DNA from: an uncultured Thermus sp. | Lineage (GTDB): Bacteria > Deinococcota > Deinococci > Deinococcales > Thermaceae | NCBI GenBank assembly: GCA_947085095.1 | Contig: CAMTVD010000006.1 | Coordinates: 34,587-98,586, forward strand | Reading direction: 5' to 3' | Length of the DNA stretch: 64,000 bases | Part shown: positions 1 to 64,000 of the stretch, piece after piece | Numbering within the stretch: the stretch's first letter is position 1 | Layout: every line of letters starts with the position of its first letter | Program-made: the position numbers and the translations under genes | Notes under the pieces: generated by a model | The model's input: only the letters and a program-made list of their open reading frames with translations | Databases searched by the model: none | Told to the model about the DNA's origin: nothing

Positions 1-1479
1 GAGGCCTTCCGCCAGGACGTGCGCACCGCCATCCGCTTCCTGGACAACGTCCTGGACGTGAACCAGTTCGCCCTCAAGGACAACGAGGAGGCGGCCCAAA
101 AGCTCCGCCGCTTGGGCCTGGGGGTGATGGGTCTGGCGGACGCCCTCATCAAGATGGGCCTCCCCTACGCCTCGGAAGAGGCCCGCAAAAAGGTCTACGA
201 GATCATCTCCGCCATGCGGGAGGAGGCCATCAAGGCCTCGGAGGCCCTGGCCGAGGAGAGGGGCACCTTCCCCCTCTACGAGGAGCACCGGGACTACTTC
301 CAGGCCCTGGGGATCCAGCCTAGGCGCAACGTGGCCCTCCTCACCGTGGCCCCCACGGGGACCACCAGCATGCTCATGGGGGTGTCCTCGGGGATTGAGC
401 CCGTCTTCAGCCCCTTTGTCTGGCGGCGCATCGGCTCGGAGTACAAGCCCCTCCTCCATCCCCTCTTCGTGGAGCTCATGGAGGCCTACCCCCCGGCTTC
501 GGGCTACGCCAAAGGCGGAAAGTGGGACTGGGAAAAGATCGTGGAGGAGATCCAGAAGGACGGGCACGGCTCCGTGCAGAACCTCCCCTTCGTCCCCGAG
601 CCCATCCGGAAGGTCTTCCAGTGCGCCCACGACATCCCACCCCTGGACCACGTGCGCATGCAGGGGGTGGTGCAGCGGGCCTTTGACGCCGAGGGGTACG
701 CGGCCAACAGCATCTCCAAAACCATCAACCTGCCCAACCACGCCTCGGTGGAGGACGTGGAGGAGGCCTACTCCGAGGCCTACCGCACGGGGTGCAAGGG
801 GATCACCGTCTACCGGGACGGCTCCCGGGAGTTCCAGGTGCTTACGGTGAAGAAGACCGCGGAAAAAGAAGCGAAGGACGAGGCGGTTTTGGTGAAGGAG
901 ATGGAAGAAGAGGCCTCCCCGTCCACCTCCAACCCCCACGTCCCCGCCTACACCCGCCCGGGCCGCCTCATGGGCTTCACGGACATGGTCAAGCTCCTCA
1001 CCCCGGAAGGGACCAAGCGGAGCTTCTTGGTGACGGTGAACGTCCTGAACGGGCACCCCGTGGAGGTCATCCTCACCTCGGGCAAGGCGGGGGATGAGGC
1101 CAACGCCGACTCCGAGGCCCTGGGCCGGGTGGTCTCCATCGCCCTGCAGTACGGGGTGCCCCCGGAGGCCCTGGTGCGCACCCTGAGGGGCATCAACGGG
1201 GGGCTTTACGGCACCTACCAGGGAAGGCTCGTTTCCAGCAAGGCGGACCTGATCGCCGTGGCCCTGGAGACCATCCCGGCGGAGCTCAAGGGCCCGGGGT
1301 CCAGGGTGGAGGCCCAGGGGGAGGCCGAAACCGCCCTTCCCACCCTCTCTGGGGGCGGGATCGGTCCCCTGCCTCTAGTTCCCGGTGCCAGCTCTTGCCC
1401 CGTTTGTGGGGAGAAGGCCCTGGTGCGGGAGGAAGGGTGCTGGAAGTGCCAGGTGTGCGGCTACAGCAAGTGCGGGTAA
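1..1479 (+). CDS. nrdJ: Class II (B12-dependent) ribonucleotide reductase, C-terminal part (5'-truncated by window)
   Basis: Frame is open from base 1. Motifs RRLGLGVMG, TVAPTGT, SGIEP, SISKTINLP and KGITVYRDGSR; TSCPD-like domain and C-terminal CPVC...CWKCQVCGYSKC zinc ribbon. Confidence 0.93.
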   Translation, partial: EAFRQDVRTAIRFLDNVLDVNQFALKDNEEAAQKLRRLGLGVMGLADALIKMGLPYASEEARKKVYEIISAMREEAIKASEALAEERGTFPLYEEHRDYFQALGIQPRRNVALLTVAPTGTTSMLMGVSSGIEPVFSPFVWRRIGSEYKPLLHPLFVELMEAYPPASGYAKGGKWDWEKIVEEIQKDGHGSVQNLPFVPEPIRKVFQCAHDIPPLDHVRMQGVVQRAFDAEGYAANSISKTINLPNHASVEDVEEAYSEAYRTGCKGITVYRDGSREFQVLTVKKTAEKEAKDEAVLVKEMEEEASPSTSNPHVPAYTRPGRLMGFTDMVKLLTPEGTKRSFLVTVNVLNGHPVEVILTSGKAGDEANADSEALGRVVSIALQYGVPPEALVRTLRGINGGLYGTYQGRLVSSKADLIAVALETIPAELKGPGSRVEAQGEAETALPTLSGGGIGPLPLVPGASSCPVCGEKALVREEGCWKCQVCGYSKCG

Positions 1480-2069
1480 AGATCTGCGGCCTGACCCGCC
1501 TCGAGGACGCCCTCCTCGCCGAGTCCTTGGGGGCCTGGGCCCTGGGCTTCGTTCTGGCCCCGGGCTCCAAGAGGCGGGTCTCCGCCGCAAGGGCCCGGGA
1601 AATCGCCAAAGCCCTGGGGCCCTTCGTGGTGCGGGTGGGGGTCTTCCGGGACCAAGGCCCCGAGGAGGTCCTCCGCCTCATGGAGGAGGGCCGCCTCCAG
1701 GTGGCCCAGCTCCACGGGCGCGAGCCCCCGGAGTGGGCGGAGCGGGTGGGCCTGTTCTTCCCCGTCATCAAGGCCTTCGCCCTGGAAGGCCCCGCAAAGC
1801 CCGAGTGGGCGGACTATCCGGCCAGCGCCCTCCTCCTGGACAGCCAGAATCCGGGAAGCGGCCAGGGCTACCCCAGGGAGTGGGCCACGCCCCTCCTCCA
1901 GACCGGCAAACGGGTCATCCTGGCGGGAGGGATTGGGCCGGAAAACCTGGAGGAGGTCCTGGCCCTGAGGCCCTACGCCATAGACCTGGCCAGCAGCGTG
2001 GAGGAGGCCCCGGGAATCAAGAGCGAGGCCAAGCTGAAGACCCTCTTCGCCCGTATGATGGGAGGGTGA
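1470..2069 (+). CDS. trpF: Phosphoribosylanthranilate isomerase
   Basis: GTG at 1470 gives MRVKICGLT; motifs VGVF, QLHG, LLD...GSG and ILAGGI.PEN; overlaps the nrdJ stop. Confidence 0.93.
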   Translation: MRVKICGLTRLEDALLAESLGAWALGFVLAPGSKRRVSAARAREIAKALGPFVVRVGVFRDQGPEEVLRLMEEGRLQVAQLHGREPPEWAERVGLFFPVIKAFALEGPAKPEWADYPASALLLDSQNPGSGQGYPREWATPLLQTGKRVILAGGIGPENLEEVLALRPYAIDLASSVEEAPGIKSEAKLKTLFARMMGG

Positions 2070-2857
2070 TCGGCAGGAGGCACCCCTTTCTTCCCCACCT
2101 TTGGGCCATGCTGGAGGCGGCCCACCTGGCCCGGGGCATCCACCTCTACTACCTGGAAAAGGGCTTCACCCAGGGCACTAAGTCGGGCCCCACGGACCTG
2201 GTGACCCAGGCGGACCGGGAGTCGGAGGAGGCCATCAAGGAGCTTCTCTTAAGCCGCTTCCCCGAGGCGGGCTTCCTGGGCGAGGAAGGGGGAAGTGAGG
2301 GGGGCAGGGCCCTCCGCTTCATCGTGGACCCCCTGGACGGCACGGTGAACTACGCCCACGGCTTCCCCTTCTACGGGGTCTCCATCGCCCTCGAGGCCGA
2401 GGGGGTCATCCAGGCGGGGGTGGTCATGGACACCGCCCGGGGGGAGACCTTCTACGCCCTGAGGGGCGAGGGGGCCTACCTGGACGGCAGGCCCATCCGG
2501 GTCACGGAAAGGGCCGAGCTTTTGGGAAGCCTGCTGGCCACGGGCTTCCCTTACGATGTGGCCAGGGATGCGGAGAACCTCACCTACTTCACCCGGGCCC
2601 TGAGGCGGGGGCTTTTGGTGCGCCGCCCCGGGGCCGCCGCCCTGGACCTGGCCTACGTGGCCGCGGGCCGGCTGGAGGGCTTCTGGGAGGTGAAGCCGAA
2701 CCCCTGGGACGTGGCCGCGGGCTGGCTATTGGTGGAGGAGGCGGGGGGAAGGGTCACGGACCTCGAGGGGAAGCCCTACCGCCTGGGCCACCGCTACATC
2801 GTGGCCAGCAACGGCAGGGTGCACCAGGCCCTTCTGGAGGCCCTGCTCTCTGACTAA
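2066..2857 (+). CDS. suhB: Inositol monophosphatase family protein
   Basis: GTG at 2066 (GTGA overlap with trpF); DLVT.AD, GEE, DPLDGTVNY and PWDVAAG motifs. Confidence 0.88.
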   Translation: MIGRRHPFLPHLWAMLEAAHLARGIHLYYLEKGFTQGTKSGPTDLVTQADRESEEAIKELLLSRFPEAGFLGEEGGSEGGRALRFIVDPLDGTVNYAHGFPFYGVSIALEAEGVIQAGVVMDTARGETFYALRGEGAYLDGRPIRVTERAELLGSLLATGFPYDVARDAENLTYFTRALRRGLLVRRPGAAALDLAYVAAGRLEGFWEVKPNPWDVAAGWLLVEEAGGRVTDLEGKPYRLGHRYIVASNGRVHQALLEALLSD

Positions 2858-2866
2858 AATCGGGGT

Positions 2867-3346
2867 ATGGACCTCGAGGCCAAGAAGAAAGTCCTGCGGA
2901 GCTTCACCTACGGGCTCTACCTCCTCACGGCGAGGGACGGCGAGGAGGTGGCCGCCGGGACGGTGAACTGGGTGACCCAGGCCTCCTTCCAGCCCCCCCT
3001 CATCGCCCTGGGGGTCAAGGGGGATAGCCGCCTCCACGTCCTCATAGAGGGCACGGGGAGGCTCGCCCTCATGACCCTGGCCCAGGACCAGAAGGGGATC
3101 GCCCAGGACTTCTTCAAGCCCACGATACGGGAAGGGGACCGGCTCAACGGCCACCCCTTTGAGCCCTCCCCCACCTTCGGCCTCCCCCTCCTCACGGAAC
3201 TCCCCTACTGGCTGGAGGCCGAGGTGCGCCACCTCTACAAGGGCGGGGATCACAGCCTGGTGGTGGCCCAGGTGGTGGAGGCCGGGGTGCGCTACGAGGC
3301 CAAGCCCCTGGTGATGTGGGACACGGGCTGGTTCTACGGAGGCTAG
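2867..3346 (+). CDS. Flavin reductase-like FMN-binding protein
   Basis: TVNWVTQASFQPP and GDH motifs; TAAAAT lies 6 nt upstream of the ATG. Confidence 0.85.
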   Translation: MDLEAKKKVLRSFTYGLYLLTARDGEEVAAGTVNWVTQASFQPPLIALGVKGDSRLHVLIEGTGRLALMTLAQDQKGIAQDFFKPTIREGDRLNGHPFEPSPTFGLPLLTELPYWLEAEVRHLYKGGDHSLVVAQVVEAGVRYEAKPLVMWDTGWFYGG

Positions 3347-3717
3347 AGGACGGCGATCTCCACCTCCCGCCCCTCGGGCAGGAGGAAGGCCCGGAAGCCA
3401 TCGGTGCCGAAGATCACGTAGGGCACCCGCCAGCGGGCCTCCTTGAGGTCCGTGGGGCTGGGGAAGGCCGGGCCCCGGGGATGGGAGTGGTAGATGGCCA
3501 GAAGCTCAAGGCCCTCCCTTTCCAGCTCCCTAAGGGCCTTCAAAAGGGCCAGGGGCTCCGCCAGGTAGCCGCTTAGGGGGTTCGGGTGGACGTTGGGCAA
3601 GGGGATGACCCTCTCCACCTCCCGCCTGCCCGCCCAAAGCCCCACCCCTTCCTTGGGGAACTCCCGCTTAAGGTGGTCCTCGGTGGCCTGAAGGAGCCCG
3701 CGCGGCACGTAGAGCAT
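3343..3717 (-). CDS. JAB/MPN+ (JAMM) metalloprotease
   Basis: N-terminal Glu (PKEGVG) plus YHSHP...PSPTD, matching E-x-HxH-x7-S-x2-D. Alternative TTG start at 3726. Confidence 0.88.
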   Translation of the reverse strand: MLYVPRGLLQATEDHLKREFPKEGVGLWAGRREVERVIPLPNVHPNPLSGYLAEPLALLKALRELEREGLELLAIYHSHPRGPAFPSPTDLKEARWRVPYVIFGTDGFRAFLLPEGREVEIAVL

Positions 3718-3773
3718 CCGGGACAATCGCCCCCTTTCCGGCCCTATACTATGGGCACCAAGAGGGAGGGACC

Positions 3774-5750
3774 ATGATCCGAACCGTCGCCCTGGTGGGC
3801 CATGCGCAAAGCGGCAAAACCACCCTAACGGAAGCCCTTCTCTACAAAACGGGGGCCAAGGACCGCATGGGCCGGGTGGAGGACGGCACCACCACCACGG
3901 ACTATACCCCCGAGGCCAAGCTCCACCGCACCACGGTGCGCACCGGGGTGGCCCCCTTGCGCCACAGGGGGCACCGCATCTTCCTCCTGGACGCCCCCGG
4001 CTACGGGGACTTCGTGGGGGAGATCCGGGGGGCCCTCGAGGCCGCCGACGCCGCCCTGGTGGCCGTGTCCGCGGAAAACGGGGTCCAGGTGGGCACGGAG
4101 AGGGCCTGGACCGTGGCCGAGCGCCTGGGCCTCCCCCGGATGGTGGTGGTCACCAAGCTGGACAAGGGTGGGGACTACTACGCCCTCCTGGAAAGCCTCC
4201 GGAGCACCCTGGGCCACATCCTCCCCATAGACCTCCCCCTCTACGAGGGGGGCAGGTGGGTGGGGCTCATTGACGTCTTCCACGGGAAGGCCTACCGCTA
4301 TGGGAACGGGGAGGAGGTGGAGGTCCCCATCCCCGAAGAGGAGCGGGAAAAAGCCCTCCGATTCCGGCAGGAGGTCTTGGAGGCCATCGTGGAGACGGAC
4401 GAAACCCTTCTGGAGAAGTACCTGGAGGGGGAGGAGGTCTCGGGAGCGGCCCTGGAGAAGGCCTTCCACGAGGCGGTGCGCCAGGGCCTCCTCTACCCCG
4501 TGGCCCTGGCCTCTGGGCCCACCGGCATCGGGGTCCTGCCCCTATTGGACCTGATCCTCGAGGCCCTCCCCTCCCCCGAGGAGCGCTTCGGGAACGGCGC
4601 GCCCCTCGCCAAGGTCTTCAAGGTGCAGGTGGACCCCTTCATGGGCCAGGTGGCCTACGTGCGCCTCTACCGGGGAAGGCTCAAGCCCGGGGACACCCTC
4701 ATGAGCGAGGCGGGGACCATCCGCCTTCCCCACCTCTACGTGCCCATGGGCAAGGACCTCCTGGAGGTGGAGGAGGCGGAGGCGGGCTACATCCTGGGCC
4801 TCCCCAAGGCGGAAAACCTCCACCGGGGCATGGTCCTCTGGCAGGGGGAAAGGCCGGAGAGCGAGGCGGTGCCCTTCGCCCGCCTCCCCGAGCCCAACGT
4901 GCCCGTGGCCATCCACCCCAAGGGGCGCACGGACGAGGCCAAGCTGGGGGAGGCCCTGAGGAAGCTTTTGGAGGAGGACCCGAGCCTCAGGCTGGAGCGG
5001 CAGGAGGAAACGGGGGAGCTCCTCCTTTGGGGCCACGGGGAGCTCCACCTCACCACCGCCAAAGAGCGCCTTTCCGACTACGGGGTGGAGGTGGAGTTCT
5101 CCGTGCCCAAGGTCCCCTACCGGGAGACCATCAAGAGGGTGGCGGAGGGGCAGGGCAAGTACAAGAAGCAGACCGGGGGGCACGGCCAGTACGGGGATGT
5201 CTGGCTCCGCCTGGAGCCCGCCCCCGAGTACAGCTTTGAGTGGCGCATCACCGGGGGGGTCATCCCCTCCAAGTACCAGGAGGCCATTGAGGAAGGGATC
5301 AGGGAGGCCGCCAAGAAAGGGGTCCTGGCGGGCTATCCCGTCATGGGCTTCAAGGCCATCGTCTACAACGGCTCCTACCACGAGGTGGACTCCTCGGACC
5401 TGGCCTTCCAGATCGCCGCCAGCATGGCCTTCAAGAAGGTGATGGAGCTGGCGAACCCTGTCCTCCTGGAACCCATCTACCAGATCAGGGTCCTGGCCCC
5501 CCAGGAGCGGGTGGGGGACATCCTCTCCGACCTCCAGGCGAGGCGGGGGCGGATCCTGGGCATGGAGCAGGAGGGGGCCCTGGCGGCGGTGCGGGCCGAG
5601 GTGCCCCTTTCTGAGGTCCTGGAGTACTACAAAACCCTTCCCAGCCTCACGGGCGGGGCCGGGGCCTACACCCTGGAGTTCAGCCACTACCAGGAGGTTC
5701 CCCCGCCCCTCGCCCAGAGGATCATCCAGAGCCGGGCCCAGGAGGGCTGA
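3774..5750 (+). CDS. fusA2: Elongation factor G paralogue (EF-G2)
   Basis: GHAQSGKTT, DAPGYGDF, KKQTGGHGQYG and GSYHEVDSS; five-domain EF-G layout, 658 aa. Confidence 0.92.
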   Translation: MIRTVALVGHAQSGKTTLTEALLYKTGAKDRMGRVEDGTTTTDYTPEAKLHRTTVRTGVAPLRHRGHRIFLLDAPGYGDFVGEIRGALEAADAALVAVSAENGVQVGTERAWTVAERLGLPRMVVVTKLDKGGDYYALLESLRSTLGHILPIDLPLYEGGRWVGLIDVFHGKAYRYGNGEEVEVPIPEEEREKALRFRQEVLEAIVETDETLLEKYLEGEEVSGAALEKAFHEAVRQGLLYPVALASGPTGIGVLPLLDLILEALPSPEERFGNGAPLAKVFKVQVDPFMGQVAYVRLYRGRLKPGDTLMSEAGTIRLPHLYVPMGKDLLEVEEAEAGYILGLPKAENLHRGMVLWQGERPESEAVPFARLPEPNVPVAIHPKGRTDEAKLGEALRKLLEEDPSLRLERQEETGELLLWGHGELHLTTAKERLSDYGVEVEFSVPKVPYRETIKRVAEGQGKYKKQTGGHGQYGDVWLRLEPAPEYSFEWRITGGVIPSKYQEAIEEGIREAAKKGVLAGYPVMGFKAIVYNGSYHEVDSSDLAFQIAASMAFKKVMELANPVLLEPIYQIRVLAPQERVGDILSDLQARRGRILGMEQEGALAAVRAEVPLSEVLEYYKTLPSLTGGAGAYTLEFSHYQEVPPPLAQRIIQSRAQEG

Positions 5751-5751
5751 G

Positions 5752-6642
5752 GTGGCCCTGGAGCGCCTGAGGGAAGCCTTGGCCCAGGCCCTCTTCGGCC
5801 AGGAGGAGGTCATAGAGGCCCTCCTGGCCACGGTCCTGGCCCGGGGGCACGCCCTCTTGGAAGGGGTCCCGGGCCTGGGCAAGACCCTGCTGGCGGAAAG
5901 CTTCGCCCGCGCAAGCGGCCTTTCCTACAAGCGCATCCAGTTTACCCCCGACCTTCTCCCCCAGGACCTCACGGGAAGCGAGGTCTTCCGGGAGGGGCGT
6001 TTTGAGTTCGTGAAGGGGCCCGTCTTCGCCCAGGTGGTCCTGGCGGACGAGGTGAACCGGGCCCCCCCCAAGGTGCAGTCGGCCCTCCTCGAGGCCATGC
6101 AGGAAAGGGCGGTCACCGCCGGGGGGGTACGCCACCCCCTGCCCGAGCCCTTCTTCGTAGTGGCCACGCAAAACCCCCTGGAGCTGGAAGGGACCTATCC
6201 CCTCCCCGAGGCCCAGCTGGACCGCTTCACCGCCCGGATCGTCTTCCGCCCCCCCAGGCGGGAGGTGTGGCTCAGGATCCTCACCGAGGAGCCCAAAACC
6301 CCAGAGCCCTTGGAGGTGGACTTTCCCCAGGTGCAAAAGGAGGCCCGGGAGGTCCGGGTGGCCAGGGAGGCCCTCGAGGCCATCACCCACGTGGCCTTCC
6401 TCACCGCCGAGGACAAGAGGCTCCGCATGGGCCTCTCCCCCCGGGGGGCCAAGGCCTGGCTCTCCTTGGCCAAGGCCCTGGCCCACCTCCGGGATAAGCC
6501 CCTGGTGGACTGGAAGGAGCTTAAGGACGCCGCCTCCTTAGCCCTCCCCCATCGCCTTTTCCTCACGGAGGAGGCCCTTTACGAGGGGGAAAGCGCCGAG
6601 AAGGTGCTCATGGAAGCCTTGAGGAAAGGAGGTATTCCGTGA
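5752..6642 (+). CDS. MoxR family AAA+ ATPase
   Basis: LEGVPGLGKT, RIQFTPDLLP, LADEVNRA.PKVQSALLEAMQE and ATQNP.E.EGTYPLPEAQLDRF. Confidence 0.93.
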   Translation: MALERLREALAQALFGQEEVIEALLATVLARGHALLEGVPGLGKTLLAESFARASGLSYKRIQFTPDLLPQDLTGSEVFREGRFEFVKGPVFAQVVLADEVNRAPPKVQSALLEAMQERAVTAGGVRHPLPEPFFVVATQNPLELEGTYPLPEAQLDRFTARIVFRPPRREVWLRILTEEPKTPEPLEVDFPQVQKEAREVRVAREALEAITHVAFLTAEDKRLRMGLSPRGAKAWLSLAKALAHLRDKPLVDWKELKDAASLALPHRLFLTEEALYEGESAEKVLMEALRKGGIP

Positions 6643-9026
6643 AGTGGATCCGGTTTTTCCACGAGGTGGGCCTCGAGGACGTCCCCCTGGTGGGGGGCAA
6701 GAACGCCTCCCTGGGGGAGATGATCCGGGAGCTCTCCCCTTTGGGGGTGAGGGTCCCCCCGGGCTTCGCCACCACCAGCCAGGCCTACTGGCACTTCCTG
6801 GAAGAGAACGGCCTGAAAGAGGCCATCGCCCGGGAGCTACAGAACCTAGATGTGGAGGACCCGGAGGCCTTGGGACGGACAAGCCGCCGCATCCGGAACC
6901 TGATCCTAAAGGGGGAGTACCCGGAAGACCTGAGGGAGGAGATCCTCGCCGCCTACCGGAAACTCTCCCAGGAGGCGGGGGAGGAGGCCATCCCCGTGGC
7001 CGTGCGGAGTAGCGCCACCGCCGAGGACCTCCCCACCGCCAGCTTCGCCGGCCAGCAGGAGAGCTACCTCTACGTCCAGGGGGAGGAGGACCTCCTCCTC
7101 CACGCAAAGCGGGCCATGGCCAGCCTCTTCACCGCCCGGGCCATCAGCTACCGGGCCCACATGGGCTTTGACCACCTGAAGGTGGCCCTCTCCGTGGGGG
7201 TCCAGCGCATGGTGCGGGCGGACTCGGGCGCAAGCGGGGTCATCTTCACCCTGGACCCGGACACGGGGCATCCTGGCTTCGTCTACCTCACCGCCATCTA
7301 CGGCCTGGGGGAGAACATCGTCCAGGGGCGGGTGGTGCCGGATGGGTACTACGTGCACAAGGAGGCCCTGCGCCAGGGCTACAAGGCCCTGGTCTACCGA
7401 AAGCTGGGGGCCAAGGAGCTCACCCTGGCCTACGATCCCAAGGAGGGCCGCCTCAAAAACCGCCCTACCCCCCCTTACCTGAGGAACCAGTTCGCCCTAA
7501 AGGAGGAGGAGGTCCTCCTCCTTTCGGACTGGTCCATACGCATTGAGGACCACTACACCCGGAAGCGGGGAACCCCCACCCCCATGGACATTGAGTGGGC
7601 CAAGGACGGCCCCACGGGGGAGCTCTTCATCCTCCAGGCCCGGCCGGAGACCGTCCACTCGCAAAAGAGCCCGGTCCTAAGGATCTACCGCCTCCTGGGC
7701 CGGGGGGAGGTCCTGGCCGAGGGCCTGGCGGTGGGGGAGGCCATCGCCCAGGGCCGGGCCCGCATCCTCAAGGACCCCAAGGAGATGGACCGCTTTCAGG
7801 AGGGGGAGGTCCTGGTCACCGAGACCACCAACCCCGACTGGGAGCCCATCATGAAAAAGGCGGCGGCCATCGTCACCGAGCGGGGCGGGCGCACCTCCCA
7901 CGCCGCCATCGTGGCCCGGGAGCTGGGGGTGCCCGCCATCGTGGGGGCGGTGGGGGCTACCGGGAGCATCCCCGAGGGGGAGGAGGTCACGGTCTCCTGC
8001 GCCGAGGGGGAGGTGGGCCGGGTCTACCGGGGGAGGCTCCCCTACGAGGTGGAGGAGATCCACCCCGAAAGCCTCCCCAAGACCCGCACCCGGGTCCTGG
8101 TGAACGTGGGCACCCCGGAGGAGGCCCTGAAGGTGAGCCTCCTCCCCACGGACGGGGTGGGGCTTTTGCGCATGGAGTTCGTCTTCGCCAGCCACGTGCG
8201 GGTCCACCCCCTGGCCCTCACCCGCTACCAGACCCTGCCCAAGGAGGTCCGCCGCCAGGTGGACGAGGCCACCGAGGGGTATGGCGACAAGCGGGCCTAT
8301 TTCGTGGAGCGGCTTTCCGAGGGCATCGCCCTCATCGCCGCCGCCTTCTACCCCAGGCCCGTCCTCCTCCGCTTCTCCGACTTCAAGACCAACGAGTACG
8401 CCCGCCTCATCGGAGGACACCTCTTTGAGCCCAAGGAGGAGAACCCCATGCTGGGCTGGCGGGGAGCGAGCCGCTACTACCACCCGGACTACAAGGAGGG
8501 CTTTTTGCTGGAGGTGGCGGCGGTGAAGCGGGTGCGGGAGGAGATGGGTCTCAAGAACCTCATGGTCATGGTGCCCTTCTGCCGCACGCCGGAGGAGGGG
8601 GAGAGGGTGCTAAGGGTCATGGAGGAGGGAGGGCTCAGGCGGGGGGAGGGGGGGCTAGAGGTCTACGTGATGGCGGAGATCCCCTCTAACGTCCTCGAGG
8701 CCGAGGCCTTCGCCCAGCTCTTTGACGGCTTCTCCATCGGCTCCAACGACCTCACCCAGCTGGCCTTGGGCCTGGATCGGGACTCGGAGCGGGTGGCCCA
8801 CCTCTTTGACGAGAGGCGGGAGACGGTGAAGGCCCTGTGCGCCCTGCTCATTGAGAAGGCCCACGCCAAGGGGAAGAAGGTGGGCATCTGCGGCCAGGCC
8901 CCTTCCGACTACCCCGAGTTCGCCGCCTTCTTGGTGGAAAGGGGCATTGACTCCCTAAGCCTCAACCCCGACGCCCTCCTGCGCACGGTGAAGAGGGTGG
9001 CGGAGATAGAAAGCGCCCTCCCCTGA
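6639..9026 (+). CDS. ppsA: Phosphoenolpyruvate synthase
   Basis: VGGKNASLGEM, AVRSSATAEDL, GGRTSHAAI (phospho-His), FSIGSNDLTQ and GICGQAPSD. Confidence 0.96.
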   Translation: MKWIRFFHEVGLEDVPLVGGKNASLGEMIRELSPLGVRVPPGFATTSQAYWHFLEENGLKEAIARELQNLDVEDPEALGRTSRRIRNLILKGEYPEDLREEILAAYRKLSQEAGEEAIPVAVRSSATAEDLPTASFAGQQESYLYVQGEEDLLLHAKRAMASLFTARAISYRAHMGFDHLKVALSVGVQRMVRADSGASGVIFTLDPDTGHPGFVYLTAIYGLGENIVQGRVVPDGYYVHKEALRQGYKALVYRKLGAKELTLAYDPKEGRLKNRPTPPYLRNQFALKEEEVLLLSDWSIRIEDHYTRKRGTPTPMDIEWAKDGPTGELFILQARPETVHSQKSPVLRIYRLLGRGEVLAEGLAVGEAIAQGRARILKDPKEMDRFQEGEVLVTETTNPDWEPIMKKAAAIVTERGGRTSHAAIVARELGVPAIVGAVGATGSIPEGEEVTVSCAEGEVGRVYRGRLPYEVEEIHPESLPKTRTRVLVNVGTPEEALKVSLLPTDGVGLLRMEFVFASHVRVHPLALTRYQTLPKEVRRQVDEATEGYGDKRAYFVERLSEGIALIAAAFYPRPVLLRFSDFKTNEYARLIGGHLFEPKEENPMLGWRGASRYYHPDYKEGFLLEVAAVKRVREEMGLKNLMVMVPFCRTPEEGERVLRVMEEGGLRRGEGGLEVYVMAEIPSNVLEAEAFAQLFDGFSIGSNDLTQLALGLDRDSERVAHLFDERRETVKALCALLIEKAHAKGKKVGICGQAPSDYPEFAAFLVERGIDSLSLNPDALLRTVKRVAEIESALP

Positions 9027-9037
9027 TATCCTGGGGC

Positions 9038-9655
9038 ATGGTGCGCGAGCCCTTCAACGCCCTAAGCCATGCCCTGGGGGTACCCCTGGCCTTGCTGGGA
9101 AGTCTGGTCCTCCTCCTTATGGCCCCTAAGGAGGTCTGGCCGGCCCTCCTGGTCTTCGGCCTCACCATGGCCCTGATGTTCGGAGCCAGCGCCCTCTACC
9201 ACGCCCTGAAGGTGGAGGCAGGGGCCCTAGCCTGGCTCCGCCGCCTGGACCATGCGGCCATCTTCCTCTTCATCGCCGGGAGCTACACCCCCTTCCTGAT
9301 GGAAGGTCTGGAGGCGGGGCCTAGGACCTTCGCCTTGGGGCTGGTCTGGGGCCTGGCCCTTCTGGGGGTGGGCTTCCGCCTCTTCTTCCTCAAGGCCCCC
9401 CGCTGGCTGTACACCCTGGCCTATCTAGGTCTGGGATGGCTTTCCGTCCTCTTCCTGCCCAGGCTGGACCTTTCCCTCTCCACCTTCGCCCTCATGGCCA
9501 TCTCCGGGACCTTCTACACCCTGGGAGCCCTGGTCTACTGGCGGAAGCGGCCCAACCCCTGGCCCAAGCAGGTGGGCTTCCACGGGCTTTGGCACCTCTT
9601 GGTCCTCCTGGGCAGCCTCTTCATGTACCTGGCGGTGCTGAGCCTTTACGTCTAA
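9038..9655 (+). CDS. Hemolysin III / PAQR family membrane protein
   Basis: EPFNALSH, SALYH, RRLDHAAIF..IAGSYTP and FHGLWH; about 7 hydrophobic segments. Confidence 0.9.
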   Translation: MVREPFNALSHALGVPLALLGSLVLLLMAPKEVWPALLVFGLTMALMFGASALYHALKVEAGALAWLRRLDHAAIFLFIAGSYTPFLMEGLEAGPRTFALGLVWGLALLGVGFRLFFLKAPRWLYTLAYLGLGWLSVLFLPRLDLSLSTFALMAISGTFYTLGALVYWRKRPNPWPKQVGFHGLWHLLVLLGSLFMYLAVLSLYV

Positions 9656-9682
9656 CTTTCTCATGAGAAAGTAAGCTACCAT
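9655..9682 (+). promoter_or_regulatory. Perfect 18-bp palindrome (candidate operator) and -10 box of the response-regulator promoter
   Basis: ACTTTCTCATGAGAAAGT (9655-9672) equals its own reverse complement; TACCAT at 9677-9682 is 6 nt before ATG 9689. Confidence 0.6.
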
Positions 9683-9688
9683 GGGGGT

Positions 9689-10363
9689 ATGGAACCCCCT
9701 CTGATCCTGATCGTGGAGGACGAGAAGGACATCGCCCGCTTCATAGAGCTGGAGCTTATGGCGGAGGGCTACCGCACCGAGGTGGCCCACGACGGCATCA
9801 CCGGGCTTTCCAAGTTCCGGGAGGTGAACCCCAACCTGGTCATCCTGGACCTGATGCTCCCGGTCATGGACGGGATTGAGGTGGCTAGGCGCATCCGCAA
9901 GACCTCCAACGTGCCCATCCTCATCCTCACCGCCAAGGACCGGGTGGAGGACAAGGTTCTGGGCCTGGATGCGGGGGCCGACGACTACCTGGTGAAGCCC
10001 TTCTCCATTGAGGAGCTGTTGGCCCGGGTGCGGGCCCACCTGCGCCGGGTAACCCCAGCCATCACCGGGGAGATCCGGGTGGCGGACCTGATCGTCAACC
10101 TCGAGGGCCGGGAGGTCTTCCGGGGGGGGCGCCGGATCGAGCTCTCCAACAAGGAGTTTGAGCTCCTGGAGCTCTTGGCCAAGAACCCGGGCAAGGTCTT
10201 CAGCCGCTACGAGATTGAGGAAAAGGTCTGGCCCGGCTACCAGGGCGGGAGCAACGTGGTGGACGTCTACATCGGCTACCTGCGCAAGAAGCTGGAGGCG
10301 GGCGGGGAGCGCCGCCTCATCCACACCGTGCGGGGCGTGGGGTACGTGCTGAGGGAGGACTAG
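9689..10363 (+). CDS. OmpR/PhoB family response regulator
   Basis: VEDE, LDLMLP (phospho-Asp), [10 protein letters not shown] and winged-helix HTVRGVGY. Confidence 0.95.
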
Positions 10364-10367
10364 GACC

Positions 10368-11774
10368 CTGAGCCTAAGAAGCCGCATCACCCTCCTCACC
10401 GCGGGCCTCCTCCTCGTCACCCTCCTCCTCTTAGGCTTCGCCCTGGAGAGGCTTTTAGGGAGCTTCCTCTACCGCAACCTGCGGGGGGAGCTTCTGGAGG
10501 CCAGCAACCAGGTGGTCCGCCTCCTCAACCTGGGGGGGCAGGCCCTCCTGGAGGCGGGGCTTCCCCCGAGCCTCTACGCCGAGGTCCAGCTCATCCCTGA
10601 GGAGGACCCCGCCCTACTGGCCCGGGAGGGAGGGATCAGCCTGCAGCGGAGCCCCGCCCTCGGAAGCCAGCGCCTGGTCCTGAAGGAGGCGGACTACCGG
10701 GCCCTCCTAAAAGCGGGGGAGGTCTGGGCGGAGGCGGAGCTTCCCCGGGAAGGCCAGCCCCTCCGCCTCCTGGTCTACGCCAAGGAGGTGGAGGTGAACC
10801 TGGGGGGAGCGGTCTGGAAGGGGGTCCTCTTGGTGGGCAGGCCCACGGAGGACCTCGAGGCCACCCTGGTCCAGTTCGCCCGCATCTACGCGGGGACGGC
10901 CCTCTTGGTCCTCCTCCTCGCCCTCCTCCTGGCGCGAAGCCTGGTGGCCCGGGCCCTGGAGCCCTTGGAGTGGCTGGCCCGCCGGGCCGAGGCCATGCCC
11001 GAGCGCCCCGAGCCCCTCCCCGAACCCGAGGGGAAGGACGAGGTGGCCGCCCTGGTCAAGGCCCTAAACGGCATGATCACCCGCATGCAAAAGGCCTTTG
11101 AGGCCCAGACCCGCTTCCTCCAGGACGCCTCCCACGAGCTCAGGACCCCCATCACCGCCATCCTGGGGCACGTGGGCTACCTCCTAAGGCGCACCCCCCT
11201 CACCGAGGCCCAGAAGGAGAGCCTGGAGATCGTGAAGCGGGAGGCGGAGCGCATGGGCAAGCTGGTCTCGGACCTCCTGGACCTCTCCCAAAGCGGCACC
11301 TGGCGCATGGAGTCCGTGCCCGTGCGGGTCCTGGAGCTTCTGGAGGAGGTGAGGGGGGAGTTCGCCAAAAGCTTTGAGGGGGAGATCCTGGTGGAGGCCC
11401 CCGAGGACCTCCACGTGCAAGGGGACCCCGATCGGCTTCACCAGGTGCTCGCCAACCTGGTCTCCAACGCCCTTAAGGCCGGGGCGAAGACGGTGTGGCT
11501 CAGGGCCTTTGACCTGGGCGACCGGGCGGTGGTGCGGGTGGAGGACGATGGGGAGGGGATCCCCCCAGAGCACCTCCCCCACCTCTTTGAACGCTTCTAC
11601 CGGGTGGACAAGGCGCGGGACCGGGAACGGGGGGGCTCGGGCCTCGGCCTCGCCATCGTGAAGGCCATCCTCGAGGCCCACGGAGGCGAGATCTGGGTGG
11701 AAAGCCAGATGGGCCAGGGCACCGCCTTCAGCTTCTCCCTCCCCGCAAGCGGGCCACCGCCTCCTCCACGCTGA
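10368..11774 (+). CDS. Sensor histidine kinase (2 TM, HAMP, HisKA, HATPase); probable CTG start
   Basis: ASHELRTP H-box, NLVSNALK, DDGEGI, FERFYR and GSGLGL. The first TM helix is encoded upstream of the first GTG (10512) in the same frame, starting from CTG 10368. Confidence 0.88.
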   Translation: MSLRSRITLLTAGLLLVTLLLLGFALERLLGSFLYRNLRGELLEASNQVVRLLNLGGQALLEAGLPPSLYAEVQLIPEEDPALLAREGGISLQRSPALGSQRLVLKEADYRALLKAGEVWAEAELPREGQPLRLLVYAKEVEVNLGGAVWKGVLLVGRPTEDLEATLVQFARIYAGTALLVLLLALLLARSLVARALEPLEWLARRAEAMPERPEPLPEPEGKDEVAALVKALNGMITRMQKAFEAQTRFLQDASHELRTPITAILGHVGYLLRRTPLTEAQKESLEIVKREAERMGKLVSDLLDLSQSGTWRMESVPVRVLELLEEVRGEFAKSFEGEILVEAPEDLHVQGDPDRLHQVLANLVSNALKAGAKTVWLRAFDLGDRAVVRVEDDGEGIPPEHLPHLFERFYRVDKARDRERGGSGLGLAIVKAILEAHGGEIWVESQMGQGTAFSFSLPASGPPPPPR

Positions 11775-12099
11775 TCTCCCCCCGGCGCAAGGCCTCGAGG
11801 ACCTCCACGCGGTCTTCCCTCTCTTCCCCCGCCTCGTAACCCAAGGCCTTCAGGAGGGCGTCCAGCCTGGCCCGCACCGTGGGGTAGGAGACCCCCAGGA
11901 TCCGCTCCACCTCCTTCAGGTTCCCCCGGGTCTTCACGAAGAGCCTCAGGAAGTCCAGGTGCTCCTTGGGCAGAAGGGCGAACTCGTTGGGGAGGAAGCG
12001 GCCCGAAACCTCGGTGCCGCAGGCCTCGCAGTAAAGGATCCTCACGGAAAGGGGCCCCTCGCAGGCGGGGCACCGCACCGGCATGGGTTTTTTCACCAT
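11728..12099 (-). CDS. DUF2089-like protein (Zn ribbon + HTH + C-terminal SHOCT-like helix pair)
   Basis: CPAC...CEAC, then F...RGNLKEVER.LGVSYPTVRARLD, then EVLEALRRGEISVEEA. Confidence 0.85.
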   Translation of the reverse strand: MVKKPMPVRCPACEGPLSVRILYCEACGTEVSGRFLPNEFALLPKEHLDFLRLFVKTRGNLKEVERILGVSYPTVRARLDALLKALGYEAGEEREDRVEVLEALRRGEISVEEAVARLRGGRS

Positions 12100-12356
12100 A
12101 GTCCCACCTTCAGCCGCACGCCCTCGGCCTCCAGGGAAAGGAGGGGCAGGGGAGGAAGCCCCCTGAGGGCAAAGAGGGCCAGGAAAGGTACCCTCGGCCC
12201 CGGCCTTCCCCTAAGGAGCCCCCGGGTCTTCCAGAGGAAGAGGAGGAGGAGAAGCCCCCACTCCAGGAAGAAGAGGGGGAGGACGAGGTAGAGGGGGAAG
12301 GGCCAGGGCCCCCGCACCGCCAGGTAGAGAAACCGAGGCCTGAGGGGCGGCCTCAC
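12093..12356 (-). CDS. Small hydrophobic hypothetical protein
   Basis: 87-aa ORF overlapping both operon neighbours, with a central hydrophobic stretch. Confidence 0.6.
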   Translation of the reverse strand: MRPPLRPRFLYLAVRGPWPFPLYLVLPLFFLEWGLLLLLFLWKTRGLLRGRPGPRVPFLALFALRGLPPLPLLSLEAEGVRLKVGLW

Positions 12357-12724
12357 ACCACCTCCACCAGGATCTTGACGGGCCCGTCCTCCTCCTGGGC
12401 CTCTACCTCTACCAGTTTTCCTTCAGGAACCCCCTCCTTGAGGAGGGCCAGGAGGTCCTTGAGGTTCACCCCCTGGCGGCCCAGGGTGAGCTTGGCCTCC
12501 TCGGGGAGGAAGGACTCCACCAGGGGGGCCAGGGCCAGGGGGAGGTTGACGTGAATCTTCACGGGCCGCCCCTTCTCCTCCGCTTCCACCCGCACCTTGA
12601 GGAGCCGGGCCGGGGGCCTGGGCTCGGGCCTCGTCCCCTCCAAGGCCGCAAGCAGGTCCATGGCCTCCTCTACCCCGATGCTTCCCGCCTGCAACATCTC
12701 CAGCACGCGCTTTTTCTCTTCCAT
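12353..12724 (-). CDS. SHOCT-like (YvlB/LiaX N-terminal type) domain protein
   Basis: N-terminus MEEKKRVLEMLQAGSIGVEEAMDLLAAL; GGAGG SD upstream. Confidence 0.8.
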   Translation of the reverse strand: MEEKKRVLEMLQAGSIGVEEAMDLLAALEGTRPEPRPPARLLKVRVEAEEKGRPVKIHVNLPLALAPLVESFLPEEAKLTLGRQGVNLKDLLALLKEGVPEGKLVEVEAQEEDGPVKILVEVV

Positions 12725-12726
12725 GT

Positions 12727-13392
12727 CTAGGCCTCCACTTCCAGGTTGCTGGCGAAAGCCCTCACCCTAAGAACCGCCCGCCCTTCCCCAAGCCGGTACC
12801 CACCCGGCACCCGGGCCAAGGCCCCTCCCACCTTCACCGAAGAAAGCCTTTCCCCCACCTCCAGAAGGAGGTCCGAAGGGGGGAGGAAGCTGAGCTCGGC
12901 GTTGCTGGCCTTGAGGTCCAGGCGGTGAGTCCCCTCCCGGAGGAGGAGGGTGGCCTCCAGGTTTCCCGCCACCAACCCCAGGTCCAGCCCCAGGATCCCC
13001 TCCCCTTCCAGGTTGCACCCATGGGCTTGCCCCAAGAGGGCCACCCGGGAGAGCTCCAGGTTGCTCCCCTTGGCCTCGAGGCGGACCAGGCTCCCCTCAG
13101 GCACCCAAAGCCTACCCTTCTCCCCTACGCCTAGGCGGAAAAGGTGGCCCTCCCCTTCCTTCCGGAACTCCCCACCTTCCGCCTCGGGGAGGGTGAGCCC
13201 CCTTTTCCCCATCACCTCCACGTCCGCCCCGCCCGCCACCAGGCGAACCCCGGGGCCCTGGGGCCAGGCCTCCCCCCTCACCGAGCCCTCCTCCACCTCC
13301 CGGTCCTCCAGGGCCGCAAGGAGCTCCAGGGCCTCCTCGGGGCTCAGAACCCCTTCCCTGACCATCTCCAGGATGCGCCTCTTATCCTCCAT
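12727..13392 (-). CDS. SHOCT-like domain plus beta-rich (DUF4097/Toastrack-like) protein
   Basis: N-terminus MEDKRRILEMVREGVLSPEEALELLAAL; C-terminal repeats of the form xxxxASNxEL; AAGGAGG SD. Confidence 0.75.
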   Translation of the reverse strand: MEDKRRILEMVREGVLSPEEALELLAALEDREVEEGSVRGEAWPQGPGVRLVAGGADVEVMGKRGLTLPEAEGGEFRKEGEGHLFRLGVGEKGRLWVPEGSLVRLEAKGSNLELSRVALLGQAHGCNLEGEGILGLDLGLVAGNLEATLLLREGTHRLDLKASNAELSFLPPSDLLLEVGERLSSVKVGGALARVPGGYRLGEGRAVLRVRAFASNLEVEA

Positions 13393-13579
13393 GAACCGCC
13401 TCCTTCCCCCTCCAGGCCTCCTCCGGGGCCAGCCAGGCGGAAAGCCTCAGCAAAAGCCGGGCGAACCCCCTGCGCCACCCCCGCCTCAGGGGCCTCAAGC
13501 GCCTTTCCCGTTCCGCCTCCTCTAGGAGAGCCTTCTGGTGGAGCCTTACCGCTTGCCAATTCTCCCAAGAACCCAGCAT
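13382..13579 (-). CDS. Small basic hypothetical protein (first gene of operon)
   Basis: AAGGAGGTGA SD before ATG 13579; 65 aa, HQKALLEEAERERRLR followed by an amphipathic helix. Confidence 0.65.
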   Translation of the reverse strand: MLGSWENWQAVRLHQKALLEEAERERRLRPLRRGWRRGFARLLLRLSAWLAPEEAWRGKEAVHGG

Positions 13580-13600
13580 CCCCCTCACCTCCTTGAGGAG

Positions 13601-13630
13601 ATTGTAATACTGAGGTTACTATTCTGTCAA
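13601..13630 (-). promoter_or_regulatory. SigmaA-type promoter TTGACA-N18-TACAAT with overlapping imperfect inverted repeat
   Basis: Minus strand reads TTGACAGAATAGTAACCTCAGTATTACAAT, directly upstream of the SD of the 13579 gene. Confidence 0.75.
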
Positions 13631-13645
13631 GCCCTACTTACACTT

Positions 13646-14398
13646 TTAGAAGATGAGCCTCGAGGGGTGCCGGGAACCCAGGAAGGGAGCCCCCAGGAAG
13701 GCGAAAAGGAGCAGGGCGTAGGCGAGAAGGAGAAGCCCCGCCCGGGGAAGCCCCCTTAGCCTCTCCTCCAAGAGGAAGTGGAGGGTCAAAAGAAACCAGC
13801 CCAGGAAGGCGGAAAGCTCCTTGGGGTCTAAGGTCAAGGGGCTTCCGAAGTAGCCCCAGGCCCAGGCCATCCCGCTCCCCAGGCCCAGGGTGGCCGCCAG
13901 ATACCCCACCCTTAGGTACCCCCGCTCCAGGCGCCTGAGGCTCCAGAGGGGGGCGTTTTGCAGGGCCTTCTCGGGGGCACGGCGCAGGCGCAGGTCCTGT
14001 AGAGCACCCATCACCCCCGCCCCTACTCCCACCGCCAGGGCCAGGTAGGCCACCAGGAAAGCCCCCCCGTGGAGGAGGCTGAGGGAAAGGGGATGCGCCC
14101 CCCCGGGATGGGACAGGGCCTTGAGGGCGAAAAAACCTAAAAGGAGGGCTAAAAGGAGGAGGTAGCGCCGCAAGGGAGCAAGCCAGGGCCTTTGCAGAAG
14201 GCTTTCCCCTCTAAGGGCGAGAAACCCGCCCAAGAGGAGGGCGGGCTGGGCCGGGCCAGAAAAAAGCCCCTTAACCAGGGCATCCGCCAGGGCCGCCCCC
14301 AGGTAGAGAAGGGCCCCGGGATAAAGGGCCCGGGGCCAGAAGAGGCCCAGGGCCAAGCCCACCACGCCCCCCAGCGCCAGAAGGTCAGCGAGGTTCAT
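13646..14398 (-). CDS. Cytochrome c assembly protein CcsA/HemX-like membrane protein
   Basis: Multi-TM protein with LLHGG and GSGMAWAW..FG....DPKE motifs; ATG overlaps the hemA stop. Confidence 0.8.
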   Translation of the reverse strand: MNLADLLALGGVVGLALGLFWPRALYPGALLYLGAALADALVKGLFSGPAQPALLLGGFLALRGESLLQRPWLAPLRRYLLLLALLLGFFALKALSHPGGAHPLSLSLLHGGAFLVAYLALAVGVGAGVMGALQDLRLRRAPEKALQNAPLWSLRRLERGYLRVGYLAATLGLGSGMAWAWGYFGSPLTLDPKELSAFLGWFLLTLHFLLEERLRGLPRAGLLLLAYALLLFAFLGAPFLGSRHPSRLIF

Positions 14399-15573
14399 AA
14401 CCGGGGAGGCCGGAAGGCCAGGAGGGGGCACTCCCTAGGGCACGGGGACCCCTGCAGGAGCTTCCTGGAGCCCAGCTTCACGGCGAGGATCCAGGGATGG
14501 GCCCGGCGGCCCGCCTCCTTGTGCCAGAGAAGCGGGTCCGCCTGGGGAAACTCCTGGGCCACCTCCCGGAAGATGCGCTCCTCCAGGGTCTTGATGGCCT
14601 CCCGCACCCGGTGGCCCGCGTACCACTCCAGGTAGTCGGCCAAAGCCTTCTCCACCAGGGCCTCCACCTTGGGCACCTCCCCCTTTCTGGCCGCCATGTT
14701 CTTCTCCACCACCCGCTCCAGGTCGTCCAGGTTGTAAAGGTAGGCGTGGGGCAGGCGGCCCACCCTTGGGTCAATGTTCCGGGGCAGGGCGATATCTATG
14801 AGAAAGAGGGGCTTGGCCCTCTTGGGCAGGTCCTCCGGCCCCACCAGGTAATGGGGGGCGGCGGCCGAGGCCACCACCAGGTCCGCCTGCTTCAGGACCT
14901 GGGGCAGGGCAGAGAGGGCGTAGGCCTCCCCATGGAAACGCTCCACCAGGGCCCTGGCCCTTTCCTCCGTGCGGTTCACCACCAAGACCCGGCCCACCCC
15001 CTGGGCCTTCAGGTGGGTGAGGAAGAGTTCCGCCATCTCCCCCGCCCCAAGGACGGCCACCACCAGGCCGCTTAGGTCCCCATAGACCGCCAGGGCCAGG
15101 TCCAAGGCGGCGTAGGCCACGCTCACCGCCCCGGCCCCGATTCCCGTCTCGCTCCTCGCCCGCTTGCCCAGGGCGATGGCCGACTGGAAGGCCTTTTCCA
15201 AAAGGCTCTCCGTGGCCCCGTGCTTCCTTGCCAGGAAGAGGGCCTCCCGCACCTGGCCCAGGATCTGGGCCTCCCCCACCACCAGGGAGTCCAGGCCCGC
15301 GGCCACCCGGAAGAGGTGGCGGAGGGCCTCCACTCCCTCCTTCAGGTAGAGGTGGCGGGGCTCCACACCCCTGTCCAACAGAAGAGCCCGGGCTTTCCCC
15401 GGGTCCCCTACCCCATAAAGCTCCGTGCGGTTGCAGGTGGAGAGGACCACCCCCTTACCCAGGCGGGCCAGGGCCGCGGGCAGGGCCACCGCCGGGTCCA
15501 AGGCCACCCTTTCCCGCACCTCCACCGGGGCGGTCTTGTGGGAGAGGCCCACCAGGTAAAAGGGCAGGGCCAT
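14395..15573 (-). CDS. hemA: Glutamyl-tRNA reductase
   Basis: GLSHKTAPVEVRE, STCNRTE, GLDSLVVGE.QILGQV, GAGEM and DIALPRNID. Confidence 0.96.
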   Translation of the reverse strand: MALPFYLVGLSHKTAPVEVRERVALDPAVALPAALARLGKGVVLSTCNRTELYGVGDPGKARALLLDRGVEPRHLYLKEGVEALRHLFRVAAGLDSLVVGEAQILGQVREALFLARKHGATESLLEKAFQSAIALGKRARSETGIGAGAVSVAYAALDLALAVYGDLSGLVVAVLGAGEMAELFLTHLKAQGVGRVLVVNRTEERARALVERFHGEAYALSALPQVLKQADLVVASAAAPHYLVGPEDLPKRAKPLFLIDIALPRNIDPRVGRLPHAYLYNLDDLERVVEKNMAARKGEVPKVEALVEKALADYLEWYAGHRVREAIKTLEERIFREVAQEFPQADPLLWHKEAGRRAHPWILAVKLGSRKLLQGSPCPRECPLLAFRPPRL

Positions 15574-15616
15574 AGTCTTCTGGCAGTATACGGCAGAAGC
15601 ACAGGGACATAAGCCC

Positions 15617-16294
15617 CTAGGCGGTCAAGGCCTTTAGGATGGCTTGGATAAGGCCCTGAAGCCCGGGCTCCTCCGCCTCCCAGACGGGAAAGCCGAGCCT
15701 TAGGGCCTCCTTAGCGGTGCTGGGACCAATGCAGGCAGCCTTAGGGCGCCTAGGGGTCCAGCGGGCGAAGGCTCTCGCCCCCGAGGGGCTGAAGAGAGCC
15801 ACCACCTCCGCCCTCTGCAAAAGGGCCACCTCCTCCGGGGAAAGCGCCCTCTCCCGGGTGGCGTAGACGGGTAGGCGCTCCACGGGAATCCCCCGCGCCA
15901 GGAGGCCCCGCTCCAGGTCCTCCCCCGCCAGGTCCCCGGCCACGAAGAGGACTTGCCTGGCCTCTGGGAACCCCTCCGCCAGGTCCTTGGCCGTGGCCCT
16001 TTGGGGAAGGAAGGCCGGGGGGAGCCCGCCCCTCCTCAGGACCTCCCCCGTCCCCTCCCCCACGGCCGCCACCCTGAGGGGGGGCCTCCCCGCCCGCTCC
16101 CAGGCCAGGAGGAGGCGCCCCGCCCCCTCCTTGGAGGTCACCGCCACCCAGTCCGCCTCCCCCAGCTTTTCGGGCAGAAGGGCCAGGGCGGGAAGGTCCA
16201 CCTGCTCCAAAAGGGCCACCTCCGCCGCCTCAATCCCCAGGGCGGAAAGCCGCTCCAAAAGCGCCCTATCCTTCCCCCTCGTGAGGAGAACCAC
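15617..16294 (-). CDS. hemD: Uroporphyrinogen-III synthase
   Basis: VLLTR, VTS, AAVGEGT, VYAT, FSPS and CIGPSTA motifs; adjacent to hemA. Confidence 0.88.
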   Translation of the reverse strand: MVLLTRGKDRALLERLSALGIEAAEVALLEQVDLPALALLPEKLGEADWVAVTSKEGAGRLLLAWERAGRPPLRVAAVGEGTGEVLRRGGLPPAFLPQRATAKDLAEGFPEARQVLFVAGDLAGEDLERGLLARGIPVERLPVYATRERALSPEEVALLQRAEVVALFSPSGARAFARWTPRRPKAACIGPSTAKEALRLGFPVWEAEEPGLQGLIQAILKALTA

Positions 16295-16631
16295 GGCCCT
16301 TGAGCACCTTGTGGAAAAGCTTCATGGCGGCCAGGGCCCGGGGAAAGCCCAGGAAGAGGGCGGACTGGAGGATGGTCTCCCGCACCTCCTCCTCCCTGGC
16401 CCCCACCCTGAGGGCCCCCTCGAGGTGGGTGGCGAGCTCCTTGGGGCTCCCCAGGGCGATGAGGGCGGTGATGGCGAGAAGCTCCCGGGTCTTCAGGTCC
16501 AGCCCCGGCCGCGCCAGGACCTCCTCGTAGGCGAAGTCCCGGATGTAGCGGAAGAGGTCAGGGTCCGCCTCCTGGAGGCTTTTCTCAATGGCCTCCCGCT
16601 TCTCTCCCCAGATGGCCTCCCGCACGCTCAT
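16266..16631 (-). CDS. Carboxymuconolactone decarboxylase family protein
   Basis: RPGLDLKTREL, HLEGALRVG and GFPRA. Confidence 0.88.
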   Translation of the reverse strand: MSVREAIWGEKREAIEKSLQEADPDLFRYIRDFAYEEVLARPGLDLKTRELLAITALIALGSPKELATHLEGALRVGAREEEVRETILQSALFLGFPRALAAMKLFHKVLKGRGSPHEGEG

Positions 16632-17287
16632 GCCAGGTAGTCTAGCACCGCAGAAAGGTGGTGGAGGGCCTCGGGGTTCTCCCCCGTGGGGTCAAAGAGG
16701 AGGGGGCGCATCCCCGCCCCTTTAGCCCCCAGGAGGTCGGCCTCGGCGTCTCCCACGTGCACCGCCTCCCCGCCGTCCACCCCCAGGGCGGCCAAGGCCT
16801 CCTGGAAGAGCCTGGGGTCGGGCTTGGCCACCCCGGAGAGGGCGCTCACCGCCAGGTGGTCAAAGTAACGCCTCAGGCCCACGGCCTCGAGGATCTCCGG
16901 CAAGGTGGCGTCCCAGTTGGAGACCACCGCCAGGGGGTAGCCCCGCTCCTTGAGGGCTCTAAGGGTCTCCTCCGCCCCCGGGGCCAGGGGCCAGAAGCGG
17001 GGATTGAGCCAGTTTTTCACCAGCTCTCGGGAGAGCCTCTCCGCCTCCGCCTCGAGGCCCATCCCGGAGAAAAGCCTAAAGTGGAACTCCCGCCAAAGGC
17101 CCAGGGCGGTCTCCAGGTCCCGGGCCAGGAGGTGGTTTTCCTCGTAAAAGCGGAAGGCCCGAAGGACCGCTTCCCGCACATCCCCTTTGGGCCTCAGGCC
17201 CTTTTCCTCCAGAAAGGGCTGGAGCCAGAAGCGGGGGCTCGTCAGGATCAGGGTGTTTCCCACGTCAAAGGTGATGGCCCGGGTCAT
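16628..17287 (-). CDS. HAD-superfamily hydrolase
   Basis: FDVGNTL, VSNWD, KPDP and HVGD..ADL.GA. Confidence 0.9.
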   Translation of the reverse strand: MTRAITFDVGNTLILTSPRFWLQPFLEEKGLRPKGDVREAVLRAFRFYEENHLLARDLETALGLWREFHFRLFSGMGLEAEAERLSRELVKNWLNPRFWPLAPGAEETLRALKERGYPLAVVSNWDATLPEILEAVGLRRYFDHLAVSALSGVAKPDPRLFQEALAALGVDGGEAVHVGDAEADLLGAKGAGMRPLLFDPTGENPEALHHLSAVLDYLA

Positions 17288-17309
17288 GGTCTAAGTTTAT
17301 ACCCCCTTC

Positions 17310-17340
17310 TAACCCAAGGTTAACCTTGGGCTGCTATGCT
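17310..17340. promoter_or_regulatory. Perfect 18-bp palindrome / 11-bp-spaced direct repeat in a divergent promoter region
   Basis: CCCAAGGTTAACCTTGGG at 17313-17330; TAACC at 17310 and 17321; extended -10 TGCTATGCT at 17332-17340. Confidence 0.6.
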
Positions 17341-17367
17341 TTTCGTAGCCCAAAGGAGGTGGTCCCC

Positions 17368-17928
17368 GTGCGCTGGTTGGTATGGAGCTTGGCCCTTTTT
17401 CTTCCCGCCTTGGCCCAGACCTTTGAGGTGGCCTCCGGGGAGGCCCGGTATAGGGTGCGGGAACAGTTGGTGCAGATCGGCCTCACCGACGCCGTGGGCA
17501 CCACCAAGGCGGTCAAGGGGGAGGTGCGCCTCCAGGGCGACCAGGCCACGGGGAGCCTCACCGTGGACCTGAGGGAGCTCAAGAGCGACCAGTCTCGGCG
17601 GGACAACTACCTAAGGCAGAACACCCTCCTGACCGACCGCTTTCCCACGGCCACCTTCCGTCCCAAACGGGTGGAGGGGCTTCCCAACCCCCTGCCCCAA
17701 AACGGCAAGCTCCCGGTGAAGGTGGTGGGGGACCTCACCCTCCGGGAGGTGACCCAGGAGGTGGCCTGGGAGGGAGAGGCGGAGTTTTCCGGCCAGGAAG
17801 TGCGGGTCTCCTTGCGCACCGAGTTTCCCTTTGAGAAGTTTGGTCTGGCCCAGCCCCGGGTATCCATCGTCCTCAGCGTGGAAAACCGCATCCGGCTGGA
17901 GGTGGACCTCCTCCTGAGGCGGAAGTGA
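17368..17928 (+). CDS. YceI family periplasmic lipid/quinone-binding protein
   Basis: AAGGAGG SD then GTG; signal peptide ending ALA-Q; RD.YL....L.TDRFPTATF and GDLTLREVT. Confidence 0.88.
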   Translation: MRWLVWSLALFLPALAQTFEVASGEARYRVREQLVQIGLTDAVGTTKAVKGEVRLQGDQATGSLTVDLRELKSDQSRRDNYLRQNTLLTDRFPTATFRPKRVEGLPNPLPQNGKLPVKVVGDLTLREVTQEVAWEGEAEFSGQEVRVSLRTEFPFEKFGLAQPRVSIVLSVENRIRLEVDLLLRRK

Positions 17929-18500
17929 AAAGGCGCGCCCTCCTCTCCCTCTTCCTCACCCTTCCCCTGGCCCGGGGGCAGGCCTGCGTCCCCACCCCTG
18001 GCCTCAGCGAGGGACCCTACTACCTGCGGCAGGTGCCCGAAAGGAAGGACCTGCGGGAAGGGCTTCCCGGAGTGCCCCTCCGCTTGAGGCTTCGGGTGCA
18101 GGACCGGGCCTGCCGCCCCCTGGTGGGGGCCCGGGTGGACCTCTGGCACACGGACGCCCTGGGCCGCTACTCGGGGATGAACGCCCCCGGGACCTTCTGC
18201 CGGGGCTTCGGGCGCACGGACGCCGAGGGCCTGGTGGAGTTCCTCACCCTCTTCCCCGGCTGGTACCCGAGCCGCACCCCCCACCTCCACCTCCGGGTGG
18301 AGGCGAGCCGGGTCTTCGCCACCCAGCTCTTCTTCCCCGAGGAGGTCCAGCGGCAGGTCTACGCCACCCCCCCCTACCGGGAGCGGGGCCTCCCCCGGGT
18401 GGGCAACCGCCAGGACGGCCTCTTCCGGGCGGATCTCCTCCTCAGCCTCACCCCTGCGGGGGAAGGGTACGCGGCCAGCTTCACCCTGACCCTGCCCTAG
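17925..18500 (+). CDS. Intradiol ring-cleavage dioxygenase-like protein, probably exported
   Basis: EGPYY, VDLWHTD..G.YS, PGWY..RTPHLH and TQLFF; MKRR followed by a hydrophobic N-terminus. Confidence 0.85.
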   Translation: MKRRALLSLFLTLPLARGQACVPTPGLSEGPYYLRQVPERKDLREGLPGVPLRLRLRVQDRACRPLVGARVDLWHTDALGRYSGMNAPGTFCRGFGRTDAEGLVEFLTLFPGWYPSRTPHLHLRVEASRVFATQLFFPEEVQRQVYATPPYRERGLPRVGNRQDGLFRADLLLSLTPAGEGYAASFTLTLP

Positions 18501-19516
18501 CCCGCAAAGAGGAAGCCGCCCAGGCCTCTCCAGCGCCGGTCCAGCCGCCAGAGGCCCAAGGAGCGGGCCATGCGCCAGGCCGCCTCCACCTCCTCGGGGA
18601 AGACCCTGCGGCCGATCTCCCGGTAACGGGGGTCTTTCTTGGCCTTCCAGGCGGGGTAGTACTGGTCCATGAGGTTCACGTAGGTGTCCCGGGAAAGCTC
18701 CGCCAGCCAGCGGAGGATGGCCTCGGTTTCCTCCAAAAGCCCCGGCATCACCAGGTGGCGCACCAGAACCCCCCGCACCGCCAGGCCGTCCTCGTCCACC
18801 TTGAGCTCCCCCACCTGGCGGTGCATCTCGGCGATGGCCCGGCGAGCGGCCTCGGGGTAGTCGGGGGCCAGGAGGTACTTGCGGCTTAGCTCCGGGCTCC
18901 AGAGCTTGAAGTCCGGCAGGTAAACGTCCACCAGGCCCTCCAGCACCCTAAGGGACTCCAGGCTGTCGTAGGCGCTGGTGTTGTAGACCAGGGGCAGCTT
19001 AAGGCCCATCCCCACCGCCAAGGGCAGGGCCTCCACCACCTGGGGCACCACGTGCTCCGGGGTCACCAGGTTGATGTTGTGGCAGCCCATCTCCTGCAGG
19101 CGGACCATGAGCCGGGCCAGCTCCTTGGGGGAAACCTCCTCCCCTTCCCCCCTCTGGCTTATCTCAAAGTTCTGGCAGAAGACGCAGCGGAGGTTGCACC
19201 AGGAGAAGAAGATGGTGCCCGAGCCCCCCCAGCCCCGGAGGACATCCTCCTCGCCGAAGTGGGGGAAGGCGCTGGCCACCCGGGCGTACCGCCCCGTGCG
19301 GCAGACCCCGAAGGCGTTCGCCAGCCGGTCCACCCGGCACCCCCGGGGACAGACCCGGCAGAAGGGGCCCAGGTGGGAGAGGGCCTCCTCCACCTTTTCC
19401 TTTAGGCGCCCCTCCTCAAAGGCCTTCAGGTAGGCGGGGACAAAATCCTTTCGGGGGATGAGGAACCGTCCGTCCCCGTGGACCTCCCGCGGCACCTTCC
19501 AGGACCTCGTGCCCAT
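18497..19516 (-). CDS. Radical SAM protein, PflX-like
   Basis: CRVCPRGC, HFGEE, GSGTIFFSWCNLRCVFCQN and VRHLVMPG. Confidence 0.88.
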   Translation of the reverse strand: MGTRSWKVPREVHGDGRFLIPRKDFVPAYLKAFEEGRLKEKVEEALSHLGPFCRVCPRGCRVDRLANAFGVCRTGRYARVASAFPHFGEEDVLRGWGGSGTIFFSWCNLRCVFCQNFEISQRGEGEEVSPKELARLMVRLQEMGCHNINLVTPEHVVPQVVEALPLAVGMGLKLPLVYNTSAYDSLESLRVLEGLVDVYLPDFKLWSPELSRKYLLAPDYPEAARRAIAEMHRQVGELKVDEDGLAVRGVLVRHLVMPGLLEETEAILRWLAELSRDTYVNLMDQYYPAWKAKKDPRYREIGRRVFPEEVEAAWRMARSLGLWRLDRRWRGLGGFLFAG

Positions 19517-19596
19517 ACTTCCCTAGGCATCCTTTAGCCTACTCCACAAAGGGGCTCGAGGCCCGGGGGCAAGGGGTGCTCTGGTACCCTAAGGCC

Positions 19597-20907
19597 ATGA
19601 TCGCCCGCTACCAGACGCCGGAGATGGCCGCTCTCTGGTCCGAGGAGAACCGGTACCGCATGTGGGCCCTGGTGGAGGCCTACGCCCTCGAGGCCTGGGA
19701 GGGTTTGGGCCAGGTGCCCAAGGGCCTTTCCGAGAGGCTACTCAAGAGGCTTGGGGAAAAGCCCCTCACCGAGGCCTTCGCCCAGAGGGTGGCCGAGATC
19801 GAGGCGTCCACCCGCCACGACCTCGTGGCCTTCACCCGGGCCCTCACCGAGTGGACGGAGGACGAGGAGGTGGGCCGCTACCTCCACCTGGGCCTCACCA
19901 GCTCCGACGTGGTGGACACGGCGCAAAACGCCCTTCTGGTAAAGGCCCTGGACCTCATCCTGGAGGAGCTAAAGGGAGTGGAGGAGGCCCTTAAAGGGCT
20001 CGCCCTCCGCTACCGGCGCACCCCCGCCATCGCCCGCACCCACGGGGTCCACGCCGAGCCCACGAGCTTCGGCCTCCGCTTCCTGAGCTTCTACGCCGCC
20101 TTCCAGAGGGACTGGGAGCGGCTTCGGCGGGCCCAGGAGACCATGGGGGTGGCCATGCTCTCGGGCTCCGTGGGCAACTACGCCCACCTGCCCCCGGAGG
20201 TGGAGGCCCACGTGGCCTCGAGGCTCGGCCTCCGCCCCGAGCCCGTCTCCACCCAGGTGGTGCCCCGGGACCGGCACGCCGAGGTCCTGGCGGCTTTGGC
20301 CATCCTGGGGGGGAACCTGGAGCGGGTGGCGGTGGAGCTCAGGCACCTGCAACGCACGGAGGTCCTCGAGGCGGAGGAACCCTTCCGGGAGGGGCAGACC
20401 GGGAGCTCCTCCATGCCCCACAAGAAAAACCCCGTGGGCCTGGAGAACCTCACCGGGGTGGCGAGGCTCTTAAGGGGCTACCTGCCGCCCGCCCTGGAGG
20501 ACATCGCCCTCTGGCACGAGCGGGACATCTCCCACTCCTCGGTGGAGCGGGTCATCCTCCCCGACGCCACCACCCTGGCCCACTACGCCCTGAGGCGGCT
20601 CAAGGGGATCCTGGAGGGCCTGGTGGTCCACGAGGAAAACCTGAGGCGGAACCTGGACCTCACCCGGGGCCTGGTCTACTCCCAGCAGGTCCTAAACGCC
20701 CTCATCCAGAGGGGCCTTCCCCGGGACCAGGCCTACGCCCTCGTCCAGCGGAACGCCCTAAGGAGCTGGGAGGAAAAGAGGTCCTTCGCCGAGCTTTTGG
20801 AGGAGGACCCGGAAAACCCCCTCAAGGGCGAGGCCCTAAGGGCCCTCTTTGACCCCGCGCCCTTCCTGAGGCACGTGGACGCCATCTACGCCCGATTTGG
20901 CCTCTAG
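19597..20907 (+). CDS. purB: Adenylosuccinate lyase
   Basis: MIARY, TRHD, HLGLTSSD, RTHGVHAEPT and GSSSMPHKKNP. Confidence 0.96.
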   Translation: MIARYQTPEMAALWSEENRYRMWALVEAYALEAWEGLGQVPKGLSERLLKRLGEKPLTEAFAQRVAEIEASTRHDLVAFTRALTEWTEDEEVGRYLHLGLTSSDVVDTAQNALLVKALDLILEELKGVEEALKGLALRYRRTPAIARTHGVHAEPTSFGLRFLSFYAAFQRDWERLRRAQETMGVAMLSGSVGNYAHLPPEVEAHVASRLGLRPEPVSTQVVPRDRHAEVLAALAILGGNLERVAVELRHLQRTEVLEAEEPFREGQTGSSSMPHKKNPVGLENLTGVARLLRGYLPPALEDIALWHERDISHSSVERVILPDATTLAHYALRRLKGILEGLVVHEENLRRNLDLTRGLVYSQQVLNALIQRGLPRDQAYALVQRNALRSWEEKRSFAELLEEDPENPLKGEALRALFDPAPFLRHVDAIYARFGL

Positions 20908-21471
20908 CTACCACAAAGAGGGGAGGTGAAGGCGGAAGCCCGGAAGCTCCGGCTCCAGGGAAACGGTCTCCACCCCCTGGAAGCGAAGGGGCTCCTCTTG
21001 GGGGCGAAAGACCTCCACCGCCCGGGCGTAGGGGTCCACCAGAACCCCAAGCCGTACCCCATTCCTCAGGTAAAGGACCATCTTGGACCTGAGCTCCTCT
21101 AGGGCTTGGGAGGCTGAGCGAATCTCAAACACCGCCTCGGGAGCGATGGGGGGAAAACCCTCCCTTTCGGCCTCGGAAAGGGCCTCCCACACGGCCCGCT
21201 CCACGAAAGCGGCGTCGGGGGAAAGGATGGAACCATCCGGAAAACGGAAGCCCGTGGAGGAGTCAAACACCACTCCAAGGCCCTTCTCTTCGTTCCAACG
21301 AGCCAACTGATAAGCCAGCTGTAGGCTCCTCCGGCCGCTTTCTCCTCCTGTGGGGCTCACCCAAAGCCTCCCTTCCGGCGAACGCTCCAGCTGGTACCCG
21401 GGATTGAGCTCGGAAAGGCGGCGGAGTTCCGCCTCGGTGATGGGGTGCGCCAGGTCTAAGACCAGGGCCAT
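20908..21471 (-). CDS. Uma2 family (PD-(D/E)xK-like) endonuclease
   Basis: SPTGG, DSSTGF.FPDG..LSPDAAFV, PEAVFEIRS and KM..Y..NGV.LG.LVDP. Confidence 0.88.
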   Translation of the reverse strand: MALVLDLAHPITEAELRRLSELNPGYQLERSPEGRLWVSPTGGESGRRSLQLAYQLARWNEEKGLGVVFDSSTGFRFPDGSILSPDAAFVERAVWEALSEAEREGFPPIAPEAVFEIRSASQALEELRSKMVLYLRNGVRLGVLVDPYARAVEVFRPQEEPLRFQGVETVSLEPELPGFRLHLPSLW

Positions 21472-21541
21472 GCCTGTCCCCATTGTGGCACAGAGGGGCT
21501 TAGAATGGGGAGAAGGGGCTAAGGGCCCGCTTAGGAGGCGC

Positions 21542-22231
21542 ATGGAAAAGCTCTACGAGGGCAAAGCCAAGATCCTCTACCCCGAGGGGGAAAACCTGAG
21601 GGTCTACTTCAAGGACGAGGCCACCGCCTTCAACGCGCAAAAGAGGGGCCTGATCCCCGGCAAGGGAGTGGTGAACAACAAGGTCTCCGCCTTTCTCTTC
21701 CGCTACCTGGAAGGCCACGGCATAAAGACCCACTTCCTCAAGGAGCTCTCCGACCGGGAGATGCTGGTGAGGCGGGTGGAGATCCTCCCCTTAGAGGTGA
21801 TCCTCCGCTACCGGGCGGCGGGGAGTTTCGCCAAGCGCTACGGGATAGGGGAAGGCACCCCCTTCAAAACCCCTCTGGTGGAGTTCTCCCTCAAGAACGA
21901 CGCCCTGGGGGACCCCCTTATCTGCGAGAACGCCATCCTGGCCTTAGGGCTTGCGGAAGAGGGCGAGCTGGAAAGGGTCAAGGCCACCGCCTTAAGGGTG
22001 GGGGAGCTTCTTAGGGGCTTCTTCGCCCAAAGGGGCCTGGACCTCTGGGACTTTAAGCTGGAGTTCGGGCGCCACGGGAGCGAGATCCTCCTGGCCGACG
22101 AGATCAGCCCCGACACCATGCGGCTAAGGGACGAGAGGGGCGAGCCCATGGACAAGGACCGCTTCCGCCGGGACCTGGGCGGCGTGGAGGAGGCCTACCA
22201 GGAGGTCCTAAGGCGCGTTTTGGGGGAGTGA
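21542..22231 (+). CDS. purC: SAICAR synthetase
   Basis: AGGAGG SD; LYEGKAK, FKDEATAFN, DFKLEFG, LADEISPDT and DKDRFR. Confidence 0.96.
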   Translation: MEKLYEGKAKILYPEGENLRVYFKDEATAFNAQKRGLIPGKGVVNNKVSAFLFRYLEGHGIKTHFLKELSDREMLVRRVEILPLEVILRYRAAGSFAKRYGIGEGTPFKTPLVEFSLKNDALGDPLICENAILALGLAEEGELERVKATALRVGELLRGFFAQRGLDLWDFKLEFGRHGSEILLADEISPDTMRLRDERGEPMDKDRFRRDLGGVEEAYQEVLRRVLGE

Positions 22232-22233
22232 AC

Positions 22234-22488
22234 ATGCGGAGATACCAGGCCACCCTGCTCATAGAACTCAAGGAGGGCATCCTGGATCCCCAGGGCCGGG
22301 CGGTGGAGGGGGTCCTGAAGGACCTTGGGCACCCGGTGGAGAGCGTGCGGGTGGGGAAGGTGCTGGAGATCGTCTTCCCCGCGGAAACCCTTTTGCAGGC
22401 CGAGGAGAAGGCCAAGGAGCTGGGCCAGATCCTGGCCAACCCGGTGATGGAAACCTGGACCCTCGAGGCCCTGAAGGAAGTGCCATGA
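22234..22488 (+). CDS. purS: FGAM synthase subunit PurS
   Basis: LKEGILDPQG, VRVGK and LANPVME. Confidence 0.93.
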   Translation: MRRYQATLLIELKEGILDPQGRAVEGVLKDLGHPVESVRVGKVLEIVFPAETLLQAEEKAKELGQILANPVMETWTLEALKEVP

Positions 22489-23168
22489 AGTGGGCCATTA
22501 TCCGCTTTCCCGGCTCCAACTGCGACGAGGACGCCCGCTTCGCCCTCAAGAAGGCGGGGATGGAGGCCGAGTTCGTCTGGCACACGGAAAGGGAGCTGAA
22601 GGGGTTTGACGGGGTCTTCCTCCCCGGGGGGTTCAGCTACGGGGACTACCTGAGGGCCGGGGCCCTGGCCGCCAAGAGCCCGGTGATGGAGGCGGTGCGC
22701 CACTTCGCCCAGGAAGGGCGGTACGTGATCGGGGTCTGCAACGGCTTCCAGGTCCTCACCGAGGCGGGGATCCTCCCGGGGGCCCTCCTCGCCAACCTCA
22801 ACCTCCACTTCACCTGCAAGGAGGTGGGGGTGCGGGTGGAGCGGGTGGACCTCCCCTTCACCCGGCTCTACCGGAAGGGCCAGGTCCTGAAGCTTCCCAT
22901 CGCCCACGCCGAAGGCCGGTACTACGCCGACGAGGACACCCTGGCCAGGCTGGAGGGGGAGGGCCGGGTGGTCTTCCGCTACGCCCCGCTAAAGGGGGAA
23001 GGGGACTACAACCCCAACGGAAGCCTCAACGACATCGCCGGCATCGTCAACGAGAAGGGCAACGTCCTGGGCATGATGCCCCATCCCGAGCGGGCCGTGG
23101 ACGAAATCCTGGGCAACACGGACGGGCTTCCCTTCTTCCTGGGAATGGTCAAGGAGGTCGCACGATGA
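22485..23168 (+). CDS. purQ: FGAM synthase glutaminase subunit
   Basis: FPGSNCD, PGGFSYGDYLRAG, GVCNGFQ, NPNGS and MMPHPER. Confidence 0.96.
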   Translation: MKWAIIRFPGSNCDEDARFALKKAGMEAEFVWHTERELKGFDGVFLPGGFSYGDYLRAGALAAKSPVMEAVRHFAQEGRYVIGVCNGFQVLTEAGILPGALLANLNLHFTCKEVGVRVERVDLPFTRLYRKGQVLKLPIAHAEGRYYADEDTLARLEGEGRVVFRYAPLKGEGDYNPNGSLNDIAGIVNEKGNVLGMMPHPERAVDEILGNTDGLPFFLGMVKEVAR

Positions 23169-23878
23169 AACCCAAAGCCATCACCTTTGACTTCTGGGGC
23201 ACCCTCTTCACCGAGGGTAGGGCGTTCATGGAAAAGGTCATGCCCGCCCGGTACGAGATCCTCTTGGACGCCCTTTCCGAAGCGGGCCACCCCGCCGAGG
23301 AGGCCGAGGTGCGGGAGGCCTACCGCCAGGCGGCCTTGGCCTTTGAGGAGGCCTGGAGGGCGGGGGAGCACATGAGCGTTTACGACCGGGTGGTCCGCAT
23401 CTTCGCCCTCCTGGGGGCCCCCCATGATCCCGGCCTCGTGGCCCTCACGGCCAGGAGGCTGGAGGAGACCTCTTTGCTGGTGGACCTCGAGGCCCTCCCC
23501 GGGGTGGAGGTCCTGAAGGACCTGGCCAAGAAATACCCCCTGGCCCTGGTTTCCGATACGGGCATGACCCCGGGCCGCCTCGTCCGGGAGCACCTGAGGC
23601 GGCGGGGCCTGGACCTCTTCCAGGCCTACAGCTTCTCCGACGAGACGGGCTTCGTGAAGCCCAGGCCCGAGGCCTTCCTCAGGGCCTTGGAGGCCCTGGG
23701 CGTGCCCCCGGAGGAGGCCCTCCACGTGGGAGACCTGCCCCAGACGGACATCAAGGGGGCCTTCGGGACGGGCTACCCCTGGGCGGTGCAGTACGTGGGC
23801 CTGAGGGAGGTGAACGGGGAGGTGGAGCCCACGGCCAAGGTGAAGGACCACCGGGAACTCCTTTCCCTCCTCACGTGA
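23165..23878 (+). CDS. HAD-superfamily hydrolase within the pur operon
   Basis: FDFWGTL, VSDT, KP and HVGD...DI.GA; overlaps purQ and purL. Confidence 0.88.
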   Translation: MKPKAITFDFWGTLFTEGRAFMEKVMPARYEILLDALSEAGHPAEEAEVREAYRQAALAFEEAWRAGEHMSVYDRVVRIFALLGAPHDPGLVALTARRLEETSLLVDLEALPGVEVLKDLAKKYPLALVSDTGMTPGRLVREHLRRRGLDLFQAYSFSDETGFVKPRPEAFLRALEALGVPPEEALHVGDLPQTDIKGAFGTGYPWAVQYVGLREVNGEVEPTAKVKDHRELLSLLT

Positions 23879-26055
23879 TGGAAACCTTAGCCCAGGAGAT
23901 CGGCATCCCCGAGGGGGAGTACCAGGAAATCCTGAAACGGCTGGGCCGGGCGCCCAACCGGGTGGAACTCCTCCTCTTCAAGGTGATGTGGAGCGAGCAC
24001 TGCGCCTACAAGAACTCCCGCCCCCTCCTCAAGGAGCTTCCCAAGGAGGGGGAGGCGGTTTTGCAGGGCCCTGGGGAGAACGCGGGCGTGGTGCGGATTG
24101 GGGAAGGGTGGGCCGTGGCCTTCAAGATAGAAAGCCACAACCACCCCTCGGCGGTGGAGCCCTTCCAGGGGGCGGCCACCGGGGTGGGGGGGATCATCCG
24201 GGACATCATGAGCATGGGAGCGAGGCCCATCGCCCTCCTGGACTCCCTGCGCTTTGGCCCGCCCGATAGCCCCAGAAACCGCTACCTCCTCAAGGGGGTG
24301 GTCTCCGGCATCGCCTTCTACGGCAACGCCATCGGGGTGCCCACGGTGGGGGGGGACCTCTACTTCCACGAGGGCTACGGGGAAAATCCCCTGGTGAACG
24401 CCATGTGCCTGGGCCTTTTACGGGAGGAGAACCTCAAGCGGAGCCGGGCTTCCTTGGGCCGGCCCATCTACTACGCCGGGGCCAAGACGGGCCGGGACGG
24501 GATCGGGGGGGCGGCCTTCGCCAGCCGGGAGCTCAAGGAGGAGAAGGAGGAGGACCGCCCGGCGGTGCAGGTGGGGGACCCCTTCCTGGGCAAGCTCCTC
24601 CTGGAGGCCACCCTCGAGGCCATAGAAAAGGACCTGGTGGAGGGGGTCCAGGACATGGGGGCGGCGGGGCTCACCAGTAGCCTCGCCGAGCTCGCCCACA
24701 AGTCGGGCCTGGGGGTGGAGCTGGAGCTGGACCGGGTCCCCACCCGGGAAACGGGCATGGCCCCCGAGGAGCTCCTCCTTTCCGAAAGCCAGGAGCGCAT
24801 GGTCCTGGTGCCCCGGGAAGGGAAGGAAGCCGAGCTGGAGGCGATCTTCCGGAGGTGGGGCCTGGACTGCGTCCCCGTGGCCAGGACCATCCCGGAAAGG
24901 GTCTTCCGGGTCCTCTTCGGGGGCCAGGTGGTGGCCGAGGTGCCCACGGAGGCCCTGGCCGAAGCCCCCCTTTACGTGCGCCTGGCCCAGGAGGACCCGA
25001 AAATAAAGGCCCTTCGGGAAACCCCCCTCCCCCCCCTGGAGGTGGACCCGAAGGAGGCCCTTTTAAGGCTCCTCGCCTCCCCCAACCTCGCAAGCCGGGA
25101 GGCCGTTTACGAGCGGTACGACCACCAGGTGGGGACCCGCACCGCCCTGGTCCCGGGGAAGGGGGACGCCGCCGTCCTCTGGGTGAAGGGCACTCCCTTG
25201 GGCATCGCCGCCAAGGTGGACCAGAACCCCCGCTATAGCCGCCTCCACCCCCGGCTTGGGGCCATGCACGCCCTGGCGGAGGCGGCCAGGAACGTGAGCG
25301 TGGTGGGGGCGAGGCCCCTCGCCTACACCGACGGCCTCAACCTGGGAAGCCCCGAGACCCCCGAGGGCTACCACGAGCTCCAGGAGACCATCCTGGGCCT
25401 GAAGGAGGCCAGCCTTGCCCTGGGGATCCCCGTGGTCTCCGGGAACGTCTCCCTCTATAACGAGGCCATGGGGAAGCGCATCCCCCCCACGGCCATGGTG
25501 GGGGTGGTGGGGGTCCTGGACGTGAGGAAGCGGGCGGAGATGGGCTTCAGGCACCCCGGGGAGGTGATCCTCCTCATCGGGGAGGAAAGGGGCCATTTCG
25601 GGGGGAGCGAGGCCCTCTACGTCCTCCTGGGCCTCGAGGCGGGAAGCCCCCCACCCATAGACTGGGAGCGGGAAAGGAAAGCCCAGGAGGCCATCCGCAA
25701 GCTCATCGGAGAGGGCCTGGTGAAGACCGCCCACGACGTGGCGGAAGGGGGGCTTCTCGTGGCCCTGGCGGAGATGACCTTCCCCTACGGGATGGGGGCC
25801 ACGGTGGAGATTAGGGAAAGGGGCCTACAGGCCCTCTTCGGTGAGGCCCCCAGCCGCATCCTCTTCACCGTGGACAAAGGGCACCTCCTGGAGGCCACCC
25901 GGCTTCTGGAAGGGGCGGGCCTCCCCTACCGCATCCTGGGGGAGACGGGGGGGAAGACCCTCACGGTCCTCACCCCGGAGGGGGTGGTAGAGTGGGAGGT
26001 GGACGAGCTTCTCTCGGCCTGGAAGGCTCCTTTGCGGGAGGTGCTGGATGGATAA
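23878..26055 (+). CDS. purL: FGAM synthase subunit PurL (small form)
   Basis: MWSEHCAYK, KIESHNHPS, QDMGAAGL, SESQERM and VSGNVSLYN. Confidence 0.96.
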   Translation: METLAQEIGIPEGEYQEILKRLGRAPNRVELLLFKVMWSEHCAYKNSRPLLKELPKEGEAVLQGPGENAGVVRIGEGWAVAFKIESHNHPSAVEPFQGAATGVGGIIRDIMSMGARPIALLDSLRFGPPDSPRNRYLLKGVVSGIAFYGNAIGVPTVGGDLYFHEGYGENPLVNAMCLGLLREENLKRSRASLGRPIYYAGAKTGRDGIGGAAFASRELKEEKEEDRPAVQVGDPFLGKLLLEATLEAIEKDLVEGVQDMGAAGLTSSLAELAHKSGLGVELELDRVPTRETGMAPEELLLSESQERMVLVPREGKEAELEAIFRRWGLDCVPVARTIPERVFRVLFGGQVVAEVPTEALAEAPLYVRLAQEDPKIKALRETPLPPLEVDPKEALLRLLASPNLASREAVYERYDHQVGTRTALVPGKGDAAVLWVKGTPLGIAAKVDQNPRYSRLHPRLGAMHALAEAARNVSVVGARPLAYTDGLNLGSPETPEGYHELQETILGLKEASLALGIPVVSGNVSLYNEAMGKRIPPTAMVGVVGVLDVRKRAEMGFRHPGEVILLIGEERGHFGGSEALYVLLGLEAGSPPPIDWERERKAQEAIRKLIGEGLVKTAHDVAEGGLLVALAEMTFPYGMGATVEIRERGLQALFGEAPSRILFTVDKGHLLEATRLLEGAGLPYRILGETGGKTLTVLTPEGVVEWEVDELLSAWKAPLREVLDG

Positions 26056-27435
26056 GCCACAGGAGGAGTGCGGCGTCCTGGGCCTTTGGGCGGAAACCCC
26101 TCTGGACGTGGCGGGGTTGCTCCACCTGGGCCTCCTCGCCCTCCAGCACCGGGGGCAGGAGGCCGCAGGGATGGCGGTCTCCGACGGGCAGGAGTTCCTG
26201 GCGGAGAAGGACCTGGGCCTGGTGAACCAGGTCTTCACCGAGGAGCGCCTTCTCCGGCTCCGCCTCCCCGGGGGCCGAATGGGCATCGCCCACACCCGCT
26301 ACTCCACCACGGGCTCCAACCTCCGCTTCAACGCCCAGCCCCTCACCGCCAGGACCGCCCACGGGGTCCTGGCCATCGCCCACAACGGGAACTTCGTGAA
26401 CGCCAAGCCCCTCCGCGACCGCCTCCTGAAGGAGGGGGCCACCTTCCAAAGCACCACGGACACCGAGGTCATGCTCCTCCTCCTGGCCCGCCTGGCCCAC
26501 CTCCCCCTGCCCCAGGCGGCGACGGAGGCCATGAGGGCCCTCGAGGGGGGGTATTCCATCCTCCTCATGGACCGGAAAACCCTCCTCGCCCTCCGCGACC
26601 CCCACGGGGTGCGCCCCCTGGTCATCGGCAAGGCCCCCTGGGGCTACGCCTTCGCCTCCGAGGCCCCGGCCTTGGAGCTTTTGGGGGCCACCTACCTGCG
26701 GGACGTCCGCCCCGGGGAGGTGGTCTGGGTGGAGGAGGGGGAGCTAAGAAGCCTCCAGGTCCTCCCCCCAAGCCCCACCCCCTGCGCCTTTGAGTGGATC
26801 TACTTCGCCCGGCCGGATAGCCTCCTGGACGGGGTGGAGGCCTACCAGGCCCGGGTCCGCATGGGGGAGGAGCTCTTCCGGGAGGCCCCGGCGGAGGCGG
26901 ACATCGTGGTCCCGGTGCCTGACTCCGGCATGGGGGCCGCCGTGGGCTACGCCCGGGCAAGTGGCCTCCCCCTGGAGTACGGGCTCTACAAGAACCCCTA
27001 CGCCGGGCGCACCTTCATCCAGCCCACCCAGGAGCTCAGGGACCTGAAGACCCGCCTCAAGCTCGCCCCCACCTCGGCCGTCAAGGGCAGGCGGGTGGTC
27101 CTCATTGACGACTCCATCGTGCGGGGCACCACCAGCAAGCGCATCGTGGGGATGCTGAAGGAGGCGGGGGCCAAGGAGGTCCACTTCCGCGTTTCTAGTC
27201 CCCCCATCCGCTTCCCCTGCTACTACGGCATAGACACCGCCGCCAGAAAGGAGCTCATCGCCGCGGAAAAGAGCGTGGAGGAGATAAGGGCCTATATCGG
27301 GGCCGACTCCCTGGCCTTCCTCTCCGAGGAGGGGGTGCGGCGGGCCATCGGGGGGCCGGTGTGCCTGGCCTGCTTCAACGGCCGCTACCCCGCCGGGGTG
27401 CCTGAGGCAGGGGAGAAGCTCGCCCTGGAACTGGG

Positions 27436-27439
<4 letters not shown>
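26048..27439 (+). CDS. purF: Amidophosphoribosyltransferase
   Basis: EECG propeptide, LQHRGQE, HTRYST, VPDSG, DDSIVRGTTS, and Fe-S Cys residues (CAFE, PCYYG, CLACF). Confidence 0.96.
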
Positions 27440-29365
<1,926 letters not shown>

Positions 29366-29369
<4 letters not shown>

Positions 29370-29599
29370 TCCAGGCCCCACGCCCATGAAGGCCGCGATC
29401 TCCTCCGGGGCGGCCTCAGCGGCCTTGCGAAACTCCTCCAGCCTTTCCTCGCTGTAAACCTCGTAAGAAAGGAGAAGGGCCGGTTCCAGCACAAGCCTAC
29501 CCTCTTCCACCTTAGGAGGAGGACATCCCCGGGCCTTAGGCCCAGCTTTTCCCGGACCTCCTTGGGCAAAGTGATCTGGCCCCGGCGGGAGAGGGAAAG
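29366..29599 (-). pseudogene. AbrB/MazE-type antitoxin, frameshifted
   Basis: SRRGQITLPKEVREKLGLRPGD in one frame, KVEEGRLVLEP in another, AWGLE* back in the first; no clear start codon. Confidence 0.78.
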
Positions 29600-29664
29600 G
29601 GGCCTCAGTATAGCGGAAAATCCGCATACCCTAAGGCAAGCGGGAAGGCCCTACAATGAGGGGG

Positions 29665-31227
29665 ATGCTGCAGCGCCTCGAGGTGCAAAACCTCGCCGTC
29701 ATCCGCGAGGCGGTGCTGGAGCTTTCCCCGGGCCTCAACGTCCTCACCGGGGAGACGGGGGCGGGAAAGAGCCTCCTGGTGGACGCCCTGGCCCTCCTCC
29801 TCGGGGCCAAGGCGGAGGGGATGGTGGGCCCTTTTGGGGATAGCCTCCTGGTCACCGCCTTCTTCCAGGGCCAGGAGCATAGGGTCCTCTCCCGAAGGGT
29901 GGGAGCTCGCTCCACCCCCCGGATTGACGGGGAGGTGGTGAGCCTGAAGGAGCTGGAAGCCGAGGCGGAAAGGTGGCTCTCCCTCCACGCCCAGCACACC
30001 GCCTTGGCCCTCCTCTCCCCTAAGCGGCAGCGGGAGCTCCTGGACGCCCTGCTGAGCCCCGCCCTCCTTTCCAGCTACGGGGCGCTTTACGCCCGCAAGC
30101 AGGCCCTTCTCTCGGAGAAGCGGGCCCTCGAGGCGGCCCTTAGGGAAAAAAGGGCCCGGGAAGACCTCCTCCGCTTCCAGCTCAAGGAGATCGCCGAGGC
30201 CCGGATCCGGCTGGGGGAGGACCTGGAACTTTCGGAGGAGGCCAAGAAGCTCCGCCACCTGGAGGTTCTGAGGGAGCGGGCGGGAAGGGCCCACGCCCTC
30301 TTGGAGGAGGAGGCCCTCGAGGCCCTGGAGGCCGTCTTCCGGGAGCTTAGGGCCGGGGCCCGGTACGACCGGACCCTGGAGGCTTTGGCGGGGGACCTGG
30401 AGGCCGCCCTGGAAGGGGTGCGGGCGGTGGCCCAGGAGCTTTCCGGGTACCTGGAGGGCCTCGAGGGGGACCCGGAGCGCCTCGCCCAGCTGGAGGAAAG
30501 GCTTGCCCTTTTGGAGCGTCTCCAGCGCAAGTACGGCCCCACCCTGGAGGAGGTCCTGGCCTACGGGGAGAGGGCCAAGGAAGAGCTCGTCCGGCTGGAA
30601 GGGGGGGAGGCCCGGCTCGCCGAGGTGGAGAAGGAGCTGGAAGAGGTCATGAAGGCGCTCCTAAAGGCCGGGGAGGCCCTAAGCGAGGCCCGGGAAGAGG
30701 CGGCCAAGAGACTTATGGCGGGCATGGAGGAGGAGCTAAGGGAGCTTGGCTTCCCCAAGGCCCGTTTCCTGGTGGACCTGAAGCCCCTGCCAGAGCCCGG
30801 GCCCTTTGGCCTGGAGGAGGTGGCCTTCCGCTTCTCCGCCAACCCCCACCTCCCCCCGGCCCCCCTGGGGGCGATGAGCGGCGGGGAACTCTCCCGCATC
30901 GCCCTGGCCTTGGCCCTCCTCACCGGGGCCGAGGCCCCCACCGTGGTCTTTGACGAGGTGGACACGGGACTCGGGGGAGAGACCGCCTGGAAGGTGGCGG
31001 AGCGCCTGGCCCGCCTGGGGGAGACCCGGCAGGTCCTGGTGGTGACCCACCTGCCCCAGATCGCCGCCAGAGCCCACCGCCACCTGCGGGTGGCCAAGGA
31101 GGGGGAGGAGGTGCGCCTAGAGGTCCTGGAGGGAGAGGAACGGGTGCGGGAACTCGCCCGCCTCCTCTCCGGCCAGTACACGGAAGCCGCCCTCTCCCAC
31201 GCCAGGCTTCTCCTAAAGACCCCATGA
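29665..31227 (+). CDS. recN: DNA repair protein RecN
   Basis: TGETGAGKS, coiled coil, SGGELSR, FDEVDTG and VTHLPQIAA. Confidence 0.95.
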   Translation: MLQRLEVQNLAVIREAVLELSPGLNVLTGETGAGKSLLVDALALLLGAKAEGMVGPFGDSLLVTAFFQGQEHRVLSRRVGARSTPRIDGEVVSLKELEAEAERWLSLHAQHTALALLSPKRQRELLDALLSPALLSSYGALYARKQALLSEKRALEAALREKRAREDLLRFQLKEIAEARIRLGEDLELSEEAKKLRHLEVLRERAGRAHALLEEEALEALEAVFRELRAGARYDRTLEALAGDLEAALEGVRAVAQELSGYLEGLEGDPERLAQLEERLALLERLQRKYGPTLEEVLAYGERAKEELVRLEGGEARLAEVEKELEEVMKALLKAGEALSEAREEAAKRLMAGMEEELRELGFPKARFLVDLKPLPEPGPFGLEEVAFRFSANPHLPPAPLGAMSGGELSRIALALALLTGAEAPTVVFDEVDTGLGGETAWKVAERLARLGETRQVLVVTHLPQIAARAHRHLRVAKEGEEVRLEVLEGEERVRELARLLSGQYTEAALSHARLLLKTP

Positions 31228-32381
31228 GCCTCTTGGAGGCCCCCTACCCCGTCATCCTCCTGAAAGGGGAGGAGCGGGTGGCCAATCCCCTGGCCCAGGG
31301 CCTGCCCCTGCCCCACGGGGACCTCCTGGAATGGGAAGGCCGCGCCTACCGGGTGGCCCGCCTGGAAACCCCCGAGGGGACGTACTTGGTCCTTTTGGAG
31401 GTGAGCGACCTCCTTGTGCGGGCCAAGGCCTTTACCGGCCTCCTCCAGGTGCTCAAGGGCCTCATGCAGCACGAGGAGCCGGAAGGGCTTTTGCAGGACC
31501 TGATCCGGGAGGCGGTGGCCGTGGTGCCGGGAGCTGAGGCGGGGAGCGTCCTCCTGCGGGAAGGGGAGTACTTCTACCTGGGGGCCCAGGAAGGCTTTAG
31601 CCCCAGTCTCCTGGGGGTCCGCACCTCCTTGGAGGAGGAGCTGGCCTGGTACGGCCTGGGGGTGGACAACTGGGCCAAGGGCCGTCCCCGGATCCTCAAG
31701 GGGAAGGAGGTGAAAAGGCTCTCCTCCCTGAGCACGCTGGAGGCCCGCCCCGCCTTCTTTGAGCACGGCCGCCTGCAGGAGATACAGGCCACCTTAGGCC
31801 TGCCCATCGCCCTGGAGGGGGAGGTGCTGGCGGTCATGAACCTGGACAGCTTCCAAAGCCCCGAGGCCTTTGGCCCCCTCTCCCTGGAGCTGGCCCAGGC
31901 CTTCGCCCTCGAGGCCGCCCTCCTCCTCAAGGCCCTAAAAGAACGCCAAGCCCTGCAAGAGGCCGCCCGCACCGATGCCCTCACCGGCCTCCTGAACCGC
32001 CGGGCCCTGGAGGAAATCCTGCCGGAGATCCGTCAGGAGGCCCTGACCCTGGGGGAGCCCCTCACCCTCATCTACTGGGACCTGAACGGCCTCAAGGCCA
32101 TCAACGACCGGGAAGGCCACGCCGCCGGGGACCAGGCCCTAAAGAGTCTGGCCCAGGCCCTAAAGCGCCTCTCCCGGCAACGGGACCTGGCCTTCCGCCT
32201 GGGGGGAGACGAGTTCGTGAGCCTGCACCTGGGCCTAGGGGAAGAGGACGCCCGCGCCCTGATCCTGAGGCTCCGGGAAAGCCTGCCCTATGGGGTGGCC
32301 GCCGGAAGCCTGGAGGTGGGGGAAGGAAGCCTGGAAGACCTTCTGGCCGAGGCCGACCGCCGCATGTACCGGGACAAGTAG
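31224..32381 (+). CDS. GAF-GGDEF diguanylate cyclase
   Basis: GAF-like region; DALTGLLNRR, DLNGLK.IND..GH..GD, RQRD I-site and RLGGDEF. Confidence 0.9.
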   Translation: MSLLEAPYPVILLKGEERVANPLAQGLPLPHGDLLEWEGRAYRVARLETPEGTYLVLLEVSDLLVRAKAFTGLLQVLKGLMQHEEPEGLLQDLIREAVAVVPGAEAGSVLLREGEYFYLGAQEGFSPSLLGVRTSLEEELAWYGLGVDNWAKGRPRILKGKEVKRLSSLSTLEARPAFFEHGRLQEIQATLGLPIALEGEVLAVMNLDSFQSPEAFGPLSLELAQAFALEAALLLKALKERQALQEAARTDALTGLLNRRALEEILPEIRQEALTLGEPLTLIYWDLNGLKAINDREGHAAGDQALKSLAQALKRLSRQRDLAFRLGGDEFVSLHLGLGEEDARALILRLRESLPYGVAAGSLEVGEGSLEDLLAEADRRMYRDK

Positions 32382-32382
32382 C

Positions 32383-32994
32383 CTAAAGCAGGCCCCTAAC
32401 CCCACTGGCCACGTACTGCACCGCCAAAGCCGCCAGGAGAACGCCAAGGACCCGGGTCACCACGTTGACCCCCGTGCGCCCCAGGGCCCGGCGCACCCCG
32501 GCGGCCGCCCGCAGGAAGAGGTAGGCCAGGGCCAGGACCAAAAAGGCGGTGAGGAGGACGATTCCCACCCCGAAGGGCACCCGGCCCGCCTCCGCCCCCA
32601 GGACCAGGACGCTGGCCAAGGCCCCGGGACCGGCGATCAGGGGAATGGCCAGGGGAAAGACGGAGATGTCCGCCCGCTCCAGGGCCTCCTTGGCCTCCTC
32701 CTCCGTCTCCCGCTGGTGGTGGGCGAAGACCATCTCGGTGGCGATGCGGAAAAGGAGGATCCCCCCCGCCACCTTTAGTGCGTCCAGGCTGATGCCCAGG
32801 TAGGAGAGGAGCTCCCGCCCGAAAAAGTAAAAGAAGGTGAGGAGCCCCGCCGCCACCAGCACCGCCTTTCTGGCGATGCGGGCCTGCTCCTGGGGAGAGC
32901 GCTCCCCGGCCAAGGCCAGGAAGACAGGCACCAGCCCCACCGGGTCCATGACCACGAAGAGGGTGAGGAAGGACTTGAGGAAAAACTCCAGCAC
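32383..32994 (-). CDS. MarC family membrane protein
   Basis: [27 protein letters not shown] and TRVLGVLL. Confidence 0.92.
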
Positions 32995-32998
32995 GGGG

Positions 32999-33475
32999 CT
33001 ACTTCAACCGCCTTCCCGCCAAGAGAAGCTCGCCAAACTCCTCCTCGAGGACCCTGGCCCCCTCCTCCGTGCGGGCCACCACCAGGATGGTGTCCTCCCC
33101 CGCCAGGGTGCCCACGATCTCGTCCCGCTTGAGGCGGTCCATGAGAAGGGCGATGCCCGAGGCGTGTCCCTCAGCGGTCTTGACCACCAGGATGTTCCCC
33201 CCCCGGTCCACGTCCTTCACGAAAAGGCCAAACTGGCGCTTCAACTCCTCGTACACGTCCTCGGGAAGCTCCATGGAGGGAAGGACGTACTTGTGCCGCC
33301 CCTTGCCCAAGGCGATGCGGGCCAGGCGGAGCTGGGCGATGTCCCGGCTCACGGTGGCCTGGGTCACGTCAAAGCCCAGCTGGCGAAGCCTCTCCACCAG
33401 CTCCTTTTGGGTGCCGATCTCCTCCCGGCGTACGATTTCCTGGATGGTGCGGTGCCGCTCCTCTTTGCTGCGCAT
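32999..33475 (-). CDS. argR: Arginine repressor
   Basis: [15 protein letters not shown] and GTLAGEDT. Confidence 0.95.
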
Positions 33476-33479
33476 ATCC

Positions 33480-34676
33480 CTACCCCAAAGGTTTCCAAAA
33501 CTCTTTGACCAAGTCCAGTATACGGTCTGCCACCCGGCGCTTCTCCATCCGGGGGAGCTCCAGCACCCGGCCGTCTTTGGCGAGGAGGACCACCTCGTTC
33601 TCAGGGCTGCCGAAGCCCACCCCCTGCCGGTTCACCCAGTTCAGGGCGACGAGGTCCAGGTTTTTGCGGCGAAGCTTCTCCTGGGCCCGGGTAAGCCCCT
33701 CCGCCGTTTCCATGGCAAAGCCCACCAGAACCTTCCCCCCCTTCCTCTCCCCCAGCTCCTTCAAGATGTCGGGGTTGGGAAGAAGGCGCAAGGTCTTTTC
33801 CGCTGCCACCTTGGGCTCCTTCTCCCGGGAAACCTCCGCCGGGCGGTAGTCGGCCACCGCCGCCGCCATGACCACCGCCTCCGCCCAGGGGTAGCGGGCC
33901 AGGATGGCCTCTCGCATCTCCAGGGCGCTTTCCACCCGCACCACCTCCACCCCCCAAGGGTCTTTGAGGCAGGTGGGGCCAGAAACCAGCACCACCTCTG
34001 CCCCCCGGTCCCGAGCGGCCTCGGCCACGGCGTAGCCCATCCGCCCCGAGGAGGGGTTGGAGAGGAAGCGCACCGGGTCCAGGTACTCCCGGGTGGGCCC
34101 GGCGGAGACCAGAAGGCGGAGGCCCAGGAGGTCCTTGGGGGTGAGGAGGGCCTCGAGGCGCTCCACAAGCTCCTCGGGCTCCAGCATCCGCCCCCACCCC
34201 TCCCCCTCCCCCACCGCCGCCAGGGGGCCGTAGCCGGGACCGAAGAGGGCGTGGCCCAGGGCCTTCAGCCGCTCGGCGTGGCCCTGGGTCTGAGGGGAGA
34301 GCCACATGGCCTCGTTCATGGCCGGGGCCCAGGCCACCCCCTTGGCCCCCGCCAGCAGGGTGGCGGAAAGAAGGTCGTCCGCCAGGCCCAAGGCGGCCTT
34401 GGCCATGGCGTCGGCGGTGGCCGGGGCCACCAGGACCACCTCGGCCCAGCGGGCCAAATCTATGTGCAGGGCCCGGCCGTCGGGGCGGAACCAGGCCTCC
34501 TCCGTGGCCACCTCCCCCCCGGCGGCCACCGCCAAGGAGAGGGGGGTGATGAACTCCAGGGCCCTAGGGGTCGCCAAGACCCGCACCTCGTGCCCCCTGG
34601 CCCTGAGGAGGCGGAGCAGGTGGGGGGCCTTGATGGCCGCCACCCCACCCGTCACCGCCACCAAGACCCGGGCCAC
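33480..34676 (-). CDS. coaBC: Phosphopantothenoylcysteine decarboxylase/synthetase
   Basis: [44 protein letters not shown] and VGFA.ET. Confidence 0.95.
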
Positions 34677-34979
34677 CTAACCCTCCTCTTCCGCCACGGG
34701 ATAGAGCCTTTCCATCTCCTTCTGCAAGCGGTCCTCGGGCACCAGGTTCTCCCCGAAGACCAGCCTGCCCGAGGAGAGCTCCTTCATGGCCCAGGTGACG
34801 GCGTTGGGGTCATCGTAGAGGCCCTCGAGGGTGCGCATCTTGGGCCTCTCCTCCGGCTCCAAGACCGTGTTCTTGAAGCGGTGGCGAAGGAGCTGCTGGG
34901 CCCTCTTGGCCACCACCACCGTGAGCCGATACTTGGAGTCCACCATGCCAAAAAGCCTGTCAATGCCCGGTTCCGCCAT
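34677..34979 (-). CDS. rpoZ: RNA polymerase omega subunit
   Basis: MAEPGID...[17 protein letters not shown]; gmk-rpoZ-coaBC synteny. Confidence 0.95.
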
Positions 34980-35622
34980 ACTTCCTCCTCAGAATCTCGT
35001 CCAGATCAGCTTCCAAAACTTCATCGCGCCTTAAGGCCGCTTCCAAGGCCTTTTGCATCCGCTTTTGCCGGCGGCGCTCTGCGGTGAGAATGGCCAGGAA
35101 ATCCGCCACCGCCTCCTCCAGAACGTCGTTCACCACCACGTAGTCAAAGAGGTGGGCGTTCTTTATCTCCCATTCCGCCTGCTTCAGGCGCTTTTCTATC
35201 TTCTCCGGACCATCCGTACCCCGGTACACCAGGCGCCTCTTCAGCTCGGAGAGGGAGGGGGGAAGGAGGAAGATGAGGACCGCCTGGGGCACCTTGTCCT
35301 TCACCTGCAGGGCCCCCTGGACCTCAATCTCCAGAAGGACGTCCTCTCCCCGCTCCAGGGCCCGCATCACCGGGGCCTTGGGGGTGCCGTACAGGTGGCC
35401 CACATACTCGGCGTGCTCCAAAAACCCTCCCTCGGCCAAAAGGGCCTCAAAGGTGGGGCGGTCCACAAAGTAGTAGTCCACCCCGTGCCGCTCCCCTGGA
35501 CGGGGGGGACGGGTGGTCATGGAGATGGAGTAGAAGAGGCGGGTGCGCTCCAAGACCTTGGCCCGCACCGTGCCCTTACCCACCCCGCTGGCCCCGGTCA
35601 TGACGAAAAGGCGGCCCCCCAT
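34960..35622 (-). CDS. gmk: Guanylate kinase
   Basis: [24 protein letters not shown] and YGTP. Alternative GTG start at 35631. Confidence 0.95.
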
Positions 35623-35713
35623 ACCCTCCACCCCGGAAGGATACCAGAGGCCTCATCCCCCCACAAGGAGTTTTGTGACATGGGCACCTTTTCCCTGTGG
35701 TACACTTCCCCCC

Positions 35714-37141
35714 GTGGCCTGGTACGAGGGCACCTTCTTCTATCAAATCTTCCCCGACCGCTTCTTCCGGTCAGGCCCCCCGGGCAAGCCCGCCCCCACG
35801 GGGCCCCTTGAGCCCTGGGAGGCCCCGCCCACCCTGAGGGGTTTCAAAGGGGGCACCCTGTGGGGCGTGGCGGAAAAGATCGCTTACCTGGTGGACCTGG
35901 GGGTGGAGGCCCTCTACCTAAATCCCATCTTCGCCTCCACCGCCAACCACCGCTACCACACCACGGACTACTTCCAGGTGGACCCCGTTCTTGGGGGTAA
36001 CGCCGCCCTTCGGCACCTCCTGGAGGTGGCCCACGCCCACGGGATAAGGGTGATCCTGGACGGGGTCTTCAACCACACGGGCCGGGGCTTCTTCGCCTTC
36101 CAGCACCTCCTGGAAAACGGGCCGGAAAGCCCCTACCGGGACTGGTACTACGTGAAGGGCTTCCCCCTAAAGGCCTACAGCCCCCACCCCAACTACGAGG
36201 CCTGGTGGGGCAACCCCGAACTCCCCAAGCTGAAGGTGGAAACCCCGGCGGTGCGGGAGTACCTCTTCTCCGTGGCCGAACACTGGGTGCGCTTCGGGGC
36301 GGACGGGTGGCGGCTGGACGTGCCCAACGAGATCCCAGACCCCCAGTTCTGGCGGGCCTTCCGCCTTCGGGTGAAGGGGGCAAACCCCGAGGCCTACATC
36401 GTGGGGGAGATCTGGGAAGAGGCGGATTCCTGGCTCCAGGGGGACATGTTTGACGCCACCATGAACTACCCCCTCTCCCGGGCCATCCTGGGCTTCGTGG
36501 GGGGGGAGGTCCTGGACCGGGAACTGGCGGGGCGCACCGGCCTGGGGCGGGTGGAACCCCTTCAGGCCCTGGCCTTCAGCCACCGGCTGGAAAGCCTCTT
36601 CAGCCGTTACCGCCCCGAGGTGGTCCGGGCCCAGATGAACCTCCTCACCTCCCACGACACCCCCAGGCTCCTCACCCTTCTCCAGGGGGACACGGCCCGG
36701 GCCCGGCTCGCCCTTTCCCTCCTCTTCCTGCTTCCGGGCAACCCCACGGTCTACTACGGGGAGGAGATCGGGATGGAAGGGGGGCACGACCCGGAGAACC
36801 GGGGCGGGATGGTCTGGGAGGAAGAGCGCTGGAAAAAGGAGATCCGGGAGGCCGTGAAGCGCCTGGCCCGCCTCCGCAAGGAGCACCCCGAGCTCCGCAC
36901 CGCCCCCTATACCCGCATCTACGCCGTGGACGGCCACCTGGCCTTCACCCGGGGGCCCTACCTGGTGGTGGTGAACGCCACCCCCTTCCCCTTCCGCCAG
37001 GACTTCCCCCTGCACGGGGCCCTGCCCCGGGGAGCCCAGGCGGTGGACCTCCTCTCCGGGGCGGTCTGCACCCCCATGGGGGGTCGGCTCTGCGGCCCCG
37101 AGCTTCCCCCCTTCTCCGTGGCCGTCTGGGTGGAGGTCTAA
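35714..37141 (+). CDS. GH13 neopullulanase/cyclomaltodextrinase-like enzyme (cytoplasmic)
   Basis: YQIFPDRF, DGVFNH, DGWRLDVPNE, GEIW and SHD; TACACT lies 7 nt before the GTG. Confidence 0.9.
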   Translation: MAWYEGTFFYQIFPDRFFRSGPPGKPAPTGPLEPWEAPPTLRGFKGGTLWGVAEKIAYLVDLGVEALYLNPIFASTANHRYHTTDYFQVDPVLGGNAALRHLLEVAHAHGIRVILDGVFNHTGRGFFAFQHLLENGPESPYRDWYYVKGFPLKAYSPHPNYEAWWGNPELPKLKVETPAVREYLFSVAEHWVRFGADGWRLDVPNEIPDPQFWRAFRLRVKGANPEAYIVGEIWEEADSWLQGDMFDATMNYPLSRAILGFVGGEVLDRELAGRTGLGRVEPLQALAFSHRLESLFSRYRPEVVRAQMNLLTSHDTPRLLTLLQGDTARARLALSLLFLLPGNPTVYYGEEIGMEGGHDPENRGGMVWEEERWKKEIREAVKRLARLRKEHPELRTAPYTRIYAVDGHLAFTRGPYLVVVNATPFPFRQDFPLHGALPRGAQAVDLLSGAVCTPMGGRLCGPELPPFSVAVWVEV

Positions 37142-37581
37142 AGGGCCCCCTCAAAGCGCAAGAGCCAAAGCTTCAGCCCCTCCTGCCCGGCGAACCCCCC
37201 AAGCCGCCCATCGGCATGGATAACCCGGTGGGCAGGCACCAAGAGGAGGAAAGGGCAGGTGCGAAGGGCCATCCCCACCGCCCGGGGGGGGAGGCCCAGG
37301 GCCCTTCCCAAGGAGCCATAGCTGGCGGTCTTTCCGTAGGGGACCCGGCGGGTGGCCTCGTAGACCGCCACCCGCCAAGGGCTCAAGCCCGAATAATCCA
37401 GAGGGATACTCAGGAAATCCGGCCTTTCCCCGCGGAAGTACCGGGCCACGCCCTCAGCCACCCGCTCCGCCAAAGGCCCCTCCGCCTCCTGGCCCCGGGG
37501 AAAGAGGACAGGCTCCAGACACCGCACCCCTTTTGCGGAAACCTCCAGCCAAAGGGGGCCGATGGGGGTAGGAAGAAGCAT
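37138..37581 (-). CDS. Alkyltransferase-like (ATL) protein of the Ogt fold
   Basis: VPYG.T.SY, RAVG.A and PAHRV (Ala in place of the active-site Cys). Confidence 0.88.
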   Translation of the reverse strand: MLLPTPIGPLWLEVSAKGVRCLEPVLFPRGQEAEGPLAERVAEGVARYFRGERPDFLSIPLDYSGLSPWRVAVYEATRRVPYGKTASYGSLGRALGLPPRAVGMALRTCPFLLLVPAHRVIHADGRLGGFAGQEGLKLWLLRFEGAL

Positions 37582-37588
37582 GCTACGC

Positions 37589-38656
37589 TCAGCGCAGGGC
37601 TAAGGCGGGAGGGGAAGCCTGGCCGATGAGGAGGTCGGAGAGGGAGGTGCCGGGGAAGTAATGGCCCAGGATTTCCCGGTAGCCGAAGCCCGCCTCGGCC
37701 ATCCCCCTGGCCCCCCACTGGGAGAGGCCCACCCCGTGCCCCGCCCCCTGGCCCACCGCCTCAAAGCCCTGGAAATCCGCCAAGGCCGAGGGCAGGCCCA
37801 TGAGGCGCAGGAGGCGCTGGGCCTCGGGTCCCCGCACCTCCACCCCCAGAAGGCGCACCCGCCAGACCCGCCCCGAGGGGCTCCGCTCCAACACCTGGGG
37901 GAGGTCCCGGCCCTTGGGGGCAAGGCCCAGGGCTAAGAGGGCCCGCTCTGCCTGGGCAGGGCTCACCTGGCGGCGCCAAGGGCTTTTGCGGGCGTAGGGG
38001 TCGGGCCGGGGACGCAGGTAGGGGAGGGCCCTTTGGAAGACCTCCTCGCTTCCCGCCGTCATCCCCCCAGAGTCAGCGTGGTAGAGGGCGGAGATGGCCT
38101 GGCCCCCGTAGCTCAGCACCTGGCTCCGGGTGGCGGCCACGGCCTCCTTGTACCTGGGCTTCTCCGCCGAAAGCCCCAGGTACACCTGGCAGAGCTCGCT
38201 GGCGCAGAGGTCATAGGGGGCCCTGGGGTTCAGGCGGTGCACCGCGAAGGTGCGGGCCACCACCGCCTGGGCCTTTAAGGCCTCCATGGGAAACCCCTCG
38301 GGCATCTCCCCGGGCAAGACCCCGAGGAGGTAGTCCTCCAGGGGAACCAGGTTGACCACCAGGAGCCTCTCCCCCTGGGGCACCAGGCGCACCCCGCCCC
38401 GGTAGGCCCGGCCCTCGAGGGCGAAGTGGGGAAGGGCGAGGTCCCAATAGGGGTAGACCCTACCCTCCACCACCACCCCTTCCCCACCCCCAAAGGCCCG
38501 CACCTCCCCCTCCGGGGTCTTCAGGACCACCTCCTGCCCCCGGGCCACCTCCTTGAGGAGCACCCGGAGGTAAAGGTCCTTCTCCTGGCTTTGGGCCGGC
38601 CCCAGGGCCAGGGATAAGGCCAAGAGGCTCAGGAGGAGAACAGCCTGGCGTTTCAT
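37589..38656 (-). CDS. SpoIID/LytB domain protein (exported)
   Basis: Signal peptide; LEDYLLGV..GEM, EALKAQAV.ART, CQVY and GHGVGLSQWGA. Confidence 0.9.
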   Translation of the reverse strand: MKRQAVLLLSLLALSLALGPAQSQEKDLYLRVLLKEVARGQEVVLKTPEGEVRAFGGGEGVVVEGRVYPYWDLALPHFALEGRAYRGGVRLVPQGERLLVVNLVPLEDYLLGVLPGEMPEGFPMEALKAQAVVARTFAVHRLNPRAPYDLCASELCQVYLGLSAEKPRYKEAVAATRSQVLSYGGQAISALYHADSGGMTAGSEEVFQRALPYLRPRPDPYARKSPWRRQVSPAQAERALLALGLAPKGRDLPQVLERSPSGRVWRVRLLGVEVRGPEAQRLLRLMGLPSALADFQGFEAVGQGAGHGVGLSQWGARGMAEAGFGYREILGHYFPGTSLSDLLIGQASPPALALR

Positions 38657-38674
38657 ACCTCCCGTACCATCCTA

Positions 38675-40129
38675 TCACTCCAGCACCAGGACCGCCCGTC
38701 CCTCCAAAGGGGCTTCCCGAAGCGTTCGCAGAGCGTCCCCGTGGCGCAGGGCGTACATGGCGAAGGGGTAGACCCGCTCCTGGGGGAGGCCCAGGGGCCT
38801 GAGGTGGCGCTTCAGGCGCTCCAAATGGTGGAGGAGGGTAGCGTCCTTTTGCAGTCTGGCCCGGAGGAGCTTTTTCAAAAGCCTCTCCCCTTCCCCCTTA
38901 AGCCTCGCCCGATAGCGGCGGAAGGGGCGGTCCAGGGTGGGCTCCAGGGCCTTGGCCCTCTCCGCCAGGGCCTCCACCTCCTGGAGAAGCCGGGACATCT
39001 CCCCCTCCACCTCCCTAAAGCCCTCCATCACCCCCCTGGCCGCCTGCAGAAAGGCCTCCTCCCCCCGGTCCACGAAGGCCCAGGGGTCCAGGCCGTACCG
39101 TCGGAGGATGCGCGCCGCAGGGGGCTCCAGGACCACCCCCTGGACCCTTAGGAAGAGGGCGGGCATGGGGAGGCCGTAAAGGGCGTAGACCTGGGAAAGC
39201 TCCGCCACGTAGCGGAACTCGTTGGGCCCCACCACGAAGCCCCCCGTGGGCAGGATGAGGTCCTGGAAGATGGGTCTCAGACCGGCCGCCGGGGTAAGGC
39301 GGGAAGGGTCGGCCCGCACCACCTCCAGAAGCTCCTTCCGGGTGTAGCTCCGCACCCCGTCGCTGAAGACCCCCCCGTGGTAGAAGAGGAGCCTGCGGGC
39401 ATCGGTCTCCAGGAAGAGGTTGGTGGCCCCGGGCTTGCGCCCCAGGGGGGGCCTCCCCCCCAGGGCCCGGATGCGGGCCGCCTCCCGGTTGATGGCCTCG
39501 GCGCTGGCCAGGGGGTCAGCAAGCTCCCGCTCCAGGGCCTCCCGGAAAAGGGGGGCAAGCTCCTCGGCCATGGGGTCAAAGGGAAGAAGGCCCCGTTCCC
39601 CCAGAAAGGCCAGGAGGAGGCGGGCGAAGAACTCGGAGAGGGTCCTCCCCTCGAGGGCGTAGGCCACCCGGGCTTCCTTGGCCCAGGAGCCCAGGAAGCC
39701 CACCAGGGCCTCCCGGTAGGGGGCCAAGGGGATCCGCCCCGCAGGCAGGGAGGGGAGGGAAAGGGAAAGGGTCTGGACCTCCTCACCCCGAAGGAGGTGG
39801 AGGTGGCGCACCTCCTCCACATCGGGGTCCTGGGAGGCCACCCAGAAAACCCCCGCCGCCCCCACCTCCTCCGCTAGGGCCAAGGCGGTGTGGGCCTTGT
39901 AGAAGCTGAGGGCGGGGCCGCCCAAAAGCCCCGCCTGCTGGCCCGCCACCACCGCCCCCACCCCCAGGCGCTCCAGGGCGGCCAAGGCCTCCTTAGGGGC
40001 GGAAAGACGCTTCAGGTAAGCCCTTAAGGCCTCCAGAAGCTGGGGATGGCCCTGGCGGCGGAGGCGGGCCCTCAGGGCCGGCCTCCCCTGGGGCAGGTCC
40101 AGGAGCCGGGCCAGCAGGGCGGGTTCCAC
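38675..40129 (-). CDS. bshC: Bacillithiol biosynthesis protein BshC
   Basis: VVAGQQAGLLGGP...YK, FW, LRP..QD..LPT, GP.E..Y and PQER. Confidence 0.85.
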   Translation of the reverse strand: MEPALLARLLDLPQGRPALRARLRRQGHPQLLEALRAYLKRLSAPKEALAALERLGVGAVVAGQQAGLLGGPALSFYKAHTALALAEEVGAAGVFWVASQDPDVEEVRHLHLLRGEEVQTLSLSLPSLPAGRIPLAPYREALVGFLGSWAKEARVAYALEGRTLSEFFARLLLAFLGERGLLPFDPMAEELAPLFREALERELADPLASAEAINREAARIRALGGRPPLGRKPGATNLFLETDARRLLFYHGGVFSDGVRSYTRKELLEVVRADPSRLTPAAGLRPIFQDLILPTGGFVVGPNEFRYVAELSQVYALYGLPMPALFLRVQGVVLEPPAARILRRYGLDPWAFVDRGEEAFLQAARGVMEGFREVEGEMSRLLQEVEALAERAKALEPTLDRPFRRYRARLKGEGERLLKKLLRARLQKDATLLHHLERLKRHLRPLGLPQERVYPFAMYALRHGDALRTLREAPLEGRAVLVLE

Positions 40130-40139
40130 GCTTCAAAGC

Positions 40140-40763
40140 CTAAAGGGCCTCGCTCAAGCGGGCAAGGGCCTTGGGGTCGCGAACCTCCACCCGGCGGTAG
40201 CCCAGGTCCACCACCCCTTGCAGGGCCCACTCCCCCAGGAGCTTGGTCACCGTCTCCCGGGTGGCCCCCACCATGCGGGCCAGGTCCTGGTGGGAAAGCC
40301 CCACCTCCCCCGCCGCCCCCAGGTCCAAAAGGAGCCGGGCCAGGCGCTGGGCCACGGAGAGGTGGCGCACCTCCCAAAGCCGCTCCTCCGCCGCCTTGAG
40401 GCGGGCGTAAAGGGCTTTCAGGAACAAGGCCTGGGTCTCCGGGAAGCTGGCCACCAGGGCAAGGAGGGGCTCCTTGGGGGCGAAAAGGAGCTCAGCGTAG
40501 GTGAGGGCCGTGGCCCCACCCGTGCGCCTCCTCTCCCCCACCAAGGCCTCCTCCCCCAGAAGCCCCCCCGGGCCCACCACCCCCAAGGTGGCGGCCTCCT
40601 CCCCCGGGCCGGAGCGTTCCAGCCACACAAGCCCCTCCCGCACCAGGTAAAGCCCGTCTGCCGCCTCCCCCGCCCTGTAGAGGACAGCTCCCCGCCTGAC
40701 CCTCAGGGGCTGGAAGGCCCGGGCCGCCGCCTGGCGGGCCTCGAGGCCAAGCTCCTGGAACAT
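40140..40763 (-). CDS. Crp/Fnr family transcriptional regulator
   Basis: cNMP-binding fold (GEEAL) plus HTH SHQDLARMVGATRETVTK. Confidence 0.92.
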   Translation of the reverse strand: MFQELGLEARQAAARAFQPLRVRRGAVLYRAGEAADGLYLVREGLVWLERSGPGEEAATLGVVGPGGLLGEEALVGERRRTGGATALTYAELLFAPKEPLLALVASFPETQALFLKALYARLKAAEERLWEVRHLSVAQRLARLLLDLGAAGEVGLSHQDLARMVGATRETVTKLLGEWALQGVVDLGYRRVEVRDPKALARLSEAL

Positions 40764-40772
40764 GCCCTGAGT

Positions 40773-41591
40773 CTACAGAAAGAGGGGCCAGGGGGAAGGG
40801 GGGATAAGCCCCCTGGCCTCCGCCTCAGCGAAGAGCCGCTCCACCGCCCTTTCGCCCTCCTCCCCCACGTCCAGGCTGTAGGCGTTCACGTAGGTGCGCA
40901 CGTGGGCCCAGATCACCTCCTCGGAAAGCTCCTGGGCGTGGGCCTTGAGGTAGGGAAGGGTCTCCTCGGGATGGGCCCAGGCGTACTCCAGGCTCCGCCG
41001 CACCGCCTGGTCCAGGGCGCGGATAAGCTCCTCCCCCAGGTCGCGCCGGGCCAGGATAGCCCCCAGGGGCAGGGGCAGGCCCGTCTCCCCCTCCCACCAC
41101 GCCCCCAGGTCCAGAAGCTGCATCAGGCCGTACTGGGGATAGGTGAAGCGGCTTTCGTGGATGATGAGCCCCGCCTCCACCTCCCCCTGGGCCACCAGGG
41201 GCAGGATGCGATCGTAGCGCACCTCCACCGGTTCAAAGCCTTCGGCATAGAGGGAGAGGAGCAGGAAAGCGGTGGTGTTCCGCCCGGGAATGGCCACCCG
41301 CGCCCCCTGGAGGCTTTTCAGGGGCCTTGAGGCCACCACCAGGGGGCCCACCCCCCGGCCCAAGGCCCCGCCGCTCCTCAGGGCCACGTACCGGTCCCGC
41401 ACCCGGCCGTAGGCGGCGTAGGAGAGCTTGGTGAGGGGAAGCCTCCCCTCCAGGGCCCAGCGGTTCAGGGTTTCCACATCCTCCAAAACGGCCTCCACGG
41501 GACGGGGGCTTTCCACCAGGCCGTGGGTCAGGGCGTAGAAGATGAAGGTGTCGTTGGGGCAGGGAGAGTAGCCCAGCTTCAGGGCGTCCAT
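40773..41591 (-). CDS. mqnD: 1,4-dihydroxy-6-naphthoate synthase (futalosine pathway)
   Basis: SPCPNDTF, DVETLN, GRGVGPL, IIHESRFTY and LPLPLG. Confidence 0.93.
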   Translation of the reverse strand: MDALKLGYSPCPNDTFIFYALTHGLVESPRPVEAVLEDVETLNRWALEGRLPLTKLSYAAYGRVRDRYVALRSGGALGRGVGPLVVASRPLKSLQGARVAIPGRNTTAFLLLSLYAEGFEPVEVRYDRILPLVAQGEVEAGLIIHESRFTYPQYGLMQLLDLGAWWEGETGLPLPLGAILARRDLGEELIRALDQAVRRSLEYAWAHPEETLPYLKAHAQELSEEVIWAHVRTYVNAYSLDVGEEGERAVERLFAEAEARGLIPPSPWPLFL

Positions 41592-41596
41592 GGGTT

Positions 41597-44365
41597 CTAC
41601 TGTACCCCCTTGAGGGCCTTCTTGAAGATCTCGGGGGCGAAGGCCTTCAGGGCCCTAAGGAACCCCGTGGCCCCCCGGGCCCGCCCGGGAATCACGTGGA
41701 CCGGCACCCCTAGGCGCTCCGCCTCCAGGCGCACCGGCTCGGAGAGGTCATGGCCCACGTAGCTGGAGACGATCATGAGACCGTGGGCCCTCTCCAAACG
41801 GCCCAGGATGCGCCTCAGGGCCTCCTTGCCCACCCCGGCGCTGTCGGCATCGTACCAGTCCACCTTGAGGCCCCGGGCCTCCAGAAAGGGGAGGAGGCGG
41901 CTTCGGAGCTGGGTGTGCCCCCCCACCACCAGGAGGTGCTCCCCGTGGAAGCGGGGTAAAGCCTCCTCCAGAAGCTCCTCCTTGCCCTCGGGGAGCCCGG
42001 GAGCCTCCTCCCCCAGGGCCTTGAGCCCCCGCCCGATCCCCTTGAGCTCCTCCAGGTAAAGGCCCAGGCTCTCGTCGTGGGGCCGGAGGAAGAGGAGGTT
42101 TCTCAGGATTTCCCGGGAAAGCTCCAGGTCCTTCTCCCGGTAGAGGGCCACCTCCAAGGCCTTCTGCCAGTACTCCGCCGCTTGGCGCCACTGGCCCTGG
42201 ACCTCGTGGTGCTCCGCCAGGTCAAAGAGGACCTCGAGGGCCTGGGGGTGGTCCCGGTGCTCGGCCAGGAGGATCCCTTCCGCCTCCTCTACCCGCCCCG
42301 CCCCGTAAAGGGCCGCCAGATACTGGCCCCGCACCGCCTGGGCCTCGGGGCTTTCCCGGAAGGAGCGGGAGAGGCGGTAGGCCAGGGAGAGGAGCTCCAG
42401 GGGGGGGCTGGGGGTGCGGCCCAAGGCCTGGTAGAGCAGGTTGAAGGCGGCCCAAGGGCCCTCGAGGCGCTCCAGAAGCGCAAGCAGGCCCATGAGGTCC
42501 TCCTCCGCCACCTCGGCCAGCCCCGCGTCCCGGGCCCGGGAGAGGAGCTCGCGGGCCATCACCTCCTCCCCCCCCTTGAGGGCCTCCTGGGCCAGGCGGA
42601 AGAGGTAGGAGGCGGGGTAGGCCCGGTGGGCGTGGGCCCGCTTGTGGTCCCCCAGGACCTCCCGCAAGGGGCGCTTGAGGGCCCGCTTCACCTCGGCCAG
42701 GTGGTGGAAGGCCATGCCCGCCACCTCCCCCTCCCCGTGCTGGGCGGCCCTCTCCAAAAGGCGCAGAGCCTCGAGGAAGCGCCCCTCCCGCTCGCGGAGC
42801 ACCCCGAGGAGGAGGAGGGCCTCAGGGATCTCCACCCGGGCCAGGGCCTCGGTGAGGTAGGGCTCCACCCCCTTCAGGTCCTCCTTCACCGTCCCCCGGT
42901 AGTCCAAGGGGGAACGCAGGCGCAGGTGGGTCAGGGCCAGTCCCAAAAAGCCCTCCGCTTCGTCCAGGTCGGCAAGCCTCCTGGCGTAGCGCTCCGCCCG
43001 GGCGAAAAGCCCCTGAAGGAGGGCCGCCCTTAGCCCCAGCCGGAGCATCTCCCGGGTGAGGAGACCAGGGGAGAGGTCCTCCACGAACTCCGCCCGGCGG
43101 CTCACCTCGGCCCACTCCCCCTCCCGGGCGAAGCGGCGCATGCGCTCATGGATGCGCTCCAGGGCCTCCCGCACGTAGACCTCCGCCTCGGGAAGCCCCG
43201 ACTCCACGAACTGCCTCAGGGCATCCGCATACCTCCCCTCCGCCAGGTAGACCCTGCCCAGGGCCAGGCGGTACCGCCCGCCCCGGGAGGCCAGGCCCTC
43301 GAGGCGGCGCCTGGCCCGCTCGTACTCCCCAAGCTCCACCAGCACTAAAGCCCTGAGGTCCTCCGCCTCCTCGGAGAAGGCCCGCTTCAGGGCCTCTTCC
43401 GCCTCGGCGAAGCGGGAGAGGGCGTAAAGGGCCCGCCCCCGGAGGTAGGCCGCCTCCCCTTCCGCCTCCTCGGGGATGCGGGAAAGCACCTCCTTGTAGG
43501 CCCCCCGTTCCAAAAGGGCCCGCACCTCCTCCAGGTCCATCCCCTGGACCAAGAGGGGCACGGGCTCCGCCAAAAGCTCCTCCAGGGCCTCCTCCTCCCA
43601 AAAGGCCGCCTCGAGGGCCTGGGGCCTGCGGGCCAGGACCAGGAAATACTCCCCCTCCCCCACCCGCTCCACCTCCAAAAAGCCCAAGCGCCTCAGCCCC
43701 TCCTCCACCCCCTCGGGGCTCTTCCCCAAAAAGGGCCCGTGGCCGTAGACGAAGAGCCCCCCCGGCCTTAAGAGGCGCACGAACTGGGGCAGGCGCTCAA
43801 AAAAGGAAAAGCGCTTCCAGAAGGCCTCGGGGGGCAGGCGGCTCTCCAGCTCCTGGTCCACCAGGCCCTCGGGAAAGACGGAGAGGAGGAGGAGGGTATC
43901 AAAGGGCGGCAGCTCCGCCTCCTCCGCCCAGCCCAGGTGCCAAGTAACCTCCGGCACCCGCTTCCTTCCCACCTCCACCGCCTCCTCCACCCCCTCCAGG
44001 GCGTGCCAGGGGAGCTCCGGGCGCTTCCCCTGAAGGTAGCCCACCAGGGCCCCGGTGAAGGCCCCCACCTCCAGCACCCGGCCCTCCACCCGGTGGGGCA
44101 CCTCCTTGGCGTAGAACTCCAGGAAGGGGAGGTGCATGCCGTAGACCAAGGCCTCCCCCTTGGGAACCTTGAGGACCTCCTCGTAAAAACTTCGCACCGC
44201 CTCCCGCCCACCCCCGGAAAGGTAGGCCCGCCAGGCCCTGAGGAGGGGGGCCCTTCTGGCGGGACTCCCCACCCGCTTGGCCAGCTCGGCTTCAAAGCGC
44301 CCCGGGGCCAAGGGCCCCAGGACGCCGAAACGCTCCTTCAGGTAAAGCCTAAGCTCGTCCGGCAT
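41597..44365 (-). CDS. Large protein: SAM-methyltransferase-like N-domain, TPR repeats, DUF2325-like C-domain
   Basis: VLEVGAFTG...ALEG motif I/II-like region; long helical repeats; C-terminal LVVGG...SSYVGH. Confidence 0.75.
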   Translation of the reverse strand: MPDELRLYLKERFGVLGPLAPGRFEAELAKRVGSPARRAPLLRAWRAYLSGGGREAVRSFYEEVLKVPKGEALVYGMHLPFLEFYAKEVPHRVEGRVLEVGAFTGALVGYLQGKRPELPWHALEGVEEAVEVGRKRVPEVTWHLGWAEEAELPPFDTLLLLSVFPEGLVDQELESRLPPEAFWKRFSFFERLPQFVRLLRPGGLFVYGHGPFLGKSPEGVEEGLRRLGFLEVERVGEGEYFLVLARRPQALEAAFWEEEALEELLAEPVPLLVQGMDLEEVRALLERGAYKEVLSRIPEEAEGEAAYLRGRALYALSRFAEAEEALKRAFSEEAEDLRALVLVELGEYERARRRLEGLASRGGRYRLALGRVYLAEGRYADALRQFVESGLPEAEVYVREALERIHERMRRFAREGEWAEVSRRAEFVEDLSPGLLTREMLRLGLRAALLQGLFARAERYARRLADLDEAEGFLGLALTHLRLRSPLDYRGTVKEDLKGVEPYLTEALARVEIPEALLLLGVLREREGRFLEALRLLERAAQHGEGEVAGMAFHHLAEVKRALKRPLREVLGDHKRAHAHRAYPASYLFRLAQEALKGGEEVMARELLSRARDAGLAEVAEEDLMGLLALLERLEGPWAAFNLLYQALGRTPSPPLELLSLAYRLSRSFRESPEAQAVRGQYLAALYGAGRVEEAEGILLAEHRDHPQALEVLFDLAEHHEVQGQWRQAAEYWQKALEVALYREKDLELSREILRNLLFLRPHDESLGLYLEELKGIGRGLKALGEEAPGLPEGKEELLEEALPRFHGEHLLVVGGHTQLRSRLLPFLEARGLKVDWYDADSAGVGKEALRRILGRLERAHGLMIVSSYVGHDLSEPVRLEAERLGVPVHVIPGRARGATGFLRALKAFAPEIFKKALKGVQ

Positions 44366-44404
44366 TTACCGGGAGTTTACCAAACCTCCCGGGAAGATGC
44401 CAGG

Positions 44405-45427
44405 CTAAGCGGGGACCTCCGCCCGAAAGAGGTCGGCGTAGCGGCGCTTGGCCCGCATGGGGGCCCGGTGCCAGACGTAGGAGGCCAGGAGGGGGAAGGC
44501 CAAGGTGGCCTCGGCGAAGACCATCTGGGAAAGGGCGGCGTCCACCTTGCCCCAGCTCTGGGCCTCGGAGAGGGTGGAGCCGGAAAGCCCCCCGTCCCTC
44601 TCGTCGGCCACGGTGATCTGGATGGCGTACTTGTGCATCTCCACCTGGTGGCCCAGGACCTCGGCGGCCACCACGATGTCCTGGGCGAAGTTCTTGGGCA
44701 CCCCGCCCCCCAGCATGACCAGGCCCGTGGTCCCCGCCTTCAGCTTGATCTCGGTGAGCTCGCGGAAGTCGGCCACGGAATCTATGGCCACGTGGGCCTT
44801 GGGGTTTTTCACCTGGTGGTAGACGAGGCCGAAGCCCGCCGAGGAGTCGGAGAAGGCGGGGACGAAGATGGGCACCCCCTCCTCATAGGCGGCCCGCACG
44901 ATGCTCTTCTCCCCCAGGCCCCTTTCGGCCAGGTAACGGCCCATGTGCCAGATGAACTCCCGGCTGGAGTAAGGACGGGGCGGGAGGGCGTCGGCGATCT
45001 CAGCGATGGTGTAGTCCGTGTGGCGGAGCTCCTCCTCGTCAATGTAGGTGTCGTAGATGCGGTCAATCCAAAGCCGCCTCAGGGTCTCGTCGTCGGCCTT
45101 GGGGTCCCCCTGGTAGTGGCGGTGGCCCAGGGCCTCAAAGAAGTCCTGGTCCACGATGTTGGCCCCTGTGGCCACGATGGCGTCCACCAGGCCCTTCCTG
45201 ATGAGGTCGTGGATGATGAGGCCCTGGCCGGCGGAAACCAGGCTCCCCGCCAGGGTGAGGATGACGGCGGCCTCATCCTCCAGCATCCTGAGGTAGATCT
45301 CCGCCGCCCGGTGGAGGTTCCTGGCCTGGAAGGCCGTCTTGCCCATGGCCTCCAGGATGGGCCCGGCGTCAAAGGCCTTGATGTCAATGGGGACCACGGG
45401 CGTAGAGAGGAGGTCCTTCTTCTCCAT
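44405..45427 (-). CDS. Deoxyhypusine synthase-like protein (likely homospermidine synthesis)
   Basis: FQA..L, GGGVPKN and DGGLSGST.SEA.SWGK (catalytic Lys present). Confidence 0.9.
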   Translation of the reverse strand: MEKKDLLSTPVVPIDIKAFDAGPILEAMGKTAFQARNLHRAAEIYLRMLEDEAAVILTLAGSLVSAGQGLIIHDLIRKGLVDAIVATGANIVDQDFFEALGHRHYQGDPKADDETLRRLWIDRIYDTYIDEEELRHTDYTIAEIADALPPRPYSSREFIWHMGRYLAERGLGEKSIVRAAYEEGVPIFVPAFSDSSAGFGLVYHQVKNPKAHVAIDSVADFRELTEIKLKAGTTGLVMLGGGVPKNFAQDIVVAAEVLGHQVEMHKYAIQITVADERDGGLSGSTLSEAQSWGKVDAALSQMVFAEATLAFPLLASYVWHRAPMRAKRRYADLFRAEVPA

Positions 45428-45710
45428 GCTTCTCCTTTCTACGCGGGGTGGGCGTTGGGCGGCTCCCCCCCTTTCGCGCCCCCTGCCCCTTGCGGCAGGA
45501 CCCTAAGTATACCACCCCCCGGATGGGAGGGTAGACCTCCAAAATCCCCTCCACCTCCTCGTCCAGGCCCACCACCCGGTTTGCCACCGCCAGAAGCCAG
45601 GCCTCCTCCAGGGGGATGCCTAGCTTCTCCAGGGCCTCCCTCGGGGTCCTGGCCTCCACCTCCAGGCGTTCCCCAAACCGCCTCAGGTCCCCGTGGAGGA
45701 TCACCACCAT
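45384..45710 (-). pseudogene. MoaD/ThiS ubiquitin-like protein with disrupted C-terminal Gly-Gly
   Basis: MVVILHGDLRRF...LEKLGIP...AVANRVV.LD......LEVYPPI beta-grasp pattern. The frame then reads RGVV and runs into the DHS-like gene instead of ending -GG. Confidence 0.7.
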
Positions 45711-46597
45711 CAGTACCCCTCCCGCACCACGTTGAGAAGGGGCTCCCCCCGCAGGTACCGCTCCACCTGCTCCCGGAGGAAGCGGGCCGCCCGCCGGTTG
45801 AACCCCTGGGAAAGCCCCGCCACATGGGGGGTGAGGAGGAGGCCGGGGGCCCGCCATAGGGGATGGTCCTCGGGCAGGGGCTCGGGGTCGGTGACGTCCA
45901 GGGCGGCGCGAATCCGCCCCGCTCTGAGGACTTCCAAAAGGGCCTCGGTGTCCACCAGCCCCCCCCGCCCGGCGTTCACGAGGATGGCCCCCTCTTTCAT
46001 GGCCAGGAGGAAGTCCCGGTCCACAATCCGGTGGGTCTCGGGGGTGAGGGGAAGGAGGAGGACCACGGCGTCCGCCCGGGGGAGGAGGTGGGGCAGGTCC
46101 TCCCGGGTGTAGACCCCGGGCCGGGGGTGCTTGGCCACGGGGAGGACCTCCACCCCAAAGGGCTTAAGCCTCTTCTCCACCGCCCGCCCGAGGGAACCGT
46201 AGCCCAAAAGGAGGACGGCCTTGCCCTCCAGGTCGGCAAGCCGCCTAGGGGCCCAGCGGGCCTCCTCCTGGGCCCTAAGGAAGCCCGGCAGGTCCTTGAG
46301 GAGGGCCAGGAGGGCCATCACCACCCACTCGGCCACAGGGGCATCGTGGATGCCGGAGCCGTCGCAGAGGACCACCCCCGGGGGGACAAGGGGCAGGATC
46401 CAGTCCACCCCCGCGGAAAGGGTCTGGACCACCTTGACCTCCACCGCCTCCAGCACCTTGCGCACCACCTCCTCCTGGCCGAAGGGGGGGATGAAGAGGT
46501 CCACCGCCTTGGGCCAGGGTTCGTCCAAAGGGCGCACCTCCACCCCCTCCGGCAGGAGGGCGAAGACCTCTCTAAGCCTCGGGGCTAAAATCCTCAC
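45710..46597 (-). CDS. D-2-hydroxyacid dehydrogenase
   Basis: SAGVD, GYGSLG, NAGRG, LDVTDPEP and TPHVAG; GGAGG SD before GTG 46597. Confidence 0.92.
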   Translation of the reverse strand: MRILAPRLREVFALLPEGVEVRPLDEPWPKAVDLFIPPFGQEEVVRKVLEAVEVKVVQTLSAGVDWILPLVPPGVVLCDGSGIHDAPVAEWVVMALLALLKDLPGFLRAQEEARWAPRRLADLEGKAVLLLGYGSLGRAVEKRLKPFGVEVLPVAKHPRPGVYTREDLPHLLPRADAVVLLLPLTPETHRIVDRDFLLAMKEGAILVNAGRGGLVDTEALLEVLRAGRIRAALDVTDPEPLPEDHPLWRAPGLLLTPHVAGLSQGFNRRAARFLREQVERYLRGEPLLNVVREGY

Positions 46598-47102
46598 GGC
46601 GCACCTCCATGTACACGTCCTCCCTCCCCTTGGGGCCAGGGCCCACACCCACTTCCCGAAAACCCGCCTTCTCAAAGGCCCGCCTGGCTCTCAGGTTGTG
46701 GGCGAAGGTGCGGAGCTTCACCCGCTTCAGGCCCAAAGGACCGAAGGCGTAGGCCAAGAGGGCCCGCACCGCCTCGGTGCCGTAGCCCTGGCCCCAGCGG
46801 TCCTTGCGGCCGATCAGGATGCCCAAGGTGGCCTGCTCCCCAGGGACGAGATCGTAGAGTTCCGCCGTCCCCAGGTACCGCTCCCCCTCGTCCAGGATGG
46901 CGAAGGCCAGGCGGTCTTTTCGCCTGGTTTCCGCCAGGACGAAACGCTTGAAGAGCCAAAATGGGGTGCGCAGGGGGCTTGAGCCGTTCCACTCGGCGAT
47001 CTCGGGGTCGCGGAAGGTCTCGTAAAGCCCCCTCCACTCCTCCTCGGAAAGCCCGGCGGAGAAGGGCTTCAGCACCACCCGGCCAAAGCGGGGCCAGTCC
47101 AC
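46572..47102 (-). CDS. GNAT (RimJ/RimL-like) acetyltransferase
   Basis: WGQGYGTEA and N.RARRAFEKAGF; start GTG 47102 (TTG 47105 also possible). Confidence 0.88.
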   Translation of the reverse strand: MDWPRFGRVVLKPFSAGLSEEEWRGLYETFRDPEIAEWNGSSPLRTPFWLFKRFVLAETRRKDRLAFAILDEGERYLGTAELYDLVPGEQATLGILIGRKDRWGQGYGTEAVRALLAYAFGPLGLKRVKLRTFAHNLRARRAFEKAGFREVGVGPGPKGREDVYMEVRREDFSPEA

Positions 47103-47112
47103 CAAGAAAAGC

Positions 47113-48387
47113 TTACGGGTAAAGGCCCCGGAGGGCGCGGGCCTCGAGGACCCGGGTGGCCGCCACCACATAGGCGGCGGTGCGCAAGGAGATCTTCTTC
47201 TCCTCCGCCATCTGCCACACCGCCTCAAGGGCGTTCCGCAGCACCCTTTCCAGGCGGGCGTTGATCTCCTCCTCGGTCCAGAAGTAGGAGTTGAAGTCCT
47301 GGACCCACTCAAAGTAGCTCACGGTCACGCCCCCGGCGTTGGCGATCACATCCGGCACCACCAGGACCCCCTTCTCCTGGAGGATGTCGTCGGCGGCGGG
47401 GGTGGTGGGGCCGTTGGCCCCCTCGGCCAGGATTTTGGCCTGGATGCGCCAGGCGTTGTGCTCGGTGATCTGCTTCTCCAGGGCAGCGGGGATCAGGAAC
47501 TCCGTGGGGATGGCCCAGAACTCGGCGCTGGGCAGGGGCTCGGCCTTGGGGTAGCCCCGCACTCCCCCCATCTCGGCCACGTAGCGCGAGAGGTCGTAAG
47601 GGTCAATGCCCGCCTCATGGTAGATGGTCCCCGTGTGGTCCTGGACAGCGATGATCCGGGCCCCGTGGTCGTGGAAGATGCGGGCGGCGGCGTTGCCCAC
47701 GTTGCCGAAGCCCTGGAGGACGACCCGGCTGCCCTCCACGGGCAGGCCGACCTTGGCGGCGGCGGCGGCGGCGGTGACGAAGACCCCCCGCCCCGTGGCG
47801 TCCCGCCGGCCCAGGGACCCCCCCAAGGCGATGGGCTTCCCCGTCACCACCCCGGGGACGGTGCGCCCCACGTTCATGGAGAAGGTGTCCATCATCCAGG
47901 CCATCTCCCGCTCTCCCGTGTTCACGTCGGGGGCGGGGATGTCCCGGTCCGGCCCCAGGAGGGTGCCGATCTCCGAGGTGTACCGCCGGGTGAGGCGCTC
48001 CAGCTCGTGGCTGGAAAGTTTCTTGGGATCCACCCGGATCCCCCCCTTGCCCCCGCCATAGGGCAGACCCACGGCGGCGTTCTTGATGGTCATCCAGGCG
48101 GCCAGGGCCATGACCTCGGAGAGGGTCACCTCGGGGTGGTAGCGCACCCCGCCTTTGGCGGGCCCGCGGGCGGTGTTGTGGTGCACCCGGTAGCCCTCAA
48201 AGTGGGCCACGGTGCCGTCGTCCATGTGGATGGGCACGTCCACGATGAGGACGCGTTTGGGTCTTTTCAGGCTCTCCGCCAAGGGAGCAAGCCGCCCCAG
48301 GTAGGGGATGACCCGGTCTATCTGTTCGGTGAAGATCTCCCATGGACCGCCGTCCTTGCCCAGGTAGGAAAGGGGTTCGCTCTTCAT
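47113..48387 (-). CDS. gdhB: Glutamate dehydrogenase, catalytic subunit
   Basis: GPAKGG, GGGKGG, PAPDVNT, QGFGNVG, EGANGP and NAGGV.VSYFEW. Confidence 0.93.
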
Positions 48388-48398
48388 ACACGCTCCTT

Positions 48399-49658
48399 TT
48401 AGGGATAGACGCCGCGAAGCCGCGTGGCCTCGTTCAGCCTTTCCAGGGCCAGGGCCAAGGCCCCGGTGCGCAGGTCGCCATTAAGGGCCTCCGCCTTGGC
48501 GCACACCTCGGCCACCGCCTTGGCCACGCTCTTGGCGAAGCTCTGCCGCACCTCCTCCTCGCTCCAGAAGAACATGTTGAGGTCCTGCACCCACTCCAAG
48601 TAGCTTGCGAGAAGCCCCCCGCCCCCGGTGAGGAGATCGGGCACCACCATGACCCCCTTGCCCAGGAGGTAGGCCTCCGCCTCCTGGGTGAGGCCGAAGT
48701 TGGCGGCCTCCAGGACCGCCTTGGCCTGGAGCGCCTTAGCCCCCTCTTCGTCCAGGGCCCCCTCGAGGGCCGCCAGGACCAGATAGTCCACGGGCAGGGC
48801 GAAAAGCTCCTCTGGGGAAAGGTCGTACCGGGGAAGCTCCCCGGTGGCCTCGTAATGGCGGAGCACCGCCTCCACGGGCAGTCCCTCCTCCTGGTACATG
48901 GTCCCCCGGGAGGTGGAAACCGCCACCACCTTGAGCCCTAGGGCCGCCGCATGAAGGGCAAAGGTGCCCCCCACCTGGCCAAAGCCCTGGACCGCCACCC
49001 TGGCTCCCCGGAGGGGAAGCCCCCGCCTTTGGGAAAGCTCCAGGAGGACCCGGGCCACCCCGTACCCAGCGGCATCGTCCCGGCCCTCGGTACCCCCCAG
49101 GGCGTGGGGCTTGCCCGTGACCACCCCAGGCACCGTGGAGCCCACGGTCATGGAGTAGGTGTCCATGATCCAGGCCATCACCTGCTGGTCCGTGCCCACG
49201 TCCGGGCCCAGGATGTCAATGTCGGGGCCAATGAGGTTGACCAGCTCCGCGGTGTAGCGGCGCGTAAGCCGCTCCAGCTCCCTCTTGGAAAGCCCCCTGG
49301 GGTCCACGGCCACCCCCCCCGCCGCCCCCCCGAAGGGCAGATCGTAGACCGCGGCCTTGAGGGTCATCCAGGCGGCCAGGCCCGCCGTCTGCCCCAGGGT
49401 TACCCCGGGATGGAAGCGCACCCCTCCCTTGGCCGGCCCCCGGGCGATGTCGTGCACCACCCGGTAGCCCTGGAAGACCCGCACCTTGCCGTCGTCCATG
49501 ACCACCGGCAGGGAGACGGTGACGAGCCTTTTGGGGTGGGCCAGGTACTCCACCGTGGTGGGGTGGATCTCCGCCACCTTCAGGGTCTTCTCCAAACGCT
49601 CCAGGAAGGCGTCCCAAAGGCCGGGATCCTCCGGAGGGCGGTATGCGGGGATGGCCAT
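48399..49658 (-). CDS. gdhA: Glutamate dehydrogenase, regulatory (non-catalytic) subunit
   Basis: GDH fold but GGAAGG replaces GGGKGG; tandem with gdhB. Confidence 0.88.
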
Positions 49659-49706
49659 GCTCTCACCGAGGGGGATTATACCCTCCTGGAGGAGGGACAA
49701 ACCGCC

Positions 49707-50654
49707 CTAGGAAAGCCGCCTGGCCTCTTCCAAGGCGAGCTCCCGCAGGACCTCCTTGTGGGGGGAGTCGGGAAGGGGGTCCAAAGCTTCCACCGCCAGG
49801 AGGGCCCTCTCCCGGATCCGGGCCTCCACCTCCTCCGCCACCCCGCTTTCCCGGGCCAGGGCCCGGAGGCGCTCCAGATCGCCCTCCTCCCTGCCCTTCC
49901 GCCTCAGGATCTCCCGGGCCTCGGGGAAGCGCTCCATGAGGAGGAGGGTGATCAGGGTGGCCTTGCCCTCCCGCACATCCCCGCCCACCGGCTTGCCCAG
50001 GACCTCCGGGCTTCCCATGAGGTCCAGGTAGTCGTCCCGCATCTGGAAGGCCTGGCCGTAGTGGAGACCGAAGCGCCTGAGGGCCTGCCGCCCCTCCCCC
50101 TCCACCCCCTTGAGCACCGCCGGGCCCTCGGTGGCCAGGGCCATGAGGGCGGCGGTCTTGGCGGTGATGATCCTCTCGTAGTTTTCCAGGGAGTGGTCCT
50201 CGAGGGCCGCCACCTGGAACTGCAGCACCTCCCCTTCGGAGAGGACCCGGGCGGTCTCGGCAAACATCTCCACCAGCTCCAGCCTCCCCGTCTTGGCGAT
50301 GACGTGGAGGAGGCGGGAAAGGAGGAAGTCCCCGGAAAGGACGCTCACTGCGTTCCCATAGCGGCGGTAGGCGGCCTCCTTCCCCCGCCTAAGCTCCGCC
50401 TCGTCAATGAGGTCGTCGTGGAGGAGGGTGGCGGAGTGGAGGAGCTCCACCGCTAGGGCCAGCTCCAGCTCAAAGGGCGCTCCCCCGATGGCCCCCGAGG
50501 CCAGGAAGACGAGCCTTGGGCGGATCCGCTTCCCCCCCGCCGTCACCAGGTCCTGGTGGATGAGCTGGACGAAGAGGACCTCAGAGCGGACCAGCTCCGA
50601 GAGGGCCTGTTCAAAGGAGGCAAGTTTGGCCTCGAGGGATAGGGGCTTGACCAC
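49707..50654 (-). CDS. Polyprenyl diphosphate synthase
   Basis: GGKRIRP, LLHDDLID...RRG, KTA and FQMRDDYLD. Confidence 0.93.
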   Translation of the reverse strand: MVKPLSLEAKLASFEQALSELVRSEVLFVQLIHQDLVTAGGKRIRPRLVFLASGAIGGAPFELELALAVELLHSATLLHDDLIDEAELRRGKEAAYRRYGNAVSVLSGDFLLSRLLHVIAKTGRLELVEMFAETARVLSEGEVLQFQVAALEDHSLENYERIITAKTAALMALATEGPAVLKGVEGEGRQALRRFGLHYGQAFQMRDDYLDLMGSPEVLGKPVGGDVREGKATLITLLLMERFPEAREILRRKGREEGDLERLRALARESGVAEEVEARIRERALLAVEALDPLPDSPHKEVLRELALEEARRLS

Positions 50655-50689
50655 CCCCTGAGTATACCCCGCCCCACGCCAAGGACCTT

Positions 50690-51124
50690 TCAGTAGACCT
50701 CTATAGGGGCGGGGAGGTTAACCACCTTGGACTGGCCGTTGGCGGAAACCGTCTTGTACTTGACCACCTGAACGGGGGCGAGAGGAGCTGGGTTCTTCTT
50801 GGAATAAGAGCGACCAAAGGGGCCGCAGGGGTCCTGGGCCGAGGGGGGGCAGGCCTGGGGAATGAGGAAGGTGTCTACTGGCTGATCCGAAGCGTTCAGG
50901 AGCACCACCGACCCAGCCCCTGAGCCCGGGAGAGCGTAGAGGCGAATGTCGTAGCTGTAAACGTAGAAGGTGTTGTTGTTTTCGTCCGTTTCGGTGGAGA
51001 AGGAAAAGTTCTCCCGGGCCACCAGCACCGTGGGTCCCCCGAAGATGACCCCGCCCTCAAACAGGTTACCGCATCCCGGCAAAAGGGCTCCCAAAACCAG
51101 AAGCGCCGCAATCCTCCTCATCAT
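50690..51124 (-). CDS. Hypothetical lipoprotein
   Basis: MMRR, hydrophobic stretch and LPG-C lipobox; ATG overlaps the rex stop; visibly lower GC than neighbours. Confidence 0.7.
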   Translation of the reverse strand: MMRRIAALLVLGALLPGCGNLFEGGVIFGGPTVLVARENFSFSTETDENNNTFYVYSYDIRLYALPGSGAGSVVLLNASDQPVDTFLIPQACPPSAQDPCGPFGRSYSKKNPAPLAPVQVVKYKTVSANGQSKVVNLPAPIEVY

Positions 51125-51756
51125 CCCACCATCTCCTCTCCCCACTTGGGGTTCAGTATAAAGAAGGCCAGCCGAGTAAGTCCCGCCAGGAAGTCCACGT
51201 TCTCCACCGCCACCCCCTTGGGCACCTCGAGGACCACCGGGGCGAAGTTGAGGATGCCCTTGATGCCCGCCCGCACCAGGTGGTCCGCAGCTTCCTGGGC
51301 CGCCTCCCGGGGCACGGTGAGGAGGGCGATCTCTATCCGCCCGGGAACCCTTTGGGAAAGGGCCTCCATGGGCTCAATGACCCCGCCCCGCACGGGCTTG
51401 CCGATCTTCTCCGGGTCCACGTCAAAAAAGCCCCGGAGGTCAAAGGTTTCGCCAAAGCCGGGGTAGTCCGCCAAGGCGCTCCCCAGGCGGCCCATGCCCA
51501 CGATGCAGAGGCCCCACCTGCGGTTCAGGCCCAGGATGTGGCGGAGCTCCCGCTTGAGAACGGGTACCGTGTACCCCACCCCCCGGGTGCCGTAGGAGCC
51601 GAAGTAGGAGAGGTCCTTGCGCACCTGGAAGGCGGTCACCTGGGCCTCCTCCGCCAGCTGTTCCGAGCTGGTGCGGTGGATGCCCCTGGCCTCCAGCTCC
51701 TCCAGGATGCGCAGGTAGGTGATGAGGCGGCTGATGGCGGCGCTGGGAACCTTCAT
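51121..51756 (-). CDS. rex: Redox-sensing repressor Rex
   Basis: RLITYLR, VRKDLSYFG.YG.RG.GY, GMGRLG and ILNFAP. Confidence 0.96.
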   Translation of the reverse strand: MKVPSAAISRLITYLRILEELEARGIHRTSSEQLAEEAQVTAFQVRKDLSYFGSYGTRGVGYTVPVLKRELRHILGLNRRWGLCIVGMGRLGSALADYPGFGETFDLRGFFDVDPEKIGKPVRGGVIEPMEALSQRVPGRIEIALLTVPREAAQEAADHLVRAGIKGILNFAPVVLEVPKGVAVENVDFLAGLTRLAFFILNPKWGEEMVG

Positions 51757-52523
51757 GGCACCTCCAAAGCCGCAAGGCCCATGGCGGCGATTTTAGCCTT
51801 CACCGCCTCCTTCTCTTCCGGGGGGACCGGGCCCACCCGCACCCGGTAAACCCCGTCCCTTACCAGGACCACGGGAAGCCCCATCTCCTTCAGCTTCCCC
51901 GCCAGGGCCAAGGCGTTCTCCTCTTTCTGGAAAGCCCCCACCTGGAGGTAAAGGCTCCCCCCGGCGGGAGGGGGCGCACCCTGCCCCCGGTAGACCTGGG
52001 CCCCGTAGGCCTTCAAGGCCTCGGCCACCTGCCGGGCCTCGGCCTCGCTGGCGTAGGGACCCACCACCACGCGGGTGAGGCTCCCGCTGGCCTCGAGGCG
52101 CACCGGATACCCCTTCCCCGAAAGCTCCCGGGAAAGCCTTAGGGCGTTTTCCGGGTTGGCGAAGGCCCCCACCACCACCCGGTAGCTTCCGCCGGGGCTG
52201 GGCTTGGCGGGGGCCTCGGCCTTGGGCTTGGCGGGAGAAGCCGCCTGAGGCTTGGCCTCCGGAGCCCCTTCTTGGGGACGTTCCACGGGGGCCTGGGGCA
52301 GGGGGATGACGGTAACCACGGGCTCTGGGGGCTTGGCCTCTGGAGGGGCTGGGGGTGCCGGGGTGGGAAGGGCCAGCGACTCTGGGGCCGCCGGAGGGGG
52401 AGGCGCCGCCTGGGGGCGGGTAAAGGGGTTGATGCCCGTCAGGTAAAGGACGATGCCCGCCGCCACCAGGGCGATGAGGAGGAAGATGAGGGCGTCCAGC
52501 CAGTTTTCCCGTAGCCAGCCCAT
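51753..52523 (-). CDS. Membrane-anchored protein with two SPOR domains
   Basis: N-terminal TM, Pro-rich linker, then VVGAF...NA...VVVGPY and LQVGAF...NA...VRVGP. Confidence 0.88.
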   Translation of the reverse strand: MGWLRENWLDALIFLLIALVAAGIVLYLTGINPFTRPQAAPPPPAAPESLALPTPAPPAPPEAKPPEPVVTVIPLPQAPVERPQEGAPEAKPQAASPAKPKAEAPAKPSPGGSYRVVVGAFANPENALRLSRELSGKGYPVRLEASGSLTRVVVGPYASEAEARQVAEALKAYGAQVYRGQGAPPPAGGSLYLQVGAFQKEENALALAGKLKEMGLPVVLVRDGVYRVRVGPVPPEEKEAVKAKIAAMGLAALEVP

Positions 52524-52524
52524 C

Positions 52525-53868
52525 CTACCTCCCGAGAAGGGCCTGGGCCTCCTTGGAACCCAGGGCCGCCGCCTGCCTGAGGGCCCGCTCCGCCTCCCCC
52601 TCCCGGCCCAGGGCCCTCAGGGCCAGACCCAGGTTGTACCAGGCCGAGGCCTCCCTGGGAAGGCGCCCCAGGACCTCCCTTAGCACCAGCTCCGCCTCCC
52701 CATAACGCCGCAGGGCCAGAAGGCCCGCCGCCAGGTTGCTCCCCACCTTCGGGTCCCGCCCCGTCTCGTACAGGGGCCGAAGCAAGGCCACCGCCTCCTC
52801 CGCCCGCCCCAGCTCCAAGAGGATGGTTCCCCGGAGGGCCTGGGCCTCGAGGGCCGCGTTCCCCTCTAGAAGCACGAGGGCCTCCTCCCTCCTCCCCAGG
52901 GCGTAGGCGGCCTGGGCCTTGAGGAAGGCCCCGGGAGGCCCGGCCTCGTCGGCGTAGCGGTAGGCGTTTTTGAAGTCCCCTAGCCGCAGGTGGGCCCCCG
53001 CCAGGGCCAGGGCCACCTCGGGCTCGGGGCTTATCCGGTAGGCGGCCATCAGGTAGGAAAGGGCCCCCCGGGCATCCCCCGCCCGGAGGCGGGCCTGCCC
53101 CAGGAGGAAGGCGGCCTCCCAGAGGGAGGGGTCCAGGGCGTAGGCCTCCTTGAGGAGGGGTTCCGGGTTCTCGGAGAGGAGGGCCTTGCGCAGGAGGAGC
53201 CTCGCCTTCCCCTTCCCCTCCACCTGGGCCAGGCCCCGGTCCAGCTCCCTCAGGGCCCTTCCCTTCAAACCCTCCTCCGCCAGGATGCGGGCCAGGAGCT
53301 CCCAGGCCTCCGCCCGCTTGGGGTCCTGGTTCAAGAGGCCGTAGAGGACGGGCACGGCCTCGGCCCGGCTTCCCGCCCCGTAGAGGACCTGGGCCAGGGC
53401 CAGGCGGTAGGCGGGGCTCCGCTCCGGGGTGAGGCCCTTTTTCAGGGCCTCCGCCGCCTCCTTGGCCTTGCCCGCCTGGGTCAGGGCCGCGGCCAGGCCC
53501 AGATAGGCCTCCTCGGCGGGCTTGAGGGAGACCGCCTTTTGGAAGGCCTCCGCCGCCTCCCCTGGTTTCCCCAGGCGCAGGTAGACCTGGCCCAGGTTGA
53601 AGTGGCCCTCGTAGCGGTCGGGGAAGACCCGGGCCATCTGGTCAAAGGCGAAGCGGGCCTCCTCGAGGCGCCCCGCCCGAAAGAGGGCTACCCCCAGGCC
53701 CAGGTGGGCCTCCAGGCGGCCATAGTCCTGAAGCAGAACCTCCTCGTAAGCCAAGGCGGCTTTGCCGTATTCCCCAGCCTTAAAAAGGGTCTCCGCCTTC
53801 TCCAGGGAAGGGGCGGCCAGGCCCAAGCCCAGGAGGAGGGGCAGGAACTTCAGTGGGGGTCTCATCAT
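52525..53868 (-). CDS. Exported TPR protein
   Basis: Signal peptide; repeated TPR motifs (HFNLG, AWYNLG); GGAGG SD. Confidence 0.85.
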   Translation of the reverse strand: MMRPPLKFLPLLLGLGLAAPSLEKAETLFKAGEYGKAALAYEEVLLQDYGRLEAHLGLGVALFRAGRLEEARFAFDQMARVFPDRYEGHFNLGQVYLRLGKPGEAAEAFQKAVSLKPAEEAYLGLAAALTQAGKAKEAAEALKKGLTPERSPAYRLALAQVLYGAGSRAEAVPVLYGLLNQDPKRAEAWELLARILAEEGLKGRALRELDRGLAQVEGKGKARLLLRKALLSENPEPLLKEAYALDPSLWEAAFLLGQARLRAGDARGALSYLMAAYRISPEPEVALALAGAHLRLGDFKNAYRYADEAGPPGAFLKAQAAYALGRREEALVLLEGNAALEAQALRGTILLELGRAEEAVALLRPLYETGRDPKVGSNLAAGLLALRRYGEAELVLREVLGRLPREASAWYNLGLALRALGREGEAERALRQAAALGSKEAQALLGR

Positions 53869-53940
53869 AGGGGCCTCCAAACCCGTCTTTGGTTACAGCA
53901 TAGCACAGCTCCAGGGGAGGTCCTTTGCTATCCTGAAAGC

Positions 53941-54477
53941 GTGGGGCCAACCGAGGAAAAGCCCCTAAACCTAGATGCCCCGCGGGTCCTGGTCTTGAAC
54001 GCGGCCTACGAGGTTTTGGGCCTGGCCAGCGTGAAGCGAAGCGTGCTTCTGGTCCTCTCGGGGGGCGCGGAGATGCTTTCGGAAAGCGGCCGCTTCCTGC
54101 ACACCCCTTCCACCCAGATCCCCGTCCCCAGCGTCATCCGGCTGAAGCGCCTGGTGCGGCGGGGCCCAAGCCGCGTGCCCCTGAACCGCCGCAACGTCCT
54201 CCGCCGGGACCGCTACACCTGCCAGTACTGCGGCCGCCAGGGGGGCGAGCTCACCGTGGACCACGTCCTCCCCAGAAGCCGGGGGGGGAAAAGCACCTGG
54301 GAGAACCTGGTGGCCGCCTGCCGCGCCTGCAACCTAAAAAAAGGGGACCGGACCCCAGAGGAGGCGGGGATGCGCCTCCTCAAGTCCCCCAAGGTCCCCC
54401 GCGCCCCCCTTTTCCTCTCCGACCTCAAGGAGATCCCAGAGACCTGGCAACCCTACCTCGAGGCCCTCTTGAGGTAG
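53941..54477 (+). CDS. HNH endonuclease family protein
   Basis: VLVLNA.YE, PSVIRL, RD..TCQYCG, TVDHV.PRSRGG and CRACN..K; TATCCT lies 6 nt before the GTG. Confidence 0.9.
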   Translation: MGPTEEKPLNLDAPRVLVLNAAYEVLGLASVKRSVLLVLSGGAEMLSESGRFLHTPSTQIPVPSVIRLKRLVRRGPSRVPLNRRNVLRRDRYTCQYCGRQGGELTVDHVLPRSRGGKSTWENLVAACRACNLKKGDRTPEEAGMRLLKSPKVPRAPLFLSDLKEIPETWQPYLEALLR

Positions 54478-56207
54478 AGGAAGCCCAGGCCCGGCACCTC
54501 CGCCTGCCCCTGGAAGGAGCGCCCGGAGAAGAGGTCCCGCCAGGCCCCCTGGGGCAGGGGTAGAGAGGCGGGGGCTTTTTGATTGTTGAAGGCGAGGAGA
54601 AGCCTCCCCTCCCCTTCCCCCCGGAAAAAGGAGAGAAGCCCCCCTTCCGCCAGGTAGGTGGTGAAGGGGCCCCTCAGGGCGGGCTCCTCCGCCTTGAGGC
54701 GGTAAAGCCCCTGGAGGAAGCCCCGCATCCCGGGGTCGCAGGCCTCCCAGGGGATGGGCCGCCGCTGGAGATCGTTGGGCTCCTTCTCCCCCAGCAGGGC
54801 GCACTCCTCCCCCTGGAAGACCACCGGGGTCCCGGGAAGGCCAAAAAGGAGGGCCCAGGCCAGACGAGCCCTGGCCCCCTCCCCCTTGAGGTCGGAGAGG
54901 AGGCGGGAGGTGTCGTGGGAGCTGATCAGGTTAAAGCCCATGGCCGAGGCGGCCTCGGGGTAGAGGGCGTAGGCCTCGGAAAGGAGGGTGAGGGCCCTGG
55001 GCCCGCCAAAGAGAGCGGGGTGAAGGCCCTGGGCGTAACGGAGGACGATGTCCCGGCCGATGGCGTAGTTCATCAGGCTGTCAAAGGCCTCCTCCCCCAC
55101 CCAGTCCGGGGCCCGCCGCCAGATCTCCCCCACCAGGTAGGCCTCGGGGTTGATGGCCCGCACCCTCGCCTTCAGCTCCCGGAAGAAGGCCTTGGCCTCG
55201 AGGAGGTCCTCGGGCACGTCCACCCGGATCCCGTCAAAGCCGAAGCGGACCCAGCGCTCCGCCACGGAAAAGAGGTAGGCCCGCACCTCGGGATGGGCGG
55301 TGTTCAGCTTGGGCAGGCTCCCCACCCCCCACCAGGCCTCGTAGGCGCTGGCATCCCCCGGCCTGAAGGGGTAGCGCTTCACGAAGTACCAGTTCCAGTA
55401 GGGGGATGCCCGCCCCCGCCTCACCACGTCCTGGAAGGCGAAGAAGCCCAGGCCCGTGTGGTTGGGCACGAAGTCAAAGAGGACCCGGATCCCCAGGGCG
55501 TGGGCCCGGTCCAGCACCCGGCGCAAGAGGGCCTCGTCTCCCAAGCGGGGGGCCACCTGGAGGTAGTCGTGGGTGTCGTAGCCGTGGGCGCTCCCGGAGC
55601 GGAAGAGGGGGTTTAGGTAGAGGAGGCCCGCCCCCAGCTCCGCCAGGTAGGGGAGGCGGTCCAGGAGGCCCTGGAGATCGCCCCCGTAGTACTGGTGGCA
55701 GCAGTGCATGGGGCCCGGGGGATCCCCCCAGCGGGACAGGTAGGGCCTGGGGCCCCCTTGGGCCTGCCATACCTGGTTGAAGCGGTACTCGTCGTCCAAA
55801 AGGGCCAGGGCGTCGTTTCCCGGGTCGCCGTTTTGGAAGCGGTCGGGAAAGACCTGGTACCCCCCCTTGGCCTCCACCCAGGGGAGGGCGCGGAAGGGGC
55901 GGGCGGGAGGAAGGTAGGGCCCAAGGCGCTGCTCCCCCGCCTTGGTCTTGAGGCGGATCTCGTAAGGCCCAAGCTCAGGCAAAAGGCCCCGCCACACCTC
56001 CTTTCCCGAGAAGGCCAGCTGGCGGGCCATGGGAAGGGCCCGCTCCCCCTGGACGAGGAAGGCCTCCCGCACCTCCTCCGCCCCCGCCAGGAAGCGCACG
56101 GAAAACCCCTCAGGCAGGGCGGAGAACTGGGCGGGGTCTAAGGGGTTGTGGGTCTGGGCCAGGGCCAGGCCCAAGGCCAGGGCCAGGAAGAGGTGGAAGC
56201 GCTTCAT
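54453..56207 (-). CDS. Secreted GH13 alpha-amylase/neopullulanase-like enzyme
   Basis: Signal peptide ALA-Q; YQVFPDRF, DFVPNH, DGIRVDVP, GEIW and SHD. Confidence 0.9.
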   Translation of the reverse strand: MKRFHLFLALALGLALAQTHNPLDPAQFSALPEGFSVRFLAGAEEVREAFLVQGERALPMARQLAFSGKEVWRGLLPELGPYEIRLKTKAGEQRLGPYLPPARPFRALPWVEAKGGYQVFPDRFQNGDPGNDALALLDDEYRFNQVWQAQGGPRPYLSRWGDPPGPMHCCHQYYGGDLQGLLDRLPYLAELGAGLLYLNPLFRSGSAHGYDTHDYLQVAPRLGDEALLRRVLDRAHALGIRVLFDFVPNHTGLGFFAFQDVVRRGRASPYWNWYFVKRYPFRPGDASAYEAWWGVGSLPKLNTAHPEVRAYLFSVAERWVRFGFDGIRVDVPEDLLEAKAFFRELKARVRAINPEAYLVGEIWRRAPDWVGEEAFDSLMNYAIGRDIVLRYAQGLHPALFGGPRALTLLSEAYALYPEAASAMGFNLISSHDTSRLLSDLKGEGARARLAWALLFGLPGTPVVFQGEECALLGEKEPNDLQRRPIPWEACDPGMRGFLQGLYRLKAEEPALRGPFTTYLAEGGLLSFFRGEGEGRLLLAFNNQKAPASLPLPQGAWRDLFSGRSFQGQAEVPGLGFLYLKRASR

Positions 56208-56216
56208 GCCAAGAGT

Positions 56217-57050
56217 CTACCGCCGCACGCTGAGGAGGACGGCGAGAAGCACCAGCCCCGCCCCCAGGTAGCCCAAGGGGGAGAGGAGTTCCCTAAAGAG
56301 GAGGAAGGCGAAGAGGTTGGCCACCACCGGCTCGAGGGTGGCCAGGACGCTGGCCCGGGTGGCGGGAAGCCGCCTCAGGCCAGCGTAGTAGGCCAGGTAG
56401 GCCCCGTACGTGGAAATGGAGCCCAGGAAGAGGAGGGCGAGGAGGGCCTGAGGGCTCAAGGGAACCAGTTCCACAAAGGGGAAAAGCCCCAAGGCCCCCA
56501 CGGGCAGGGCGTAGAGGAAGAGGGTGGGGGTGGCGTAGCGGGGCAGGTAGAGCTTGCCGAAGATGTAGTAAAGGGCGTAGGTGAATCCCGAGAGGAGGCC
56601 GAAGAAGAGGGCGGGGAAAAGGGCCTTCACCTCACTCCCTCCGCCCAAGCCCATGAGCCCCACCCCCAGAAGGGTGAGGGCCACGGCGAGGAGGCCCGGG
56701 GTGTCCAAAGCCTCCTTCAGGACCAGGCGGGAGAGAAGGGCCACAAAGGCGGGAGCGGTGTAGAGGAGGACCGAGGCCAAAGCCGCCCCCCCGTACCCCA
56801 CGGAAAGCTGGTAGGAGCCGTAGAAGAGGGACACCCCCACCAGGCCAAAGAGGAGGAGGGCGGGCAGGTCCTTGGGATGGAGGCGCACCTGGCGCAAGAG
56901 GAGGGCGTGCAGGGCGAAGAAAGCCCAGGCGATGACCGCTCGGAAGAAGGCCACCAAAAGGGGGGAAAGCCCCTCCTGGAAGGCCAATCGGCTCACCGGA
57001 CCGATGAGCCCCCAGAGGAAGGCCGCCAGGAAGAGGTAGAGATAGCCCAT
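56217..57050 (-). CDS. DMT/EamA family transporter
   Basis: About 10 TM segments; FLWG, LLYTAP and LEPV. Confidence 0.9.
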   Translation of the reverse strand: MGYLYLFLAAFLWGLIGPVSRLAFQEGLSPLLVAFFRAVIAWAFFALHALLLRQVRLHPKDLPALLLFGLVGVSLFYGSYQLSVGYGGAALASVLLYTAPAFVALLSRLVLKEALDTPGLLAVALTLLGVGLMGLGGGSEVKALFPALFFGLLSGFTYALYYIFGKLYLPRYATPTLFLYALPVGALGLFPFVELVPLSPQALLALLFLGSISTYGAYLAYYAGLRRLPATRASVLATLEPVVANLFAFLLFRELLSPLGYLGAGLVLLAVLLSVRR

Positions 57051-57096
57051 GGGGCCTAGAGTATAATGCCCCAGGTGCCCTTATGGAGGCCGAACT

Positions 57097-57576
57097 ATGA
57101 GCGCCCGTACCCTTTTTGCCCTCTTGGTCTTGGTCCTCCTCTCCCTCTTCGCCTGGCTCAACTGGGGGGAGATCACCAAGCCCACCCCCCTCTCCCTAGG
57201 CCTCACCCGGGTGGAGGCCCCCTTGGGCCTGGTGCTGGCGGTGGCCCTGGGAGTGGTCTCCCTCCTCTACCTCATCTTCACCATCGGCCTGGAAACCGCC
57301 GCCCTCCTGGAGGTCAGGCGCTACGCCCGGGAGCTCCTCCACTACAAGAAGCTGGCGGAGGACGCGGAGCAAAGCCGCTACACGGAGCTGAAGCGCTATC
57401 TGGAGGCCGAGCTCGGGCGCCTGGCGGAGGCGGAGAGGGAGGAGATCCGGGCCCTCGAGGCCCGGGTGGAGGAGATCCTGGAGAAGCACGGCAACACCCT
57501 GGCCGCCTATATCGGGGAGCTGGAGGACCAGATCCTGCGGCTTATGAAGCCGGAAAAGGGCGAGGGGACGGGCTAA
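57097..57576 (+). CDS. LapA-like membrane protein (2 TM + coiled coil)
   Basis: GGAGG SD; F..LN between two TM helices; acidic coiled-coil tail. Confidence 0.75.
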   Translation: MSARTLFALLVLVLLSLFAWLNWGEITKPTPLSLGLTRVEAPLGLVLAVALGVVSLLYLIFTIGLETAALLEVRRYARELLHYKKLAEDAEQSRYTELKRYLEAELGRLAEAEREEIRALEARVEEILEKHGNTLAAYIGELEDQILRLMKPEKGEGTG

Positions 57577-57652
57577 AGCCCACCCCCCAGAGAGGAAAGA
57601 ACGGGTTTATGCCCTTGCCGGGGCCCCCATGTTGGCTTGGGCCAGCATGGGG
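57564..57652. terminator. Two GC-rich hairpins between convergent genes (probable terminators)
   Basis: GGGGACGGGC-TAAA-GCCCACCCCC (57564-57587) and CCCCATGTTGGC-TTGG-GCCAGCATGGGG (57625-57652); U-tracts are weak. Confidence 0.6.
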
Positions 57653-58009
57653 TTACTCCACCAGTTCCACCAGGGCCAAAGGGGCCCCGTCCCCGCGGCG
57701 GCGCTCCGCCAGCTTGAGCACCCGGGTGTACCCCCCGGGGCGGTTTTCGTACCTGGGGGCGATCTCGTCAAAGAGCTTCCGCACCAGCTTCACGTCCTGC
57801 AGGTCGCGGAGGACCAGCCTGCGGGCGTGCAGGTCCCCCCGCTTCGCCAGGTGGATCAGGTGGTCCACGAAGCCGGTGAGCTCCTTGGCCTTGGGCACGG
57901 TGGTGGTGATGCGCCCGTGGGTAAGGAGGCTCTTGGCCTGGTTCCGGAAAAGGGCCAGGCGGTGGGAAGAATGGCGGTTGAGTTTCCTTCCAGACTTCAG
58001 GTGGCGCAT
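57653..58009 (-). CDS. rplQ: 50S ribosomal protein L17
   Basis: [21 protein letters not shown] and RPGGYTR. Confidence 0.98.
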
Positions 58010-58013
58010 GGTC

Positions 58014-58961
58014 TCACTCCTTTAGGGCGAAGCCCCGCTTGGCCAGGGCCTCGCGGATCTCCTCTAGGCTCCTTTCCCCGATGCCGGGGATGTTCCGCAG
58101 GTCCTTGAGGTTGAGGGCGAGGAGGGCCCGCACGGACTCAATCCCCTCCTCCTTGAGGCTGTGGAGCACCCGGGTGGAAAGGCCCAGCTCCTCCAGGGGC
58201 AGGTCCAGGTCCTCCCCTGCCGCCCCCTTCCCTTCCCGCTCCAGGGGAACCTCGGCAGGGGGTAGGGCGGTGGTCTGGGGGTTGCCGAAGTAGGCGAGGT
58301 GTTCCTTGAGGATCTCCACCGCCTGGTTCAGGGCCTCGAGGGGGGTGACGGAGCCGTCCGTCCAGATCCTTAAGGTGAGCTTGTCCAGGTCGGTGCGCTG
58401 GCCCAGACGGGTGTCCTCCACCTGGAAGGCCACCCGGCGCACGGGGGAGAAGACGGCGTCCACGGGGATGGCGTTGATGCGGTCCTTGATGCCGTGGCGC
58501 TCCGCGGGCACGGACCCCACCCCCCGGTCCACCCGCACCTCCATGTAGAGCCTGCCGCCCTCCTCCAGGGTGGCGATGTGGAGGTCGGGGTTGAGGATCT
58601 CCACGTCGGCGGAAGGGGTGAAGTCCCCCGCCCTGACCTCCTTGGGGCCCTCCGCCTTCAGAACCAGGGTGGTGGTCTGCATCTTGGGATCCAGGAAACG
58701 CACCACCAGCTCCTTGAGGTTCAAAACGATCTCCACCACGTCCTCCTTCACCCCGGGGATGGTGGAGAACTCGTGGAGGACGTCCTCAATGTAGACGCTG
58801 GTGACGGCGGTCCCAGGGATGGAGGAAAGGAGGATGCGGCGGAGGGGGTTGCCCAGGGTGACGCCGAACCCCCTTTCTAGGGGCTCGAGGACGAACTCCC
58901 CGTACTCGCGCCCCTGGGTGCGCACCGCGAAGACTGGCGCTTTCAGCTTGCTTTCCAACAT
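58014..58961 (-). CDS. rpoA: RNA polymerase alpha subunit
   Basis: [22 protein letters not shown] and DAVFSPV, plus alpha-CTD; AGGAGG SD before ATG 58961. Confidence 0.98.
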
Positions 58962-58983
58962 AGGCCTCCTTACGGGCCAGGGG

Positions 58984-59613
58984 CTACCTTGAGTAGAACT
59001 CAATCACCAGCTGCTCGTTGACCGGCAGGGCCAGGTCCTCCCGGTCGGGCAGGCGCAGGAACTTCCCCTTCATCCCCTCCACGTCCAAGGAGAGCCAGGG
59101 GCCCACCTTGCGGCCCTTCATGGCCTCGAGGTTCTCGCGGATGAAGGCAAGGTTCTTGCTTCCCTCGGCGATGGCCACTTCGTCCCCCGGCTTCAACCGG
59201 TAGGCGGGGAGGTCCACCCGGCGCCCGTTCACGGTGATGTGGCCGTGGCGCACCATCTGCCGGGCCTGGCGGCGGCTAGAGGCGAAGCCCAGGCGGTAGA
59301 CCACGTTGTCCAAGCGGGACTCCAAGAGGCCCAGGAAGACCGTGCCCGTAACCCCCTTCTTCCGGCTGGCCTCCTCAAAGAGGTTCCGGAACTGGGTCTC
59401 GGAGATCCCGTAGATGCGGCGGAGCTTCTGCTTCTCCCTGAGGCGCACCGCGTAGTCGGAGGGGCGGCGCGCCCGCCGCTGGCCGTGCTGACCCGGGGGG
59501 TAGGGCCGGCGCTCCATGGCGCACTTGGGGCCGTAGCACCGCTCCCCCTTCAGATAAAGCTTCACACCTTCCCGGCGGCAAAGACGGCAAACTGGTCCAA
59601 TGTAACGACCCAT
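58984..59613 (-). CDS. rpsD: 30S ribosomal protein S4
   Basis: [21 protein letters not shown] and EFYSR. Confidence 0.98.
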
Positions 59614-59626
59614 CTTCTCTTACTCC

Positions 59627-60016
59627 TTACGAGGCCTTGCGGAACTTCTTCTTGGGCCGGCAACCGTTGTGGGGCACAGGGGTGTCGTCCACGATGGACT
59701 TCACCTGAAGGCCGGAGGCCTGGAGGGCCCTTATGGCCTGCTCCCGCCCCGCCCCCGTGCCCCGCACGACCACGTCCACGCTCTGCATGCCGTAGGCCAT
59801 GGCCTTCTTGGCCGCGTCCATGGCGGCGAGCTGGGCAGCGTAGGGGGTGCCCTTCCGGCTCCCCTTGTAGCCGATGACCCCGCCCGAAGACCAGGTGATG
59901 GGGTTGCCGTCCGGGTCCGTGATGGTGACGATGGTGTTGTTGTAGGAGGCGTGGATGTACGCCTTCCCGCTGGCTACCTGTCGCTTGACCTTTTTCTTTG
60001 TTACTTTTCTGGCCAT
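59627..60016 (-). CDS. rpsK: 30S ribosomal protein S11
   Basis: [15 protein letters not shown] and PHNGCRP. Confidence 0.98.
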
Positions 60017-60062
60017 ACTCTCCCTCTCGGAGTATCTACTGGCCCCAAAACGCGTTCAGGGC

Positions 60063-60443
60063 TTACTTCCTGGGGGCCTTCTTCTTGCCCGCCACGGTCT
60101 TCCTGGGCCCCTTGCGGGTACGGGCGTTGGTGCGGGTGCGCTGGCCCCGCACGGGCAGGCCCCTGCGGTGCCTTAGGCCCCGGTAGCAGCCGATGTCCAT
60201 GAGGCGCTTGATGTTGGCCGCCACCTCTGCCCTTAGCTCCCCCTCCAGCTTCCAGGTGTTCTCCACGTACTCGCGGAGGCGCACCACCTCAGCCTCCGTG
60301 AGGTCCTTCACCCGGGTGGCGGGGTTGATGCCCGCCCTCTCCAAGGCCTCCTTGGCCCGGGCCGGCCCGATCCCGTAGATGTAGGTGAGGGCCACATCCA
60401 CCCGCTTGTTCCTGGGAATCTCTACGCCTGCAATCCTCGCCAC
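60063..60443 (-). CDS. rpsM: 30S ribosomal protein S13
   Basis: ARIAGV and [24 protein letters not shown]. Confidence 0.98.
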
Positions 60444-60452
60444 GTTCCCTCC

Positions 60453-60566
60453 TTAGCCCTGCCGCTGCTTGTGCTTAGGGTTCTCGCAGATCACGTACAC
60501 CCGGCCGTGCCGGCGCACCACCTTGCACTTCTCGCACATCCTCTTGACCGACGCCCGTACCTTCAT
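60453..60566 (-). CDS. rpmJ: 50S ribosomal protein L36 (absent from ORF track)
   Basis: Hand translation gives [45 protein letters not shown]. Confidence 0.97.
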
Positions 60567-60574
60567 CTCGCCTC

Positions 60575-60793
60575 CTACTTCCTGTAGACGATGCGGCCCC
60601 GCGTGGGGTCGTAGGGGGTTATCTCCACCACCACCCGGTCCCCAGGAAGGATGCGGATGTAGTGCATGCGCATCTTCCCCGAGATGTAGGCCAGGATCTC
60701 CGGCCCCGAGTCCAGCTTTACCCGAAAGGTGGTGTTGGGCAAAGCCTCGGTGACCACGCCTTCCGCCCGAATGGTGTCCTTCTCCTTCGCCAT
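60575..60793 (-). CDS. infA: Translation initiation factor IF-1
   Basis: EALPN..F, ISGKMR..IRILPGD and GRIVYR. Confidence 0.98.
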
Positions 60794-60800
60794 ACCCCTC

Positions 60801-61568
60801 CTACCGCGCCCGCACCAGGGAAACCCCGGTCAAAAGCTCCGGGCCCTCTGCCGTCACCAGGACGGTGTTCTCGTAGTGGGCGGCGAGGTTGCCCCTTCCG
60901 GCGCTCGCCGTCCAGCCATCTTCCAATATTACCACAGAAGCTGGCTTCAGAGTGACCATGGGCTCGAGGGCCAAGGTCATGCCAGGACGGATCTTGGGCC
61001 CCGTCCCAGGCTTGCCAAAGTTGGGGAGCTGCGGGTCCTCGTGGATCTCCCGCCCCACCCCGTGGCCCACGAACTCCCGCACCACCCCATACCCCCTCTC
61101 CTCCAGAAAGCGCTGCACGGCATGGGACACGTCCCCAATGCGGTAACCCGGCCTGAGGTACTTCAGCCCCTCAAAGAAAGCCGCCTCCGTGTCCTTGATG
61201 AGCCTCTCCGCCTCGGGGGAAACCCGGCCCACGGGGAAGGTCCGGGCCATGTCCGCCGCAAAGCCCCCGTAGATAAGGCCCACGTCTATGGACAGGATGT
61301 CCCCTTCCCTCAGGGGCTCCTCCGAGGGGATGCCGTGGACCACCACCTCGTTCACCGAGGTGCAGAGCGTGGCGGGGAAGCCATAGAGGCCCAGAAAGGC
61401 GGGCTTGGCCTTGCGCTTCCTTATGGCCTCGTAGGCGATCCGGTCCAGCTCCTTGGTGGTGATGCCGGGCTCCACGTGGCGGCCCACCTCCTCCACCACC
61501 TCGGTGAGGAGGGCTCCCGCCTCCCGCATGCGCTCAATCTCCCAGGGGCTTTTCAGCTTGATGGCCAT
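60801..61568 (-). CDS. map: Methionine aminopeptidase
   Basis: [24 protein letters not shown] and HYENT. Confidence 0.97.
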
Positions 61569-62122
61569 CAGATTCCCAAAGCGGCCCGGATGCGGGCGTA
61601 GACCTCATCGGGGGTGCCGAGGCCCTCCACCCGCCTCAAGGCGCCCGTCTTCTCATAATACCGGACGAGGGGCTCGGTCTTTTCCCGGTAGACCTCAAGG
61701 CGCCGCCTTATGGTCTCCTCGTTGTCGTCGGAGCGGCCCTCCAGCTCCGCCCGCTTCAGCATGCGGCGGAGGAGCTCCTCCTCCGGCACCTCCACCAGGA
61801 CCACCCCCAGAAGCCGGGTCCCCGTTTCCTCCAGGAGACGGTCCAGGGCCTCGGCCTGGGGCAGGGTGCGGGGAAAGCCGTCAAAGATGACCCGCTCGGA
61901 AAGCTCCTCCCGGATCAGGGCCAGGATCAGCTCGTCCGGCACCAGGTCCCCCCGGTCCATGATGGGCTTCACCTGCTGCCCCAGGGGGGTGCCCCGGGCC
62001 ACGTGGTCCCGCAGGATGTCCCCGGTGGAGAGCTTTCTGAAGGAAAGCTCCTCCGCAAGCCGCGCCGCCTGGGTGCCCTTGCCCGCCCCTGGCGGCCCCA
62101 AGAAGATCACCGCTTCCCCCAT
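61568..62122 (-). CDS. adk: Adenylate kinase (short-LID type)
   Basis: GPPGAGKGTQ, STGD, DGFPRT and GRSDD. Confidence 0.97.
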   Translation of the reverse strand: MGEAVIFLGPPGAGKGTQAARLAEELSFRKLSTGDILRDHVARGTPLGQQVKPIMDRGDLVPDELILALIREELSERVIFDGFPRTLPQAEALDRLLEETGTRLLGVVLVEVPEEELLRRMLKRAELEGRSDDNEETIRRRLEVYREKTEPLVRYYEKTGALRRVEGLGTPDEVYARIRAALGI

Positions 62123-62130
62123 GCTTCCTC

Positions 62131-63447
62131 CTAACGGGTACGGCCGCGGATCCGGCCCTTGGAGAGAAAGCCCTCGTAGTTCCTCAGCATCAGCTGGCTC
62201 TCAATCTGCCTCAGGGTGTCCAGGGTCACCCCCACCACGATGAGAAGACCGATCCCGGAAAAGGCGATGCTCTGGACCCCGGTGAGGTTCTGGATGATCT
62301 GGGGCAAAGCGGCCACCAAACCCAGGAAGAGGGCCCCCCAAAGGGTGAGGCGGGAGACGATGTGCTCCAGGAACTTCACCGTGGGCTCCCCCGGGCGGAT
62401 GCCGGGAATGAAGCCCCCGTACTCCCGCAAGGACTCGGCGATGCGCTTGGGGTCAAACTGCACGGCGGTGTAGACGTAGGTGAAGAGGATGATGAGGAGC
62501 ACCTCTATGAGGAGGCCGGAAAGGCGGGTGGGGTTGAAGAAGTTGGCGATGGCCTGGAGCACGGCGTTGTCCTGGAAGGGAGCGGCGAGGAAGATGGGGA
62601 TCTGCAGGATGGCGGCAGCGAAGATGATGGGAATGACTCCGGCGGCGTTCAGCTTGATGGGGATGTAGGTGGCCTGCCCCCCGTAGACCCTCCGCCCCAC
62701 CACCTTACGGGCGTACTGGACGGGGATCCTCCGCTCCGCCTGTTGCACCGCGGCCATGCCAGCAAAGGCCAGGACGATGAAGGCCAGGAAGAAGAGGAAG
62801 GCCACCAGGTTCACCTCCCCGGTGCGGATGAGGCCTGCGGTGCGCACAAGCTGGGGGAGCCACTCCACCACGATCCCAGCGAAGATGATCATGCTGGTAC
62901 CGTTGCCGATGCCGTACTCGGTGATGCGCTCCGCCATCCAGAGGAGGAGGGCGATGCCCGCCACCTGGGTGACCACGACTACCAGCCAGAAGAAGGGCCC
63001 CGGGGACCAGCCGGGGAGGAGGAACCTGCCCCCTTCCGCCCCCAGAAAAGCCGTGGCGAGGAAGAAGCCCTGGAAGGCCCCCAGAGCGATGCCGCCGATG
63101 CGGGTGTACTGCGTGATGATGCGGCGGCCCTCCTCCCCCTCTTTGGAAAGCTTCTCCAGCGCCGGTACGATGTTAACCAAAAGCTGCATGACGATGGCCG
63201 CGGTGATGTAGGGCATGATGCCCAGGGCGAAGATGGAGAAGCGCTCAAAGTTGCCCCCAGAGAAGAGGTTGATGATGCCAAAGACCCCCCCCTGGGTGGT
63301 GCGCAGGAACTCCTGGATCTTGTCCAGGTCCACCCCCGGGGTGGGGATGAAGGCCCCCAAGCGGTAGGCGGCCAGGACCAGGAGGGTGAAGAGGATACGC
63401 TGGCGCAGCTCGGGGATTTGGAGGGCGCTCCGGAAGGCCTTCAGCAT
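62131..63447 (-). CDS. secY: Preprotein translocase SecY
   Basis: SIFALGIMPYITA, GIGNG.S and IPGIRPG; 10 TM segments. Confidence 0.98.
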   Translation of the reverse strand: MLKAFRSALQIPELRQRILFTLLVLAAYRLGAFIPTPGVDLDKIQEFLRTTQGGVFGIINLFSGGNFERFSIFALGIMPYITAAIVMQLLVNIVPALEKLSKEGEEGRRIITQYTRIGGIALGAFQGFFLATAFLGAEGGRFLLPGWSPGPFFWLVVVVTQVAGIALLLWMAERITEYGIGNGTSMIIFAGIVVEWLPQLVRTAGLIRTGEVNLVAFLFFLAFIVLAFAGMAAVQQAERRIPVQYARKVVGRRVYGGQATYIPIKLNAAGVIPIIFAAAILQIPIFLAAPFQDNAVLQAIANFFNPTRLSGLLIEVLLIILFTYVYTAVQFDPKRIAESLREYGGFIPGIRPGEPTVKFLEHIVSRLTLWGALFLGLVAALPQIIQNLTGVQSIAFSGIGLLIVVGVTLDTLRQIESQLMLRNYEGFLSKGRIRGRTR

Positions 63448-63448
63448 C

Positions 63449-63901
63449 TTAGGCCTCCAAAAGGACGGCCTCGCCGCCCGCGGCCTTCAGCTTCTCCAGG
63501 GCGCTCTTGGAGAAGGCGTGGGCCACCACCTTTAGGGGCTTGGCCTCCCCGTCCCCCAGGATCTTCAGGCGGTAGCCCTTCTTGAGGAGGCCCGCCTGGA
63601 CCAGAAGCTCGGGGGTCACCTCCCCCTCAAAGCGGGCCAGGGCCTCGAGGTTCACCCCCTGGTACCTGGGCCTCTTGATCTCCCCGGGGACCTGGCCCTG
63701 CATGCCCCGCTTGGGCAGGCGCATGAGGGTGGTGGAGCGCCCGCCCTCAAAGCGGCGGGGGTCCTTAAGGCCGCCGGAGCGGGACTTCTGGCCCTTGTGG
63801 CCCCGGGTGGCGGTCTTGCCGTGGCCGGAGCCGGGGCCCCGGCCCACCCGCTTGCGCTTCTTGTTGGCCCCTGGATTGGGCTTTAGATCGGAAAGCTTCA
63901 T
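63449..63901 (-). CDS. rplO: 50S ribosomal protein L15
   Basis: [24 protein letters not shown] and FEGG. Confidence 0.98.
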
Positions 63902-64000
63902 TCCACCACCTCCACCTGGAGAAGGTGGGCCACCTTGCGGATGTTGCCGCGGATGGCCGGGGTGTCCTCAACCACCTTCTCCCGCTGTAGCTTCGTGAGC
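63898..64000 (-). CDS. rpmD: 50S ribosomal protein L30, C-terminal part (truncated by window)
   Basis: Hand translation gives ...[33 protein letters not shown]; the stop overlaps the rplO ATG. Confidence 0.92.

What the first reader, a model, noticed from the sequence alone, without database searches (positions are those of the whole stretch)
1499..63650. Highly iterated palindrome CCTCGAGG in a TCGA-avoiding background (HIP1-like signal)
Seen: about 55 CCTCGAGG copies by eye, roughly one per 1.2 kb. A base-composition estimate at about 68% GC predicts only 2-3. Almost every TCGA in the window lies inside this octamer; the few exceptions I found are GCTCGAGG (about 19554, 56330, 58883, 60962) and GATCGAG (about 10135, 19797). 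Elsewhere TCGA is dodged with codons rare in such GC-rich DNA (ATT GAG, ATA GAC, TTT GAG/GAC). Most copies read Leu-Glu, but at least one does not (GCC TCG AGG in purB, 20216). Known: TCGA is the TaqI-family restriction/methylation site of Thermus, and cyanobacterial HIP1 (GCGATCGC) is an octamer built around a methyltransferase core. Inference: a DNA-level process maintains CCTCGAGG, such as methylation-directed repair or conversion, a protective overlapping methylation, a chromosome-organising protein, or an uptake/recombination signal in a naturally competent genus.
Basis: partly seen in the sequence, partly recalled or inferred. Interest (0 to 1): 0.75.

Follow-up and report, generated by a model that had tools for sequence, protein, structure and literature searches.

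The report
Thermus TCGA purge spares CCTCGAGG
In this Thermus genome, as in its whole genus, almost every copy of the restriction site TCGA has been erased except inside the eight-letter word CCTCGAGG, which stays at its ordinary codon-driven level, probably because a second DNA-marking enzyme protects it there.

Summary
The window has 57 CCTCGAGG, and 57 of 63 TCGA lie inside one. The genome has 1576 octamers among 1932 TCGA.

The "HIP1-like" reading fails. Octamer density per 400 kb is 304-351 in this genus, 350 in a sister genus and 257/357 in outgroups without TCGA avoidance. It follows from a family-wide CTC GAG spelling of Leu-Glu.

The anomaly is a purge. Non-octamer TCGA is 292 against about 8260 expected in genes, and is depleted in every frame and between genes. 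All 24 sampled congeners share it.

An M.TaqI orthologue sits at one syntenic locus in 31 of 31 congeners and R.TaqI in 9 of 31.

Best explanation for the sparing is a second, XhoI-related restriction-modification pair: the TTHA0409-type methylase plus a partner nuclease. Relatives pair this methylase with true XhoI nucleases in 6 of 6 loci.

This step is inferred; no methylome exists.

The scan earlier noted, on other DNA, a CTCGAG-rich Deinococcota clade and a phage purge with sparing.

The parts
1499..63650 (.). 57 copies of the palindrome CCTCGAGG. Starts: 1499, 2389, 2761, 2872, 4034, 4556, 6087, 6372, 6671, 8693, 10099, 10853, 11669, 11793, 13074, 13658, 16418, 16885, 17050, 19686, 20216, 20364, 22461, 23485, 24612, 25632, 26539, 29676, 30126, 30315, 30459, 31907, 33043, 34151, 34823, 38413, 39649, 40739, 42232, 42460, 42769, 43297, 43609, 47142, 48761, 50198, 50630, 51225, 52091, 52845, 53661, 54456, 55196, 57453, 58334, 59124, 63643.
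   Evidence: One search lists them. All 57 lie in called genes; 54 are in the frame C|CTC GAG|G.
13658..13665 (-). Octamer not in the Leu-Glu frame, at the 3' end of a called minus-strand gene (13646-14398).
   Evidence: It lies at a gene end, so the frame assignment is less sure.
20216..20223 (+). Octamer read GCC TCG AGG (Ala-Ser-Arg) inside purB (19576-20907).
   Evidence: purB identified by TIGR00928, E 5.9e-137.
54456..54463 (-). Octamer not in the Leu-Glu frame, at the end of a called minus-strand gene (54453-56207).
   Evidence: It lies at a gene end, so the frame assignment is less sure.
10137..10140 (.). TCGA outside the octamer, context GGATCGAGCT.
19556..19559 (.). TCGA outside the octamer, context GCTCGAGG (one flank wrong).
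19799..19802 (.). TCGA outside the octamer, context GATCGAGG.
56332..56335 (.). TCGA outside the octamer, context GCTCGAGG.
58885..58888 (.). TCGA outside the octamer, context GCTCGAGG.
60964..60967 (.). TCGA outside the octamer, context GCTCGAGG.

Best explanation
There are three layers.

(1) Shown: the octamer is abundant because of coding. In this bacterial family Leu-Glu is preferentially spelled CTC GAG. A preceding codon ending in C and a following codon starting with G complete CCTCGAGG. Its density is the same in relatives that do not avoid TCGA, so nothing amplifies it.

(2) Shown as a pattern, cause inferred: the genus and its sister genus have purged TCGA from every other sequence context, in all reading frames and between genes. 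This is restriction-site avoidance driven by the TaqI system. An M.TaqI-type methylase gene sits at one conserved locus in every genome. It comes in two old forms. One travels with the R.TaqI nuclease. The other is a stable orphan, which is what this genome has. The two forms are scattered across the flanking-gene tree, so lineages seem to alternate between having and lacking the nuclease.

(3) Inferred: CCTCGAGG escapes the purge because it is also the target of a second system. That system is the TTHA0409-type methylase (here G000:C18:77387-78298) with an XhoI-related nuclease partner right behind it (C18:78298-78972). A site marked by two independent methylases is effectively never left bare, so it carries no cost. 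The spared word would then report the working specificity of that second methylase: CCTCGAGG in this genus, and a looser CTCGAG with C/G flanks in the sister genus.
For: Layer 1:
- Octamers per 400 kb: G000 304, G018 316, G011 306, G015 351, sister genus G082 350, outgroups G054 257 and G031 357.
- CTC GAG is 53-75% of Leu-Glu with C or G flanks in the outgroups (22-58% when A follows). It is 38-46% here, and only in the C_G context.
- Intergenic octamers per kb: 0.32 here against 0.31 and 0.20. Off-frame octamers per 400 kb: 8.7 against 17 and 5.

Layer 2:
- In called genes, TCGA outside the octamer is 292 observed against about 8260 expected from codon shuffles.
- All 255 other contexts have O/E 0-0.23.
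- Off-frame non-octamer TCGA is about 6 against about 245 per 400 kb. Intergenic is 0.45 against 2.9-3.4 per kb.
- All 24 sampled congeners have 12-113 CTCGAC against 1343-2345 for the reversed word; other families have 1011-6433.
- The M.TaqI orthologue (E 1.8e-170 to PDB 2ibs) is in 31 of 31 congeners and 2 of 2 sister-genus genomes, and in 0 of 34 genomes of four other genera. R.TaqI is in 9 of 31, always adjacent to M.
- The locus is syntenic. M splits into clade A (12 genomes, all 9 R+) and clade B (19 genomes, 0 R+). With an outgroup the split {A}|{B + sister genus} has support 98/95.
- The flanking-gene tree intermixes A and B.
- The orphan M is intact in 19 of 19, with median dN/dS 0.32.
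- All four Thermus phages examined are TCGA-poor, at 0.13-0.35 of a Markov expectation.

Layer 3:
- The methylase is the TTHA0409 orthologue (PDB 2zie, E 3.8e-164).
- In 6 of 6 intact PF04555 (XhoI) loci of three related genera, the nuclease lies next to a 60-67% identical homologue of this methylase.
- The Thermus partner family aligns to those XhoI nucleases at 96% probability, E 4.9e-9. One homologue hits PF04555 directly at E 2e-6.
- Its model (pLDDT 92) matches restriction endonucleases best, BbvCI at E 7e-5.
- R+ genomes keep 1534-2174 octamers, so the sparing works in cells that have the nuclease.
- 8 of 9 R+ genomes have an intact copy of the methylase.
- In three phages, 13 of 13 CTCGAG are CCTCGAGG.
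Against: - No methylome of any Thermus strain was found in print, so neither the target of the TTHA0409-type methylase nor its modified base is known.
- Its closest characterised context is a 6-base (XhoI-type) system. The 8-base specificity is read only from the genome footprint.
- Whether its mark blocks R.TaqI is unknown.
- The methylase is not universal: intact in 21 of 31 congeners.
- One R+ genome (G003) has only residues 34-256 of it and no partner nuclease, yet keeps 1835 octamers.
- G083 lacks the pair but resembles G082, which has it.
- The partner ORF itself does not reach the Pfam XhoI model; only 1 of 37 homologues does.
- Phage P23-45 shows no sparing: 2 octamers among 41 TCGA, and 5 GCTCGAGG.
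- The purge is nearly as deep in 19 R-less genomes (median CTCGAC/control about 0.027 against 0.012 in R+). This requires recurrent exposure to R.TaqI, which I infer from tree incongruence only.
- Close pairs of octamers are under-represented, so the octamer is not wholly cost-free.
Confidence: 0.5

Rival explanations
1. The M.TaqI-family methylase itself does the sparing. The family descends from a CTCGAG-specific orphan. The resident orphan form (clade B) methylates only, or far best, the extended site CCTCGAGG. Each time the R.TaqI-carrying allele replaces it, or is replaced by it, at the shared locus, every TCGA that the orphan does not cover is exposed. So only genomes stripped of such sites survive the switch.
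For: - The nearest outgroup homologue (G031, 56% identity, E 6.7e-114) belongs to the same family.
- Blow et al. 2016 (S3 and S5 tables read) report an orphan, Eco57I-family, CTCGm6AG methylase in Marinithermus. They also list orphan CTCGAG m6A methylases in two Meiothermus species.
- Clades A and B are old lineages with 21 fixed differences, including a derived 4-residue deletion right after the NPPY motif in B.
- M is far more diverged between G000 and G015 (62%) than the median protein (84%).
- Alleles are intermixed on the flanking-gene tree.
- There is no R remnant in 19 of 19 B loci.
- The sister genus, whose M groups with B, spares a broader CTCGAG context.
Against: - Long-standing R+ genomes carry only the A form, known biochemically as plain TCGA for M.TaqI (recalled). 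They still keep 1742-1967 octamers (G003, G014, G015, G077), so the sparing works without the orphan form.
- I did not establish that G031's homologue is the enzyme of the paper.
- A failed allele switch kills only the transformed cell, so selection on the donor lineage is indirect.
Confidence: 0.2
2. R.TaqI-type nucleases are intrinsically poor at cutting TCGA flanked by CC and GG, so that context never carried a cost.
For: - The sparing is seen in R+ genomes and in 3 of 4 Thermus phages.
- It needs no extra enzyme, which would explain why the pattern survives in genomes without the TTHA0409-type methylase.
Against: - Phage P23-45, whose listed host is T. thermophilus, avoids TCGA 4-fold but has 2 CCTCGAGG against 5 GCTCGAGG, 11 CCTGGAGG and 18 CCTTGAGG. 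That makes no sense if the octamer were uncuttable.
- The sister genus spares a different, broader context.
- An all-or-none dependence on both outer bases (O/E 0.06-0.23 with one wrong flank) is unusual for flank effects on a 4-base cutter (my own knowledge).
Confidence: 0.08
3. One reading: CCTCGAGG is a functional or actively generated word (HIP1-like). It would be kept by repair or conversion, or used as a binding, organising or uptake signal.
For: - The octamer is 1.7 times the within-genome codon-shuffle expectation, 1532 against 901.
- Octamer sites are retained between species more than their synonymous twin: 133/172 against 91/161, 56/90 against 36/103, 75/121 against 55/99.
- Spacing is more even than random, with CV 0.81 and a deficit of close pairs.
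- It contains methylase sites, as HIP1 does (Elhai 2015, PMC4390886, abstract seen in the search listing).
Against: - Density equals that of outgroups in genes, off-frame and between genes.
- The extra retention is expected from the purge alone, because flank changes and GAG>GAA create forbidden words.
- There is no C5 methylase for a very-short-patch-type repair.
- Thermus DNA uptake is reported as not sequence-specific (recalled, not checked here).
Confidence: 0.07

Closest known systems
Restriction-site (short palindrome) avoidance in genomes that carry the cognate R-M system (Gelfand and Koonin 1997, Rocha 2001: recalled; Rusinov 2015, PMC4687349, main text searched for terms only)
   Same: A 4-base palindrome that is the site of a resident Type II system is depleted genome-wide. 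The depletion is independent of frame, is absent from relatives without the system, and is shared by the hosts' phages.
   Different: The depth is about 28-fold against a codon-aware null, whereas published cases are usually a few-fold. It persists through a whole genus although only 9 of 31 species hold the nuclease. One single 8-base context out of 256 is fully exempt.
HIP1 (GCGATCGC) and alternate HIPs of cyanobacteria (Elhai 2015, PMC4390886; Xu et al. 2018, PMC5861425; abstracts seen in a search listing)
   Same: An 8-base GC-rich palindrome occurs about once per gene. It is built round the sites of methyltransferases, at least one of them an orphan conserved through the clade.
   Different: HIP1 is reported as 15- to 300-fold over-represented and as selected. 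Here the octamer is at the level of outgroups, turns over neutrally, and owes its count to the Leu-Glu spelling. What is unusual is the absence of everything around it.
TaqI / TthHB8I restriction-modification system of Thermus (M.TaqI structures 2ibs, 1g38)
   Same: The genome's M is a full-length orthologue (E 1.8e-170), with the NPPY motif and the TaqI_C domain.
   Different: There is no R gene in this genome (0 PF09573 hits at 93% completeness). The M belongs to a separate, R-less clade with a 4-residue deletion after NPPY and relaxed constraint (dN/dS 0.32 against 0.14). Its specificity is untested.
XhoI-type R-M systems (CTCGAG; Pfam PF04555 nuclease) and the 8-base derivative AbsI (CCTCGAGG; recalled from enzyme catalogues, not checked)
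   Same: The TTHA0409-type methylase is 60-67% identical to the methylases that flank true XhoI-family nucleases in 6 of 6 loci. The partner ORF is a remote homologue of these nucleases (hhalign 96%).
   Different: The partner does not reach the Pfam model. Its core reads S-x-K where the XhoI family has E-x-K. Neither enzyme's site has been measured. The 8-base site is a prediction from the genome footprint.
Earlier finding of this scan, e1-5792156: GATC purge sparing TCGA-overlapping sites in a marine phage
   Same: The logic is the same: a purged 4-base site survives only where a second, overlapping modification is presumed to protect it.
   Different: That case is one phage with an uncharacterised modification cluster. 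This one is a bacterial genus with both candidate systems identifiable.

Membership tests
HIP1-type highly iterated palindrome | Octamer far more abundant than in related genomes and than codon-aware expectation | tested here: not met
   304-351 per 400 kb here against 257 and 357 in outgroups. Only 1.7 times the codon shuffle.
HIP1-type highly iterated palindrome | Over-representation in all reading frames and in non-coding DNA | tested here: not met
   Against composition it looks 5-10-fold, but intergenic and off-frame densities equal those of outgroups run through the same gene caller.
HIP1-type highly iterated palindrome | Sites conserved between species beyond the neutral rate | tested here: inconclusive
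   Retention is higher than for the synonymous twin, but the core third position changes at 0.16 against 0.20-0.23 for controls, and flows are balanced at 58 against 78.
HIP1-type highly iterated palindrome | Contains the site of clade-wide orphan methyltransferase(s) | tested here: met
   The M.TaqI orthologue is in 31 of 31 congeners, and is an orphan in 22 of them.
Restriction-site avoidance | Site depleted against a null that keeps proteins and codon usage | tested here: met
   TCGA is 1824 against 9155 +- 70. Outside the octamer it is 292 against about 8260.
Restriction-site avoidance | Depletion independent of reading frame and present in non-coding DNA | tested here: met
   Off-frame about 6 against about 245 per 400 kb; intergenic 0.45 against 2.9-3.4 per kb.
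Restriction-site avoidance | Cognate system present in the lineage, and depletion absent where it is absent | tested here: met
   M is in 33 of 33 genomes of the two purged genera and 0 of 34 in four other genera of the family. R is in 9 of 31.
Restriction-site avoidance | Viruses of the host avoid the site too | tested here: met
   P23-45 41 against 161; TSP4 (first 50 kb) 24 against 68; P23-77 3 against 16; IN93 4 against 23. That is 4 of 4 Thermus phages examined.
TaqI R-M system | M.TaqI-type gamma-class methylase (NPPY, TaqI_C domain) | tested here: met
   PF07669 and PF12950 hits; E 1.8e-170 to 2ibs.
TaqI R-M system | Adjacent R.TaqI nuclease (PF09573) | tested here: not met
   0 hits in this genome at 93% completeness. 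The downstream gene is convergent. No remnant within 1.5 kb.
TaqI R-M system | Methylates the adenine of every TCGA | not testable with these tools
   Needs a methylome or an enzyme assay. None was found in print for an orphan-type strain.
XhoI-type R-M system | Methylase homologous to those paired with PF04555 nucleases | tested here: met
   60-67% identity, E 1e-113 to 1e-123, adjacent in 6 of 6 intact loci.
XhoI-type R-M system | Nuclease matches Pfam PF04555 | tested here: not met
   No hit up to E = 10; 1 of 37 homologues hits at 2e-6. Remote homology only: hhalign 96%, E 4.9e-9.
XhoI-type R-M system | Recognises CTCGAG (or the extension CCTCGAGG) | not testable with these tools
   Inferred from the spared word only.

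The most novel reading that the evidence does not exclude
The spared word is an evolutionary footprint that reads out an unmeasured enzyme specificity. On this reading the TTHA0409-family methylase and its XhoI-like partner form an 8-base CCTCGAGG system in Thermus. TTHA0409's structure has been solved since 2008; the passages I read call it only a 'putative' methylase and name no target.

The whole genus would have been sculpted by a two-allele locus, where a stable orphan M.TaqI form alternates with an M+R TaqI cassette by recombination between species. If so, purge-with-sparing patterns could be mined in other genomes to assign specificities to orphan and uncharacterised methylases without experiments.
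Probability: 0.35. Interest if true: 0.72.

Novelty: new variant of a known kind. Interest (0 to 1): 0.6.

Why it matters
- It turns an apparent "second HIP1" into something more tractable. This is one of the deepest restriction-site purges I know of, about 28-fold, and it is held across a whole genus.
- It has a single clean exemption that points at a specific pair of genes.
- It gives a concrete, cheap prediction for a structurally solved enzyme that the passages I read call only a "putative" methylase (TTHA0409): it should mark CCTCGAGG and block TaqI.
- It shows that M.TaqI, a textbook enzyme, exists in most Thermus species as a conserved orphan of a distinct clade.
- It offers a general way to read methylase specificities from genome footprints.
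- For people who engineer Thermus, it says which TCGA contexts are tolerated.

Tried and rejected
1. **Composition and dinucleotide nulls.** Kept as a check only, because they exaggerate the octamer excess 10-fold.

2. **Within-genome context matching.** It suggested a 4-fold enrichment: CTC is 7-18% before other G-starting codons but 41% in the octamer context. I rejected this as evidence of amplification once outgroups showed that CTC GAG is naturally 53-75% with C or G flanks while CTC is 3-6% before GC/GG/GT in G054.

3. **Apparent 5-10-fold excess of off-frame and intergenic octamers.** Rejected, because outgroups processed the same way give the same densities. My gene caller misses genes.

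4. **Very-short-patch-type repair.** No C5 methylase. I did not search for Vsr.

5. **Other methylases in the genome.**
   - The SPPY methylase on C35 with a BglII-family nuclease is sporadic, 2 of 31 congeners.
   - The DPPF-Mrr fusion on C36, the type IIG enzyme on C13 and the two HsdM-like genes were not followed, since nothing ties them to the word.

6. **Association of the TTHA0409-type methylase with R.TaqI.** It first looked like 9 of 9. On checking coverage it is 8 of 9 intact against 13 of 22. That is not significant and is not corrected for phylogeny.

7. **Direct Pfam match of the partner ORF to XhoI.** None.

8. **PADLOC scan.** Nothing for the partner ORF.

9. **Literature.**
   - 'CCTCGAGG' + 'Thermus': 1 paper, a primer.
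   - 'Thermus' + 'TCGA' + 'under-represented': 0.
   - Methylome searches and avoidance searches found no description of this pattern.
   - One search on 'AbsI' was wasted on unrelated words.
   - Supplements of Rusinov 2015 were not read and may list Thermus site-genome pairs.

10. **Phage accession AB823818.** Recalled as a Thermus phage; it proved to be a Geobacillus phage and was dropped.

11. **Synteny of the G031 homologue with the Thermus locus.** Not found within 1.5 kb.

Full report
**The observation**

The window holds 57 CCTCGAGG. Dinucleotide shuffles give 5.6 +- 2.4. It holds 63 TCGA against 142 +- 11 in shuffles. Of the 63 TCGA, 57 lie in the octamer.

The whole assembly has 2,076,267 bases in 41 contigs at 67.5% G+C. 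It holds 1576 octamers among 1932 TCGA and 1726 CTCGAG.

- Before a GA codon, Ile is ATT or ATA in 95% of cases, against ATC 89-91% elsewhere.
- Before a GA codon, Phe is TTT in 98.2% of cases.

Of the 57 window octamers, 54 are in the frame C|CTC GAG|G. Three are not, one of them in purB.

**Is the octamer amplified? No.**

I called genes with a simple codon-usage caller: 2062 genes, 93.6% coding. I then shuffled synonymous codons within genes.

| Word (in called genes) | Expected from shuffles | Observed |
|---|---|---|
| CCTCGAGG | 896 +- 20 | 1532 |
| TCGA | 9155 +- 70 | 1824 |

The window alone gives 31.6 +- 4.5 octamers against 57. So the composition estimate of 2-3 copies is the wrong null.

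The remaining 1.7-fold excess disappears against real relatives. I fetched 360-400 kb from three congeners, one sister-genus genome and two outgroups. Octamers per 400 kb:

| Genome | Group | Octamers per 400 kb |
|---|---|---|
| G000 | this genome | 304 |
| G018 | congener | 316 |
| G011 | congener | 306 |
| G015 | congener | 351 |
| G082 | sister genus | 350 |
| G054 | outgroup, no TCGA avoidance | 257 |
| G031 | outgroup, no TCGA avoidance | 357 |

In the outgroups Leu-Glu is spelled CTC GAG in 53-75% of cases with C or G flanks, and in 22-58% when A follows. In G054 this holds although CTC is only 3-6% before other G-starting codons. Here CTC GAG is 38-46% of Leu-Glu, but only when the previous codon ends in C and the next begins with G. 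In other contexts it is 0-5.6% in G000 and at most 12% in the three sampled congeners.

"Intergenic" and off-frame octamers looked 5-10-fold enriched against composition. They have the same density in outgroups run through the same caller:
- Intergenic: 0.32 per kb against 0.31 and 0.20.
- Off-frame: 8.7 against 17 and 5 per 400 kb.

**Are individual octamers conserved? Hardly.**

I built orthologue codon alignments (256-325 gene pairs with congeners). The octamer state is retained more often than its synonymous twin C|CTG GAG|G:

| Congener | Octamer retained | Twin retained |
|---|---|---|
| G018 | 133/172 | 91/161 |
| G011 | 56/90 | 36/103 |
| G015 | 75/121 | 55/99 |

This is expected from the purge alone. 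Flank changes and GAG>GAA create forbidden words.

**The real anomaly: a purge**

Outside the octamer, TCGA in genes is 292 against about 8260 expected, which is 28-fold. All 255 other two-base flank contexts have O/E 0-0.23:
- Contexts with one correct flank: 168 observed against 3608 expected.
- Contexts with no correct flank: 124 observed against 4636 expected.

The purge does not depend on frame:
- Off-frame non-octamer TCGA: about 6 against about 245 per 400 kb.
- Intergenic: 0.45 against 2.9-3.4 per kb.

It is genus-wide. All 24 congeners sampled have:
- 1241-2174 octamers.
- 80-92% of their CTCGAG inside the octamer.
- Only 12-113 CTCGAC against 1343-2345 for the reversed control word.

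The 16 genomes of four other families have 1011-6433 CTCGAC, and 1-47% of their CTCGAG is in the octamer.

**The TaqI locus**

This genome has a full-length M.TaqI orthologue at G000:C14:250703-251926 (E 1.8e-170 to PDB 2ibs). It has no R.TaqI: 0 hits at 93% completeness. It has no C5 methylase.

Across 68 genomes of the family:
- M is in 31 of 31 congeners and 2 of 2 genomes of a sister genus (g15).
- M is in 0 of 34 genomes of four other genera.
- R.TaqI is in 9 of 31 congeners, always next to M.

The locus is syntenic in all but this genome: aminotransferase, then M, then R where present, then a conserved gene.

The M tree has two deep clades:
- Clade A: 12 genomes, including all 9 with R.
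- Clade B: 19 genomes, none with R. This genome is in B.

With an outgroup homologue, the split {A}|{B + sister genus} has support 98/95.

A tree of the two flanking genes intermixes A and B genomes. M is much more diverged between G000 and G015 (62%) than the median protein (84%). I therefore read A and B as alternative alleles exchanged between species.

On the state of the orphan form:
- No R remnant lies downstream of M in 19 of 19 B loci.
- The orphan M is intact in 19 of 19, with median dN/dS 0.32 against 0.14 in clade A.
- B carries a derived 4-residue deletion right after the NPPY motif.

The purge is slightly cleaner in R+ genomes. The CTCGAC/control ratio has a median of about 0.012 in R+ genomes against about 0.027 in clade B. 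Outgroups are 0.5-1.9.

**Phages**

All four Thermus phages examined are TCGA-poor against a Markov expectation:

| Phage | TCGA observed | TCGA expected |
|---|---|---|
| P23-45 | 41 | 161 |
| TSP4 (first 50 kb) | 24 | 68 |
| P23-77 | 3 | 16 |
| IN93 | 4 | 23 |

In TSP4, P23-77 and IN93, all 13 CTCGAG are CCTCGAGG. P23-45 shows no sparing: 2 octamers against 5 GCTCGAGG. This speaks against a nuclease that simply cannot cut the octamer.

**Why is the octamer spared?**

R+ genomes keep 1534-2174 octamers. A clade of four R+ species that also cluster on the flanking-gene tree keeps 1742-1967. So the protection works in cells that have the nuclease and only the A-type M.

A second system fits. 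The SPPY beta-class methylase at G000:C18:77387-78298 is the orthologue of TTHA0409 (PDB 2zie, E 3.8e-164). The passages I read call that protein only a putative methylase.

Evidence on the ORF right behind it (225 aa):
- It has no Pfam hit.
- The protein atlas gave look-alike clusters, one of them with PF04555 (XhoI) on 13% of members.
- One homologue at 43% identity carries PF04555 at E 2e-6. It is the only one of 37 that does.

A phylum-wide search for PF04555 (364 genomes) found 7 genomes with it, none in this genus. In 6 of 6 intact loci the XhoI-family nuclease lies beside a 60-67% identical homologue of the TTHA0409-type methylase.

Further support for the partner as a nuclease:
- A profile of the Thermus partner family aligns to these XhoI nucleases with 96% probability, E 4.9e-9, over the catalytic core.
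- Its model (pLDDT 92) matches restriction endonucleases best: BbvCI at E 7e-5, with low TM scores.

The pair is in 21 of 31 congeners and always adjacent, with decay in some. The methylase is intact in 8 of 9 R+ genomes and in 13 of 22 R-less ones.

**Model**

I therefore propose that CCTCGAGG is marked twice and so carries no restriction cost. The spared word reports the second methylase's working specificity.

The sister genus, whose copy is 83% identical, spares a broader set per 400 kb:

| Context | Sister genus (G082) | Outgroups |
|---|---|---|
| CCTCGAGG | 350 | 257 / 357 |
| one wrong flank (CCTCGAGC + GCTCGAGG) | 154 | 386 / 434 |
| GCTCGAGC | 27 | 168 / 167 |
| CTCGAC | 4.4 | 240 / 368 |

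**Weak points**

- No methylome exists.
- The 8-base specificity is read from the footprint only.
- Whether the mark blocks TaqI is unknown.
- G003 is R+ with a truncated methylase.
- G083 lacks the pair but looks like G082.
- P23-45 lacks the sparing.

**Main rival**

The M.TaqI family itself may prefer the extended site.
- Blow et al. 2016 (S3 and S5 tables read) list orphan CTCGm6AG methylases in Marinithermus hydrothermalis (annotated Eco57I family), Meiothermus ruber and M. chliarophilus.
- An outgroup genome (G031) has a 56% identical full-length homologue of M.
- I did not establish that this is the paper's enzyme.

**An unexplained extra**

Close octamer pairs are avoided in this genus. 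In G000, gaps under 100 bp number 33 against 118 expected. The three congeners and G082 show the same tendency. The synonymous twin shows no deficit (248 against 197), and neither do the outgroups.

**Prior print**

No searched paper describes TCGA avoidance or this octamer in Thermus. Supplements of Rusinov 2015 were not read.

The scan had noted before, on other DNA, a CTCGAG-hyperabundant Deinococcota clade and a phage GATC purge that spares TCGA overlaps.

Noticed in passing
Genomes G028, G032, G036, G040 (family f5, genus g5; not in the window): These genomes have 23,235-28,018 CTCGAG per 4-4.6 Mb, but only 4-24 copies of the reversed word GAGCTC. This is the CTCGAG-hyperabundant Deinococcota clade that the scan already reported (e1-5153516).
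   Followed up: no
Genome-wide; G000 and loci L005-L122: Octamers avoid each other at short range in this genus. G000 has 33 gaps under 100 bp against 118 expected, and 13 under 50 bp against 60. The synonymous twin CCTGGAGG does not show this (248 against 197), and neither do the outgroups (13 against 16; 36 against 31).
   Followed up: partly
G000 contig C41 (8621 bases; not in the window): G+C is 55% against 67.5% for the genome. The contig has 36 TCGA and no octamer, and carries an HsdM-type methylase gene. It looks like recently acquired DNA that has not been through the purge.
   Followed up: no
G000:C35:4864-5784 and the ORF after it (locus L002:1402-2870): An SPPY methylase with a BglII-family nuclease (PF09195, E 8.6e-24). 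It is sporadic in the genus (2 of 31), but 82-83% identical copies occur in 4 of 26 genomes of another genus, which suggests transfer between genera.
   Followed up: partly
G000:C36:157-2789 (locus L003): A DPPF methylase fused to an Mrr-type nuclease domain, followed by a gene matching the PADLOC candidate defence family PDC-M19B (E 1.6e-52). The contig has unusually few octamers, 2 in 12 kb.
   Followed up: no
Genome-wide codon usage (G000, G018, G011, G082, G054): CTC is strongly avoided before any G-starting codon (7-18% of Leu here, 3-6% in G054). It is common before C-, A- or T-starting codons here (25-80%; 14-46% of cases in G054). G015 and G031 do not show this.
   Followed up: no
Phage records EU100883 (L165, L166) and MH992131 (L170): Phage P23-45 has 0 GATC against 156 expected and 1 AATT against 84. 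Its relative TSP4 has 20 GATC against 111, 53 ACGT against 136, and near-normal AATT. The two phages seem to face different host restriction sets.
   Followed up: no
G000:C14, downstream of M (locus L001:17-1486): In this genome alone among the 34 loci compared, the conserved gene downstream of M is replaced by a convergent 489-aa gene, so the locus has been rearranged.
   Followed up: no
G000 whole genome: Other 4-base palindromes are also low against a second-order Markov estimate: CGCG 0.41, CTAG 0.44, AATT 0.56.
   Followed up: no
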